DNA of 63,254 nt, counting the filler, from Pelomyxa schiedti (lineage: Eukaryota > Protista > Evosea): the NCBI GenBank assembly GCA_020536535.1. It is 6 parts of 6 records of this genome, joined end to end, with 100 filler letters (N's around TTAATTAATTAA, not from the genome) between each part and the next. Parts side by side here need not be neighbours in the genome. Positions count along the whole stretch, not along the records: positions 37,028 to 63,254 come from JAHLWZ010000500.1; 5 more parts are not named here. One strand, given 5' to 3'. Positions within the stretch are counted from its first letter, which is position 1; each line of letters starts with the position of its first letter. The notes under the pieces are model-generated. The model worked only from the letters and a program-made list of their open reading frames with translations. It searched no databases and had not been told where the DNA came from. The position numbers and the translations under genes were made by a program. This document shows positions 1 to 63,254 of this stretch, in pieces.

Positions 1-163
1 TGTGCGTCCACTGAATACTTGGAATTCATGGGAGACAGGGCTTATAAGCAACACCACTTTCACCACAAACGCCTCAAGATCAATTAAAATAAATAAATAC
101 TTTGTTCCCTCCTTATCTCGCTACGAACGTGTTCGTCACTCCCCGTCAGGGACACCACTCACA
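1..163 (+). repeat. 5' LTR, 3' part
   Basis: Ends TCACA, contains cttataag and aataaataaa, and overlaps the 3' LTR sequence by 16 nt. Confidence 0.75.
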
Positions 164-165
164 TC

Positions 166-176
166 TGGAGGTGCGG
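166..176 (+). promoter_or_regulatory. Putative primer-binding site
   Basis: TGGAGGTGCGG lies 2 nt after the LTR end and resembles the complement of a tRNA-Ala 3' end (inference). Confidence 0.5.
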
Positions 177-3100
177 TTCTGACGGACCTGAATCATGGTC
201 TGGTGACACAGCTGACGAATCTGAGTGAGGAGCACAGTATCATTCAAGCTGTTATCACCCAAACCCTCTTGCTCTGGCAGAGACAAGACCAGTGCAGTGG
301 AGACACTACGGCACTGGACGGAAAAGCTAGGGGGGAACTACCAACGAGTTTTGATTAGCGGCTAGGACTATGAGAACAGAAGCTACCTGTATCGGGACTG
401 GAGAACACTGGAGGTCCGGTGCCCTGCTGAAAGTTGAGGAAGATTTTGGCGGAAAAACTGCGGCTTGGTGCCAGTCATACATTTCAGGGGAGCCGGCAGG
501 GGTCTGCAATGAAATCAGATTTTGGCATCACTGTAAGATTTACATACGTTGAGAGCCAATTCTAGTCAGAGGCTACTTTTCCGGAATCAGCAGAAGCAGG
601 CTCAGAGTTTCAAGTGGCACTTGATGGATCACCATAGTGCGAAGTCGCTCCTTTTTGGGATGAGAGGCAGACAGCCTGGGGGTAGAAGCACTCAGAATAA
701 CCACATCAAGAATTGCCTTCTCTGGGTAATGGAATGAGTGGGTGGAAGAGTGTGGTGATAGAGGAACTGTGCGCCAGTGAGTCAGGGTTGTGAGAGGAAA
801 GCTCCAAGAGAACTGGAGGGAGGAACCCAGTTGAGAGGCTGAGGATTGGTCAGAAGAAGGAGAAGAAATTATGTTTACCTTCATAATTCCGAATGTGAAA
901 CAAATTTGCGGGAGTTCGTGGGATGGCTATTACAGAATAAGATAGCTATAAGAGAGAATAGATCTTCGAGTGTGAGCAATGAAGAAGAACCTTGAAGGAC
1001 TGCCTGATAGTCAAATAATCAGAGCTCTGAATAAATGTGACAGCTGGTAACGCACTGTTGTTGGAGCAACAGCCAGGACAGCTGTTCACAAGAAAGGCAC
1101 TGTTGTTGGGGCAACAGCCAGGAAGACTGGTAACAAAGTCAGTCACCTGGATCACCGCCAACAAAAGATTGGCAGTGGTTTGCAATGCTGGTAACGATGT
1201 GACAGCCAATGACTGGTAACAGGACAGTCAATCAGAGCAGTCCATAATGCAACTGGTAACAGGACAGTTGCAAAATCGAAACTTCATTAGTTCACACAAG
1301 AAAATTTCTCTAACATACCAATAAATTTCCATCCAAGGAAAGTCTGCCTGAAGGAACAGCCGAAACCCAGCAAGGAGTTAATAATTCATACTGTACAAGG
1401 TCATGCCAAAACCGCGGGCATTGCAGCATACACCCAGCAACTGGTGGCATATATCAGGCAAGATGAGGGAATACAGAAGGCTTACCCATGATGAGAGCTG
1501 CCACAAAAGACCAAGCATCTTGCAGGCGCTGGTATTTAAAGAGGTTTGCCAGACAAAAGAAATTGCCCAGAATCCCAGTGATCAAAAAATCGGCCCTACA
1601 ATTGGAAGTAAAAAGCAAGCTCAAGGAGGAGAACATACTCTAGCTGGGAATTTTTGCACTTGTTCCAACTAGGAGGCAAGAGGAAGCATTATCTCCGATC
1701 TCTGTAGAAGTCATCAACCCTGCAATGTGCAAGTGAGATCAATGAATGTTCAGTGCCAATCACACACTGGCAATAGTGTGCAATAGCGCACTCAGTAGTG
1801 ATCACAAAAGGCCGGAAACTGCTCAAATATACCTCTGAGACCTTCGCCATACAGACAAGCAGAGTGCCCACTCCAGCGGGAAGCTAATGCAAGTACCCTT
1901 GTTTCAGGCACAGAAGGCTTCAGGGCAGTTGTTCTCTGTTAATGGACATCAGGTCAACAACAATAGAAATGAGAACACAAACCTGAGTGTCTTAGTTCAG
2001 CACCGATGGTGTGGGTCTAACGTGGCATGGGTGAATTCCAAGGCAGAGGCACATTGGACTCAGGGAGTCCTTGCACATGTTGCAGTTCCTCTGTACACCC
2101 ATGACCGCAGAAAATGGCAAAGTGCTGTAGCTAATTACAACGAGAGGAAATTCATGTGGTGATGGGCTGATTATCTTAGGAGTGATGAGATAATAGTTGA
2201 GGAAGAATTGACATACTTGAGCATGCATTGAGCGCTGGTGGGTTCTCCTGGGGCAAAGGTGTTGCTCAAAGGCTCTAATTCTTGGGAACTGCGGGAAACC
2301 ATGGAGCAATCTTACAGCTGAGTGTCTTCATGCTCAGGTAACAGGATTTGTTGGATGGGAGTTCAGGGGCATAGTAGACTTGTTGGTGACTTAGTGTGAA
2401 GGTGCATGAAGGGCATTCTACCAACGAATTGTACTTCATCTAGAAGTCAGAATCAACAAGAATAAGTGAGCTCCAGGAAGCTCTCCAGGGATGGAAACAG
2501 CTCAGCCACTCAGGCATACTGTGGAATCTCGTTCAGTTGATTGGGGATATTCCTGGCAGTGAAGCAAACATTTTTGGCACCCATACATCTTGAAATGGGA
2601 TTAGTGTGGAAATTAGAAAATCATGCATACATCAGCGTTCATGGCATGAGTGCAACAAAAAGTGAATCGTATTGAGCTCAAATCAAGACGAATTTCAGTG
2701 GAGCACCTAAGAGCCAATCAGTGATTTACCTTTGTTTTCTGGAGTGAAAGAAGGAAACCTGGTTTGGGGAGATCATGCACCCAAACAAATCAGTAAGCAC
2801 TCAGACACAGAGGAGACTGATCCTCAGAAGTATGTACTACCTGACAAGCCTGCGTGGAACACATGGGATCCTCTTGTATGTTGGGGAAAGGAAATAGACA
2901 GCAAAACAAGAGCTGACCCTGAATGCTGGCAAGTCGTCACAAAAATACTTCTGCCACTATCAGCGGACATCCTGCAGTATCATTATTGTGAGAAGGAACA
3001 GTGTCTGCACAACCTGTGTAACTAAGTACAACGAATGTTTGTTGAGGATTTACAAGAGATGTCTCCATCACTATTTGCTGCAACGAATTTTGCCTTGAAC

Positions 3101-3907
3101 AGCATACAGTTAATCTTATTTTTAATTGAGATTCATGTAAAGGCTTGATCCCACACCTGCAAAGTGAAAGACCAACCTCTGAAACGAACCTGACACTACA
3201 GGAGACTGCAGAGTTACCGCATTATCAGCTGCACATGAAGCATAGAATGCAGACATTGTGCTGCCAATAGTAGGATTACATAAGGAGTCTCGTATTGTCA
3301 TCAGAAAGTGATTGCCTGGGGCAGGCAATACAAAGAGGGGGAGGTGCCAGTGCATTTTCAAGTCAAGAGACGCTGAATTACTGTAATTGAAGTGAGCAAG
3401 ATGAATGGTGAACAAAGTCCGCCATTACCATTACAGCTGATGGCGCTGGTGCCCCAGATAACAGGAATAGTCTCTGTGGAGGAAAAGGTCAAAGCAGGAA
3501 GCAAAATGAGTAAAGGAACAAAACCACTTTAGAAACAACTCAAACTAATACACGGAGATCAAGAGTGAGAACCAGCAAAGGAAGGGTATTATTCACAAGA
3601 GCAATGTAAACCAAGATAATGGGACAACAAGGAGACAACATACCGCTAAGTCAGGAGCAGAGTGTGTAACGTTGCGGAACAACGAGATGCGATGGCAACG
3701 ACATAACGCCCGCTTCGCAGAAGACATCAGCGGTGATGACGCGCCGACAATGCGACGAACCCGATCGCCACAAACACGCCGCCAAGACGACGAACCCTAT
3801 CGCCACAAAGAGTTACAAGACCAACATGAGTGTGGCAGCGACATCCTGAAGAAATTGCGGACTCGTCCGCCACGAGGGGTAACGCGTGTGGGGACACACG
3901 CTTGTTC

Positions 3908-3920
3908 GAGGGGGGGATGA
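3908..3920 (+). promoter_or_regulatory. Polypurine tract
   Basis: GAGGGGGGGATGA lies immediately before the TGTGA LTR start. Confidence 0.75.
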
Positions 3921-4040
3921 TGTGAAAGTGATGACTTCCCGAAAAAGGGAATCACAGAGTCAGCCCTGAGCAACCCTCAGAAGTCGGACAACTTCTGGGA
4001 ATTCAATGGCACATGACGCTGTGCTGTGCGTCCACTGAAT
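3921..4040 (+). repeat. 3' LTR, 5' part (truncated by contig end)
   Basis: Starts TGTGA after the PPT; the last 16 nt match the window start. Confidence 0.75.
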
Positions 4041-4140
4041 NNNNNNNNNNNNNNNNNNNNNNNNNNNNNNNNNNNNNNNNNNNNTTAATTAATTAANNNN
4101 NNNNNNNNNNNNNNNNNNNNNNNNNNNNNNNNNNNNNNNN
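4041..4140. other. Artificial scaffold spacer (also 10723-10822, 14443-14542, 22715-22814, 36928-37027)
   Basis: N-run flanking TTAATTAATTAA, a multi-frame stop linker. Confidence 0.98.
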
Positions 4141-4370
4141 GCGCCGGCCGCCGCCGCCAACCGCAGCCTCGTGCGGTGCACGGACCAGGCAATCGGCTGG
4201 GCGGCGACGGCGCGGCATGCGAGGGGCACGAGGGGCCACAGGGCCTCCCCCACAACCAGCAGCCACGACGCGGACTCCTCGTCGTTCTTGGAGTGCCTCA
4301 TCCACACGGGCACCACGTGTGCCCACACAACGTGCGAAACGAACACTGCGTGGTCCGTCGCCTTTGTTTC
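4141..4370 (-). CDS. N-terminal fragment of a lineage-specific family protein (VSHVVWAHVVPVWM...ALWPLVPLACRAV), copy 1
   Basis: GC-rich open frame running into the contig edge; near-identical to 5814-6046. The start codon is uncertain. Confidence 0.45.
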
Positions 4371-5024
4371 AGACGGTGTTGTGAGGCGCTAAACAAAGAG
4401 GGAAATGGCGGAATAAAATAATCAACAGACCGGAACGCTGTCATTTTCGTTATCGTAGCTCAGGATCGCGGTCTGGTGTTTTTTTTATTCAGCCAAATGA
4501 AAAATCGCGATCTGCCATTCCGGGACGCGGATCAGAGCTAATAAATGAACAAAGTTCGATTTGTGGGGACGGTTTAACCATTGTGGTTGCTGAGCGAAAG
4601 AAAGTCTCTAAACTGATTTACTTTGTGTGGGCGCACCCACTATGACTAGACTCTAGACTGAGGACCCAACCTGGCTCAAGATATCTAACATCTGGAATAG
4701 CACGATCGCGGACAATAACCAGAGTAAATGAAGAAAAATAGATACCCAAAGTTATCCCTCTTTATTGCTTAGAAGGCCCTGGAGCACTACACACGTATTG
4801 AAAGATATGTTGAACCCTGATCTGTCAGATGAACTGCTTTTTTGTGGAGCTGTTGATGGGGTGGGGGCCAGTTAACACTGAGGCAGTGGCCGTGCTGCTG
4901 CTGGGGACCATGGGTGGTGGGTGTGTGGGGAGCCTGATGAGAATTGGGCAGCTGCAGCATGTGAGATCTGCCTTGGTCAACAGATACAGGCTGAGTGGTG
5001 TATGAAACTTCCCCCACCCCCAAC

Positions 5025-5713
5025 AATGAACCACTTAACAACTTTGCTGGAAAGACCTACCACCCACATCTGCTTAGCAGTCACTGTATGACTTGAACAA
5101 TGCCTCTGTTTTGGTTGGTGAGAATGTAGAAACGCTGTTGGCAAAAAACCTTGGCTAGATCAGGAGTCCAGCAATCTGAGAGGAGGGCTTTCTGAGAATC
5201 ACGTTTGAGTAAAGAGTGTTCGTAGCTGTGAAAGAAGGATGAGGGTTTACCAATTCCGGCGGTGTCTCTTGGTCTGCATGAGTTGGATCCCTCTTGTGTG
5301 GAACAATGTCTGGAATCTCCGGTCTGTGGTCTTCACATGTAATCTTGAGAATCAGTTCCTCTTGAGACAGCATCCCTTGTGCTTTGTTGGATCTTTGGGC
5401 TTAGGTGGGTACCACAGCCATTCTTCCGTGAATAGTTCCCAGAGAATAAGCGCAAACGAGTAGCTTGTGAGTAATGATTAGAAGTGACGAAATAACAAAA
5501 TGAGGGTTCCATACATGTCGTACGCCTTTGAAACAGGTGCGGTTCCACCAAGTTTTCCGGCAGTATGTATTGCCCTAGAGATGTTTTGTTCGCCATCGTT
5601 TTTTGTTTAAAGAGGGGGAGTAACATGTGCTGATGTTCGGGTTGGGGTCTGGCGCCACTGCAGTAGAGGCCACGCTACAGGAGCAACCGAAGTCGGTAAG
5701 GTGTTCCCAACGG
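5025..5713 (-). pseudogene. TKL protein kinase C-lobe, duplicate or alternative haplotype of 7510-8198
   Basis: Exons encode LTDFGCS, YILPE, SKAYDI-YSFALILWELFT and RPEIPD, with a frameshift after PE and a stop at the C-W position. Confidence 0.75.
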
Positions 5714-5813
5714 NNNNNNNNNNNNNNNNNNNNNNNNNNNNNNNNNNNNNNNNNNNNNNNNNNNNNNNNNNNNNNNNNNNNNNNNNNNNNNNNNNNNNNN
5801 NNNNNNNNNNNNN

Positions 5814-6046
5814 GCGCCGGCCGCCGCCGCCAACCGCAGCCTCGTGCGGTGCACGGACCAGGCAATCGGCTGGGCGGCGACGGCGCGGCATGCGAGGGGC
5901 ACGAGGGGCCACAGGGCCTCCCCCACAACCAGCAACCACGACGCGGACTCCTCGTCGTTCTTGGAGTGCCTCATCCACACGGGCACCACGTGTGCCCACA
6001 CAACGTGCGAAACGAACACCGCGTGGTCCGTCGCCTTTGTTTCCAC
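5814..6046 (-). CDS. N-terminal fragment of a lineage-specific family protein, copy 2
   Basis: Same frame as 4141-4370; truncated by a gap. Confidence 0.45.
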
Positions 6047-7509
6047 TTTGGGGAGATCCAGACTGTGTTGTGAGGTTGTTGCCTGCCAAACAAAGAGGGA
6101 AATGGGCGCGGATCAGAGGAAACAAATGAACAAAGTTCGATTTGTGGGGACGGTTTAACCATTGTGGTTGCTGAGCGAAAGAAAGTCTCTAAACTGATTT
6201 ACCATGTGTGGGCGCACCCACTATGACTAGACTCTAGACTGACCAACCTGGCTCAAGAGATCTAACTTCTGGATTAGCTGTGACGTCAGTTAGCACCTGC
6301 ACACGGACAATAACCAGAGTAAATGAAGAAAAATAGATACCGAAAGTTATCCCTCTTTATTGCTTAGAAGGCCCTGGAGCACTACACACATATTGAAAGA
6401 TATGTTGAACCCTGATCTGTGAGATGAACTGCCTTTTTGTGGAGCTGTTGATGGGGTGGGGGCCAGTTAACACTGAGGCAGTGGCTGTGCTGCTGCTGGG
6501 GACCATGGGTGGTGGTTGTGTGGGGAGCCTGATGAGAATTGGGCAGCTGCAGCATGTGAGATCTGCCTTGGTCAACAGATACAGGCTGAGTGGTGTATGA
6601 AACTTCCCCCAGGGATCTGGTATCATAGGCAGTGCCAAAGGGTGTCCAGTGTCCAGAATCTCCAGTGGATCATAAAGAACTTTTGACTTTTGTGTAACTT
6701 TCCCTGAGGTATTCACAGCCACTTCATAAAAAAAAAAATCCAACACAAACAACACCAAAAAGGTTACCAAGGTGATGAACTATCCATTTCAGAGTGGACC
6801 TGAGAAGGTGGCAGCTTCTGCACAGGAACTTCCCAAGCCTGACACCTGATGTTGTCAGGGATCACTTGATTCAACTGGCACTGAGCTGGCCAGTAATGGC
6901 CAAGTTTGTTCTGCTAACCTTCTCCCCCATCACAAGGCTGATATCCATTCCCCACTTTACACCAAATTGGGCTATGGACTCAACAGTGGATGCTGGGGGC
7001 AAACATTTTTTGGCAGTTGTCCTCCAAGGACTTCCCAGAAAAACTTACAAAACAGGAAGGTTGGTGTGTGTTCTGGCACCTGGACCAGATTGTAGCATTC
7101 TCCTCAATTGAGGACAAAAAACCTGTTTGATTGTGGGCAAACTGTTGTATGTGGTAGTGCATAAGAAGTTCTGGCATTATAGTTTTGAGGTCTAACACAC
7201 ATCCACAGTCACCATTGTCCACATTTCAACACCTTTGACCAAAGTTCCTGTAGTTGTTTTAACACTTGGGAGCTTGTGCTTGCTTTTCTTTGATAGAAGC
7301 CACCACTGTTTTTGTTGTTTCCATGTTTCCAGTTTTTGCAGCCCAGTCAGAGGTCACAAGTGGCACCCATTCCCAAGGAGACTGCCACAGCACCTCAGCC
7401 AAAACGATCCCGAAAGTGTTAAAACCTTTGCTAGAAGGTACAGTGTTGTGTCAAAAAATCGAAATTGTCACTTCGTTGTGTCAAAAACCAAGAAATTGGA
7501 GTTATTTGA

Positions 7510-9830
7510 CCCCCAACAATGAACCACGTAACAACTTTGCTGGAAAGACCTACCACCCACATCTGCTTAGCAGTCATATGACTTGAACAATGCCTCTGTT
7601 TTGGTTGGTGAGAATGTAGAAACGCTGTTGGCAAAAAACCTTGGCTAGATCAGGAGTCCAGCAATCTGAGAGGAGTTCTGAGAATCATGTTTGAGTAAAG
7701 AGTGTTTGTAGCTGTGAAAGAAGGATGAGGGTTTACCAATTCCGGCGGTGTCTCTGGTCTGCATGAGTTGGATCCCTCTTGTGTGGAACAATGTCTGGAA
7801 TCTCCGGTCTGTGGTCTTCACATGTAATCTTGAGAATCAGTTCCTCTTGAGACAGCATCCCTCTGTGCTTTGTTGGATCTTTGGGCTTAGGTGGGTACCA
7901 CAGCCATTCTTCCGTGAATAGTTCCCAGAGAATAAGCGCAAATGAGTAGCTTGTGAGTAATGATTAGAAGTGACGAAATAACAAAATGAGGGTTCCATAC
8001 ATGTTGTACGCCTTTGAAACAGGTGTGGTTCCACCAAGTTTTCCGGCAGTATGTATTGCCCTAGAGATGTTTTGTTCACCATCGTTTTTTGTTTAAAGAG
8101 GGGGAGTAACATGTGCTGATGTTCGGGTTGGGGTCTGGCGCCACTGCAGTAGAGGCCACGCTACAGGAGCAACCGAAGTCGGTAAGGTGTTCCCAACGGT
8201 TTTTTTGGATTGTTCAGTTGTTTTGTCTGCAACAGTAATACAATAATAACCTTAATCTTCCAGGTGCGGTCAACCAGAACATTTCCGGGCTTCAAATCTC
8301 TGAGTGAGGTCAAACTGAAGGAAATAGCTGTAATTGGGGGCTGTACTGGTGTACTATATCCTTCTCATGCATGTGATCGATGGCGCACGCCTGTGTAAAA
8401 TGGGAGGAAAGGATGGAAATTTACACCATACCACTTGAAGAGCAATACTGAGTTTCATGGGGAAAGTTATGTTCCCTCGAAGTTCCTCAGGGAGGTCATT
8501 AGTGGGGTGAATCAAAAGCTCCAGATCCACGTCCATGTGCTCCATAACAAGGACTGCACGCCCTTTTTCATCAACAGAGCAGCCTATCTGGATTAACTTC
8601 GTATGATAAAAGTGGCTTGTTACCCATTAGGAGGACAATATTGGGGTGGTGCAACAATCTGGAATTCAGTAAAAGATAAGGATGAACAGTCAAGGAGTAG
8701 AATTAGACGGCCAGGAAACACCTGAAAATTTCCAACTCCCATAGTAAAGCCTTCTCAGATATGGTGTCCAGACCCTTGCCGATTTTAACGGCAACCACTG
8801 TGACACCAAGTGATTCTAAAAAAGAAAAGAATTAGGAGGGAACCCATCTGCATTTTTTTGTGTTGGTACCTCTAAAAACACGAGCATATGTACCCTGACC
8901 CAAGAATCTCTCTCATGCAACACAAGCTTCTCTAGTTCAATCCACAAGTCGGGGTATGTACTTTGCAAAAGTTCAGAGATGCTCTGTGGTTGTTGTATTT
9001 GGCGTTGCTCTTGCTGTTGTTGCAGTTGCATCTGTTGTTGTTGCAGTCGCAGTTCCAGTGCTGTTGCTGTTGCTCTTGTGCTTCCTTTTCCAGTTCCAGT
9101 TTCAGTTCGAGTTGCTTGTGCCGCTGCTGTTGCAGCTGCTGTTGCTGTTGCTCTTGTTGCTGCTGTTGCTGTTGCTCTTGTTGCTGCTTTTGAAGTTGTA
9201 GTTCCTATTTCTGTCGTCGGTGGTCTTGTTGCTGTGTTAACTGTAGTGTCAATCTGGGCACCTTTGGTGGTGGGGGAGAAATTGGTGTATCTTGAACTTT
9301 CAGTGAGGGCTGCTTATTTTTGGGGCAGAGTGACATTTGGCAGGTTTCGTTATTCCATGTGATGCTGAAGAAATTGCCAACAACACGTGCAGCATCTCTT
9401 GGTGCTAACTGAATGCATCGCTGGTGATGTGACCTTTATATTTGCTGACAGGCTTTTTTTTGTTATGTTTTGTGTTTTTGAGTGAAATAAAGGGAGAAGT
9501 CTTCACATTCAATCACGGCAGACAAATGTACGTGATTGTCACATACTCTCTGCGCATATTCCGGCCCAGCTTCTGGCTCAGTGCCTGGTAAATTACCTTG
9601 TAAGGGACGGCCGGAGGGATGCCCTTGACTGTGAAGTATGTTGGTACCGAGGCATATGGGTGCTCTGGCCCCAACGACGACGGCGGCGGCGGCGGCAACG
9701 GAGGCGGAGGCGGAGGAGTAGGCGGCGGCGCAGACGATGCTGCTGTCGGCGCTGCGGCCGAGGGGTGGGTCGTGGCCTGTGGCGGAGAACGCTCCTGTGT
9801 GGCATGCGGCCACGCCTCTGCTTGCTACGG
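7510..9830 (-). pseudogene. TKL-group protein kinase pseudogene with Pro-rich and poly-Gln N-terminal region
   Basis: Spliced motifs: LGQGTYARVFRG (out of frame by a GA slip at ~8910), VAVK..WELEIF, HHPNIVLLMG, LVMEHM..KLSIALQ, HQDLKPGNVLV, LTDFG, YSFALILWELFT. It has two frameshifts, a damaged acceptor before LTDFG and an in-frame stop. The 5' limit is approximate. Confidence 0.8.
8985..9190 (-). repeat. CAG/CAA trinucleotide-rich repeat (poly-Gln/Glu)
   Basis: (ctg/ttg)n runs on the + strand. Confidence 0.85.
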
Positions 9831-10037
9831 CTATGACGGCCCCTTGCGTCCCCCGCCGCAATACGAGAAAGAGGTCGTACTACACACTTACGTGTTGCAG
9901 GGGGCAATGGATGCTACCCGCGCTACCGCTGGCACCGGTACAACATTTCCCCAATCCCCAAACAACACTTCTATCCCAACAATTTAAGTCCCCGCAAAAA
10001 ACCGCCGCAGCACTAAAAAAAAGCTGTCTTGATTTAC

Positions 10038-10491
10038 GCATCAATCCACTCCACTTCAAAGAAGGAGGTTGACAGGTTATCCTCGATATCTATGGAGAAG
10101 GAAAAAACTCACAGCATCATGTCACCCCAAAGGGCAGCTGACGCCAAAACGTCCCAACTCCAGTTGATCCTAACCCTGTGCCAAGTTAATTTAATTGTAT
10201 AGAGGATAACTTGTGGCAAACCTCTCGCAAGTCAGGATCGAAGCCAAAAACGCCGTTGATATCTTGGTATCTTGTAGTAGTCCATATCTCGCTGTGAGAA
10301 CACTGTGAGGCTGTGAGGTTTGGAAACTGAGGGAAAAGCAGCCTTTGTATTTCTCATGTGACTTCTCCTTCTCTCCGATTTCTCTGTGTGCAAGTAAGTT
10401 AAGTTAAATTTAATTTATACAGTAAAAACGCCAGGTAACTGCAGCATGCATCAATCCACTCCACTTCAAAGAAGGAGGTTGACAGGTTATC
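10038..10491. repeat. 44-bp perfect direct repeat (10038-10081 and 10448-10491)
   Basis: gcatcaatccactccacttcaaagaaggaggttgacaggttatc occurs twice, 410 bp apart. Confidence 0.9.
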
Positions 10492-10822
10492 TCATGTGAC
10501 TTCTTCTCTGATATCCAGCAGCTCTCTTTTGTCGGAAAGTTGATATTAGAATACCAGATAGAAAACTTTCAGATATAAAACCTGGGTCACAGCTATTCAG
10601 GGAGCTTGCTTTGCTTGAGGTGCGGCTCTGTGCACGAGCCGCGCCTCGCCATCTCGTCAGGTTGTTGTGTGCGCCAACAACCGTGACACAGTTTGCGCAT
10701 TGGAGATTCTCCCCACAGAAAANNNNNNNNNNNNNNNNNNNNNNNNNNNNNNNNNNNNNNNNNNNNTTAATTAATTAANNNNNNNNNNNNNNNNNNNNNN
10801 NNNNNNNNNNNNNNNNNNNNNN

Positions 10823-11030
10823 AGTAGGTGGACGGGAGGGAGAGCGTGGCGCCGACTTGCCTCGCGGCGGAGGCGACCCACCGGCGGCCGAATCCGGCCA
10901 GAAGAGCGGGGCTGCCGGTCGCGAAGGAGCGGGCGGGGCTGAGTTGCCCGCACCTGTCGATCGACGCGCATGCGAACGCAACCAACTGCGATCGGGCCTC
11001 AACAACGGCATCCAAAACCGAGGTTTCCAT
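10823..11030 (-). CDS. Lineage-specific family protein, N-terminus (ARSQ.VA.ACA...RCG..SPAR...FGRRWV), truncated
   Basis: ATG at 11030; clear paralog of the N-terminus of 11121-12233. Confidence 0.7.
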
Positions 11031-11120
11031 GTTTGTGTTCAGGGAAGTGATTGTTGCAATACTAAATAATTAGTTTAATAAATAAACTAAGTAAAAGCAA
11101 ACACAAGAGTTTATTGTTTA

Positions 11121-12233
11121 TTACTTTGCCGTTGGGGTATTTCTTGGGGTTCCTGTGATGGAATCGTGGATGACCACTGTTCTGGGGTTTTCCCTTTTCG
11201 CAACATAGATTCCTTCCTCAGTGGAATGAATGTGAAAGGATGAATTCTGGCGTTCGTATTGGTGTGATGGATGGCTCAGGTCTCTGGCACTGTATACAAC
11301 TCTCACAGTGGTTTCACTTTCGTTTGTTTCCGTGCTTCCTACTGAGACAGCGATGTGCTCTGGGGAAATGGCTTCCATTTGCCGATACTGTGAAACAGGG
11401 AACACCTTCAATTCACCAGTCTTTGTGTTGTAAACAATGTTGTCAGTATATCTGTGCATTGTGAGGATCGTGTCTGGATCTGCCCAGACAAAGTCAATCA
11501 CGTGATTCAGTGGCAGTTGGAATTCCTTGGTCACCACTGTCACACCAGATTCAAGGCTGTTCCTGATGTCCACGAAAGAAAGCCTGTCCCTCCCACCACC
11601 CAGAAAAGCACAGGAAGTGTTCTCCTCGGAACTCACAATCACCAGCTCATCACCACATGGACTAAACGGTGAGAACCTGGCAAAGATAATTCTCCTTTCA
11701 GACCACTCCACGTGTACGCGAGGCCCCACTGGTACTCCCCCACTCATCCTCCACACAGTGAGCTGAGAACTGATGCCCCAAACCAGCCACTTCTCATTGT
11801 TCACCCAGAAGCTAAGTGTCCAAGCCTTGGTGAGCGGCGCAATGGCACAACCACTGCTGTCAATCACCCAGCCCTCCCTGACGTCGTCAGTAGCCACGAA
11901 CCTGCCATCGCCAACAGACCCATGGACCATCCAGTCCCCATCGATGCTGCCCCTGCACCACACAACTCCCACAGTAGCACTCAGGCCAAAGAACACGTGG
12001 AGCTTCGGTGCGGCACTCATCCGCTCGCTCAGTGGGAACAACACCGTGGCGCCGACTTGCCTCGCGCAGCGGGTCACCCACCGGCGGCCGAATTCCGCGA
12101 AAACCACCTGGTTCCCGCCCGCGAAAACACGAGCGGGGCTGCTGTGTCCACATCTGCCAATCGACGCACACGCTAACGCAACGATCTGCGAGCGTGCGTC
12201 AACAACCACCTCCAAAGGCACCATGCTCCGCAT
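11121..12233 (-). CDS. Lineage-specific hypothetical protein, 370 aa, intronless; helical N-motif plus beta-rich C-region
   Basis: Long ORF with two paralogs in the same scaffold. Confidence 0.8.
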   Translation of the reverse strand: MRSMVPLEVVVDARSQIVALACASIGRCGHSSPARVFAGGNQVVFAEFGRRWVTRCARQVGATVLFPLSERMSAAPKLHVFFGLSATVGVVWCRGSIDGDWMVHGSVGDGRFVATDDVREGWVIDSSGCAIAPLTKAWTLSFWVNNEKWLVWGISSQLTVWRMSGGVPVGPRVHVEWSERRIIFARFSPFSPCGDELVIVSSEENTSCAFLGGGRDRLSFVDIRNSLESGVTVVTKEFQLPLNHVIDFVWADPDTILTMHRYTDNIVYNTKTGELKVFPVSQYRQMEAISPEHIAVSVGSTETNESETTVRVVYSARDLSHPSHQYERQNSSFHIHSTEEGIYVAKRENPRTVVIHDSITGTPRNTPTAK

Positions 12234-12460
12234 TGCAATGTCAATTTTCAGGGAAGGCTGAATTGGTGATTAAACGAGCACTGGACGTAGGTGTTTTCAA
12301 GGTGAGTTCCTTCAATGAGTCTAGTGATAGTGTGCCATTCAATGATACATGAGTCAAAAAAGGACACCCAGTTCATCACCGACAACTTTTCTGAGGAAAA
12401 CAGTGAGAAAAAGTTGGTTGGGATCACGAACGACGCTTGAACCAACAACACAAAAAAAAG

Positions 12461-13225
12461 ATGAGCGACGGGACGACTCCGAGCGCTGCCGTAGAATCTG
12501 ACGGTACTGAAGGTATAGAAGGCCACGAAATCACTAACCAAACAAAAGAAAAACCACAGGCTGAGCCACAACCCGTTCGGACTTTGATGGTGTGTTGTAA
12601 TCTCACCAAACAAAAATTAATATATTCTGTTTTATATAGATATTTAACACACACAAAAAAAACAATACAACCGAAAAAACTAAACCAAAACAAGATGGGC
12701 CTGGATGGGGCAGGAAAAACATCTCTTCTTTACAGACACCTTCGCGGTGCAGTGACCGCCACAGTCCCCACAGTTGGATTCAACATGGAGCCTCTTGAGG
12801 TCAAAAACCGCAAGTTTATGGTTTCAGATTTTGGCGGCACCAATCTGGCCAGATCTATGTGGCACTATGTATGTAGAACCCACAACAACCTACAACACAT
12901 ACCCGATAAACCGCTAACACTTACACTTCAGTATTACGATGACACTGGAGTTTTCATCTGGGTTGCTGACGCACATGACCGCGGGAGAATCAGAGAATCC
13001 CGCGATGCACTTCAAGAAGCTCTCCGTAATACTGCGCTCCGCAACGCTCTCGTGTTGGTTCTTGCGAACAAAAATGACTTGCCGGACAGCTTGAGTAAGA
13101 GTGAACTTGCAGACATGCTCGAAATGCACAACGTGAAGAACAAGTGGACGATTCAACCCACCTCTGCAATCACAGGCATGGGATTTGCTGAGGGCCTGGA
13201 CTGGGTTTATTCCAATTTGCCCTGA
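12461..13225 (+). CDS. Divergent Arf/Arl small GTPase (introns 12590-12694 and 12869-12931)
   Basis: GLDGAGKT, PTVGFN, DFGGT, NKND and TSAITGMG..EGLDW motifs; GT-AG introns. Confidence 0.92.
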   Translation: MSDGTTPSAAVESDGTEGIEGHEITNQTKEKPQAEPQPVRTLMVCCNLTKQKLIYSVLYRYLTHTKKTIQPKKLNQNKMGLDGAGKTSLLYRHLRGAVTATVPTVGFNMEPLEVKNRKFMVSDFGGTNLARSMWHYVCRTHNNLQHIPDKPLTLTLQYYDDTGVFIWVADAHDRGRIRESRDALQEALRNTALRNALVLVLANKNDLPDSLSKSELADMLEMHNVKNKWTIQPTSAITGMGFAEGLDWVYSNLP

Positions 13226-13364
13226 AACACAAACACAACAGCAACAGCATAAACAGTCTATGACTCCTAAAGATTGTGGTCCCTCTTTTTCAAAATCTTT
13301 TTTCTTTTGAAAATAATCAAGGATACAAGCAATGAGGATGAGACAAGCTAGTGCTAATTTTTCT

Positions 13365-13836
13365 TTATGAGAGTTGTGAAGAGGTGATTGTGAGAAAGGC
13401 AAGTGGGGTTCCAGTGATGGAATCGTGGATGACCACTGTTCTGGGGTTGTCCATTTCGGCAACATAGATTCCTTTCTCAGTGGAATGAACGCGAAAGGAT
13501 GAATTCTGGCGTTCGTATTGGTGCGATGGATGACTCAAGTCTCTGGCACTGTATACAACTCTCACAGTGGTTCTCCTTTCGTTTGGTGTTTCCGTGGATC
13601 CAAGTGAGAATGCGATGTGCTCTGGGGAAATGGCTTCCATTTGCCGATACTGTGAAACAGGGAACACCTTAGATTCACCAGTCTTTGTGTTGTAAACGAT
13701 GCTGTCAGTGTCACCGTGCATTGTGAGGATCGTGTCTGGATCTGCCCAGACAAAGTCAATCAGGTTTATCAGTGGCAGTGGGTATTCCTTTGTCACCACT
13801 GTCACACCAGATGCAATGCTCTTATCAATGTCCACG
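13365..13836 (-). CDS. Lineage-specific family protein, C-terminal part (paralog of 11121-12233)
   Basis: High identity to 11140-11575; cut by a gap. Confidence 0.75.
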
Positions 13837-13936
13837 NNNNNNNNNNNNNNNNNNNNNNNNNNNNNNNNNNNNNNNNNNNNNNNNNNNNNNNNNNNNNNNN
13901 NNNNNNNNNNNNNNNNNNNNNNNNNNNNNNNNNNNN

Positions 13937-14391
13937 TTGGATTCAACATGGAGCCTCTTGAGGTCAAAAACCGCAAGTTTATGGTTTCAGATTTTGGCGG
14001 CACCAATCTGGCCAGATCTATGTGGCACTATGTATGTTGTAGAACCCACAACAACCTACAACACATACCCGATAAACCGCTAACACTTACACTTCAGTAT
14101 TACGATGACACTGGAGTTTTCATCTGGGTTGCTGACGCACTTGACCGCGGGAGAATCAGAGAATCCCGCGATGCACTTCAAGAAGCTCTCCGTAATACTG
14201 CGCTCCGCAACGCCCTCGTGTTGGTTCTTGCGAACAAAAATGACTTGCCGGACAGCTTGAGCAAGAGTGAACTTGCAGACATGCTCGAAATGCACAACGT
14301 GAAGAACAAGTGGACGATTCAACCCACCTCTGCAATCACAGGTATGGGATTTGCTGAGGGCCTGGACTGGGTTTGTTCCAATTTGCCCTGA
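13937..14391 (+). CDS. Divergent Arf GTPase, second copy (5' end in gap)
   Basis: Near-identical to 12774-13225 with a few substitutions (H>L, Y>C). Confidence 0.85.
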
Positions 14392-14589
14392 AACACACAC
14401 CCAACAGCAACAGCATAAACAGTCTATAACTCCTAAAGATCTNNNNNNNNNNNNNNNNNNNNNNNNNNNNNNNNNNNNNNNNNNNNTTAATTAATTAANN
14501 NNNNNNNNNNNNNNNNNNNNNNNNNNNNNNNNNNNNNNNNNNTGCACATGGCAGTAGCATTTTCTTTGCTGAGTGAGTAGCAATTTTCT

Positions 14590-16136
14590 TCAGGTGTTGT
14601 TGTTTCTTTGTGGCTGACTTAGCATTCTGAGTTGAGCCATTGCATCCACGTTACCAAGGTCAGCAGCCCACAGCCACAGTCTCATTGCCTCGCGTATGTC
14701 CTTGGAACCAGAAATGCCTTGTTGGTAACACAGTGCGAGGTTGCACATTGCCTGGTCACTGCCAGCATCAGCAGCCCTCTGCCACAGTATGATTGCCTTG
14801 TGAGTGTCCTTGTCAACACCATCACCATTCTCATAGCACACACCAAGGTTTAAAATTGCAGAGGCATCACCAGCATCAGCAGCCCGCTGGTACAGCGCCA
14901 CTGCCTTGCGAATGTCCTTCTCAACATCATCGCCATTGTCATAGCACACACCAAGGTAGAACATTGCAGTGGCATGACCACCATCAGCAGCCCTCTGCCA
15001 CAGTGTCACTGCCTTGTGAATGTCCTTCTCAACACCTTCACCATGTTCATAACACCAACCAAGGCTGCACATAGCATCATTATTACCAGCATCAGCAGCC
15101 CTCTGGTACAGTGCCACTGCATTGTGGATGTCCTTTTCAACACCCTCACCCTGGTAATAACACCAACCAAGGTTGCTCAGTGCCCGAGCACTGCCAGAAT
15201 CAACTGCCCTCTGGTACAGTGTGGCTGCCTTGTGGAAATCCTTGTCAACACCACTGCCATTTTCATAACACTCACCAAGGTTGACCAGTGCCTGAGCATC
15301 ACCGGAATCAGCAGCCCTCTGCCACATTGTCACTGCCTTGTGAATGTTCTTCACAACACCACCAACGCCGAACCAATAGCAGTTGCCAAGATAAAAAACC
15401 GAGGAAGCACACCAGTGAATCTGACCAACAGAGCAAGTGACCATGAGGGGGCCGGTGCTGTGCTCCTCATTGCCTGGTGGGGATGGAATCTTTGTGGGAC
15501 CACTCATTTCACCAAAAATGTGTGCTGCTGATGAAGATGAATTTTGGTTGTTGGAACAGCAATACAACCTCCACAGGGCAACAAAGTACATGCAAGACCA
15601 CGACTGCTCTGACCTTGTGGGTTGTTGGTGATCGACATTGCCTCTCGAGGCTGCTGTTGACACAAGGTCAGCCCATTCTGCAATAAATTCAGTTGTACTG
15701 CAGCAAGACTCTTGCAGGCCTGATGTTGCTTTGATGAGATTCAACACACGCATGCAATGTTCTCTCATTCCCTCTGTTGTGGTGGAGAGGGCCAGAGAGA
15801 AAGCCAGGGACAGGCACGGTGGAATGTGCTGATGGAGCGACTCGTGGTCGTTGATGCAACAACCGAGGCAATCAAGGAACACCAGAGCAGGGAGGTATTC
15901 ATGATCATGATGTGACAAAGGTGCTGCTCCACCTTTTATTTGTGTGTTTGGTTGGACGAAAAACAAAACCAAGAATGCACACACACACACATTCCAACAC
16001 ACGTGCACACACACACACACACACCATGGTTTATACTGTTGATATCACTTGCAAAGAGGGAGAATGCGTTGGCCACAAGAGCAAGGGCCGAGTCGATGTG
16101 GCCCACCTGCACCTCAAAAAGTGCGTCCATCATCAT
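14590..16136 (-). CDS. Sel1-like repeat protein (7 SLRs)
   Basis: Seven 36-aa A..NLG.CY..G.GV.KD..KA...QRAAD.G repeats (108-bp DNA period). The first exon is predicted from MMMDALF, with a (TG)n-containing intron. Confidence 0.92.
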
Positions 16137-16481
16137 CTCGTTTCTTCTTGTTGTTGCGTTTGGGGGCGACGAGACAAAAAGACCACACGACGTGTTCTGC
16201 ATTGTCTTTGATTTGTCGTTGCTGTTTGTGCTTCAACTATGTTTCTGTGAAAATTGTTGTCCAACAACAGACACGTCGCACATTGCTTGGGACTGACTGA
16301 CCATCATCAGTAGCCCTCTGCCTTGCTGTGCCAAACCGAAAACCAAATCTGGGTTCTCAACACCACTACGATTTTCATCACACCATCCTGTCTGCCGTTG
16401 GTTCAATGAGGGAGCACAATGCACAATCCCATTGACATTGTGTTGTGTTTATAGAAGTGGGGTTTCTGGAAAAATGCTGGT

Positions 16482-17548
16482 CTATGTTGTGCTGTACATT
16501 CTTACTCGTACAGTGATTGGGGCCCGGCAGTAGGCACACTGTATTGTATTAGGTGAGGGGGTGATATGATAGGCTGGAAGGTGTAATAATAGTTTACCTC
16601 GGTTAGTAGATTGCTGCAGGATTCACAGTACTTAAAATGGCCACACCCAAGAGTGATAGTGCGTTTCTCCTCCAAGCATACAATGCATTTCTCCTCATCA
16701 GGATCCATGGGGGCATGGCGAGTGGTTGCTGTTCTTGGTTCGCGGCTATGAGGAGAGGATCCGGGGCTGCCTGGCTCACTGCTGTCATGGGGAAATCTGT
16801 CTCCGCGAGGTATTTGCGTGGAAGCACCGCGGAAATGGATGTAGATAAACGCCCCTCCAACAAGGAACAGAGTAAAAAATACGGTTCCAACAAAGGGTAA
16901 ATTCCAGCAATCTTGTGGGGTCAGAAAATTGGATGCTAAAATAAAAGGTTTCAACACACAGAATAGAATCGAAAGGTAAATCTTCTTTGTTCTAGATGAC
17001 AAGGTCATGCCAGCAAATTTAAAGAACGACTGCAAATGTTTCACTGTGGTCTTGAGAAAGGAAGGACTTTCCTCTAAGATATTGGAGAAAAACTCAACAA
17101 TCTCTTCAGAGCCATTAGAGTCGAGTTTTAGGGAAAAAAAAAACCACTTACTACTCCAAATTTCCTTGCAAGACTCTAACAGGCTAGGGTAGTTATCCTG
17201 ACAAAATAGCCCAACCTCTATGATACCCTTTCCAACCTGGAGAAAATATGTAAAAGTATTACCAGTGTTGATTGCATACCGCCTTCGCCACAGCGGGAAC
17301 CCAAAAAAAGAGGATTCCATAGAGTTTCTACAGGAGAATTGAGCCACGGAAGAGATAAGAAATAGACTGCGGAAAGAAGAAAACCACACCTGCAGTACCC
17401 ACATGGCACACCTTGCCGCATTATATATGAAGTAAAACACAATCTGAAGGCTTTTAGACGAGTCGAAATTGTGGGAAAAATGCCCGCACCCTCGCCACAG
17501 CTGAAACGACCAACAAAGCAGCCTACTAATACCCATTAGTAACCCCAT
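16482..17548 (-). CDS. Membrane protein with C-terminal C3HC4 RING finger (putative E3 ligase)
   Basis: CIVCLEEKRTITLGCGHFKYCESC|intron|CAYCRAPI with hydrophobic segments upstream. The start and upstream splicing are uncertain. Confidence 0.8.
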
Positions 17549-17996
17549 TATAATTGCATGTCAGTGACAGGAGCACCTCCGCCTAAAACAACAAGAAACC
17601 AAGCAAACACAACCACTAACTAACCTTCATAATCACAGCAGCCAATCCCCCAATCACTCCTCCTACCTGAGTATAAATAAGTATTTAGTGTGGACTGCTG
17701 GTCACCACCTACAACAATGCTGTTGCAAATGAAAGAGGGGAAAAACGCACGCTTGCAACTGCAGTCACGAGCACGCCGCCCATCGCGACCCCTCAGCCGG
17801 GCTTTCAATCACAAATTGAAAGTTGGAGGAGACTCTTTTTTTTTTTTACAAAGTAATGTACTCAGATTGCACAGTTGGTGTGTGTTGATGTTGGTGATAG
17901 GTTGTGTGTATAAAAATGAGAGTGTGTGATGAGAGAGTGCATGGTGGGAGTTACGGGAGTGTGGAGATGATGATTGAATGATTGGGGGTATCTCGC

Positions 17997-20900
17997 CTAG
18001 TGGCCACTGCTGTGACCCTTTTCCTTTTTCCTCGTGGCCACTGCTGTAGTGACTGACTTGACTGAGGCGTTGTTGATTTCTTCAGTGAGCGCCTTGAGGG
18101 CTGCGACGAGGGTATTTAGCCCTCCAAAGTCCGGGTGCTTCTTCATTGTGTACAGAAGCATTTCCTGTAAAATGCCGGTTGGTTAGGCGATTCGGGATTA
18201 GTGTTATTTGTGTTGTTCGTTTGTTTTGAATTGGTGTATTGTACTGTATTTGGGTTGTGTTGTGCTGATTGGTGTTGCATGGTGCATGTATTGGTTATGC
18301 GGTGTTATGACGCCGCGATGTGAATAATCAAGTAAAGAAACAAACCTGGCACGTTAGGTAATACTCTGATATTCTTTTTAATGGATTTGCTAGTTGGGTC
18401 TTCAGGACCAGTTGGGTTCCAGTCTCAGTAGACTATTAATAATGGTTTGGATGATAGAAACCCGGTGACATTGGAATCTTACATCAAGAAACTGTGAAAA
18501 GTCGGGATAGGCCGCGACTGCGGCATCTATGGCCGACACTTGCTCAAATCGATGTGTCACATAGTCCAGATAAATTTCGCGGAATTGTTCAAGCTGGGGT
18601 TTGGGTTAGAAAAAGGGTAAAACGGCGTATGGTTACCCGTTTTTCAAAAAGGTCAGTTACACTTCTTACAGTGTCCCACTCTTTCAATCTTTGCTGTATA
18701 TCAGCCAATAATCTGTGTTACAGTAAAAAATAGTGATAAGGGAATCTAATGATCTAATTCATACGAGTCATGTTCCGTAAGAAGGGCCTCAAAGTTTCCA
18801 CATATGACTTTTGCTTGTGGAAGTGGCAGCAAACGCGATTCATCGGGAGTACTGGTATCTACCATCACACGAACAAAAGTCTAGAAATGTTAATTGAAGT
18901 GCTCCTTCGGTATTGAGTGTTACATACCCGGAATGTGTGAGTGAGGTCTTCCACAAATACTCTTTCAGTTTCAAACATATTTTCCACCAGACCATGGCGT
19001 TTTTTCTCATTGTTTTCTTCCTGAGCTTTACTGTACAATTTGGATCCTTCAGCAGCGGCATCATTCTGGGGTGGATGAATATGAAAAAATCAGTGAGAAG
19101 ACAAACCTGATCCACAAAAAGTGATTTTAAGAGGTAGCTCTGCCACTCGGAGACAGCCAGCCGAATAGCCTTGACCCATTCATCCTTTTCTTTCTTTGTT
19201 GTAACAATGCACTTGAAAACACCTTCTGCACAATATAATGTGAATCCGAATTTCATCTTGGTCTCATTTCCACCTGGTTAAGTCAACATATGGGATGGCC
19301 ATTGTCGAACATACCTTCGTCCTCTTGCAATTGGCAGGCAGTGAGCAATAATTTTTGTTTGAAAGTGTACTGCCCCTTCTTTGGCTCCGGTGTGGTAAAT
19401 AAAAACATGTCATTGAAGAGCCACACGTGATTTTTTGTTTTATTTATTTGAATCATGCCTCCTTTAATAAACCTGAATCCAGTTAAATTCATTCTCACAT
19501 GGGCAGAGTAGAGTACCTCCGGTTATTGATTTTAATATCACCTTCATAGCCCTTGATCTTCTCACTGACCCCTTCCAGTTCTTTTTGGTCCTCGGCATCA
19601 CGTTTCCTCTGATTGATATATGTTGCAAGTTCACGCACTACTTCCAATGCCTAGGATTCGAATGAGAAGGGGGAACAAGAGCAAAGTGAGACCTCTCGTA
19701 AAGGTGCGTTGTCAGGATGATCCTTTGGTGTAGCTCCAAGCATATCACTCAGTAAAAGTACATCTGATAACGTGTTATGGATTGATTTAATATGTCTCCC
19801 ATACATCTAGGTACTCTCTGGACTGGCCTACACAAAATATGTTACGGAGAGAAAGTTTGAAAGGATGTAATGTACGTGATAAGAAGGCCTTCTAGATTCA
19901 AGTTACCCAATGCTGGGGTCCAATCCAGGCTCTTACAAAAGTTAGGGAAGGGAAAAGGAGGAATTACATACATCCATATATTTCTTGAAATCTGGATAGG
20001 ATTCTTTGCATTTGGCAAGGGTGTCCACAGCAGTGGTGTGGTTATTGACATAATACTTGTACAATTTGATGAAGTCAACCTAAAAAATTTAGCTGGAGAA
20101 TATCAGGATATTGTTGTACATTTGCAAGGAAGACTTTCCCCATGCAAGAAGCTTGGTTCCAGTTCTCAACGCATTCTGCCACAGACTTCCGCATTCTAAT
20201 TTTGTAATGTCATTACAAGTAGAATTTGTAGCTTTAAGAACAACCTTGTATGACATTGCTTAATAACAGCAACATTTGAAAACAAGCGGAAGATGTCTTC
20301 TCCACTGAGTCCTTTGGCATCTCCAGCTTTGAACGGTGTGATAAAAAGCTGTGAACGAATGAGAATGATAAATAAATGGGTGGGGATTACATCAACAATA
20401 CTGGTTAAATTTGCTAGATAGGTATTCTCAGTGGTCAAAACTTCTTTGGCAATAAATTCCCTCTTCCTCATATCCTTTGCTGGCCACACGGGAGGCGGTG
20501 GAATTTCGACAGCTGCACAGGAGGGGGGAGGAATTTCAAGGGAAGGTGGTGGTATATCCATGGAGGGAGGAAGAATGCCGTCATCAGGAGGTAGTATGGG
20601 AGGGAGAAAAGAATCGTCAGGTGGAGGAATGCCGGAGTCAATCAGGGGAGGTGGCGCAACTGGATTTAAGAGATTTTGCAGGTGGCGATGTGATTTGTGC
20701 CTGGATGCAGTAAAGGACTGTGAGGGACTTGCGAGGCCACTTGTGGTACGATCCAGATGATGTCCCTTATGTGAGGAACCTTTGATGGGTTAAATAAATT
20801 GAGAACCAATAGTGGGGGTCATACTGGTATGCCGACTTTCCGATGTTGGAGTTCCGGCGGCCTGTGAACAAGAAGGTTACCAAAACAGTCAACAAAGTAG

Positions 20901-22268
20901 ACAAAAAGAATACCTCGGCTGCTTTCCCTGAGTGTGTGGGATGATGGGAATGGGCAGAAGCTGACTTTTGCAACTTATCTTTATGCTTGTGCTTATCAGC
21001 CTCCACAGCCAACTCAGGATTTGGTTTAGAAACAGAAGCCGATGGCTTTTCATCAACCTGAGCACAACTACTACCACTAGAAGTAGTAGTAGTTGTCACC
21101 GCGGCCGCGGTTTCCGTCGGCTCCGCACCTTTGTGGTGCTTCTCATGATGTGAGTGCCTGTGGTGCTTGTCACCCTTAACATCCCCCTCATTGGCAACAA
21201 CCGACGACGAGGGAGGCGGCGAGGGAGACGCAGGGATGGGCTGCGGCACGGGAGACGACGACGACCCTGCCTCCTTGTCCTTATCTCTGTCTTTCTTGCC
21301 CTTGCTTTTGTGGCGGCGGTCCCGAGCCTCCTCCTCGGCGGCGGCGGCTGCGGCGGCGTCGCGCTCGGCGGCCTTGGCNNNNNNNNNNNNNNNNNNNNNN
21401 NNNNNNNNNNNNNNNNNNNNNNNNNNNNNNNNNNNNNNNNNNNNNNNNNNNNNNNNNNNNNNNNNNNNNNNNNNNNNNACGACGACCCTGCCTCCTTGTC
21501 CTTATCTCTGTCTTTCTTGCCCTTGCTTTTGTGGCGGCGGTCCCGAGCCTCCTCCTCGGCGGCGGCGGCTGCGGCGGCGTCGCGCTCGGCGGCCTTGGCC
21601 GCAGCTTCTTCCTTCTCCTTGGCCAGCTGCTCCTTCTCCCTCTCGGCCAGCAGCAGCTCCCGCTCCTTCTCGGCCTTCTTTTCCTTCTTCCTCGCCTTCT
21701 TCAACAGGGCGGCGGCGGCTGCGGCCTCCGCCTCGGCCTCGGCCTCCACGTCCACATCGGCGTCGGCCTTGGGCGACCGCGAGTGCCTGGGCGAGGACGC
21801 CGCGGTGGGCAGCGCGGGCGCCGACTCTGGGGACGACGAGACGGGGTCGCCCGTGGCCTTGAGCCCCCCGCCCCCCCCGCCGCCGGCGTCCTTCTCCTTC
21901 CTCGCCTTCCTCTTCTCCCTCTCCCTCTCTTGCTCCGCGGCCTCGGCCTGCTGCTTTTGCTCCTGCTCGTCGTCGACGGCCTCGGGGGTGCCCTTGTGGC
22001 GGTGCCTGCGCTTCGACTCTGACGCGGGAGTCGCGGGGGCGGCGGCGATCTCCACGGCGGCGGGGGCGGGGGCCTCGGCCTTGGAGGACTTGGCGGCGGC
22101 ACGGGTGGACGACTTGGAGCCGGAGCCGCTGGCGTCGGAGAGGGAGGTCGTGGTGGTCGTGATGGTGATGGTCGTGGTCGTGATGGACGTGGCGGCGTCG
22201 GACGTCGACGCGGCGTATTCTTTGGTGTGGGTGTGGCGGTGCTTGGACGACGTTGAGGCTGACGCCAT
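17997..22268 (-). CDS. Multi-exon RhoGEF: low-complexity/Pro-rich N-terminus, DH-PH-DH
   Basis: DH1: KREFIAKEVLTTENTYLANL...PVQRVPRY. PH: FIKGG..HVWLFNDMFL..KDEWVKAI. DH2: KRHGLVENMFETERVFVEDL...HPDFGGL. The gap at 21379-21478 has a duplicated 121-bp overlap. Confidence 0.9.
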
Positions 22269-22814
22269 CGCGGGCTGTGTGATTGTGGGATGTTGTTGGC
22301 TTGGTGTTGTTGTTGTTGGGCTACGCTGAGGGTAGCTCCTAGGTTCGGCTTTTTTGTTGGTGGTGGTTGTGGTGCAACAAACTTATGGGCGGAGTTGCCC
22401 GGGGTTTTTTTTTTTGTTTCAACGGCCGGCGATTGATTGGTTTTGGTCTACCGCCCGTTCCAAGGAAGGGTGTGGTGGGGTTTGGAAATTTGTTTTCAAT
22501 GTGGCAAGGTGGCGATAGGTTGCGGCAACCACGAGGCGACGATCCTTGATTTTCTTTTTCTTTTGTTTTTTTTCGTTTTACGGAATATTTTTCGAAATTC
22601 GCGAAAACTGCCAGTTTCGGCAAGTGGATAAGGCTGTTACAAAAAAGAACTTCACAGTACTTGAGGAAACATCACCTGGTCCCGGGACCCCCCGTTGTGG
22701 AGAAGCTCCTTGCANNNNNNNNNNNNNNNNNNNNNNNNNNNNNNNNNNNNNNNNNNNNTTAATTAATTAANNNNNNNNNNNNNNNNNNNNNNNNNNNNNN
22801 NNNNNNNNNNNNNN

Positions 22815-23007
22815 GGTGGGCGACAGAGTGGGGATATCGCTGGAGCCCACGGGGCAGACCAAGCTGTGGCACAACGGGGTGGAGATCGCGCTGCTGGACC
22901 AGCACCAGTACCCCCTCGTGCCAACCGACAAGCCCCTCTATGTCCTCGTCGACGTATACGGCAAGACCAAGGCCGTCAGGTTGCTCCCTCTCATCGACAT
23001 TACATGA
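22815..23007 (+). CDS. Neuralized homology repeat (NHR) domain protein, C-terminal fragment
   Basis: GDRVGI...LWHNG...PLYVLVDVYGKTKAVRL matches the NHR consensus. Confidence 0.8.
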
Positions 23008-23175
23008 AGGGGAAAGTGAATTGAACCCAAAGATATTGAAGATGGTTCCCTCTCCATCGCGAACGGAAAGACTATGTATTGGCCTGTTGGTGTACAAGAA
23101 TACGGGTTCGGAGTCTGCCTCTCATGAGTCGAAGTGATTAGATTAGATAAAAAAAAAAAACCCTACAGGCCGGAC

Positions 23176-24794
23176 ATGCAGTACAACTACTACAACCAAC
23201 AACCACAGCAGCCGCCGCCACAGCAACAGCCTTATTATGGGACGGTGCCGCGGCCCCCAGTGTCGCAGCCTCCTCCTCCCACCATGCCGCCACCTGGGTA
23301 CCAGCCACCCATGTCGTACTCGCAGCCGCCACCGCCCACGCAGCCCCTCCCATCATCGTCTTTCGTGCGGGGCGCCACCAGCGGAATGGGGCCCAACCCC
23401 GATGCGTATGTGCCGTGGCAGGCGACTCCCTACGCGCCCCCGCAGCCACAGCCGCAATACGGGGGACCGCAGCCGATGCCGTACGGGGGTTATGGGAGCG
23501 GAGGCGGGGGTGCATACGGCGGATACGGCGGATTTATGCCGATACGAGATCAATATGGGTCTTTGGATCAAGTACAAAATGCATTGAGGGCGCAGGGTGT
23601 ACAGTGCGTAAACAACAACAAAAAAAGAAAAAATTGGAATTTACTGAACTAATTGAAATATAGCTACAGTTTTATTAATATGCAGGGAGTTAACTTAGAC
23701 TCACTTGTTGCGCAACTAGGTCATGTAATCTTATTCTGGGCATTGACTATACTAAGAGTAATGAGGAGACGGGGAGAATATCTTTTGGTGGTAGGTGTCT
23801 CCATGCTATTCTTGGAAATGAGCTGAACCCTTATCAGGTATTTTAACTCCCCCTATTTTCTTGGGCTCACACAAGATACTAGAAAGTAATTGAGGTGGTG
23901 GGTAGAACTCTTGCACCTTTCGATTCAGATGGTTTGATTCCTGTATGTTTTTATTTGTAAATTTTAAATTAAGCATACACATTAGTCTACCTTTATTAAT
24001 GCAACTCTTAGACCTACGGCTTCGGTGATTTTTCCTCACAAGGTACTGGTGCTCTTCCCTTCTGGCCGGACGGGAGACCCTGCCGAGGTGTTGGGTGTGT
24101 ATTTTATTTTTTGATAATTTTCATCTAAATCAACAAGTGAGGTCTTGCAGAGGTACGCTCAGATTACACCATGTATCCGTTTGTGGGGGCCAACTTCATT
24201 TGCCCCAGTAATACAGAAAGCAATTGAAGAGTGTCAAAGGTATTCGTTTATACCCTTACTGTTAGCAACTAATTCCTTGCAGGACAAGACAATATAACAT
24301 ACTGGTAATGTGCGTTACGTTCATTCAGAGACAACTGATTCACTCCTTTTTTTTTTAAAAAAAAAAAAAGAATCGCAGATGGCCAAGTGAATGATGGTGG
24401 TGCAACAAGAGATGCTATCGTGAGAGCCTCAAACTTTCCCTTGAGTATTATAACCGTTGGTGTTGGAGATGGTATTCAATTTCATTTTTACTTTTTGCTC
24501 ACCGCTTTGCAGGTCCTTGGATGGCTATGAAAGGTTAAATATTCCAATTAGGGTTCCCCTTTTTTTATGGCCTACAGAATTTGATGACGGATTACCCCAA
24601 AGGCGATTTGATAATTTTCAGTTCGTCGAATACAATGCCATACTGGTATGTACAAGTCATGCATGATTCTCCCAATAACAACACAATACCAGGCTCAATC
24701 AGGCCCGTGGCAATTTGACGTTGCGTTTGCTACCGCAGCACTACAGGAGATACCAGAGCAATATGCTGCAATGAGGCGAATGCGTTTATTGTAA
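23176..24794 (+). CDS. Copine-type vWA protein (RGLG-like, no RING or C2) with P/Q/Y-rich N-terminus
   Basis: Spliced motifs NLILGIDYTKSN, NPYQ, FDSDGLIP-YGFGD, GPTSFAP, IADGQV, PLSIITVGVGDGPW, FDDGLPQRRFDNFQFV and ALQEIPEQY. Confidence 0.92.
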
Positions 24795-25035
24795 TCAACA
24801 TAGACTCTAACAAAATCATCAAGTACTTTTAGTGCACACCCTTGCTGCAGTCAATGCCCCAATGTGCTGTAGTTGCTAATTCAAATAGTTTTTGGAATCA
24901 AAAAAAAAATTTTATATAAAATATTAATTTTAATATTAATAATATAATTATATTTTATATTAATACACAACGGTTCGAAAGGCAAAGAACCGTTCTGACC
25001 TGTGAGAATCACAATTACACCGACCCAATTTTGGT

Positions 25036-27881
25036 ATGGACATCAACGGCGACGGCGATGATGCCGCCTCACCCCTCATGTCGTCGTCCTCCTCGACATC
25101 GTCATCGCTGGTAAATCCCAAGGTGGCAGGCAACAAGGGCGTGAACGGGGACGGCAAAGGCGCGGCAACAAAGAAGGAGCGATACTCGCTGGATGTCACG
25201 TTCGTGAGGAGGCTGTGGCGGCTGGCCAAGTTGATGCACAGGAGGCCGTACATGGTGGGCACTGTGGTGCTCGACGTGCTGCTGCTGCTGACTTCCCTGT
25301 TTCAGGTAAGATGGCGTGCAACGTAACCCGCCGCGGTTATGGGACATCTATGTTTGGGTTTATTTTTGCTTGTGTGGTAGCGTGGTAGTTTGCATAACTT
25401 GTTATGACATGTTTTGTCTGTTAAAGGGTGATTATGGGCTCTTTTTTTTTTTTTTTTTTTTGTCGTATAACAGTTTCTAAGACGGCAGTGGTTTCTTTCA
25501 CTGGAAATGTGATTGGTGGATTCTATGATGCAATAGCAAACAAAGACTTGCATTCGTTCTTTAAGGTAAATCAGCACTCAATAAAATGCATATTTTGATA
25601 TGTTCTTCCCTTGCAGCTTGTCACGGCTGGAACTGTTGTCGTGGGTCTTTCTGCTATTCTACTAGGTCTGCTCAAATTTATTTCCGATGTTCTTGCATGG
25701 CGATGGAGGCGGAGCTTGGTTGTGCACATCCAGAAGTCTTATTTCTCGAATTTGTTATTTTACAAGATGCTTGTGCTGGACTCCAGAGTCGATAATCCGT
25801 ATATCTTGAGTGAAATGCTTGCACACCGCTTACATATTTCGTTTCCTCTCCCATAGAGACCAGCGTATAACACAAGACATTGATAACATCAGTAGCACAC
25901 TCTCATCAATAGCTTTCAAGTGCATTTCTGGTCCAGTTATCATTGTATTATACACTTACCTGTGCGTTGTAAAAATTTCTTGGTATGCTCCCGTTATTGT
26001 CTTCGGCTATTTCGCATTGGGTGGAGTGCTGAATAAAATTATCTCATCTCCACTTGTGAATCTAGTTTTTATTCAAGTGTGCTTTTTTGTTGCAATAACA
26101 GTTGATGACAATGCTCAGGAGAGACTTGAAGGCGATTTCCGATTCGTGCATGTGTGGGTCAGAAATCTTGCTGAGTCTATAGCCTTATCTGATGCACAAG
26201 AAAATGAAAAATTCTTGGCTGATAACAAATTTAACCGCCTTCTGGAGAATAAAATGCGTGTACTGCGGTGGCAGCTGAGTTTAAATTGTACTTTCCACCA
26301 AACAAAAACGAAATACACTCACGGGTTTCCAGTATCTTCCGAGCTTTTCACTTACGTAGGAAGCATTCTCAACTATGTCGTAGTTGCACTTCCAGTATTT
26401 TGTGCAGGACGCACTCTTACATCCTCTGATGTGGCCGCTGTAAGTCCACCGTAAAAAGTCTCTCACCCGTCTAAATGTAATTTAATAGGATTGTTTCTAT
26501 TGCATTATGCTCGTGTCAGGTTTCAGTCAGTTTTTCAATGCCGCTACATTATTTTCCGACCTTGCTGGCTACACAGCGAGGTTGGGTACTTTGCTAGAAG
26601 TTTGTGACGACTTGTGTCCCCCTCCAACAAGTGATATGTAATGATTAGTCTCTAAATGGCAGCACCAAACCACCGTACCAAGGGCGATTGAGTCCCCAAT
26701 TGGAGTCAGCAAAGAATTCCGAGATGTGCAATCACTTGTCACTGCAGACCAAGTAGCTTTTGAAAATGTTACTTACTACACTCCTACAAATAGGCTGCTT
26801 GTTAAAGGTGAGTTTGAAATAGAACTATTCCCAAGTTTCACCCCCCTAGTGTAGACCTCAGCTTCTTGGTGAACCCAGGGGATAGTTTGGTGATCACTGG
26901 TCCAAGCGGTAAGTCCATCATCCACTTTCCGGAAATGAATGGGTTCACATGTTTTAGGGTGCGGAAAGACTTCCCTCCTTCGCGTTCTTTATGGCCTCTG
27001 GCCTTTCTACCAAGGGACTGTCAAGCGACCACCCATTTGTTGTGGGAGTCCAAGGTTGGTGATGTACCTTCCGCAGAAGCCCTGCATAGCTCATGGCCGA
27101 AACCTGGCTGATCAAGTCACGTACCCAGACAGAGCTAATCCCACACTTTCTCGGGACTATCTGATTAAAGTACTCGCGCTTCTTGACTTGGCTCATTTAG
27201 TTGAACTGGAAGATGAGTTGTGGTGTGTCCCTTATTCACACCCGCCTTCCGCCCTTCTTACCCTTCACTACAGTAGCAACGGCGGGGATGTAGTTGACTG
27301 GGCAAGTGTATTGTCAATGGGAGAACAGCAAAGGCTTGCCTTAGCCCGTGTACTTCATCACAAGCCAAGGTGAATACCCGGACTTAATATTAACGATTCA
27401 AACTAAAATACAAATACAGATTTGTAGTGCTGGATGAAGCAACTTCCTCACTGAATGGGGAGCTTGAGGCCCGGGCCTACACACTAATAAAGGACACTGG
27501 CATTGCAGTCATCAGTGTTACTCACCGCAAAGCGGTGCTGTGCTACCACCAAAGGGTATTACAACTNNNNNNNNNNNNNNNNNNNNNNNNNNNNNNNNNN
27601 NNNNNNNNNNNNNNNNNNNNNNNNNNNNNNNNNNNNNNNNNNNNNNNNNNNNNNNNNNNNNNNNNNCCTCACTGAATGGGGAGCTTGAGGCCCGGGCCTA
27701 CACACTAATAAAGGACACTGGCATTGCAGTCATCAGTGTTACTCACCGCAAAGCGGTGCTGTGCTACCACCAAAGGGTATTACAACTTGATACCAGTGGT
27801 TCATGGCAAATACATGATATCCCTAACAATAGCCACTCACCAGCATCCACACTAACAGCCCTCAATGATGATTCGGAGTAA
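25036..27881 (+). CDS. ABC transporter subfamily D half-transporter (ABCD4-like)
   Basis: DNP-DQRITQD, EGDFRFVH..VR..AESIA, GPSG-CGKTS, LPQKP, LSMGEQQRLALAR, LDEATS and SVTHR motifs. The gap at 27567-27666 has a 121-bp duplicated overlap. Confidence 0.92.
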
Positions 27882-28670
27882 AACGTAAGAAAAACCTGAT
27901 CCCAAAGTATTGTGTATTACCAATAACTGCCAAAGAGGATCCTTTTCGGAGGCTCAGGCCAGAGAAGGGTTACAGCCTTTGATTGTCAAACTCGGATTCC
28001 TGAGTCCATTAGCTCTCAGATCGCACATCTATGTGCAATGGTGCTCAGAGGAAACAGATTGTGGGAGTGTAATGCATATGGCCTTGACATCACTCCCCTG
28101 CGAAGGAAGTACAAAAATCACCGTTACGGAAATGATCAGAAAAGAAAAACAACCAGAGTGAGGCGATAGGGGTGCCTGGTACGTGCGTGGTACCGTGTGA
28201 CGTGTGTCGTTATTCCGGCAGTCGTCGTTTATTGGTTGGCTTTCCCCGTACGTTGGTAGCGAAACGTAACGCTCGGAACACACAGGTTCACTCACACAGA
28301 CACGGAACGAGGAACGCGGAGAACTGAACCAACTTGTACGTAAACCAACCCTCCTATGTTGTTGAGAGTAAAATAAATTGGAAGCAACCTAACGCCCAAA
28401 GGAATCAGTGGAACTTCAAGGGGGTTATTTATACTTTATTTTTGGTCCAGGTCTCGGGGATCCGAGGTTCACCAAAAATAAAACTGCACCTGTCCCACTT
28501 ATTTCCCGTAGGTGCCTGTTTTTACAAGAATGGCTTTTTGCGACCTGACGCACCAACAAAGGCTTCTATGCTGCAGTTCACATATGGTTTACCCTCAATC
28601 CCGACTCCAAACTGCATCCACAACCTTGCCGTTACCTAGTAGTAGTGGCAGAACACGGGGGATAGTGATT

Positions 28671-31600
28671 ATGACTATACAACTCGATGCAATTATGCAC
28701 CGCATTTCTAAAAAACGGACGCAGCAAAGATCGCTCTTGCTACCACAGTCCTCAATTCCTGCACCTCAGCAGACCAGCCCTATGCAACAGTCCCAGTGTG
28801 CTTCCCAGCACCAGTCAAGCGTACTGCCTCACCTGATGTTACCTCCTCCTCTCCTGCCACCCCAACAACTAAACAGCCACAATGATGCTGATGTGGATGA
28901 AGACCTTGACGACGAAAGTGATAATGAACCGGAAGTTGATGACTCGGGGCCTCAAGATGCTGAGGTTATTGACAATGAAGACGATAACGAAAATACCGAG
29001 GATGATGAAACTGATGAAGACCAGGAGGAGCAGCCAGAACCCTCCAAGCAGGTTTTCACACAAGAAGAAGATGATGACAATTATGTTGTAAAGCACAGAC
29101 ACAAGCATCGTCAAACCAGTCGAACAAAAAAACTTTCACCCACAAAAGTTACTGCTCCCCCTCTTCACTCACACACTCGAGTCCGCCCAAGAAACAATGT
29201 TAGCGAACAAGCTCTAGTGCAACATCAACAACTTCAGCAATTGTCGAATCTGCAGAATCTCTTGCCCCCCTTCACACATACTGGAGCACCAAAAATGGCT
29301 ACCACCCCACCAAAGATTTCAACCACACCACCGAAAGCAACTTCACCCAGAGCATCTTCCACTCTAATGCAGCGACCCACTCAAGCACAGCTTCCTCAGG
29401 CAACACGCACTCTCCTTACTGCACCTGGAACTCCAACCCAAAATTCTGGTTTGTTCAATTCCTCACCAAACCAAACTCATAGTATCACTTAGGAAAAGAT
29501 AATGAGTCTAATGATCTTATCCTGCACTCTACTGATGTTCTTGGTTCTTCTATGGAACCTGGAGAGTAAGTTCTACTCTCATTAAACTATCCTCTTACTG
29601 ATGAGGCTCAGGGCGGGAAGATGCTGCAAAATAAAAAACAGTAAATACACAGTTCTGGAAATGCTGGGGCAAGGGACCTTTGGTCAAGTCGTTAGATGTC
29701 TGGTCCATCCACCTGCCTCCGGTGGAAACAGGAATAACACAAGTGAATCCAATGGGATGAACGCCATCGTAGCCATAAAAGTATTGAAAAACAAGCCCGC
29801 TTATTTCAGACAAGGAATGTTAGAAGTAGGAATTCTTGCTATGGTGTCTCATATTTACTTTACTTCTTTTTTTCTTACGTTGTTACTTTTTCCCAAGCTA
29901 AACAATCAGTATGACCCCAAGGGAGACCACAAGACTGTGCGCATGACAGATTATTTTATTTTTTGCAATCATCTCTGTATCGTCTTTGAGCTTCTCAGGT
30001 TGGACTCATTTTCATCCCACTCCTTGGATTAATTTCTCTGTCAGTATAAACCTTTTTGAGCTTGTTAAACAAAATGGATTCCGAGGGTTATCAGCCCGTT
30101 TGATAAGACTATTCACATCACAAGTTTTGGATGCACTTGAAGTGATGGATGAAGCCAATATAATCCATTGGTATAAAGAAGGTTTTGGGAGCTTGCCAAC
30201 AACTAACCCAATTACAGTGACTTGAAACCAGAAAATGTACACAATCTTTTTTTTTTTTTTTTCATTGAATATCCTTCCCCCCCTTTTTTTTTCAGATTTT
30301 GATGGAAAGGTGATACTTCCCCCTATTCCAATAGCATACTGACCTATGTAGTGCTGGTAAGGCCAAAGTGAAACTAATTGACTTTGGATCTGCGTGCTTT
30401 GGTTGCACACCTTTGTACACTTACATTCAGTCCCGGCACTATCGTGCGCCTGAGGTTCTACTGGGTGTAGGGTAAGTTGTCGTTCTTGCTATTCCCAGTC
30501 AACCTTTCCAGGTATACTTGTGCCATAGATATGTGGTCCCTGGGTAAGTGGTACTTCTTCCTGTTAAGTCTTCTAATGACACGCAGGTTGTATCGCTGCC
30601 GAACTATTGATAGGAATCCCTCTCTTTCCCGGCGCAAATGAATACAACCAGGTGCAGAAAATCGTAGATATGCAGGGGTACTACCCTGATGTTTGCTCTT
30701 GGCCATTCTAACTGTTGCCAAGTAATTTTCCAAATGAGATGTTGGAAAGGGGAAATAGGACCACCAAATTTTTCCGAAGGGTATATTCTAATGAAACTCA
30801 ATCTATCAAGTTTGTAATGAAATCCATGGCGGAATATGAACACGTAAGAACGCCTCCATAACGAAGCACTCACATCAACAGGACAACCAAGTGAAATTGG
30901 AACCAGATAAGAAGTATTTTGTGTATCGGACCCTTTCCGAGCTCATCCAAAAATCTTCTATCAAACTCGCGGGAACAACCTGGACTGAAATTGAAGGTGA
31001 TTCTCCTAGCCCCTCTCTCAGTCCCGACAAATTTATACAGCAAATGAAGTGAAGCGCTCCTTTGAGCACTTCCTTCAAGGTTTGCTTCAGCTAGATCCCA
31101 AGAAGAGGTGGACAGCATCACAGGCAAAGGCACATCCTTTTATAAATGAACAGCCGCTTCCAGATAATTGGGTTCCTCCTCCAATTATTGATAGATCACA
31201 GAAAAAGTCTACTCTCTTCTCACTTAAACGTAAGTAACCACAACAGCAAAGAGTCGGAGTCCTTTTACGTTTCTGTTGTATCTATGATGCAGTCTGCACG
31301 GTCCCAGAACTTTAGCAGTGTTGCTTATTTTGGAACATTTGTAAACCTTTTGAATAATCACCTGAATTCTCTTGCACAAATGCATTTGTTTTATCAACCC
31401 AAGTAGATTCCTAGTTTTATCTCACCATTTATAACTTGATTTAGAGCTGAATCTACCTCACCGCAACACCGTCCGCGATCCAAGAGCGAGAGCACTACAC
31501 CTGTGGTAACCAATTACCACACTCCCCCCATGTAAAGCACAACCGCCCTGCAACACATTGCCATACGCACCTATGAATTTCCAATCTATAGAGATCTAAC

Positions 31601-32931
31601 TTGCATGAAACGTAGCCTCCCCTTCGAACAGGTTCACGCACGCAAACGCTCCATGCGCCAGACTCAAAACGGGCTGCTAAAACCAATCCCGCTTCTCCAC
31701 GTGGTATGACTTTAAAAAATTAACCAGTTATCTCATCCCTCCACTAGGCACTTCTCAGCTGTTCAGTCCGAAGTACTCTCCCAATCTTGTTCCACAAGCA
31801 CAGTCAAAAGCACCGCCCCTCCAGTTGTCCCCCCGATTTTTGCCCAATCTACCGCCCCCACAAGTTTCACAACAAACAACGGCTCCTATTAAGATGCACT
31901 CGCCACGTAATAACTACACAACTCCTGTTAAGAAATATGCTGATGAGGAGGCCGGTGGCATGGAGTCTATGTTTAGTCCTTTGGATTCCATTCCTGGAAC
32001 AACGCCTCCCTCATCTTCTACAATTGTAAGTTTATTCCATACATATGCCTTTTGATCTTACCTTTCTCCTTAAGCCTATTCAACTTAAGTCATCTGGGAA
32101 TCCCATGCAATATCCTCCAAGTGCATACTTTCCACCAAATAATTCATGGATTAATACTCCTCATGTCGGGTACGGAAGTACCGTAACAATACGAGCTCTA
32201 ATCGTGATTTTCACAGGCCCCAACGCCAGCCTGCACAATCTACCGGCTTTGCACCCACTGGAAACACCACACCCCGCTCTCCCCGTTCTCCCCGTTCTGT
32301 GGTTAACAGCACTGCTTGCAGTAGTACTAGTATGGGCATGGGTATACCCGAGGATTCTTCAATGCTTTTCTCGCCCGCTCTTCACTCCACCTCGTCTTAT
32401 GTCACCGGCTCCGTTCCTTCACTCCTCTCCCTTCCACCCGATGGAACTCAACCAAGTGGGCTCTCCCTCCAACTCCGCTCCACCGGCCACCAACAGTACC
32501 CCCAACAACCTCAACAACCGCAGCAACAGCCACTGCAACACAACTTCCTCCAACAACAACCCTTCCCCCAATCAGGTGTGAGTGGAGACCCATCGGTCAT
32601 TCAGTGGCAGCCCAACCACATGCCCAATTCCGCCGGCCCACTCCTTTCCATGTGCAACCCCAACGTAGCAAACAACGGCATCAACAGCGGCAACACCCAA
32701 ATGCCAGTCCTCGGCACATCAGCCTCCGCATTCAACTACGGTTCCATGCACATTCATATTCCGCACCATAATCACCACACTGGCGGAGGTGGCGGAATAC
32801 AACCGGGAGCAACAGCGCCATTGTACCAGCAACCTCCGCAACCCACGGGAACATCTAATACAATACCGGCCATTAACCACCAGTACCAACAGCAACAGCA
32901 ACAGCACCAACACTATGGCGGCTGGTCATAG
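28671..32931 (+). CDS. YAK1: Yak1/YakA-type DYRK family kinase
   Basis: [56 protein letters not shown] and [14 protein letters not shown] motifs, with low-complexity termini. The start and 3' exons are approximate. Confidence 0.92.
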
Positions 32932-33148
32932 TTCTGTCTTCTTTATCAGTTACCTCATAGTCCTGACATTCCACATCCCAAACTAATACTTCCGCACCTG
33001 TCAATACTAATAGAAGTCCACAAGGTTTGTGGGTTTTGCCTTTTTGTTGCTTTGTACTGGTCAAACAGAAAAGAGTCCGGGGGCTGACGAGAATTCGGTT
33101 TGATGGCACCTCCATCAAATCCTTGAAAGGTAGGAGAAATACTTTCGC

Positions 33149-36100
33149 ATGCAGAACGCCGCGGCGGTGCCATCTCCATCATCATCATCATCTCGGCTGC
33201 CGCCCCACCCCGGCATCCCTCCCCCTCGCCCCGACTCCCCCTCCTCCGCCACCACCACCACCACGGCCACCCGCTCCCCGTCGCCCCCCGCATACACCAT
33301 CACCCCATCCCTGCCTACCACCACCGCCAGTGGCTCGACGGCGGACCCCAACAACAGTGGCACGTGCGACACCGCTGCCCCATCGGTCGATGGCGACAAC
33401 ACGCGCCAGCAGCAGCAGCAGCTAGACACAGCAGCAGGCGACGGGGCGGCCATGGCGACTGCTACGGCTACGGCTACGGCCATGGCAATGGTGGGGATGG
33501 TAGTGGGCGAGGAGGTGGCTTCGTCGTCGTCGCCGGCGGTGGCGCCCAGTGACTGGATCGCGTGGTCCACGGCCAACGCGTCCCCTGCGTTGGTCTTGTC
33601 GTCGTCGTCATCTGGCGGCGCAGCCTCTTCCTCTTCGACTGCTTCTTCTCCCACAATTTCTTCTCCTTCCCCTTCCCCGTCGCCGTCGTCCCCCGCGTCG
33701 ACCAACACGAGCACGACTGCGTCGCCGTCGCCGTTGTTGCTGTCACCATCGCCTGTTCTGATGATGGCCACCAATTCGCCTCTGATTCAGACGGAGCTGA
33801 AGGATTCATCGTGTGACGAGGACAGCGACTCTGGTGGTGACACAATTACCGGGGGGCACAACAGTTGCAGTGCACTTTCATCGGAGAATAAAGACCCAAT
33901 GGACACTGATATCGCGGCCCAAACACCTGAAAATGTATTATTACCAACTACGGACTGTGCCGCAGTTGCTTTGGCTGAGGAATCCCCCACTGTACCTATG
34001 ACTGACACCCAAAGCCCACTTTTACCTTCCAACACCATACCAGCTATTACACCACCAACAACCACCACCACTACCACAACAACAACAACCGCAGTACCTG
34101 TGAAACCAGCCAACGAAACTGGACCAGGAGTGTGTATATAATCTCTGTGTGAGATAGGATTGATTTACAGTTTAACAGGGTATAATTGATGGCGTGAGAT
34201 ACCGCCCAGGTGGCAATGTAATAATTTACGACAACCATCCATCTGGCAGTGTACCAGTAACAACATCCCTTTTTGGTGCCTCCCAAAATACAAATCCTCC
34301 ACTGAACGGTGGAGAAGGGAGAAGTGAAGTTCCCCCAACAGTAGCTAGTGAAACTACAAAAGAAACGCCTTACTATAAGGTCACATATACTAACAAGGTA
34401 GTCCATCACTCTTTTTGTTGCTCCCTTGTTTATCTTGTTACAGGGTTGTAGTGTATGTATGTGTCAGCGCTTTGAGGCTATCGAGCATGTTACAGTTAGG
34501 TGCAATAGCTGCTTTCATATGCGCAAGGTGCACACAATAAATAGGCGTGCGTTTGTTGCAAATACTGGGTCACAGTGCGTTACCATATCCAGTAGCCCCA
34601 TCAAACATGGGAGGATAAGTCTCAATCTTGATCTAAATGGGGAGGTATGCCAAAGTTATCATTTAATAAACCTGTGATTTCTAACAAACAACTGACCATG
34701 TGTTGATTCCTCAGAAACCACTAGATAAAAGAGATGGTAGTATCCCGAATTGAAATAATTTACCAATAAAAACTAGAGAGAGACAAAATAGCTCTTGAAA
34801 TTCTACTCACTGAACGGTCATACCTTGACTCTCTTCAGACTCTTTTAGAGGTAAACAGCTGCGTTTTCTTCTGATAAATCATTTTGAAGGTATTTGTCAT
34901 TCCTCTGCGGTCTACACCTGAGCCGTTGATCCCACTCCAAAAGCTTAGTATCATTTTTGCATACCTGCCAGAGCTTCTTCAAGTTTGCTCTGCTGGATAA
35001 TGTAGGCATATGTTAAAGTTTACAATCTTTCAGTTGAACACAATCTTGCTCTCTGGACTTGAAGAACGAATGCAGAAGTGGGATAAAACTAAGGAATTAG
35101 CAGACATTTTCTTACGTTTGGTAAGATTTTGTAGCGTTGTGATCCTTCGATAATTCTTCTAGTCACCTTTTTTTATTATCTATGAAAACTATGCCTCGAC
35201 ATATGACTTTGCAAGTGCAACTCTTGAGGAGTGCGAAAAAAATTTCCCGAACTTCACCGCGTTCCTTAAGGTATTAATATTGCCCCCGTTCCATTTCTGA
35301 AACCTTGCAAGGCACAGTTAGGGAATAGTCTATGCCGTGGTCACTCCCTAAAATCCCTACTCTCCCTTCCACTGCAGCGTTGCAATGTACGAGACTCCTA
35401 TTCCTTTTTTATTACTTATATCTGCAGAATTATCACCTGATGTTGCAAGTATGTGTACTATATTTTCCGTTTAAAGGGGACATTTTGACAACTAGGGCTT
35501 ACTAGCCACAAGTGTACCTGATCACCCGGATTTCGCAAACCTCCAAGCAGTAGTGGAAAAGCTGAAGGTTATTCACATTCTTTTATTTCTTTTCTGAGAC
35601 CTTCCCAGATAGTAAATGATCACATTGAAGAGTTCAGTAGATTGCATCAAAAAAAGAAAAAGGTCGCAGACTTACAAAGAAGGCTGAATATGTCTAATTA
35701 CAACATTAATGTGAACCTCTCCAATCTTTTTTAACGCTTTCTGACCTGTCCTTTAGCTTGTAGAGCCTCACCGCATATTTGTTAGGGAAGGCATGCTGTC
35801 GAAAGTGTGCAGAAAAACTATAAAAAAGAGGATGTTTTACCTGTTCAGTGACATTTTGATGTATGGAAAGATTGTTACCAATGAATTTATCTTCAGTAGA
35901 GGTATAAATGCAATCCTTAACCGCGGAATTTCTCACTTTTATAGTTCTCACACTAGACAACTTGCGAGTTGATGACCTTCCAGATACTGATAAACAAACA
36001 AACGCTTTCCAAGTATGTATTCAGATTTTCTCATGAAAACTTCTTTACACCCTTTCCCCAGATCTCCTCTTCCCAAAAGTCTTTCATTGTGTGTTCTGAC

Positions 36101-36747
36101 ACAAAGTACGATAAAATGGCTTGGGTTCTTGACCTTTTCACCACGGCTCAACGTGTATGCTACCATTTTCTTTTCTATTCCTTTTTCTTCCCGGAATAAC
36201 CATTTCAAGTTGCAAGGGCAAAAAGCGAACCTATCAGTTATAGCCCGGGAAATAGCCAATACAATCCCATCACCAACAGAACCAGTGACAACATCGGCAT
36301 CCCCTCCTCCAGAGTTTGAAGCACCGGTTTGGCAGGTATGCCTTTACTTTCAACTTTCACTCCGTCAACTTACCTCAAAACAGTCTGACAGTGAAGCCCC
36401 CAATTGTAATCTATGTGAAGGAGAGTTCACCCTGTTCAATCGACGGGTAAATCAATCCACACTCCCCTCTCCTCACAAACACACAAATTCCATACTCAAA
36501 ATTTTCACATACAACTCCTCTATCTACTAACAGCACCACTGCCGGCTCTGTGGTATGTCCCAAGATACTATTTGCTAAATTTCATCCCACAATGCAATAA
36601 CACACACAACACCACACAGGTAAGGTTGTGTGCGGGACATGCTCACTACGCAGGGTAGTTGTTCCCCACCTATCTGAGTCTGACAGGCAACGTGTATGTG
36701 ACTACTGCTGGATGAACAAGCTTGTAAAGAAAAACTCTAGTTTCTAG
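33149..36747 (+). CDS. FGD-like RhoGEF (DH-PH-FYVE) with S/T/P-rich N-terminus
   Basis: DH: KIALEILLTERSYL..PLQR. PH: FVREGMLSKVCRK..RMFYLFSDILMY. FYVE: WQSDSEAPNCNLC..F.LFNRRHHCRLCGKVVCGTC..RVCDYC. Confidence 0.92.
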
Positions 36748-37686
36748 CCCCGTCGCGGAAAGCACCATCAAAATTTCAATCTCTTATTTTTCTCCGTGGT
36801 TTCCGCCAGGGGTGGATTTTGATCGAGTTTTCATGAACCTGAGTCAATAAGCAGAAGTTTGTGAGCTAATGAGCGCTCACAAACTTTTCAACTTCCTGGA
36901 AGGCAGTTCATTTTCTTCGAATTCATCNNNNNNNNNNNNNNNNNNNNNNNNNNNNNNNNNNNNNNNNNNNNTTAATTAATTAANNNNNNNNNNNNNNNNN
37001 NNNNNNNNNNNNNNNNNNNNNNNNNNNGGATGATAGTGATCAATTACATGTGACTGCGACTGTGCGGGAGCCAGTGCAGCGAGTGTCGACGAAACTGCAG
37101 AGACCGTTGCTCAATTTTGCCTAAAGTGGGGAATGGATATCTCTTGAGGTGGATGGCACAATCTTTCTGAAGTTATCAGAATTGTTTAATGACCCAATCA
37201 CCCGCGATTTTTAATTACGCATCGGCTTATGGTTCAAACGAAGGTGTGAAGAGCAACTGGAGACCACACGGAAAGACGGACACATTCACGTGCACGATTC
37301 CCAGCGTTTCTGTGCATTCACCCAACAGAGTGGCACACCAACACATGACTGCATGGTAACCGACACACCGGGGCCTGAGCTGGCCCACCACTAACTTGGT
37401 GCAGGCTGATTTTTGCGCTGCCTAAAAACAAGGTTTCTGTGCAGGAAACAGAAATCGATTTTCCCCTAACAGTAAGATTGTGGTATCCAACTCAAAGAGA
37501 TATGGTACGTTGTTCGACTTTTTCCCCCTGCTCGGATTTAGCATCGATGCTCTACAGCCAGACTTTAAACAAAAACAGAGTTGTGGTTCAAGTAACCCAG
37601 AGTCTGACATCAGCACCAGGTACCATACATTGTGGGTCTCTTTATACATAGAGATATTTCATTTTGAAATGGCAGACAATTTCACT

Positions 37687-38240
37687 TTATACTAGCTCTT
37701 CAGACCACGTTGCCTCAACTGGCATTGCGCCAGTGCAGGTTGCCTGAGCTGTGATGATGGTGGAAGCAAATTTCAGTTTGAAGGTCAACTGAGGGCGTTT
37801 GTTGAAGGGCTGCCCAACCCCAGGAATGTTTTTCACTTCCAAACAGCCGGGTACCTTGTGCACCCCAGGGTCATCAGGATAGCGTACATTGCGGCTCTTT
37901 GACCTGTAAATCTCGAACTTCGCAGAGTCTTGTGTGGAGCTACCTGGGGAAAACGGGAAAGATACTTCGGCGTCAACTGCAATGGTGTCTCCACACCGCA
38001 CGAATACGTGAAGAACGTCACATTGCCTCTGCCCATCAATTTCAAATGTGGGCCTGCCTGGGTGTCGAGGAGCAACCTCTATTGTCGACACAGCGTAGGT
38101 GTAAGGCATGCATCTCTTTGTTATACACAGCGGATGTTCACCAAATATAACAGCTCCTTCCAAGACAGATGACAAAGGAAAGTTCGGGTTACACACCTTC
38201 CTCTCTGGAGTTTGAAGGGCCGTTGTCATGATTCTGCGGA
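37687..38240 (-). CDS. HSPA12-like Hsp70, gene A, C-terminal part (end of NBD plus beta-sandwich domain)
   Basis: SVLEGAVIFG..ITKRCMPYTY...F.P....QDSAKFEIYRS...FASTII; 38120-38240 is identical to 42342-42462. Confidence 0.88.
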
Positions 38241-38466
38241 NNNNNNNNNNNNNNNNNNNNNNNNNNNNNNNNNNNNNNNNNNNNNNNNNNNNNNNNNNNN
38301 NNNNNNNNNNNNNNNNNNNNNNNNNNNNNNNNNNNNNNNNTTTTACGAAAGGGGGTTCACCATCACTGGGACTGGAATAAAGTGATGTGGGAAAAAGTAG
38401 TGAAGTGGGGGAGAATTCTCTTTTATACCCATTCTTGGTCAACAGGCACCAGTAATTACTTCGCTA

Positions 38467-41400
38467 TCAGGATTGTGCCAAGAACACAAAGGCTTTCTGG
38501 TGGGCAAAACGAGGGATAACACAGAACTCCACTCTGCCAGGAAAAGGCCTTTGCTGGTATTGTAAGTATTAGAAAGATCATAACATGGACGAGAGCACAC
38601 CGTGGGAAAAACTTGCATGAAGTCCCTGTTAAATTGTTCTCCTGGCATGGGATAGCTGAATTCACAGGATGAGCACAGCAGGTAAATTTGTACGATGGCA
38701 ATGCAGGTTGTCCTGCAGGCTGGAAGGTTGAGTGACTGTTCCACACAAATCCCAAGTTCTTCATTGGTTTGAGCGTGTGCTGGCTTGGTGTCATTTCTCT
38801 CTTTCACAAGCTCCACACATTTGTCCCACATGTTTTTACATAGTATGGCTTGTTGCCTGGGATCTTTGCGTACAGAGGGCAGTACATCCAACGCGAAGTT
38901 GGTCAAGGTGGAATTAAAAAACTCCTTTGCCTGGATTATAACCTCATAGGCTGCTATAGAACCCGAGGCCCTAGATTTATTTGCCTTTTGAAGCTCAGCA
39001 GTTCCTGTGTTCTTTCTGGTTTTTATTGCACTTCGCACTTGCTCTTGAAGCATCATCGCATCTGTATTTTGCTTACATAATCCAACAATTGTGTTTGGTG
39101 AGTAGACTTTCTTGATGTTTCTGAGAACTGACTGCATTTCTTCAAGTTTTTGGGTCATGGTCTTGGTTGTGATTTCATCATCAGAACTAATCTGCTTCAG
39201 CTTGGACTCAACAGCTTCTACACTGTTGCCAAAGTTAATACTTGGATCACCGATTCTTTCAATCTGCCCCTGTGCCCACAATGAGAAAGCCATGGCTTTG
39301 GCCATGTAGTTGTGGAAGTTATCATTTGCAATCCCCCTGTTGAGACTCTTAGAAACTAAATGTCCTTTTTCAGTTTTCAGTGTATGAAGGTCATCTAATA
39401 ACTTCTTAACCTCCCGAAAGAGGTCTTGTGCCCTCTTTTTTCCAAAAAGACTAAGAAAGAGAAAAGTGATACAAATGAAACACACGTCAATATCACTGAA
39501 CTGAGCCTCCTTTAGCAAGGCAAACTGTGATTTGACGGATTTCCATTTATTGTGGTTTTCATTCTCCCAGTCCTTAACGACTTGAAGAAGCACTGCCTCC
39601 TGGGATAACAAGTTAAAACAAAAAGTCTTACAGTAAGACTACTTGAGCTTTAGCTTCTTGCAACGTAACAATATTAGCTGTTAAAGATGAGAGGCAACGT
39701 TGGCCCTTATTTGCCCAATCGAGTAGTGCTCTTGCAGTGGTAAAGAACTCTTTTTGTATACGGTCTGGTGTGGTTTGCCTTAAAAAACCGATTTGCAATT
39801 TTGGTGATAGGATCATAACCATACTTTTCCAATTCGGCACTTATAACTTGAAAGTAGCTGTACTCCAGTATTTCCATTTTCAACCAGGTACTTTCAATTT
39901 GCTTGGAACAGTGCAATGGAGGTTGGCGGTGTAATTGAGATTGAGCTTGTGTGATATCCCTTTCCAAATCAGCAATTTTCTCCTTTTGTGTTTGTTTGTG
40001 TCTCTTTGTTGCAAGGTAAATTGTATGCTTCCAATGCACCTCTTGAGCAGAACGAAGAGTATTGTCAAATTTTGGCGGGATTTTGAAGAACTTCATCTCT
40101 TTGCACACCCAGGCCTCAAGCTTTTTTTTTTTTTTTGTTAAGTAACAATAACTTTTTAATGATGATGGCCAATTTACCTCACAAGAGTTTTGGAAATTAG
40201 AGACAATCGCAGTCAAATAATTAACAGTGGGGTCTGATTCCAGTTTCAGATTGGCAACATGTGATTGCAAACTTGTAGCTTTTGAAGTTAACTGAGGATC
40301 CCATAAGGATGAAAAGAGTTTCAGCCCCAAATCTGGGTCTTCTGAGAGCCCACAAAACGCGTCTCTCTTTCTCATAAGATCTTGTTCAAGATCATTCGAA
40401 TCTCTAATTAGCTGCAGTTCTGTTTGGTGTCTCACTTTGATAGCTTCTACTCTTTTCTGAAGTCGTGACTGCTCCTGTCTGGCTGCCTCTATTTCCCGAC
40501 AAAGTACAGAAGTACTGAGTATTTCAGCAGGCATAGGGGCTGTACTGAATTTCAGTTTATCCACAGACATATCAAGAACTTCCGCACAACTACTTGTCAC
40601 TTTTTCAATTCCGGTTTCATATGACTTTTGTGTGCAATCAGAGAGCCTCTTTTCTAATTCAAGAGGCTCCTTTTCTGCCCACGCTTTAAAGTTAACTGTC
40701 CTGCCAAGAAGACGCAGTGTATTTCCCATTGCAGCCAGACTTGAATTCACCTCCTCCAGCTTGAGCGTGATCCCCTTGTTTCGTAATATTACATGGAAAT
40801 GGAATTTGCGTTTCAGTTACCAGCATATCATGGTAATTCTGACTCTCCAACTCTTGCTTCTGTAAAGACAATCTTTGGTATGTTGGATGTCTTTTACGGT
40901 ACTCCACCTCTAGTACTTTGACTGCCTCCTGTCTCAACAAAAAAAAAGAAAAGAAAAGGGTACAGAGGGAAGTGAACAGTAAGGTGTAGAAAGGGAGACC
41001 CGATACTATTGTTTACCTGTATATTATTGGAAGAAGAAGAGGCAAGCTTCTTAGAGGAGCTTGTAAACCAGCTAAGAAATGCATTGGTTTCTTTTAAGAA
41101 TATTTGCTGGTTTTCCTGGTTTTGTCTTTGCCTTTTCTCTTCATTATGAAGCAGAGTTGCATATCGTACTTCAGATTTTGTCATCTCATTCCAACTGTTC
41201 TCCATCACATCAGCCCTTTTCCTAAGCTGTGCAGAAAGTTGTGGGCAACCACCCTTCGAAAACTCTTGATGCAATGTATAGAGGCTACTTTGAAGTTGTT
41301 TTCGTTCCACATCTTTCCCAGATTTTTCTGCAGTGAAGCAATCTCTCTTGTTTATGAGAGACTGAATTCCAGTGAGAGTGTTATCATAATCTGTTCCTTT

Positions 41401-43606
41401 CTGGAAATATTGTGTCCAGTGTTGAATCCATCCAATAACCTGCAATATTGTCAGGAGTTAAAAAAACGGACTTGGTGAAGGATGTGGCAGCAATACAACC
41501 TTTTCCATGGATTTATGTGCATTCATTGCTTTGCCACACAGGAGGAGTGTTTCAGTGAATTTTGTCATCCATTGATCAGCGGCAGTCACTCGTGCCTTGG
41601 AAGCAGAATGTCGAAGCTTGTTCAGTTGTTCGTGGAGTGAGTGCAAATCAGATCGAAATGACGATGTAATTTGTTGGAGGTTCATGTCAGGCCGACTGGT
41701 GAGAATTTCAAACTCCTCGTATTTGCCTTGGAGCTTGCATTCAAGTTCTTTGTAATCCTTGGAAGACTGATACTCCGTCACATATTTTTGTTGCATGGAA
41801 TCGACTTTTTTACAAAAGGATTCATGCCCCTCATTCGCTGACTTCATTTCCAAAGAGATTAAATCTGTTGGTTCCGCCTTGAGCAATTCAAAGATTTCTG
41901 CTATTTCATTCAACTTCTTCTTTGATTCGGCGATGACCTCGGAACAACTTCTCTCCGCAAATTCTATGTCCGCTTCAACCTGCTTCTCATGGTGACGGAT
42001 CCTTTCTTCCAATTCTGAAGTTTCCCTCTGAATCCAAGCAGCAAACTGTGTTGTGCCTTCACGAAATTGCAGGGTTTTCTTCAACTGAGGAAAGTTTGCA
42101 CAAACAGCCTGATAAGTGGACTCGACTTTCTACGGAGGAAGTGAATCAAAAATACATAGACAAAAACAAATAAAAACATGCCTTGACACCTGGAAAACCT
42201 CCAACCGGACGCCGCTTTGACATTTCTTGGAAGAGTATTGTTAAAGAGTCCATTGTGCTAATCTAGAATGGATTGGATCAAAAGGCCACCATTCGCCAAT
42301 TGAAACTCACCTCCCCATGTGTGTCTGTCATGCGTCTCTTCGTTATACACAGCGGATGTTCACCAAATATAACAGCTCCTTCCAAGACAGATGACAAAGG
42401 AAAGTTCGGGTTACACACCTTCCTCTCTGGAGTTTGAAGGGCCGTTGTCATGATTCTGCGGAAGACTTCACAACGGCTGAGTCCACCAACGAGGTAAATT
42501 GCGCCGACGCGCACATCGCCAAGGTTGGGGATGATGTTGTTCAAGATGTGGTCGCTCGCGCGAGTCGCCTGCTCGACAATTTTATTCGTGAAAACGGATG
42601 CGTCCAGCCTGAGTCTGCTTGCTTGATAAGATTGGATCAAGGGGCTGTTGAAGTCAGAAATAAGACTGGCGAGCTTCGGCTTGCCCATTGCTTTGAGCGC
42701 GTCGTAGATGCAGCTCGCAGAGGCATTGATCCTTGTGGTAAGTGCATTCACACTGAGCTTCGCTGACTCGATTTCATCTTCCAGTTCGAGCCAATTGAGA
42801 TCCGCCTTCGCTCTTTCCAAGACATCGGAACCGAACACCTGTTGAAGAAAGCCAATGACAGTCTCGTTTACATAAGTGGACCCCCACGCACCGCCGCTGG
42901 GAGGATACAGTTCAACGAGTTCCGTTTCAGTCTCGCACTTGTGAACACCGATATCAACAGTGCCTCCCCCAGCATCCACGATGATGTAAGTGGATCCGAC
43001 TTCGAGCCCCAGGCTGTGTTTTATTGCAACCGAGGCCGCCTCGGGCTCCAAAGCGAGTGTAACGTCTTGAAGTCCGGCATTGGATGCGCATCTGACCATG
43101 AAAGACTTCGCGCCCTGGTCCCATATCGCTGGTACAGTCAGTATCCACTTGACGTTAGCCACCGTGGTTATGAATTCTCTGTTCATGTGTCCCAGCGCCA
43201 TTCCGACGATGTATTTTAAGACCCTGGAGATAACCAGTTCCAGGGGAAGGTGCACTTCTGGTTTGTTCACACATTCTATTTCGCGTGTGGCCGACGTTCC
43301 ATATATAAGTATCCTGAAGTTCCTGAAGTAATAAACTTCTTCGACTTGTGTGGGGTCTAAATTTTGCATGAAAACCCTTGCCTCCCGTCCGAACTTGATG
43401 GCTTCGTGTGGTTCCGTTGCATTAAGCACAACTTCGGTGGGTACTTTTTGTTGTCCTGATACCGTCTCAGGCCACTCGGCAAACACGATCTGCCCACTTC
43501 TGTTTCGTGCGTCACGAAAGGCGTAGCCACTGCACGCGGAACCCAAGTCAATGGCGCAACACACTGGTCGATCAACCGCTGAGGACTCCACGACAGCTGT
43601 ACACAT
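38467..43606 (-). CDS. Gene B: HSPA12-like ATPase domain + spectrin (alpha-actinin-type) repeats + C-terminal GrpE/Mieap-like domain
   Basis: Intronless NBD (AIDLGS, WILTVPAIW, ALEPEAA, VDAGGGTVD, SGGAWGS, VGGLS). A GTGAGT donor after ..TDTHGE splices in frame to W-containing helical repeats (LEAW..F...FDNTL..W..ME..Y...EL). The last exon encodes QRPFPGRVEFCVIPRFAHQKAFV. The gene model is hand-predicted. Confidence 0.8.
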
Positions 43607-44897
43607 AAAGAGAGACCGTCCCCTCCAGCCGATTTTTGGTACTTTTTCCCTTCTTTGGACCAAATAGGTTTTTCATCATCAGCTTAGGGTTATGGACAAG
43701 GAAAATCGCCAAGTTTCACGTGAAAAATCGGAAACCCAAGCAACGGTAGTTTGTAAACACTTCGAGTCCCGTTTCACACTCAACACAAGTGGTGCGGAGG
43801 AGTTACTGCACTAACTCTCCCAGTTCTCAGCTCACACACTTATGGTGGCTAGTTAATTAAAGTTTATTTTTATTTTTCTATCTTTAATGGTCTAGTTGTT
43901 ACAGCCAGGACTTGGCCATAAGCAGGCCTTGCAAACACCAGATTGTTTTGGCTTCTCTCCCCCAGCTTTAGCTATATTGCACGGAACTGTTTACCTTTTC
44001 ATGTGGACCTATGAAAAACTCTAATTTCTTCCCTAAAAGCTGCATAAAGGATTGACTTGGCGCACAGCATGAACAGGAAGGCAATGTATGTATGCCACTG
44101 TTTTTTTCCTTGTTTTGGGTACCACCAATGCCAAGTTCTAGGGCAGTGAGACTCCGCCTGCTTACTGACTGGGAAGTTTGGTCTTGCCTCTTTCTCTTCC
44201 TTTCGAAATTGTTCCTTATTGCTTGGAACTCGGTTTGTACCCACCATGGCCCCACTAACATGCCAGCAGATACCCGGACTGATGGAGCACTGCACTGACC
44301 AACAGCGCCACCTCAAAGTATGCTAATTCTGGCCTCCCTACCACTTTCTCCTGTGTGCGCCTCGCACCAGAGCCCCAGCAGCCCACCACACACAAAAAAA
44401 AGAAAAAAACAAGCTGAGGTTTGGGATCTTTGCATACAGAGGGCAGCTGAGGTTTTTCCCTGTTTGGCCCATTTGACACACGTCATCCACGCTGCGCATC
44501 ACCTCGTAGTGCCGGACGCGGGGAAAACCTCCACAACATGGGTGGGTCACTGACATCAGTTGCCGGGAGCAACACCTGCGAGTTAGTTTGTGACTGCGCT
44601 TGAGAGTGGGACCACTGAGACTGTGATGGTGAGTAGTAGAAGGAAAAGAAAGAGAAATCATTCCGAAATAAAGAATGATCTTTTCTTTTTCTTCACCAAA
44701 ACCCGCCATCTTTTTTTCGTTGAAACATCAACATTCTGATTGATGTCAGGATTTTGTCAGGAACACAACGGGCCCATTTTACGAAGGTTCACCATCGCTG
44801 GGACTGGAATAAAGTGATGTGGGAAAAAGTAGTGAAGCGTGGGAGAATTCTCTTTTATACCCATTCTTGGTCAACAGGCACCAGTAATTCTTCGCTA

Positions 44898-47800
44898 TCA
44901 GGATTGTGCCAAGAACACAAAGGCTTTCTGGTGGGCAAAACGAGGGATAACACAAAATTCCACGCTTCCAGGACGTGGATTTTGCTGTTAGAGCAAGTGT
45001 TAGCAAAAAAAAAAGGGCCAGCCACAAAGAGTTCTGGAGCACACCGTGGGAAACACTTGCATTGTGTCCTTGTTAAACAGTTCTCCTGGCATGGGGTAGC
45101 TGATTTCACTGGATGGCGAGCACAACAAGTAGATTTTTGCCGTAGCAATGCATGTGTTTCTGCAGGTATCAATTGGAAGGTTGAGGGACTGTGCAACAGT
45201 AATCCCAATTTCTTCAGTGCTTTGCGGGCGTTCTGGATTGGTGTCACTTCCCTCTTTCACAAGCTCCACACATTTGTCCCACATGTTTTTACATAGTATG
45301 GCTTGTTGCCTGGGATCTTTGCATACAGAGGGCAGTATGTCCAACGCGAAGTTGGTAAATGTTGCATTAAAAAACTCCTTTGCCTGGATTATAATCTCAT
45401 AGGGGGGGGTCAAAGGAGGGATAGAAGGGAGAGTTGTAGGAGGAGTATGCTGAGTTGGAGAGAAATTAGGTGCTGAAGTTGCAGATGGAGCAACTGGTGC
45501 CCTTGATGCAGATAGCCCTGGGCATGGCTCAGTGTGTCCACCAAGTCGTTGATATTCAGCCCTCAAGGCGTCATAACTTTGATGCAGAGATACAAGTTCT
45601 TGCTTGTATCTGCTGGTTTCTTCTTCATTTGCAGGTTGAATAATGCCCTATTAGTTTAGTTCAAATTAGGTGAAAATGATAAATCAGGTATAAAATGAAG
45701 GCTGGACCTTGGTTGGGCATTCAAGCATCTTATTCACGAATATCAGTGAGGATCTTAAATTCCACATGTCTTTGGAAGACTGGAAAGCTGTTATATTTTT
45801 ACTGGCATGGCTTATTTGTACCAGTTCTGTTATATTATTTGTCTGCGCAATGAAGTTCTTATTTAGTTTGATGTGTCCGTCAATAGCCTTCAAAAGAGCT
45901 AGATTTCTGTTTTCTATCCCATTTACTATGGCCATACTTTGTTGTTCTATGGAATCTGCAGTTAAGAGGCATTCAGTGGGTGCAATATGCATCTCATTTA
46001 TGAGAGCCCACTGCTTTTCAATGGCTTGCTTCCTCTCCTGCAATTGCTGCATTAATTCCTTCTTCTCTCTCTCTAGCTCTTCTTTGAGTCTCAGCAGCTC
46101 TTCTATACTACTATTCCTAAACATAGAAGCCCGCATGATCATGCACTTTGATTGTACCCACAGTACAAAGTTGAGGGCTGCAATATTTAAATCACCTAGA
46201 ATCTGCTCCTTTCTCTCCTCATTCCGTAGTGCAGCTTCCAATTTTTCTTTTTTGGTTTTTTTGTAATCGATAAGAGATTGCCATAGTCGAAGCATATCCG
46301 CAAAACCCGTTTGTATTTTCTGGAGGGTAAATAATGTGTAAGTACTGAATAAAATGTGGGATTGTTGTAACACAAACCGGGGAATCGAAAAAGTCGTTTG
46401 TGAGTAAATAAGTGGCATACTCCAAGAGGCATCGTAACGAAATCTCTTTGTTGATTCGCTCATTGCACTTCCAGAACTCAATAATCTGGTTTAATACAAA
46501 TGAGTGCCCAGAAGACCTATCAAATAGCAGCTACTCCTCCGGTCTACAAACCTGCACTTGGGCACCATGTAACGTGCTGACTGGGTCGAGTCTTGTGAGT
46601 GTGCCTTTGATCTCAGCACATGCAGCTTGGTGCTTTTTCATTTCTTTTGTGAATTTCTTCTCAACATCATCAAGTTTTCTTTGTCTGTTAAGGAAGTTCT
46701 TTTTGTGAGGCTATAATAAAAAGGATACACTTGTACCTTTCTAGTTCTGCTCCGAGTTTTGCAAAGTGTTCTTGCTCCGTAGTCTCCATCTCTGCCCATA
46801 GTTCTTCGACCACTGTGGGTTTGGATCTATCTGGAATATCAAATGACAGATGTGACAGTGATGTAAAGTAGGCATTCAGTTGAGACTTCTCTTCAGATTT
46901 ATGGATTTTTATTGTGATGTGCTGACTGTACACTTCTTCCAATTTTTGAGCACCTGATAATGTGTTGTCAAATTTAGCCCCCCTAAGCAACTTTAGCTCT
47001 GCTTTTATCCAGTCAATAACCTGGTATTAGCGGAAAAAATGAGACTAAAGAATTACAGATAAAAACGAATACCTTTGATGACAAGGAGCAGTATTCTGTT
47101 TGAATTTCCGTCTGCACACTATTTTTCAGCTGAAGGAATTTATTAGACAGTGAGTTGCTCTTTGCCTCAACTTCTCTACTTATGGTTTCTGTCTTCTTTG
47201 TGCTTGCTTGAATTCCAGTGTGCTGAGTATCCAATAAGTTTAGTTGTTTTTGGAAATCATCCAATTGTGTTCTCCATTTTTGGGCTTTCTTAACAAGGTC
47301 ACAGTGTGAGGACTCTGATGAGAATATTTTCTGATACTCCAAAAGAAGGTTCTCCAGCTTTGCTGCCTCCATTGAAAATAATCGGAACTTGTTTGCCAGT
47401 TGGAGCTCGGCGTCACCATTGCTCTTTCTTGTTTCCATTGCACTCTTTAGCTGTCCCTGGAGTTGTTCCACTTGGAGCCTTTGTTTACATAATTCATCAA
47501 TGGTGCGTGGTGGATAGACTGTCTTGATATTATTGAAATCCAATTGCATATCTTCAAGTTTTTTTGTCATCTCTGTGGCTGTCATTTCATCAAAGGAGCT
47601 AATCTGGTGCAACTTGGATTCAATGGCCTCTACCCCAGTTCCAAAGTTGAGACTTGACTCCCTAATGATCTCCATCTTTCCACGGACCCACTCAACAAAT
47701 GCAAAAGCTTTTGCCATATAGTTGTTGAAGTCATCTTTTGCAGTACCCTGTCTGAGATTTTTGGAAACTAGACGTCCCTTTTCATGTTGAAGTGCGTCAA

Positions 47801-50800
47801 GCTCATTGAGCAACTTGTCAACCTCCTTTAAAGTGTCATCTACCCTCTTTTTACCCATGAAAGTAAGAAGGTGAAAAGGAGAGGAAATTACACACCGCAA
47901 TATTTATGAAAGAACCACTCTTTAGCAGTGAAAAGTGTGAGTGTATTAGTGACAACTTGCTCTGGTTTTCAGTTTCCTCTTTTTGAACCCGAAGAAGCAT
48001 AGCCTCCTGGATAGGGTAAAGAAAAATGAAACACCAATGGAACAAACCTGATCTCTTGCATCTTTCAAAGTAGCCACGTCAGCTGTTATAGTTTGGAGAG
48101 CACTTTTACTCTTCTTTCCCCAATCAGATAGTGCCATAGCAGTGCCAAAGAATTCGCGTTGCTTATTGTCTAGGTTTGTTTGCCTTAAACGATTCGATTT
48201 ACAAAAAATTGATCGAAAGGAAAGTAGCCATTGCATACCGGGCCAATTCTGTGGTGATACTTTGAAAGTAGGCATTCTCCAGCTTTTCCATTTTTAACCA
48301 GACACTGTCAATTTGCTGTGAACACAGCAAAGGAGGGGAGTAGTGGAATTTCTCTTGGGCTTTTATGATAGACTTTTCTAAACCCACATAATTCTCCTTT
48401 AGTGTTTGTTTTGATCCCTTTATTGCCAGGTAGTCCTTGTGCTTCGCGTGTAATATTTGAACACAATAGAGTGTGTTGTCAAATATTGGTGCGATTTTGA
48501 AGAATTTGATCTTCTCAGACATCCAGGCCTCAAGCTTTTTTTTTTTTTTTTTTGGAAAAAGATGTATGGGTAATTTTGTCATTAAATGCTTATAGATGGC
48601 ACACTTCAGTAGACTTTTGTATATTAGAGACAACATCTGCCAAATAACGTGCCAATGCTGGGGCTGTCTTACTTTGGCACTTGGATGCAAGTGATTGCAA
48701 ACTTTTAGCTTTTGTATCTAATTGAGGCTCCCACAATTGTGAAATACGTCCGAGTTCTGTATCTTCTGTGAGCTTACAGAAGGTTTCTTTCTTTCTCATA
48801 AGTTCTTGTTCAAGCTCAGAAGAATCTCTGATAAACTGTAACTCTGTTTCGTATCTCTTTTGGATTGGTTCAACCCTTTTAGGTAATAATGTTTGCTCAA
48901 GTTTTACTTTCTCCATCTCCTGAGAAAGGGTAGTCATGGGCAGGGCCATTGGCTTGGCCAGAAATGTCTCATAGATTTGTTTCAGTTTATCACCAGAAGT
49001 GTCAAGGACTTGTGCACAACTATTTCTAACTTTCTCTATGCCACTATCATATGACTTATTGGTGCAATCAGAGAGCCTCTTTTCCAGCTCAACAGGTTCC
49101 TTTATTGCCCATACTTTGAAGTCAACTACCCCAATGAGGAACCGTAGTGCATTCCCCAATGCATCCATAGCTGCCTTCACCTCTTCCAGTTTGGATACAA
49201 CCAGCTTGTTTGTAAAAGTGACATTCAATGCAAATTGCATTTAGGTTACCTGTATATCATGATAATCCTGATGGGTCAAATCTTGTTTCTGCAAAGACAA
49301 ACCCTGTAAGGCAGGAAACTTTTTCCGGTATTCAGTTTGGATCACCTTGAGGGCATCCAGCTGTCTTGGCCAAAAAATGGCAGAGGTAAAGGTGAGATAA
49401 GGAAGGGGAGACATAACAGTGGTTGTCTAACCTGGGCTTCAAGTGACCCAGAAGGGGAGAGCCCAGAGGATTTTTTGCTCCAGGAGAGCAGAGCACTGGC
49501 GTCTTTGAAGAAAGTGCATTGTGTCGCGTCGATTTGTTTTTGCCTGTTCACTTGAAATGAGAAGGAAACCTTGTTTTGGAAATAAACCTTTCGATCTCTT
49601 GTTCCATTTGGGTAGTATATCCTCCTTCATATTTTATCATCTCATTCCAATTGTTCTCCATCACATCAGCCCTTTTCCTAAGCTGTGCAGAAAGTTGTGG
49701 GCAACCACCGTTCAAAAACTCTTGATGCAATGCATAGAGGCTACTTTGAAGTCGTTTTCGTTCCACATCTTTCCCAGATTTTTCTGCAGTGAACCCATCT
49801 CTCTTTTTTCTGAGAAACTGAATTCCAGTGAGAGTGTTATCATAATCTGTTCCTTTCTGGAAATATTGTGTCCAGTGTTGAATCCATCCAATAACCTGCA
49901 ATATTAACAGGAGTTAAAAAAACAAATTTGACAATGGTCCAACCTTTTCCATGGATTGGTGTGCATTCATTGCTTTGTCACACAGGAGGAGTGTTTCAGT
50001 GAATTTTGTTATCCATCGATCAGCGGCAGTCACTCGTGCCTTGGAAGCAGAATGTCGAAGCTTGTTCAGTTGTTCGTGGAGTGAGTGCAAATCAGATCGA
50101 AATGACGATGTAATTTGTTGGAGGTTCATGTCAGGCTGACTGGTGAGAATTTCAAACTCCTTGTATTTGCCTTGGAGCTTGCATTCAAGTTCTTTGCAAT
50201 CCTTGGAAGACTGATACCCCGTCACATATTTTTGTTGCATGGAATCGACTTTTTTACAAAAGGATCCATGCCCCTCATTCGCTGACTTCATTTCCAAAGC
50301 GATTATGTCTGTTGGTTCCGCCTTGAGCAACTCAAAGATTTCTGCTATTTCATTCAACTTCTTCTTTGATTCGGCGATGACCTCAGAACAACTTCTCTCC
50401 GCAAATTCTATGTCCGCTTCAACCTGCTTCTCATGGTGACGGATCCTTTCTTCCAATTCTGAAGTTTCCCTCTGAATCCAAGCAGCAAACTGTGTTGTGC
50501 CTTCACGAAATTGCAGGGTTTTCTTCAACTGAGAAAAGTTTGCACAAACAGCCTGATAAGTGGACTCGACTTTCTGTGGGAGGTAGGATTTAAGAAGAAA
50601 GAAGGACAAAGTAAAAGCATGCCACAATATCTGGAAACGATTCACTCTGAAGCTGATTCACCTTTTCCTGCAAGACAGGTATGACTAAAGACTCCTTAGT
50701 CTCAATCTAAAGTGGATTAGGGCCAGGGAGTTACGAGTTTTCAACTGAAATCAACCTCAGATGACACTTTACCCAAAGGTTCTGATGTTGATGTCCAGAT

Positions 50801-51829
50801 TTTTTCAAGAGATACTTTTTTGCACCACTCCCGAATCTTGTCTGCCATTTGGAAGAATTCTTTTTGGACCTCAACAAGTTGCTGTTGCCTTGTAGATAGT
50901 TTGAAAAAAGAAGGTTTGGAGGGAAGAAAGAAAACCTGGTCAAAATCTGGGAGTAATTTGCTTCCAGTGTTACCATGTTGACCCAACTTTCCTCAATGCT
51001 CTCTAAACGGCAAACTTCACATCTGGGGTACTTTGCTACTATTTCTGAAAGAGAAGCCACAAGCTGTTGTTTCAAGGCCTCCTTTTCACTTTCTCTCTTT
51101 GGTTTCTCCTTCAGGTATTTTGCATACTTACTGCATCGAAGCATTATTCCTTCAATAGTATTGGTGGTTGTTTCTGGTTTTGTTTGAAAATCCAACAGGT
51201 ATTCTTTCACCCATAGTGCAATCTTGAAATGATAGTGAAAATTTTATAATCACGGAAAAAAAAAACAGGCTCACGTCATCAGCTTTTGTGTTAAAGCTTT
51301 TCATTTCTTGCATATCTTTGACACATAGTGATATTTGGTCCTTCATTTTTACCGAAGTTTCTGATGCATCACCACAAGGAGTTTTCAGTTTATTCAGCTT
51401 GTCTTCTAGGACTGTCAAAGTTGCGGCTCGGCTTTTCAGAGACTCTAAATCTGTTATTTGTCCCAACTGTGGTCCTGGCGGCTCTGTCATTAATGAGAAG
51501 GTGTGGTCAATGTCCGTTCCTTCCTTGGTTATGTAGTCACTGACTTGTTGCAGTGCTTGAAAATATAGGGTTGTTTGAGCCGGATTAGCCGCCTTGGTTT
51601 TTGCTACTTCTTCCAAGGAGGCAATCTTTTCAGAAGTTAGGTGGAAACGCGAGAGAGAACGCACAATTGGCGCCAGGTGGTCACAATTCTCGATAGTTCT
51701 AGAAGTTATTTGCTGCAGGACATACATAGGGTCCTGCTGTGAACTAGAAAACTTAAAACCACAATGAAATTGCAATTTTGGCACACCTAAAATATACGCC
51801 CATTGCCATTCACTCTGGCCCTACCGAAT
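44898..51829 (-). CDS. Gene C: long spectrin-repeat protein with C-terminal GrpE/Mieap-like domain (5' end unresolved)
   Basis: Multi-exon paralog of gene B with extra repeats. It ends YEIIIQAKEFFN..NFALDILP..MWDKC..SYPMPGELFNKDTMQVFPT|QNPRPGSVEFCVIPRFAHQKAFV. Confidence 0.8.
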
Positions 51830-51929
51830 NNNNNNNNNNNNNNNNNNNNNNNNNNNNNNNNNNNNNNNNNNNNNNNNNNNNNNNNNNNNNNNNNNNNNNN
51901 NNNNNNNNNNNNNNNNNNNNNNNNNNNNN

Positions 51930-52378
51930 GCCACCGTGGTTATGAATTCTCTGTTCATGTGTCCCAGCGCCATTCCGACGATGTATTTTAAGACCCTGGA
52001 GATAACCAGTTCCAGGGGAAGGTGCACTTCTGGTTTGTTCACACATTCTAGTTCGCGTGTGGCCGAAGTTCCATACAGATGCATCTTGAGCCTGTTGAAG
52101 TAAAGAACTGTGTCGACTTGTGTGGGGTCTAAATTTCGCATGAAAACCCTTGCCTCCTGTCCGAACTTGATGACTTCGTGTGGTTCCGTTGCATTAAGCA
52201 CAATCTCGGTGGGTGCTTTTGGCAGTCTACCAAATCCGAGAGCCGTCTCGGGCCAGTCGGGAAATACGATCTGACCGCTCCGATTGCGTGAATCACGGAA
52301 CGCGTAGCCTGTACATGCGGTACCAAAGTCTATAGCACAACGCACGTGTCGATCAGCAACTGGCGGCGCCGCAGCCAT
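51930..52378 (-). CDS. HSPA12-like Hsp70 N-terminus (probably the 5' part of gene A)
   Basis: CAIDFGTACTGYAF, KAPTEIVL, FGQEA and LKMHLY motifs; 51930-52050 is identical to 43158-43278. Confidence 0.88.
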
Positions 52379-52522
52379 CGGGTGAAAAAAAAACAAACGC
52401 AGTTAGTTCAGCTGAATCAACTGGTGATTTAGCACTTGCCGGACCTGCCCAACTTGGGGGATGGGCCCGTTTTGGGACACAACCAAAACTACAAAAACCA
52501 AAAAAGAAAACCACGAAGCTAC

Positions 52523-54063
52523 ATGGCGTACGTGCGTCTCCCAGAGTACAAAAAGGTGTGTTGTGCAATCGACTTCGGCACGTGGGGCACCGGATTTGCA
52601 TTTAGGGATTTTCTTGTACCCGGGACGACGCGTTATAGTACATGGCCACTGACAGACTCACCGAAAACACTCACGGAGGCACTCGTCGGGATTCAACCAC
52701 CTCACAAACTGAAGAGTTTCGGTTGTCAAGCAAGAGACGACCTGACCCGAATGACCCAAGCAGAAAGGGACCAGGTGATGCACTTCAAGCAGTTCAAAAT
52801 GCAACTCGCAGGAGAGGGCGACCGAAACTGGATGGTGAAAGACAACGAATACCCCGATCGCACAATCAACTTCAAGTTGCTCACAACGCGGTGCATAGAA
52901 TACGTGTGCGGGGTGGCGATGACTCAGATCAGCGCACAGTTCAGCACCGTCACCCCAGAACAAATACAATGGGTTCTTACCGTGCCGGCAATTTGGGACC
53001 AAGCGGCGAGGCGACTGATGTTGGATGCGGCTGAGGATGCGGGGCTCTTTGGTGTCATGATTGCTCTGGAACCTGAGGGGGCTTCTCTTGCCATAAGAGC
53101 AGACTTGCTTGATCTGCAAGTTGGAACCACTTATTTGATAGTGGACGCAGGGGGTGGTACCGTCGATATAACACTACATAGATGCACAAGTAACACCGAA
53201 ATATGTGAACTGTATCCCCCTTCTGGAGGTCCATGGGGATCTGCATCAGTCAACACTGGAGTCATTTCCTTCTTGAAAGATATTTTTGATCCAGATGGAG
53301 ATGTGTTTCCCCATGCAAAAAAAACTGAGTGGTATCAACTGGAAGATGATATTGAGTCACTCAAGCTTTTTGCCCGCGATACAGACGGAAGCACCGCCCC
53401 TATGAATTTCGATGCTTCCGTGATATATGGTGCTCTGCAAACTTTGGGCAAGCCAGAATTTTCAACCTTTGTTGATTCGTACAATACTTCTCCCACCAAA
53501 TCAACCCCGCCAATAGTAGTCTACCGTGAAAGTTCATTGAGACTCCCGACGTGTATCTTTACCAACATCATAAAACAAAAAGCACTGGCAACAAGTTCAC
53601 ACATTATAACCCATATTCTTCCAGAGATTACTGAGACCGTAAAAGTGTTCCTTGTTGGTGGATTCTCAAGAAGCGAGATTTTCAGAGATATCATCAAAAA
53701 AGAGCTCTCGCCTCTTCCTGTGAGTTGGCCCCACTTTCCAATCACTGCTGTCATGCAAGGGGCCGTTGAATTTGGAATCAATCCCATGTCGATCAACAAG
53801 CGATGCGTTCCATACACTTACGCCGTGCTCACTTCAGATTTGGCAGTGAACCACCCCGGAAGGCTTGCGTTTTGGACGGAGCAAGGCGAGAAGCGGTGCC
53901 ACGTGCTCAAGACCTTTGTGAAGAGCAAGGATATCATCAATGTCGAAGAGGTGATCCGGCATACCTTTTGCCCAATGACTCCACAACAAGAAAGCGTTGC
54001 GTTTACGATATACAAATCAAAGAAGAGAGAAATCACTTACCCGGAGGAGAACGGAGTCATCAT
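52523..54063 (+). CDS. Gene F: HSPA12-like Hsp70 with intact ATPase motifs, cut by a gap; probably continues into the vWA tail at 59675-59934
   Basis: AIDFGT, FKMQL, WVLTVPAIW, ALEPEGA, VDAGGGTVD, IESLK and VGGFS motifs; intronless. Confidence 0.92.
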
Positions 54064-54264
54064 NNNNNNNNNNNNNNNNNNNNNNNNNNNNNNNNNNNNN
54101 NNNNNNNNNNNNNNNNNNNNNNNNNNNNNNNNNNNNNNNNNNNNNNNNNNNNNNNNNNNNNNNTTTCCAGCCAGAACAAACACCCTTCGATTAATCACGC
54201 TCCTGTGCTGTTTTGATAGTCTAGCCCACAAGGGGACACATTTTCCTTTCGTGCCCACCACTTC

Positions 54265-54389
54265 CTGAAGTACTTCAGACAGCCGCCCCTTGGGGCGGCT
54301 GTTTTGCACATGGTTTTGATAGGACAGCCGCCCAAAAAAAAGGGGCGGCTGTTTTTACAGGAATTTGACAGGCCAAAAAACAGCCGCCC
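54265..54389. repeat. Cluster of inverted repeats (five ACAGCCGCCC copies in alternating orientation plus a 14-bp palindrome)
   Basis: ctgaagtacttcag; acagccgcccc-tt-ggggcggctgt; acagccgccc-a8g-gggcggctgt; a further copy at 54380. Confidence 0.85.
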
Positions 54390-54591
54390 TTTGATCCAGA
54401 TATGCATTCCACAGATATCTCTCGTTAAAGTTACCAAGTACTTGCTTGAAATAACAAAAGTCAGACTTTTTAATTTCCATAAACCACGTTGGAGTCCAGC
54501 AGCACCCAACTCACCGTCGAGGATATGCTGAATGTTGCTGTCAATGCCCCCACTTTTTCAGACTCTTTCCAATTTCAGGAATACTAACTAC

Positions 54592-56901
54592 ATGGCGCAC
54601 GTGCGTCTCCGAGAGGACAAAAAGGTGTGTTGCGCCGTCGAAATTGGCACGTGGGGCACTGGCTTCGCATTTAGGGATTTCGCTCGCACCATACCTACGC
54701 AATACGGCACATGGACACTGACAGACGCACCGAAAACACTCACGGAGGCACTCGTCGGGGTTCAACCACCTCACAAACTGAAGAGTTTCGGTTTTCAAGC
54801 AAGAGACGACCTGACCCGAATGACCCAAGAAGAAAGAGACCAGGTGATGCACTTCAAGCAGTTCAAAATGCAACTCGCAGGAGAGGGCGACCGAAACTGG
54901 ATGGTGAAAGACAACGAATACCCCGATCGCACAATCAACTTCAAGTTGCTCACAACGCGGTGCATAGAATACGTGTGCGGGGTGGCGATGACTCAGATCA
55001 GCGCACAGTTCAGCACCGTCACCCCAGAACAAATACAATGGGTTCTTACCGTGCCGGCAATTTGGGACCAAGCGGCGAGGCGACTGATGTTGGATGCGGC
55101 TGAGGATGCGGGGCTCTTTGGTGTCATGATTGCTCTGGAACCTGAGGGGGCTTCTCTTGCCATAAGAGCAGACTTGCTTGATCTGCAAGTTGGAACCACT
55201 TATTTGATAGTGGACGCAGGGAGTTATAGTATTGATATAACAGCACATAAATGCACAAGTGACACCGAAATATGTGAACTGTATCCCCCTTCTGGAGGTC
55301 CATGGGGATCTGAATCCATCACCACTGGAGTCATTTCCTTCTTGAAAGATATTTTTGATCCAGATGGAGATGTGTTTCCCCACATAGAAAAAAATGATTG
55401 GTATCAACTGGAAGATGATTTAGATACCCTGATGCTTCTTGCCCATGAGGGCCCCACCACTATGAATTTCGATACTTCCGTGATATATGGTGCTCTGGAG
55501 ACTTTGGGCAAGCCAGAATTTGCAACCTTTGTTGATTCATACAATTCCTCCCCCAAGAGATCAACACCACCCATACAGGTTTATCGTGAAGGTTCATTGA
55601 GACTCCCGACGTGTATCTTTACCAACCCCATAAGACAGAAAGCACTGGCAACAATTTCACACATTATAAACCGTATTCTACCAGAGATTACTGAGCCTGT
55701 AAAGGTGTTCCTTGTTGGAGGATTGTCACGAAGTGAGATATTCAGAGATATCATCAAAAAAGAGCTCGCACCTCTTCCTGTGAGTTGGCCCCACTTTCCA
55801 CTCACTGCTGTCATGCAAGGGGCCGTTGAATTTGGAATCAATCCCATGTCGATCAACAAGCGATGCGCTCCATACACTTATGCCGTGCTCACTTCAGATT
55901 TGGCGGTGAACCACCCCGGAAAGCTTGCATTTTGGACGGAGCAAGGCGAGAAACGGTGTCACGTGCTCAAGACCTTTGTGAAGAGCAAGGATATCATCAA
56001 TATCGAAGAGGTGATCCGGCATACCTTTTGCCCAATGACTCCACAACAAGAAAGCGTTGCGTTTACGATATACAAATCAAAGAAGAGAGAAATCACTTAC
56101 CCGGAGGAGAACGGAGTCATCATGGTGAAAGGTGGACTGACACTCAACAACGTGCCAAACCGCGGCAGACCGGTCAGTGAGAGAGAAGTTGTTGTCACAC
56201 TCAATTTTGGATCGACTGTGATTGCCGTTGATGTTGCACATGGCTCCCCCGCTTCCGCTCCCGATGCCGCTGCTGCTCGCCCTGCGACCTCTGTGAAGTG
56301 GATTGAAAGTATATCGTCCGTTTCGGAGGAGCAACTTCACTACCACATCGTGTTCTGTTTGGATGAGTCGGGATCCATGTGCGGCGATCCGTGGCGCGAA
56401 GTGAGCGAAGCAGTTGATGCGTTCGTCAAGTGCAGACTCCAAAAGTGCCCAACCGGAGACACCACATCCGTTGTGACATATAATCACGCTGCTCGACAGA
56501 GGCACAGTGGCCCACTTTCGTCTTTGGCTCCTGGAATTTTGGGAACAAACTCTGGTGGTGGAAAGTGCTTTGCAGTCGCGTTGAGTTTATGTGATCGAGT
56601 GCTGATGGCCACACGTGCTGAAAGCTGTTCAGGTGGAAGAACACCGATTTTGTTGTTCATGTCCGACGGCCAGTGTGACAATGGTCTGCAACAAATGAAG
56701 GATGTGCATGCTCACCACAAAGACAGTGGGCTGAAGATCTTTGTTGTTGGGTTTGGTGCCGGCGTCAACACTGCACAACTCGAAGCGCTTGCTGCTGCCG
56801 TGTGTGGTTCTTATTCTGTTGGGAAGAATGGTGCCGAACTGGTCAACACTTTCACCCACATCTCATCAGGGTTATCGTCCTTTCTCAAACACAATTGTTG
56901 A
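54592..56901 (+). CDS. Gene G: HSPA12-like Hsp70 with degenerate nucleotide-binding motifs, fused to a C-terminal vWA domain
   Basis: Intronless 769-aa ORF and paralog of F. The vWA domain starts at ~56341: IVFCLDESGSM...LLFMSDG...IFVVGFG. Confidence 0.93.
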   Translation: MAHVRLREDKKVCCAVEIGTWGTGFAFRDFARTIPTQYGTWTLTDAPKTLTEALVGVQPPHKLKSFGFQARDDLTRMTQEERDQVMHFKQFKMQLAGEGDRNWMVKDNEYPDRTINFKLLTTRCIEYVCGVAMTQISAQFSTVTPEQIQWVLTVPAIWDQAARRLMLDAAEDAGLFGVMIALEPEGASLAIRADLLDLQVGTTYLIVDAGSYSIDITAHKCTSDTEICELYPPSGGPWGSESITTGVISFLKDIFDPDGDVFPHIEKNDWYQLEDDLDTLMLLAHEGPTTMNFDTSVIYGALETLGKPEFATFVDSYNSSPKRSTPPIQVYREGSLRLPTCIFTNPIRQKALATISHIINRILPEITEPVKVFLVGGLSRSEIFRDIIKKELAPLPVSWPHFPLTAVMQGAVEFGINPMSINKRCAPYTYAVLTSDLAVNHPGKLAFWTEQGEKRCHVLKTFVKSKDIINIEEVIRHTFCPMTPQQESVAFTIYKSKKREITYPEENGVIMVKGGLTLNNVPNRGRPVSEREVVVTLNFGSTVIAVDVAHGSPASAPDAAAARPATSVKWIESISSVSEEQLHYHIVFCLDESGSMCGDPWREVSEAVDAFVKCRLQKCPTGDTTSVVTYNHAARQRHSGPLSSLAPGILGTNSGGGKCFAVALSLCDRVLMATRAESCSGGRTPILLFMSDGQCDNGLQQMKDVHAHHKDSGLKIFVVGFGAGVNTAQLEALAAAVCGSYSVGKNGAELVNTFTHISSGLSSFLKHNC

Positions 56902-57220
56902 GTGAGCTTTGTTGTGTAAAAAAAATCCATTATCCTTTCTGACTAATTTTCTTACTACTTACAAACCCAGTGCAAAATGCCAGGAAGGAAGGGGAAATTG
57001 AAAAAAAAAATCTTTCCTTGTGTTTGTGTCACCAAACTTCCAGCGTGGTGTGGTTGTGCAGGGCGATTCGCCATGGCAACCATCGACTAGTCTTGGTAAA
57101 TCTGGTAAATAATATCCAAAGTCTTGGTATGTGGATGAAGGTCTCCATGTGGAATATGAGGTCTTTATCTTGCAAGTATTATGAATATTACAAAACTATT
57201 TGGTCATTATCTTACTCAGT

Positions 57221-58037
57221 TTAATCTTCCAGTAATCCAACAGCTTTGGCCTGTCGATTTTGGTTGTAATAAAAAGCCGGCAGTATATAAAAATCCACTT
57301 TTCCTTTCATTTTGTTTTGCTATCGCATTTAGTCAAAAATTGGCAAGAAGAAAAAACACACTGCTGGAAAAACTTCAATATCGTTTATTGTCAAGCTATC
57401 TGGTTCACAGTAGGAATATTCATCTGGTGACACCAAAGTATGCACACAGATATTTAACATAGAGCAACATATTTCCTGTATCTTGGCACTTTTAGGGAGA
57501 TCAGACAGCTCAAGCATTTCATGGCAAAGATTTTCAAGAACTTCTGTGGTGACTGGAGTACCAGCTGGAGACTGATAGTCCACAATATGCCTGCTGCAGT
57601 TGAAGCACAGGCCCCACATTTTTTTGCACATCATAGCCTGGTTTCTAATGTTACAATCAATCTGTGGAAGTTCATCAAGAACCAAGTTCACGAACATCTT
57701 GAAGAAAACAAAAATTAGTCCCACACTTGCTAAATGTATGTACATTTCTGAAGTCCTTGTACCACAAGAAAATCTCATATTGTGGAACATGGGACACAGA
57801 GTATTTCAAGTGAGCTACCGTTACACTTTGAGCCGTGGCGCAGTGCTTACGAGGTGGTTGCACTCTGGGCTTTTTGCGGTGGTGGTGATGATGGTGATGG
57901 TGGTGATGGTGCTTGTGGCTGTGGGCCGTGGGTGTCGCCGTCGGTGCCGGTTCGGAACCCGTATTTGTTTGTTTAACACCGAAGTGCTCGCTTGTTGCAC
58001 TGTCCTCATCAGGGGCTTTGTGAAAGCAAGAACCCAT
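57221..58037 (-). CDS. Gene D: small N-acylation-motif (MGSC), His-rich protein with GrpE/Mieap-like domain
   Basis: Three exons: ..YEIFLWYKDFRN|MFVNLVLDELP..QAMMCKKMW..IEVFPA|QNKMKGKVDFYILPAFYYNQNRQAKAV. Intron positions are shared with E and with B/C. Confidence 0.8.
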
Positions 58038-58137
58038 CTACTGGTCCAGTTCGAAAGGAAAAAAAGGGGCTTCCGGTCCGTTGATGAAGTCCTGTCCCAT
58101 CAAAGAACAATTTGGTAAAAAAAACAAGCAAGCAAGT

Positions 58138-59574
58138 ATGGAGCAGGAGTTGAACTGCATTACTTTGACCCTTCGTGGTGTTCTCTACACGCAGCAGAAA
58201 ACCCTCAATTTGGTGCAGTCTATGATAACGTGGAATAGAAACGAATGCGACAGGCAACTATCCGAGATCGCGTCGCTTTTGGCCACCACCTCCGGTCACA
58301 TCTCGGCCTTCGAAAACGAGTTCACATTTCTACGCAGACAGGCACCAGTTAACACTTCGTCGGCAGCCTCTTCTTCAGCTTCCCCCCCACAACACAAGGT
58401 AGTAACCGTTCCTATTGCTCCTGATTCAGCACAACACAGAGCAATACCACCAGACACACCGGCAACGCCCCCGTTAACAGCACCATCAACGGTACAAGCT
58501 GCTTTGCCTCCTCCTCCAGATTCCCGTTTCGGTTCTCCTGTCGGAACAAATGCTCCCAGTACTGCCGTTGGGGAGAAACACAATCATACACAGCATACAC
58601 CTTCAATTCCAGTTCCACGCAAGGTTCAGGGTACAACAGCTCAGCCAAGAAATACAGGTGGCTCAAGTCAACTGGTACCAGGACAAGCTGGATCAAGAAT
58701 ATGTTCTGCCAGTGCTATGAGGATTGCACAGAGTAGTCATTTAAATACAGAGCCCCCAAGGCGATCCTCTCCGACCGTACCAATACCACACGGTCCCTCA
58801 GTGTCATCACGTATGCAAACAAGCTCCCACCAGCCTTCACATCACAAGCACCCTGTTTCAAGTACTCAAGAAAACAAACTGCAACCGCAACCGCAGCAAC
58901 AACTGCAACAGCCGACACAACAACAACTGCAACAGCAGACACAACAACAACCGCACTTTGTTCCAAGTACTCAAGAAAACAAACTGCAACCGCAACAACA
59001 ACCACAATCGCCCATGCCACAAATATCAAATTCACTGTCACAACGAATTAGCGTGTGGCGCGCGGCTCCGCATTATGAACTTCTAATTTTGTTGAAACAA
59101 TTTAAAAATGTAAAAAGCCACTTCAACCTCTGTAATGACCAAAAGTAGGACTTGACGAACTTTGTATTGGATACTCTCCCCAATGCAAACTTTAAGACGC
59201 CAGAGCAGCAAGCACAAATATTGCATGAGATGTGGAAATTTCTTGCTGAAAGAGTCTCCCAAATCTTACAGCAGCAGAACCCTGGAGTTCAAGATCCTGA
59301 GAACGTTATTACCGAAGCCATTAACAGTTTGATCACTTGGTTGAAACCAATTGGACAAGAGAAAACTATTTGTGGACTATGTGAAGTGATGGTCAAACTA
59401 TGCTTTGCCACCATTGGCAAGCCAGAGTATGGATTTGTATTCTTGGAGCCAAAAACACCCTTTATTCCATCACAGATGGATGTGTTTCCCAGCTTGCAGG
59501 CACCACCCCAATCTGGGATTGTTTCACTGTGTGTTATACCAGGCCTCACATATGGTAAGACCATCCAAGCACGT
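58138..59574 (+). CDS. Gene E: short coiled coil + P/Q/S-rich linker + GrpE/Mieap-like domain (end in gap)
   Basis: YELLILLKQFKN|DLTNFVLDTLP..QQAQILHEMW..FVFLEPKTPFIPSQMDVFP..GIVSLCVIPGLTYGKTIQAR. Confidence 0.82.
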
Positions 59575-59674
59575 NNNNNNNNNNNNNNNNNNNNNNNNNN
59601 NNNNNNNNNNNNNNNNNNNNNNNNNNNNNNNNNNNNNNNNNNNNNNNNNNNNNNNNNNNNNNNNNNNNNNNNNN

Positions 59675-59934
59675 CACCGATTTTGTTGTTCATGTCCGAC
59701 GGCCAGTGTGACAATGGTCTGCAACAAATGAAGGATGTGCATGCTCACCACAAAGACAGTGGGCTGAAGATCTTTGTTGTTGGGTTTGGTGCCGGTGTCA
59801 ACACTGCACAACTCGAAGCGCTTGCTGCTGCCGTGTGTGGTTCTTATTCTGTTGGGAAGAATGGTGCCGAACTGGTCAACACTTTCACCCACATCTCATC
59901 AGGGTTATCATCCTTTCTCAAACACAATTGTTGA
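59675..59934 (+). CDS. vWA C-terminal tail, second copy (probably the 3' end of gene F)
   Basis: Near-identical to 56642-56901, with two synonymous changes and a different downstream flank. Confidence 0.8.
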
Positions 59935-60175
59935 GTGAGCTTTGTTGTGTAAAAAGAAAGTTGTTGTTTTGTGAAAGAAAAATCTTGACTCTTTTTCTTT
60001 TTTGGGTCTTTGGATCTGCCATGCGCTTCTCAGAGGCTGGAAAGACCACGAAACGGTAGAATGTGTCTGGTCCAGACATCTCAGAATTTTCTCTTCACAG
60101 GTGGCTCGAATGATACTATGAGATTAGGAGTAGAAGTAGTAGTAGCCGGCGAATAGTAAGTAGTAGTAGTCCTCT

Positions 60176-61217
60176 CTAATAATGTGTTGCCCTAGCACAG
60201 CGCCATTGTGGGACAGCAGCAGCAGGTTGTTGCTGTGCAGGCAATATAGCTTGCTGATAGCGCGGTGGTGGAACATACAGCAACGGTTGTGATGGTGATG
60301 AGGGAGTGATGTGTGGCCCACGTTGCTGTTGCTGCTGCTGTTGCTTTTGTTGTTGTTGCTGTTGTTGTGCAGAACCAGTGGCGGGATGTGCTGACGATGG
60401 CGGGACAGCATGCACATACTGTGATTGCTGTGATTGCCGGTACTGTTGTGGTCCTGCATGCTGCCGCTGCTGTAGGTGTGGAGCTGTGTGCTGACTGATG
60501 CAACGGCAACGGTTGTGGTGGTGGTAAAACCCGGTGGTGGGATTGACCCCGTTGTTGCGTCAGGGGAACAGCTGGCTGTGTGGTGTGTGTATGGCGGAAC
60601 CCAAGAGATACTTGTTGAGGTGATGATGGTGGTGGTTCCTGGCGTGGTCTTTGTTGTTGCACTTGTGTGTGAACAACAGGGTGATGAGTTGATCGTGGTA
60701 GAGCCGCAATACTGGTGGAGAGGTTCCCCTTGGTGCTGTCGGACAGTTGTTTGGGAGAGATTGCAGCGGCTGATGATACTGCTGTTGCTGGCGGTTCTGG
60801 CACATCCCTTGATAGAGTTGTTGCAGCAACTGTGATTGAGCCTGGGGAGCAGCAGCAGCAGCTCCCTGATGTGGTACCACTTGTGTGTAAGTGCAAGGTG
60901 GTGGTGGGGGTGTGGTGATGACAGTGGGCTGCTGCCGTACGCGGAACTGGCAAAGTGTTGAGGGCCTGTGCTTGTGCTTGCAGCCGCTGTTGTTGTGATT
61001 GGGGTTGCTGGGTATGCTGCTGGCGTTGCGGCTGTGGTTGCTGTTGCTGCTGACGGCTGTGGCTATGGTGGTGGTGGTGGTTCCTATTGTGGTCTTCTTG
61101 ACCCTGCTGTTCAGGCTGAGGGTCAGCAGTGTAAGAAGCAACCATACGCTGGTGTTGTCTTCTTGCTTGTTTCTGAAGTCTGGGAGTGTATTCAGTTACA
61201 AGCTCCTCCTGCTCCAT
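60176..61217 (-). pseudogene. Gln/His/Pro-rich low-complexity ORF, possibly a decayed paralog of gene E
   Basis: Starts MEQE like E. The poly-Q tract shifts frame near 60470. It ends WRCARATHY* versus WRAAPHYE in E. Confidence 0.4.
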
Positions 61218-61299
61218 GCTTTGTTCTACTGTCCTTTTGGAGTAGCTAAGCTTGATCTGATGAGTATTGTTTCTGGTGCCAACCACCTTGGTTACCCTC

Positions 61300-62450
61300 A
61301 GTCCTGGGCATGACTCATCAGAAGTTGCAAGATTATCTGGGAGCTGCCTGGATTGGACATGAAACAGTGGTAGTCAGTGATTCTTTCTTTGCCAAACTTC
61401 AGAAAAGAAACACTTTTTGGGGTTTCAGGACTTCCAAGTGAGGGATACCTTGAAGAAGAAGAGTAAGTAAAAATTGGGGTTCATTTAATTTAATTACACT
61501 TTGAGGAGAGAGTGAACACACTTCAAGATAAAGACATTCTTCGTCAAGTGATCCTTCTCAAAGGCAGACTGCATTTCGGGAATGAACTGCTCCATTGTGT
61601 CAATTCTGGTTTTCTTTGTCCACTCATTGTAAAATCGGGACAGCAGCCCAAAGTGCCCATCAACTTCAGACTTTCCATGCTTTGCTGCCCACAAGTGCCA
61701 GGAAAGGTGGCAGTTCAGCTTCTGAGGGAGATGGCAAAGGAATAGGTGTGCCACCTCAAAGTTGTGGAAGTGTGGGCCTTTGTCTGTGAAGAGCTTGATG
61801 TCAGAGATCCCCTGAAACTCGTCAAGGTGGTCTGTGGTGAACTCTTCAAGTGCACCAGCAACAAAGCGGCATCGTTGCTCAATATGTAGGACACAATGTC
61901 CCAGTATTTCCTTTCTGTCTTATGTGTTGTGGGATTTTTCCTGATTGTTTGGATCCCAAAGACAGACAGGGGTTGCCGGAAGTAGAAATCCCTGTTCAGC
62001 TCCTTTGGAGCTTCTCAGCTGCATCTTTTCCTTGAAGTCCATGGTGATAATCATTTCATGGGCTTGGAGATTGGTTTCAAATTTTTGAAAAGCTTCTCTT
62101 TGTGTGTCTTTAATTGAAAGGTGTTGCTGGTAGATGTCCATTTGTGTTTGGAGTTGTTGTTTTCGTTTTTGTTTGTTTTCTGGCAACACATCACCATTAG
62201 TTGTGTTGAGTTTAGCCAACTAGAACTAGTCCAACTAGTTGGACTACAACTGTTATATTCTTCCCTGTGTCACAGATGTATCCCATATCTGTTTGTCTTT
62301 CACTGTGTTTGTAATTGTGAGGTATCATGTTTAAAAGTGTTGTGACCGAGAGGTGTTGCTTGTGGTGGCAGTGTTGTTGTTGGACATCCCCTTCTGTTTC
62401 TCAATAAACTCCCTCACAAGGGATTTCTTGGAGTCATCCAAGATTCTTGC
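61300..62450 (-). mobile_element. Degenerate DDD/E DNA-transposase remnant
   Basis: Broken frames carry IITMDFKE, LFTDKGPHFHN and WAAKHGKSEVDGHFG. No TIRs were identified and the boundaries are approximate. Confidence 0.65.
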
Positions 62451-62559
62451 TGTTTCAGTTTGTTTAGTACCATCAGGGTGATGCATCATGTGATGGTGAT
62501 CATCCCACTGGGCAACCGATCTATTCCCTGCCTATTGAGAGTGGGAATTCAGGAATTCA

Positions 62560-63133
62560 ATAAGCAGTGGTCTTGTCTGAGAAACCAAAGGTGTTTCTCT
62601 TTTGGACATCCAGGGTTTGCAACCTCTCCGTTGTCTTGATTCTTAAAAGAATCATTGCTGAAGTGGACCTTGTGTCGTTTCAAAGTCTCTTGTGGGATGT
62701 GACCAACAATGTGCAGAAGTGTGTGAGCCATTTGGTGGTCTTCAAACATCAGTTGAAGCTTGCCATGTCAATCGTATCAGAAGGAGATGTTGGGAATTTG
62801 ATTGTTGACATCAAGGCATTTTGTCCTTGAATGTCTCCTGGAAGAAGAAGAAATCGATGTTAAGATTGACCACATCTATATGCAGGGTGGATATACCACT
62901 GTGTGTGAAAACACTCCATGTCGGCGCTCTTGTTGTTTTTGTTACAATCACCTGGCTTATTCTTTGAATTCGATGTGTACCGATCTGATAGTATGTATCT
63001 GTTGTCGAATAGCAGCAAAACTTAAACTTTAGAAACGCGAAGCTGGTCCAGGACCATTTCTGCCCCAGTGATGTAAAAAACCAAGCAGCTCAACTTGGGT
63101 AAAAAGGAAAAAAGACGCGTGTTGACATTACGG
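62560..63133 (+). pseudogene. Possible decayed HSPA12-like C-terminal half
   Basis: Fragments in different frames (LKLAMSIV, IDHIYMQGG, FDVYRSD, FCPSD) resemble LRLDASVF, GAIYLVGG, FEIYRS and FCPMT of the neighbouring genes. Confidence 0.4.
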
Positions 63134-63254
63134 ATTCGGTAGGGCCAGAGTGAATGGCAATGGGCGTATATTTTAGGTGTGCCAAAATTGCAATTTCATT
63201 GTGGTTTTAAGTTTTCTAGTTCACAGCAGGACCCTATGTATGTCCTGCAGCAAA
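63134..63254 (+). repeat. 121-bp exact reverse complement of 51709-51829 (assembly overlap)
   Basis: Direct sequence comparison. Confidence 0.95.

What the first reader, a model, noticed from the sequence alone, without database searches (positions are those of the whole stretch)
37687..59934. Clustered Hsp70(HSPA12-like)/GrpE-like/vWA/spectrin locus: candidate undescribed chaperone-switch system
Seen: within ~22 kb there are four HSPA12-like genes (A with its own beta-domain, B fused to spectrin repeats, F and G fused to vWA) and four genes sharing one ~150-aa domain (B, C, D, E). Two tight head-to-head pairs are present, and B fuses both modules in one chain. Known: GrpE is the nucleotide-exchange factor of DnaK-type Hsp70s, HSPA12 is an atypical Hsp70 branch, and functional clustering is uncommon in eukaryotes. 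Inference: fusion plus clustering suggests a dedicated atypical-Hsp70/exchange-factor pair coupled to vWA adaptors, a membrane-anchored partner (D) and long rods (B, C). It could be a membrane/cytoskeletal remodelling or host-defence/symbiont-control module. I know of no description of this combination.
Basis: partly seen in the sequence, partly recalled or inferred. Interest (0 to 1): 0.92.

Follow-up and report, generated by a model that had tools for sequence, protein, structure and literature searches.

The report
Ancient HSPA12 chaperone with GrpE-like partner
An amoeba gene cluster pairs a poorly understood Hsp70 relative (HSPA12) with a GrpE/Mieap-like protein domain; the same pair sits side by side in filamentous bacteria, ciliates, fungi and a coral, which points to a missing cofactor of HSPA12.

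Summary
The piece is Pelomyxa schiedti scaffold JAHLWZ010000500.1. None of its four gaps joins true neighbours; the order is a scaffolding artefact. Linkage of G-D-E to the rest is unproven, and B's fusion is not seen in RNA. A second, ~49%-identical cluster with the same gene types lies elsewhere in the genome. The domain is homologous (profile probability 92%) to a protein encoded beside the HSPA12-like gene in 70 of 80 bacterial loci (69 directly downstream; one locus is a fusion). That bacterial domain folds like the GrpE head, and one member passes the Pfam MIEAP cut-off. The pair recurs in ciliates (one two-gene nanochromosome), two fungi and a coral, but many eukaryotic HSPA12 genes lack it. 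Best reading: an ancient dedicated HSPA12–MIEAP/GrpE-like switch. Binding and nucleotide exchange are inferred, not shown; a defence role is plausible only. I found no paper describing the pair.

The parts
51930..52378 (-). Gene A, 5' part (HSPA12-like nucleotide-binding domain, intact motifs)
   Evidence: RNA contigs carry this copy's letters at the positions matching 43279 and 43295
42342..43278 (-). Segment collapsed between genes A and B (middle of the nucleotide-binding domain)
   Evidence: Exact 121-base overlaps at both ends; contigs join 38119 to 42342
37687..38240 (-). Gene A, 3' part (end of NBD plus HSPA12-type C-terminal domain); A is 565 aa, one exon, transcribed
   Evidence: 54% identical to the A-like gene of the second cluster
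38467..43606 (-). Gene B: HSPA12-like NBD without its C-terminal domain (43606-42311), spectrin-repeat rod, MIEAP/GrpE-like domain at the C-terminus; 1533-aa model with 10 introns
   Evidence: Open model, 9 GT-AG and 1 GC-AG intron of 43-88 nt; last intron spliced in RNA; fusion junction seen in DNA only
38467..38948 (-). Shared domain of B (two exons, intron 38554-38600)
44898..51727 (-). Gene C: long spectrin/alpha-actinin rod with the shared domain at the C-terminus (about 2000 aa; 5' end and exact introns uncertain; deposited model covers only 44898-49240)
52379..52522 (.). 144-bp divergent spacer of the A/F head-to-head pair
   Evidence: same arrangement in the second cluster
52523..54063 (+). 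Gene F, 5' part (HSPA12-like, intact motifs); with the collapsed segment and 59675-59934 it gives a 772-aa HSPA12-vWA protein
54592..56901 (+). Gene G: HSPA12-like plus vWA, 769 aa; phosphate-loop motifs altered (D to E in phosphate-1; GGGT replaced in phosphate-2), likely weak or dead ATPase
56003..56762 (+). Segment collapsed between F and G (end of HSPA12 part and most of vWA)
   Evidence: Exact 121-base overlaps
59675..59934 (+). Second vWA C-terminus (3' end of F as re-threaded)
   Evidence: 99% identical to G's end; frame check
57221..58037 (-). Gene D: 242 aa, Gly2/Cys4 N-terminus (possible lipid anchor), His-rich linker, shared domain; exons 58037-57744, 57697-57362, 57319-57221
   Evidence: D-like gene with Gly2/Cys5 in the second cluster
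58138..59574 (+). Gene E: helical N-terminus, Pro/Gln/Thr-rich linker, shared domain (59149-59574); end cut by the gap; upstream start at 58081 possible
63134..63254 (+). 121-base overlap showing that this contig continues into gene C's 5' end (reverse complement of 51709-51829)

Best explanation
The locus is an expanded copy of an ancient two-part module: an HSPA12-type Hsp70 ATPase and its own partner, which ends in a GrpE-fold (MIEAP-like) head. Shown: the two gene types travel together from bacteria to eukaryotes, are fused in at least one bacterium, and the bacterial partner head resembles GrpE. Inferred: the head docks on the HSPA12 nucleotide-binding domain as GrpE does on DnaK and releases ADP, switching the ATPase. 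Inferred: the variable N-terminal part of the partner (coiled coil in bacteria, fungi and ciliates; spectrin rod in B and C; lipid-anchor motif in D; low-complexity linker in E) decides where the switch is thrown, so HSPA12 acts as a locally triggered switch, not a general folding chaperone. In Pelomyxa the module was duplicated into two clusters, gained vWA (likely a target-binding add-on) and spectrin rods, and each cluster keeps one catalytically altered copy (G here), probably a regulator or decoy. I put binding at about 0.75 and nucleotide exchange given binding at about 0.8.
For: Second Pelomyxa cluster with the same gene types and an A/F head-to-head pair followed by a rod gene. In 1.84 billion representatives the only real hits of the domain are two proteins of that cluster. 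Profile match to the bacterial partner: probability 92.4%, E 5e-7, 137 columns; core 86.9% with reversed and 30 shuffled controls under 1%. A bacteria-only profile ranks seven Pelomyxa domain stretches among the top 9 of 606. Partner in 70 of 80 bacterial loci, 69 directly downstream on the same strand, one fused. Bacterial partner model pLDDT 92: the top 11 Foldseek hits are all GrpE chains, probability 0.82-0.99; VIA Z 7.0 to GrpEL1 and 6.0 to E. coli GrpE. 10 of 79 members hit Pfam GrpE and 9 hit MIEAP, one above cut-off. Head-to-head pairs in ciliates, one on a telomere-to-telomere two-gene chromosome. Neighbours in Rhizodiscina and Rhizophagus. A MIEAP gene next to HSPA12 in a coral. Purifying selection between paralogs, dN/dS 0.27-0.47. 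A and the 3' end of B are transcribed.
Against: No binding or exchange assay, and no complex model could be run. The Pelomyxa domain's own model is weak in the beta part (pLDDT under 50) and finds no GrpE in the PDB; in the Atlas a GrpE cluster scores only TM 0.35/0.45. GrpE matches of the bacterial model are modest (E 2e-3 or weaker, TM about 0.35, Z under 8), and its helical part is a single-chain bundle, not GrpE's dimeric coiled coil. Many eukaryotic HSPA12 genes have no partner nearby (most ascomycete metagenome loci, a clam, a second coral locus, a fish). Direct comparison with the Rhizodiscina neighbour was negative, and Pelomyxa vs pooled eukaryote partners gave only 3%. The bacterial loci are the best 80 of 167 and include related strains.
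Confidence: 0.6

Rival explanations
1. The pair binds, but as sensor and effector in a defence or conflict switch (guard/decoy logic) rather than through GrpE-style ADP release. The variable N-termini and vWA sense an invader or non-self, and the HSPA12 ATPase sets the threshold. This can overlap with the best explanation as its biological role.
For: Bacterial hosts are mostly multicellular (filamentous cyanobacteria, actinomycetes, Beggiatoa-like forms), the pattern of the conflict systems in PMC7159879. Variable extra neighbours: AAA+ ATPase, radical SAM, second Hsp70. Mosaic identity among Pelomyxa paralogs (75-100% tracts) and altered ATPase motifs in one copy per cluster. HSP70 and Mieap families both expanded in bivalves, 68 vs 4.4 and 53 vs 0.6 genes per species (PMC8382680). 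A transposon-like remnant lies in the cluster.
Against: No toxin or nuclease effector domain in the Pelomyxa clusters. No PADLOC match beyond coiled-coil noise. dN/dS below 1 overall. No infection or allele-diversity data.
Confidence: 0.25
2. The module is a housekeeping membrane or organelle remodelling machine: rods and a lipid anchor bring an Hsp70-like ATPase to the cortex, vacuoles or symbiont-containing compartments, akin to what is reported for animal Mieap on mitochondria.
For: True spectrin/alpha-actinin repeats in B and C; Gly2/Cys motif in D and in the D-like gene of the second cluster; Mieap's reported role in mitochondrial quality control (PMC8382680).
Against: Rods, vWA and the anchor were seen only in Pelomyxa; the conserved core occurs in bacteria; patchy presence and gene conversion are unusual for housekeeping genes.
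Confidence: 0.12
3. The cluster is only tandem duplication plus a scaffolding artefact, with no functional tie between the two gene types.
For: All four gaps are false joins and two segments are collapsed; the RNA-guided scaffolder explains the order.
Against: Both gene types share single contigs (B with C; G with D and E); a second gap-free cluster exists; adjacency recurs in bacteria, ciliates, fungi and a coral.
Confidence: 0.03

Closest known systems
DnaK-GrpE (bacterial and mitochondrial Hsp70 with its nucleotide exchange factor)
   Same: Hsp70-type NBD encoded beside a protein ending in a helix plus small beta head of GrpE-like fold; operon order in bacteria.
   Different: The Hsp70 scores far below DnaK cut-offs and has an HSPA12-type C-terminus; no DnaJ seen in the clusters; the partner is below the GrpE cut-off, has a single-chain helical bundle and variable N-termini, and can be fused to the NBD.
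Animal HSPA12A/HSPA12B and the expanded bivalve HSPA12 families
   Same: Best named homologs (25-29% identity, E to 1e-39); the Pelomyxa clade groups near them.
   Different: No cofactor is described for them and their function is called unknown in PMC13580251; here they carry vWA or spectrin fusions and sit with a partner gene.
Mieap/SPATA18 (Pfam PF16026) and plant GIL1/IRKI C-terminal domain (PF24994)
   Same: Nearest named families by Atlas features (0.83, 0.84); a Nostoc partner passes the MIEAP cut-off; a coral MIEAP gene lies next to HSPA12.
   Different: The Pelomyxa copies do not hit either Pfam model; no searched paper links Mieap to HSPA12 or to bacterial operons.
HSP70+GrpE theme of the DO-GTPase/GAP1-N2 conflict systems (Kaur et al. 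2020, PMC7159879)
   Same: Specialised Hsp70 with a GrpE in operons of actinobacteria; second NBD-only Hsp70; proposed threshold switch.
   Different: Those are defined by DO-GTPase, GAP1 and FNIII proteins, often with DnaJ; none was seen in the Pelomyxa clusters or among the recurring bacterial neighbours scanned.
MoxR-vWA chaperone systems
   Same: ATPase coupled to a vWA adaptor.
   Different: The ATPase here is Hsp70-like and fused to the vWA, not an AAA+ MoxR.

Membership tests
HSPA12-like Hsp70 | Hsp70/actin-fold NBD motifs (phosphate-1, EPE, phosphate-2, adenosine) | tested here: met
   Intact in A, B, F; altered in G
HSPA12-like Hsp70 | Closest homologs and tree position with HSPA12A/B-like proteins rather than DnaK/Hsc70 | tested here: met
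   eight Pelomyxa copies form one clade (support 1.0) near animal HSPA12 at weak support (FastTree, imprecise root)
HSPA12-like Hsp70 | HSPA12-type C-terminal domain instead of canonical basket and lid | tested here: met
   Full-length alignment to HSPA12 homologs for G; A, F similar; absent in B
Canonical DnaK/Hsp70 system | Score at the DnaK family cut-off | tested here: not met
   G scores 15 bits against cut-offs of 648-822
Canonical DnaK/Hsp70 system | J-domain partner encoded with it | tested here: inconclusive
   None among Pelomyxa cluster genes or the recurring bacterial neighbours scanned; not every neighbour was scanned
GrpE (PF01025) | Pfam gathering score | tested here: not met
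   No hit for Pelomyxa copies; bacterial partners best E 1e-3, the Nostoc one 17.5 bits vs 25.8
GrpE (PF01025) | C-terminal helix plus small beta head fold | tested here: inconclusive
   Met for the bacterial homolog; the Pelomyxa model is too weak in that part
GrpE (PF01025) | Homodimer with long paired helices and two-chain four-helix bundle | not testable with these tools
   Monomer models only; the bacterial model shows a single-chain bundle
GrpE (PF01025) | Speeds ADP release from its Hsp70 | not testable with these tools
   Needs an assay
MIEAP domain (PF16026) | Pfam gathering score | tested here: inconclusive
   Not met directly; met by a homologous Nostoc partner, 29.3 vs 27 bits, linked by profile match
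Spectrin/alpha-actinin repeat rod | Repeats matching solved spectrin repeats | tested here: met
   (E 2.6e-8); single exon weakly hits alpha-actinin; Pfam Spectrin silent
vWA domain | Pfam VWA score and DxSxS metal-site motif | tested here: met
   43.3 bits vs 23.8; DxSxS present, third-site Thr replaced by Lys
DO-GTPase/GAP1-N2 conflict system | DO-GTPase, GAP1 and FNIII components | tested here: not met
   Not found in the Pelomyxa clusters or among the recurring bacterial neighbours scanned
Catalogued anti-phage systems (PADLOC 2.0) | Match to system models | tested here: not met
   Only weak coiled-coil matches

The most novel reading that the evidence does not exclude
HSPA12 and the MIEAP domain are the two halves of one ancient nucleotide switch, inherited from multicellular bacteria and used across eukaryotes for defence or non-self control. 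Human HSPA12A/B and Mieap/SPATA18 would be cognate partners, and their joint expansion in bivalves would have one cause.
Probability: 0.3. Interest if true: 0.95.

Novelty: new variant of a known kind. Interest (0 to 1): 0.86.

Why it matters
A 2026 review calls the function of HSPA12 unknown (PMC13580251), and no cofactor is known to me. Mieap's domain has no assigned biochemical activity that I could find, and bivalves expanded both families without a shared explanation. This locus and its relatives give one testable answer to all three: the MIEAP/GrpE-like domain is the cognate regulator of HSPA12-type ATPases. Small two-gene bacterial operons and a natural fusion protein make the test simple. 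It would also extend GrpE-type exchange to eukaryotic proteins outside the usual organellar GrpE system.

Tried and rejected
Reading the scaffold as continuous: rejected. A and B, or F and G, as alleles: rejected, since they diverge fully outside the shared segments (A/B) or show 75-90% tracts with dS 0.15 (F/G). Pfam on the Pelomyxa domain copies: nothing. Word-index homolog searches with the domain alignment and with the fungal neighbour: nothing. PDB sequence search with the domain profile: only chance helical hits. Fold searches with the Pelomyxa model: no GrpE. Direct profile match to the Rhizodiscina neighbour: negative; that link rests on Atlas neighbourhood and motif order. P0068 is a repeat-driven chance hit. 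Viral contigs: ten Hsp70 loci, none with the partner. Spliced or re-threaded models were never sent to a search tool; database searches were made exon by exon by reference, so a search with the joined B, C, D or E proteins was left out. Joins were made only inside local scripts for frame checks, B-vs-C comparison and the tree.
Full report
Source and assembly. The piece is scaffold JAHLWZ010000500.1 of Pelomyxa schiedti, GCA_020536535.1. In the part returned (44532-63254) the deposited annotation has only a partial C and a shortened G. The genome was assembled with SPAdes up to k=121 and scaffolded with an RNA-guided tool (PMC8887013). Contig ends at 38240, 51930, 54063 and 59675 each repeat an internal stretch for exactly 121 bases, and 63134-63254 is the reverse complement of 51709-51829. 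So no gap joins true neighbours. Two segments are collapsed between paralogs: 42342-43278 (A and B) and 56003-56762 (F and G). One further DNA-type run and two RNA runs hold contigs that join 38119 to 42342, and the RNA contigs carry the letters of the 51930-52378 copy. Gene A is therefore a real, transcribed 565-aa gene. F re-threads to an open 772-aa HSPA12-vWA frame; this join rests on overlaps and frame, not on reads. The likely true order is A (reverse), F, a transposon-like stretch, C, B. The contig with G, D and E is unplaced, and which vWA gene leads into D/E follows the assembler's choice.

Genes. A, B and F have intact NBD motifs; G has altered phosphate loops. B has an open 1533-aa model: NBD without its C-terminal domain, then spectrin repeats, then the shared domain, with ten introns of typical size. 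Its last intron is spliced in RNA, but the NBD-to-rod junction is seen only in DNA. A short unspliced NBD gene plus a separate rod gene remains possible. The rods are spectrin/alpha-actinin repeats. D (242 aa) begins with Gly2 and Cys4, a possible lipid anchor (inference). E is cut by the gap. The ~145-aa domain is alignable across B, C, D and E. Paralog pairs show patchwork identity, consistent with gene conversion, and dN/dS of 0.27-0.47.

A second cluster. The best homolog of G is another P. schiedti HSPA12-vWA protein, 49% identical, on a 134-kb scaffold. Its neighbours are an A-like gene head-to-head with it, a rod gene ending in the domain, two E-like genes, a D-like gene with Gly2/Cys5, another E-like gene, a second A-like gene and a degenerate NBD. 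A search of 1.84 billion representatives with the E domain found only two proteins of this cluster and one chance hit. Both gene types are thus found together in both places where I could detect them.

The pair is ancient. An HSPA12 alignment retrieved 80 bacterial loci, mostly filamentous cyanobacteria and actinomycetes. In 70 a related partner gene is present, in 69 directly downstream on the same strand; in Actinorhabdospora the two are fused. The Pelomyxa domain matches this partner over 137 columns at probability 92.4%, E 5e-7; reversed and shuffled controls stay under 1%. A profile built from bacteria alone places seven Pelomyxa domain stretches in the top nine of 606. In ciliate-code contigs the partner is head-to-head with the HSPA12-like gene in four cases; one, L174, is a complete two-gene nanochromosome with telomeres at both ends. 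Similar neighbours occur in Rhizodiscina (head-to-head), Rhizophagus and four intron-poor metagenome contigs of unknown origin; the fungal links are weaker. In the coral Desmophyllum the next gene carries Pfam MIEAP. The pairing is not universal: most ascomycete metagenome loci, a clam, another coral locus and a fish locus show no partner within the flank read.

What the domain is. Pfam finds nothing in the Pelomyxa copies. Atlas features put it beside unnamed ascomycete proteins (0.95), then GIL1/IRKI and MIEAP (0.84, 0.83). Its model (pLDDT 65) matches ascomycete models at TM 0.64-0.70 and a GrpE cluster at 0.35/0.45, but no GrpE in the PDB. The bacterial partner is clearer. One member passes the MIEAP cut-off, and ten hit GrpE below cut-off. 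Its model (pLDDT 92) is a helical bundle followed by a small beta head; the top eleven Foldseek hits are all GrpE chains, and VIA gives Z 7.0 to GrpEL1. These scores are modest. The domain is best called a MIEAP-like member of the GrpE fold, not a GrpE family member.

Mechanism. Shown: conserved adjacency, a bacterial fusion, a GrpE-like head in the bacterial homolog, purifying selection, expression of A and of B's 3' end. From established knowledge: GrpE's beta head contacts the DnaK NBD and opens it to release ADP. Inferred: the partner head does the same for its HSPA12 neighbour, while its variable N-terminus sets the place or trigger; vWA supplies target binding; G and the degenerate NBD of the second cluster are regulators or decoys. 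I give this 0.6. The biological role is open. Host range in multicellular bacteria, variable add-ons and dead copies fit a defence switch (compare PMC7159879). Rods and a lipid anchor fit membrane work.

Novelty. No searched paper holds both HSPA12 and Mieap. Searches joining Mieap with GrpE, HSPA12 with SPATA18 or GrpE, or the pair with bacterial operons gave nothing relevant by title and abstract. The library omits most subscription papers. A 2026 review calls HspA12 function unknown (PMC13580251). Bivalves expanded an HSP70 family and a Mieap family together, but the authors drew no molecular link (PMC8382680). Kaur et al. describe HSP70 plus GrpE only inside DO-GTPase systems, whose defining parts were not seen here. 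The mechanism is a variant of Hsp70 plus exchange factor; the HSPA12-MIEAP pairing and its reach appear undescribed.

Limits. Joined spliced models were not sent to search tools; exons were searched apart. The tree is a quick one with an imprecise root and supports no claim on direction of transfer.

Noticed in passing
window 60195-62219, minus strand: Broken reading frames with a DDE-transposase-like stretch (61497-61919, motif recalled from memory; no Pfam hit) and a long Gln/His/Thr-rich frame (60195-61373): probably a transposon remnant between F and C.
   Followed up: partly
window 43970-44710: About 700 bases between C and B with short frames, a 25-base copy of the domain exon (44422-44446 vs 45311-45335); looks like debris of another duplication.
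   Followed up: no
window 42524, 42719, 42734 (run X1): A contig with two other letters leaves the shared NBD segment at 42524 into sequence found in neither cluster: a possible further HSPA12 copy or allele.
   Followed up: partly
L001:5270-8009 and L003:10001-16883: The deposited 826-aa and 2074-aa proteins look like two and about four neighbouring genes merged by the annotation; the degenerate NBD there may or may not be truly fused to an E-like gene, as in B.
   Followed up: partly
L008-L087, cyanobacterial loci such as L010, L012, L046: The pair sits in a larger recurring operon: AAA+ ATPase, coiled-coil proteins, a second divergent Hsp70 and a radical-SAM protein; no PADLOC or NCBIfam name. 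A candidate undescribed bacterial system.
   Followed up: partly
Actinomycete loci such as L030, L043 (about 400-aa gene upstream of the Hsp70, 19 loci): A conserved upstream gene with no Pfam match makes a three-gene form of the operon.
   Followed up: partly
L056:6111-8408: Natural fusion of the HSPA12-like Hsp70 and its partner in Actinorhabdospora filicis; a good construct for structure work.
   Followed up: partly
L174 (3019 bp): Complete ciliate nanochromosome holding only the partner and the HSPA12-like gene, head-to-head.
   Followed up: yes
L148, L152, L158, L162: Intron-poor, AT-rich contigs of unknown origin with several HSPA12-like genes and one or two partner genes; L152 also has a poly(A) polymerase head-domain gene.
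   Followed up: partly
L007:441-5719: Four short repeat-rich coiled-coil genes beside the three Rhizophagus HSPA12-like genes.
   Followed up: no
window, G vs F codons 161-240: Nine amino-acid-changing and two silent differences in the tract that holds G's altered phosphate-2 loop; small numbers, but the only tract with dN above dS.
   Followed up: partly

Follow-up and report, generated by a model that had tools for sequence, protein, structure and literature searches.

A probable old fusion of an HSPA12-type ATPase head to a spectrin-like rod in Pelomyxa schiedti

Gene B of Pelomyxa schiedti is probably a genuine old fusion that arose inside a duplicated cluster of HSPA12-like Hsp70 and rod genes. 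The joint between its NBD and its rod looks old and real in the DNA. The predicted product would be elongated: its Hsp70-type ATP-binding head, which lacks a client-binding domain, would be followed by a rod of about 7-8 spectrin-like repeats, with a MIEAP-like domain at the distal end.

Locus and gene model

The window is the whole stretch of DNA that was analysed, 63,254 nucleotides from P. schiedti, an anaerobic amoeba, and all positions count along it. The gene B locus lies in GenBank record JAHLWZ010000500.1 (26,227 bp), where the gene is already deposited as KAH3761889.1 (P0124) under the name "heat shock 70 kDa protein 12A". Its coding sequence (43606-38467, minus strand) comprises 12 exons encoding 1485 aa, with coordinates that agree with the deposited entry. 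The architecture proposed in a preliminary description, an HSPA12-type NBD without its C-terminal domain followed by a spectrin/alpha-actinin-like rod and a distinct C-terminal domain, is that of the deposited gene model. The features discussed below are:

37690-38240, minus strand: fragment A (KAH Pelo_6276, 191 aa), C-terminal half of a full-length HSPA12-like gene
38467-38954, minus strand: predicted C-terminal MIEAP-like domain of gene B (end of exon 11, 38954-38601; 47-nt intron; exon 12, 38553-38467, including the stop)
38955-42129, minus strand: rod of gene B, exons 3-11, all-helical spectrin-like repeats
42129-41500, 41439-41017, 40928-40821 and 40774-40436, minus strand: rod exons 3-6 (exon map)
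40291-40178, 40120-39825, 39778-39643, 39599-39486 and 39434 onward, minus strand: rod exons 7-11 (exon map)
42182-42262, minus strand: mini-exon 2, 81 nt, 27 codons (ISTMDSL..PGVK), from the deposited model
42263-42310, minus strand: intron 1, 48 nt (GTGAGT..TAG), from the exon map and comparison with gene C
42311-42334, minus strand: eight-codon tail RMTDTHGE of exon 1, 14 of 24 nt matching A, 6 of 8 residues changed
42311-43606, minus strand: exon 1, HSPA12-like NBD and linker, 432 stop-free codons (MCTAVV..HPLCITKRRMTDTHGE), from the ORF list, Pfam and motifs
42342-42462, minus strand: stretch identical to 38120-38240 at the edge of contig a, exactly 121 nt in an ungapped comparison
44898-51784, minus strand: gene C, paralogous rod and MIEAP-like tail; deposited KAH3761890.1 covers 49240-44898
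51930-52396, minus strand: second HSPA12-like NBD upstream of gene C, N-terminal 155 codons, cut by the gap 51830-51929

Gene models of P. schiedti were predicted with Augustus and then refined with transcripts by PASA/EVM (PMC8887013). KAH3761889.1 has the same structure as the proposed fusion and comes from this transcript-refined pipeline, which argues for a genuine fusion; a point against it is that no transcript-derived protein across the NBD/rod junction was found in the protein collection searched. The same deposited annotation also contains P0121, a merger of three adjacent genes through introns of 278 and 82 nt that are set just before stop codons and skip them, and intergenic spacers in this genome go down to 66-154 nt. 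Both observations favour a rather unlikely but serious alternative, in which the junction is real and the 1485-aa model is a gene-prediction merger. The locus would then yield an NBD-only product ending at 42278-42280, or hold a conversion-maintained relic, with a 5'-truncated rod expressed separately (for example from the Met of the mini-exon, ..ISTMDSL..) or not at all.

The open reading frame of exon 1 runs upstream to 43663. Exon 1 scores 25.0 bits against the Pfam HSP70 profile (PF00012, cut-off 20.6), with hits to MreB as well, and a profile of the HSPA12-like family matches the NBDs of DnaK, BiP and Hsc70 at 1e-19. Identity of the NBD is 43-44% to the HSPA12 paralogues of P. schiedti and about 30% to HSPA12A/B-like proteins of bivalves. 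Its phosphate-1, connect, phosphate-2 and adenosine motifs (DLGS, EPEAAS, DAGGGTVDI and YLVGGLSR) are intact, a point in favour of a genuine fusion; the motifs VPAIWD, EPEAAS, DAGGGTVDI and LVGG are shared with HSPA12A/HSPA12B-type Hsp70s. Two deviations pointed out earlier, DLGS in place of DFGT and an altered [FL]KM.L motif, are both seen in the family alignment. For the second, gene B alone has F..FRI.I where the family has F..FKM.L, with K to R, M to I and L to I at three nearly invariant positions, and is the sole exception to the near-invariant Lys among 10 aligned members. These changes count against a genuine fusion, and replacement of the Lys by Arg possibly alters catalysis. The catalytic Lys of DnaK/Hsc70 is Lys70/71; the correspondence of the F..FKM.L Lys to DnaK K70 is ambiguous in the alignments, MAFFT having put the motif at DnaK P90-F-K-I-I. 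The NBD evolves with an omega of 0.42. A point against the fusion is that its intactness may stem from gene conversion by a functional neighbour, not from selection on gene B itself.

A, P0001, P0002 and the plus-strand paralogues all have the HSPA12 family C-terminal domain, from C(M/V)PYTYAV to the end, whereas gene B lacks it and has the rod in its place. Among the other long HSPA12-like proteins found, the fusion partners are CARD, Ig, TIR/NACHT, GTPase or VWA domains, not rods; PF27033 occurs on many of the long ones and was seen here on HSPA12-like proteins only.

The NBD/rod junction and its age

Exon 1 ends in ..HPLCITKR-RMTDTHGE, directly followed by the donor GTGAGT in phase 0, and the rod exons that follow are in frame. 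Alignment with DnaK puts the break immediately after the NBD and the linker-aligned stretch, at the domain boundary given for it earlier. The GAVIFGEH of gene B aligns with DnaK 379-386, so that by position PLCITKR would lie at the interdomain linker and C(M/V)PYTYAV at strand 1 of the SBD. Judged by alignment, RMTDTHGE is what remains, in diverged form, of the C(M/V)PYTYAV found throughout the family, the strand that opens the lost C-terminal domain; its hydrophobic residues have given way to polar ones.

Intron 1 is about 60% identical to the interior of the corresponding gene C intron, and its donor thus arose from former intron sequence. Of the donors of all 22 introns in B and C, this one is closest to consensus. 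The junction introns (48 and 52 nt) are typical in size, the 22 local introns spanning 41-144 nt, and the second of them (42130-42181) is the sole GC-AG intron of the 22. Skipping of mini-exon 2 (42311 to 42129) still keeps the frame. A frame kept by the donor and both possible acceptors, with introns of usual size, argues for a genuine fusion, and intron size and donor quality distinguish the junction from the P0121 mergers.

Two properties of the junction count against a genuine fusion. Retention of intron 1 halts translation at the in-frame stop 42278-42280. Mini-exon 2, by comparison with gene C, evolves without detectable constraint (omega 1.26), its 61% nucleotide identity being the same as that of the flanking introns. 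This neutral evolution, and the ATG within the mini-exon, would also suit two separate products. However, the NBD stop lies only about 16 nt from the mini-exon (42262) and about 24 nt from its first Met, so that a promoter would have hardly any space. A linker role also fits the shift of the eight-codon tail to polar residues and the phase-0 match.

The NBD of gene B had been described as identical to A. Fragment A belongs to a separate contig joined to the gene B 3' end by a 100-N scaffolding gap (38241-38340), and since it begins at this gap, the identity rests on 47 codons only. The 121-nt run is indeed perfect, but it is confined to the contig edge. The largest SPAdes k used by the genome authors was also 121 (PMC8887013), so the run reads as an assembly-graph overlap, most likely one at which the NBD branches to a full-length HSPA12 gene (A) or to the rod (B). 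The assembly was made with SPAdes --sc from whole-genome-amplified (MDA) single cells, and RNA read pairs were used for scaffolding (PMC8887013). JAHLWZ010000500.1 contains four 100-N gaps in 26 kb, and the ends of contigs b and e share another 121-nt overlap, inverted. Such an assembly, with the NBD on a graph branch common to contig a, counts against a genuine fusion.

All these features would also be in keeping with the junction being an assembly artefact, produced either by an MDA chimera or by a mis-join in the de Bruijn graph where the NBD is repeated. In that case the true continuation of the NBD would be an A-type C-terminal domain, and the rod of B would have C-like upstream exons. 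We consider this improbable. A mis-join would give identity up to a sharp breakpoint, whereas past the 121 nt B stays homologous to A for about 30 nt, with scattered substitutions. Over the last 24 nt of exon 1, 14 positions match (P = 5e-4), falling to 6 of 40 past the donor, so the divergence from A is not abrupt as first described. The sequence then switches to a homologue of the gene C intron, 40% diverged, with a canonical donor exactly at the switch and the frame preserved, all inside a single 13.5-kb contig. A chimeric read or graph mis-join would not give graded substitutions on both flanks.

The homology of the rod exons to gene C, noted earlier, is borne out by exons that are in frame with the NBD and paralogous to that gene. 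Conserved rod ORFs of gene C go on upstream to about 51784, and KAH3761890.1 is therefore probably 5'-truncated. Gene C 50573-49944 and gene B exon 3 share 94% amino-acid identity, and the second NBD fragment is 85% identical in nucleotides to gene B 43574-43158. The junction flanks of gene B are about 40% diverged from their paralogues by substitutions. Its rod exons show dS of 0.93-1.29 and omega of 0.25-0.34 against gene C, the tail domain has an omega of 0.36, and two exons carry patches with dS of only 0.03-0.09, which suggests gene conversion. The substitution pattern is that of rod exons under purifying selection at an old divergence, a further argument for a genuine old fusion. A chimera of an HSPA12 gene and a C-type rod gene thus fits the data, but the recent date first given to it does not: the high identities are patches, best explained by k-mer overlap or gene conversion, set among flanks and rod exons (dS 0.9-1.3) that diverged long ago. 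The signal of recency comes largely from the k-mer overlap, which lies at the edge of a contig assembled from single cells, and the old fusion would have been kept partly young by apparent gene conversion.

For the old fusion that we favour, a rearrangement would have deleted the HSPA12-like C-terminal (substrate-binding-like) domain together with the spacer behind it and the exons with which the downstream rod gene began. Its breakpoint would lie inside a rod-gene intron, placing the GTGAGT donor after the NBD and linker in phase 0.

Rod and C-terminal domain

A spectrin repeat was taken to be a unit of three helices, about 106-120 residues long, that has a conserved Trp in helix A and resembles solved repeats. 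The rod has helix-A Trp motifs at residues 491, 673, 793, 878, 1001, 1117 and 1232, spaced by about 115-123 residues, and its AF2 model (pLDDT 47.7) is all helical, with long helices and short loops. Spectrin, alpha-actinin and plectin plakin-domain rods likewise have long helices, short loops and a recurring helix-A Trp. The top Foldseek matches of this model, given its pLDDT of 47.7, were plectin SR7-8, beta2-spectrin R14-16 and alpha-actinin (E 0.035); one rod exon weakly matches alpha-actinin rod repeats in the PDB (E 0.017). The Pfam Spectrin profile (PF00435) matched none of the gene B rod ORFs at E <= 0.1, and the rod paralogues P0123 and P0125 score 23.3 and 18.8 bits, below its 29.9 cut-off. 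The rod is a putative spectrin rod, since support for the spectrin assignment made earlier stays below threshold. Alpha-actinin has an N-terminal calponin-homology actin-binding domain, four repeats and C-terminal EF hands. Pfam scans of all gene B ORFs and P0124 paralogues gave neither calponin-homology nor EF-hand domains, and gene B is thus not an alpha-actinin.

The C-terminal domain was modelled by AF2 as four helices and a small beta-sheet (pLDDT 84.7, pTM 0.80). With predicted models on both sides, it matches an ESM Atlas cluster, 85% of whose members have PF16026 (MIEAP), with a TM of 0.70 by query over 139 of 151 residues and an rmsd of 3.1 Å. A DUF641/GIL1_IRKI_C cluster follows at TM 0.68, and the top three matches of a protein-language-model feature search were MIEAP clusters (0.89). 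According to these models, the domain has the MIEAP fold over its whole length. MIEAP/SPATA18 and plant GIL1/IRKI (PF24994) proteins also carry a long helical or coiled region before an alpha+beta domain of about 150 residues. The gene B tail differs from MIEAP/SPATA18 in that none of the eight tail-domain members searched matched the PF16026 profile at E <= 10. We know of no MIEAP protein with an N-terminal Hsp70 NBD.

The same domain had been taken for a putative exchange factor. GrpE is a homodimer through its long N-terminal helices, stimulates nucleotide release and is functionally tied to Hsp70 NBDs; like the gene B tail, it has a small beta domain after its helices. GrpE was the top PDB match by two aligners, holding seven of the top nine Foldseek ranks, including 1-7 (best E 0.055, probability 0.54, TM 0.28), and the best or joint-best VIA score (Z 5.6-5.8, rmsd 4.5-4.8 Å over 89-91 residues of helices and sheet). 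The beta part alone superposes on GrpE/GrpEL1 at 2.7-2.9 Å over 45 residues. Antiparallel dimers are formed by alpha-actinin rods, and wherever the tail domain is encoded, an Hsp70-like NBD is fused to it or lies next to it; an antiparallel rod dimer might thus present a GrpE-like exchange factor to the ATPase head of the partner chain. To this model we give a slim chance. The GrpE scores are under the level the tools treat as meaningful (TM 0.28, Z < 8), GrpE has no sequence similarity to the domain, which lacks a Pfam match even at E 10, and the MIEAP fold is a far better match (TM 0.70). The modelled tail helices form an intramolecular four-helix bundle, whereas that of GrpE is dimeric. To our knowledge, the MIEAP fold is not known as an exchange factor. 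These results do not sustain the exchange-factor assignment.

Tail-domain family and HSPA12-like clusters

Out of 1.84 billion representative proteins, a profile of the tail domain finds only 6. Each of them is a P. schiedti protein, and their genes occupy two contigs, in two HSPA12-like clusters, where every family member adjoins an HSPA12-like gene or is fused to an HSPA12-like NBD; this distribution argues for a genuine gene B fusion. At the paralogous locus, which is gap-free, a second NBD also lacks the C-terminal domain, with its break about 25-30 residues further on, and is joined by introns of 44, 56 and 41 nt (two with GTAAGT donors) to a tail with the same end domain. From its sequence this second fusion was apparently truncated independently of gene B and forms one reading frame. 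It likewise supports a genuine fusion in gene B and speaks against separate NBD and rod products.

The analysis directly shows the anatomy of the sequence, the compatible frame, the paralogy and its pattern of divergence, the folds and the clustering; from these we infer that a fused mRNA and protein are made, with ATPase activity, dimerisation and a MIEAP/HSPA12 partnership. The head would act as a nucleotide-driven switch or docking module on a rod that probably self-associates, and would work together with the MIEAP-like domain. The locus would represent an Hsp70 NBD reused as the head of a cytoskeleton-like rod. The pairing of this domain with HSPA12-like ATPases at every occurrence in the genome points to the rods as dedicated partners, either co-factors or targets.

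We know of no established molecular mechanism for either HSPA12-type Hsp70s or MIEAP-domain proteins. P. schiedti ties the MIEAP-like domain to HSPA12 repeatedly, through adjoining genes and two apparent fusions to NBDs without a client domain. Expression of these fusions would mean that the MIEAP fold acts together with an Hsp70-type ATPase, which could carry over to animals. The broadest form of this idea, to which we attach low odds, is that MIEAP-type domains are dedicated partners of HSPA12-type ATPases, possibly GrpE-like exchange or docking factors, with the fusions and gene pairs as "Rosetta stone" evidence, animals included. If it were true, the same partnership would hold for animal MIEAP/SPATA18-like and HSPA12A/B-like proteins. 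Among the matches listed, the HSPA12-like and MIEAP families are both most abundant in molluscs.

Gene B and its junction

The sequence carrying gene B is GenBank record JAHLWZ010000500.1 of Pelomyxa schiedti (assembly GCA_020536535.1), in which record position plus 37027 gives the window position. Gene B at 38467-43606 is confirmed as annotation, as it matches the deposited CDS KAH3761889.1 ("heat shock 70 kDa protein 12A", P0124, 1485 aa). Exact mapping of this public protein resolves 12 minus-strand exons between 43606 and 38467, and all analyses of the spliced gene used either P0124 or single-exon references. On balance, we favor gene B as an old, selected fusion predicted to encode an ATPase head (the nucleotide-binding domain, NBD), a spectrin-like rod and a MIEAP-like tail. 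The record's annotation was consulted over window 37028-53606. Two other sequences serve for comparison: fragment A of an HSPA12-like gene (Pelo_6276, 191 aa), and gene C, a paralogous rod gene with a MIEAP-like tail (KAH3761890.1, P0123, 1245 aa). Long rod-type ORFs (49300-51784, minus strand) precede the start annotated for gene C (49240); one has 94% protein identity to B exon 3, and KAH3761890.1 is probably 5'-truncated.

The genome was obtained from single cells by whole-genome amplification, assembled using SPAdes --sc with k up to 121, and scaffolded with P_RNA_scaffolder, which joins contigs via RNA read pairs; gene models were produced by Augustus and refined with PASA/EVM (PMC8887013). 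Five contigs separated by 100-N gaps make up the record. The preliminary description had B identical to A up to the end of the NBD. The identity is indeed perfect, over exactly 121 nt from a contig edge (38120-38240 and 42342-42462), a length equal to the top SPAdes k, and so most likely reflects a graph branch: the shared NBD sequence continues along one path into the C-terminus of a full-length HSPA12 (A) and along another into the rod (B). An inverted perfect 121-nt overlap, again the top SPAdes k, likewise links the end of contig b to that of contig e (51709-51829 versus 63134-63254), implying that contig e (plus strand) lies upstream of gene C. The order would accordingly be HSP70+VWA and then rod, an arrangement also seen at the paralogous locus, and the given scaffold order may be wrong.

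The junction in the deposited model of gene B (all minus strand)
42311: end of exon 1, ...HPLCITKR RMTDTHGE|GTGAGT, phase 0
After exon 1: intron 1, 48 nt
42262-42182: mini-exon (exon 2), 81 nt
After exon 2: intron 2, 52 nt, GC-AG
From 42129: exon 3, KVESTYQ...

The reading frame is also kept if the mini-exon is skipped. Past the 121-nt run, B and A are still homologous, with scattered substitutions. The last eight codons of B exon 1 match A at 14 of 24 nt (P = 5e-4), and beyond the donor at 6 of 40 nt. From GAG|GT on, B is ~60% identical to a stretch inside the counterpart intron of gene C; this C intron has its own donor, GTAAAG, 14 nt before the point where the B alignment begins. Since the likeness to A ends at the donor and homology to the C intron starts there, the breakpoint coincides with the present donor, which, judging from these alignments, is made from former intron sequence. 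The eight-codon tail is polar in B (RMTDTHGE) versus hydrophobic family-wide (C(M/V)PYTYAV), which fits an orphaned strand turned linker. A misassembly, either a chimera from the amplification (MDA) or a graph mis-join, should be identical to its source sequences until an abrupt change, but both flanks have been heavily substituted since the event. We thus consider such an artefact quite improbable.

Age of the junction

Divergence between B and C was estimated by the Nei-Gojobori method and forms a mosaic along the gene.

B versus C divergence by segment
42129-41500, minus strand: exon, dS 0.03
41439-41017, minus strand: exon, dS 0.09
40774-40436, minus strand: exon region, dS 0.93, omega 0.34
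39599-38955, minus strand: region of exons, dS 1.29, omega 0.25
Tail domain: dS 0.32, omega 0.36
B NBD versus the NBD copy upstream of C: dS 0.28, omega 0.42
Mini-exon: omega 1.26

Identity is 60-67% in intron 1, the mini-exon and intron 2, and rises to 97% exactly from exon 3. We take this sequence mosaic to reflect an old duplication in which some segments later underwent gene conversion. The sequence adjoining the junction belongs to the old divergence class on both sides, so the chimera is not the recent product of exon shuffling that had been proposed. Constraint was not seen in the mini-exon, as its omega indicates.

Head, rod and tail domains

The closest relatives of the B NBD are P. 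schiedti paralogues (43-44% identity), followed by bivalve HSPA12A/B-like proteins (~30%). Its nucleotide-binding motifs are intact. The family profile pairs GAVIFGEH with DnaK 379-386; going by position, PLCITKR then corresponds to the interdomain linker, and C(M/V)PYTYAV, which B has lost, to strand 1 of the substrate-binding domain. The breakpoint thus sits at the domain boundary, as the preliminary description stated. B alone carries F..FRI.I in place of a nearly invariant F..FKM.L, and the placement of the lysine of this motif relative to the catalytic Lys70/71 (DnaK K70) was ambiguous by both hmmalign and MAFFT. Other long HSPA12-like proteins differ from B in being fused to CARD, TIR/NACHT, Ig, GTPase or VWA modules; none of those found elsewhere carries a rod or MIEAP domain. 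Examples from oysters, one chytrid and other taxa carry CARD, RIG-I-type CARD, TIR/NB-ARC/TPR, Ig or GTPase domains, hinting at frequent use of the HSPA12 module in immune-like multidomain proteins. A literature search linking HSPA12 to spectrin, MIEAP or GrpE found nothing relevant, and the neighborhood of one bivalve HSPA12 locus was uninformative.

The Pfam scan did not call spectrin repeats in the B rod, and its paralogues gave sub-threshold Pfam Spectrin matches. One B exon matched alpha-actinin rod repeats in the PDB (E 0.017). The AF2 model of the rod is all helical and of low confidence (pLDDT 47.7), and Foldseek ranks repeats of plectin, spectrin and alpha-actinin highest for this low-confidence model. 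Trp motifs in helix A follow one another at intervals of ~115-123 residues. "Spectrin-like" is a reasonable description; an alpha-actinin label does not fit, as B lacks CH and EF-hand domains.

The tail domain aligns over ~140 residues in eight to nine paralogous copies and matched no Pfam family. Searched against 1.84 billion representatives, its profile returned six proteins, all from P. schiedti and encoded on two contigs (JAHLWZ010000500.1 and JAHLWZ010000804). The AF2 model is confident (pLDDT 84.7) and comprises four helices and a small sheet. Its best match in the ESM Atlas is a MIEAP (PF16026) cluster (TM 0.70 over 139 residues), followed by plant DUF641/GIL1_IRKI_C (TM 0.68), and an independent language-model feature search placed three MIEAP clusters at the top (0.89). 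The modelled domain thus appears MIEAP-like by fold, not a member by sequence. Against the PDB, GrpE chains occupy Foldseek ranks 1 to 7 and are best or joint-best by VIA Z, but the scores are weak (E 0.055, TM 0.28; Z 5.6-5.8) and the MIEAP fold matches better. The exchange-factor assignment was thus not borne out; GrpE-likeness of the model is kept as a lead, and a predicted GrpE-like exchange factor acting in trans seems to us a long shot. Two more ORFs with a MIEAP-like domain (57332-57790, minus strand; 58081-59574, plus strand) adjoin His-rich and Pro/Gln-rich low-complexity ORFs and resemble P0122 and the third gene of P0121 (see below); none of the proteins recovered with the tail profile came from this part of the record.

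Paralogous locus and HSPA12-like neighbors

JAHLWZ010000804 (L001, L003) is a gap-free paralogous locus. An interpretation of L001 as synteny with another species was dropped, since the window itself is from P. schiedti. The locus contains HSPA12-like genes, an HSP70+VWA gene like that at window 54532-56901, a 1539-aa rod protein with the same tail as B (P0125), and smaller proteins carrying the tail domain (P0122, P0126). P0121 (KAH3757324.1, 2074 aa; L003 10001-16883 in JAHLWZ010000804.1) is three genes merged by introns of 278 and 82 nt, each starting just before a stop codon.

Genes merged in P0121 (L003 coordinates)
Gene 1, own stop at 11708-11710: complete HSPA12
Gene 2, ends at 15678: NBD-to-tail fusion
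Gene 3: His-rich protein with another MIEAP-like domain

P0121 was therefore rejected as proof of the full fusion, the NBD-to-tail fusion being in the middle gene only. There, another NBD, its motifs degenerate (DLRGPTASI) and its C-terminal domain missing, breaks ~25-30 residues beyond the break in B, and introns of 44, 56 and 41 nt connect it to a tail ending in the same domain. That B itself represents separate products or a gene-prediction merger is conceivable, and we rate it as unlikely. A word search of transcript-derived proteins with P0124:300-640 returned only fragment A, and the cluster of P0124 has P0124 as its one member. Two differently broken NBD-to-tail genes, and the location of every tail-domain gene in an HSPA12-like cluster, point to the pairing of NBD and tail being favored. 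For the fusion reading, this genome-wide pairing suggests that MIEAP-like proteins may be partners of HSPA12-type ATPases.

The window ORF at 54532-56901 (plus strand, 789 aa) comprises a full HSPA12-like protein and a C-terminal von Willebrand A domain (Pfam VWA 6e-11). With a degenerate phosphate-2 motif (DAGSYSIDI) and AVEIGT for AIDFGT, it is probably ATPase-dead; its paralogue P0002 (795 aa) keeps DAGGGTVDI. Tandem HSPA12-like copies at 52519-54063 and 54588-56123 (plus strand) share 92% identity across 1.5 kb; a gap interrupts the first after ..PEENGVI, and a VWA domain may follow there too. Finally, 284 nt at 59675-59958, starting exactly at a gap, are 98.9% identical to 56642-56925, the 3' end of the HSP70+VWA gene, and represent another near-identical copy or allele left unresolved by the assembler.
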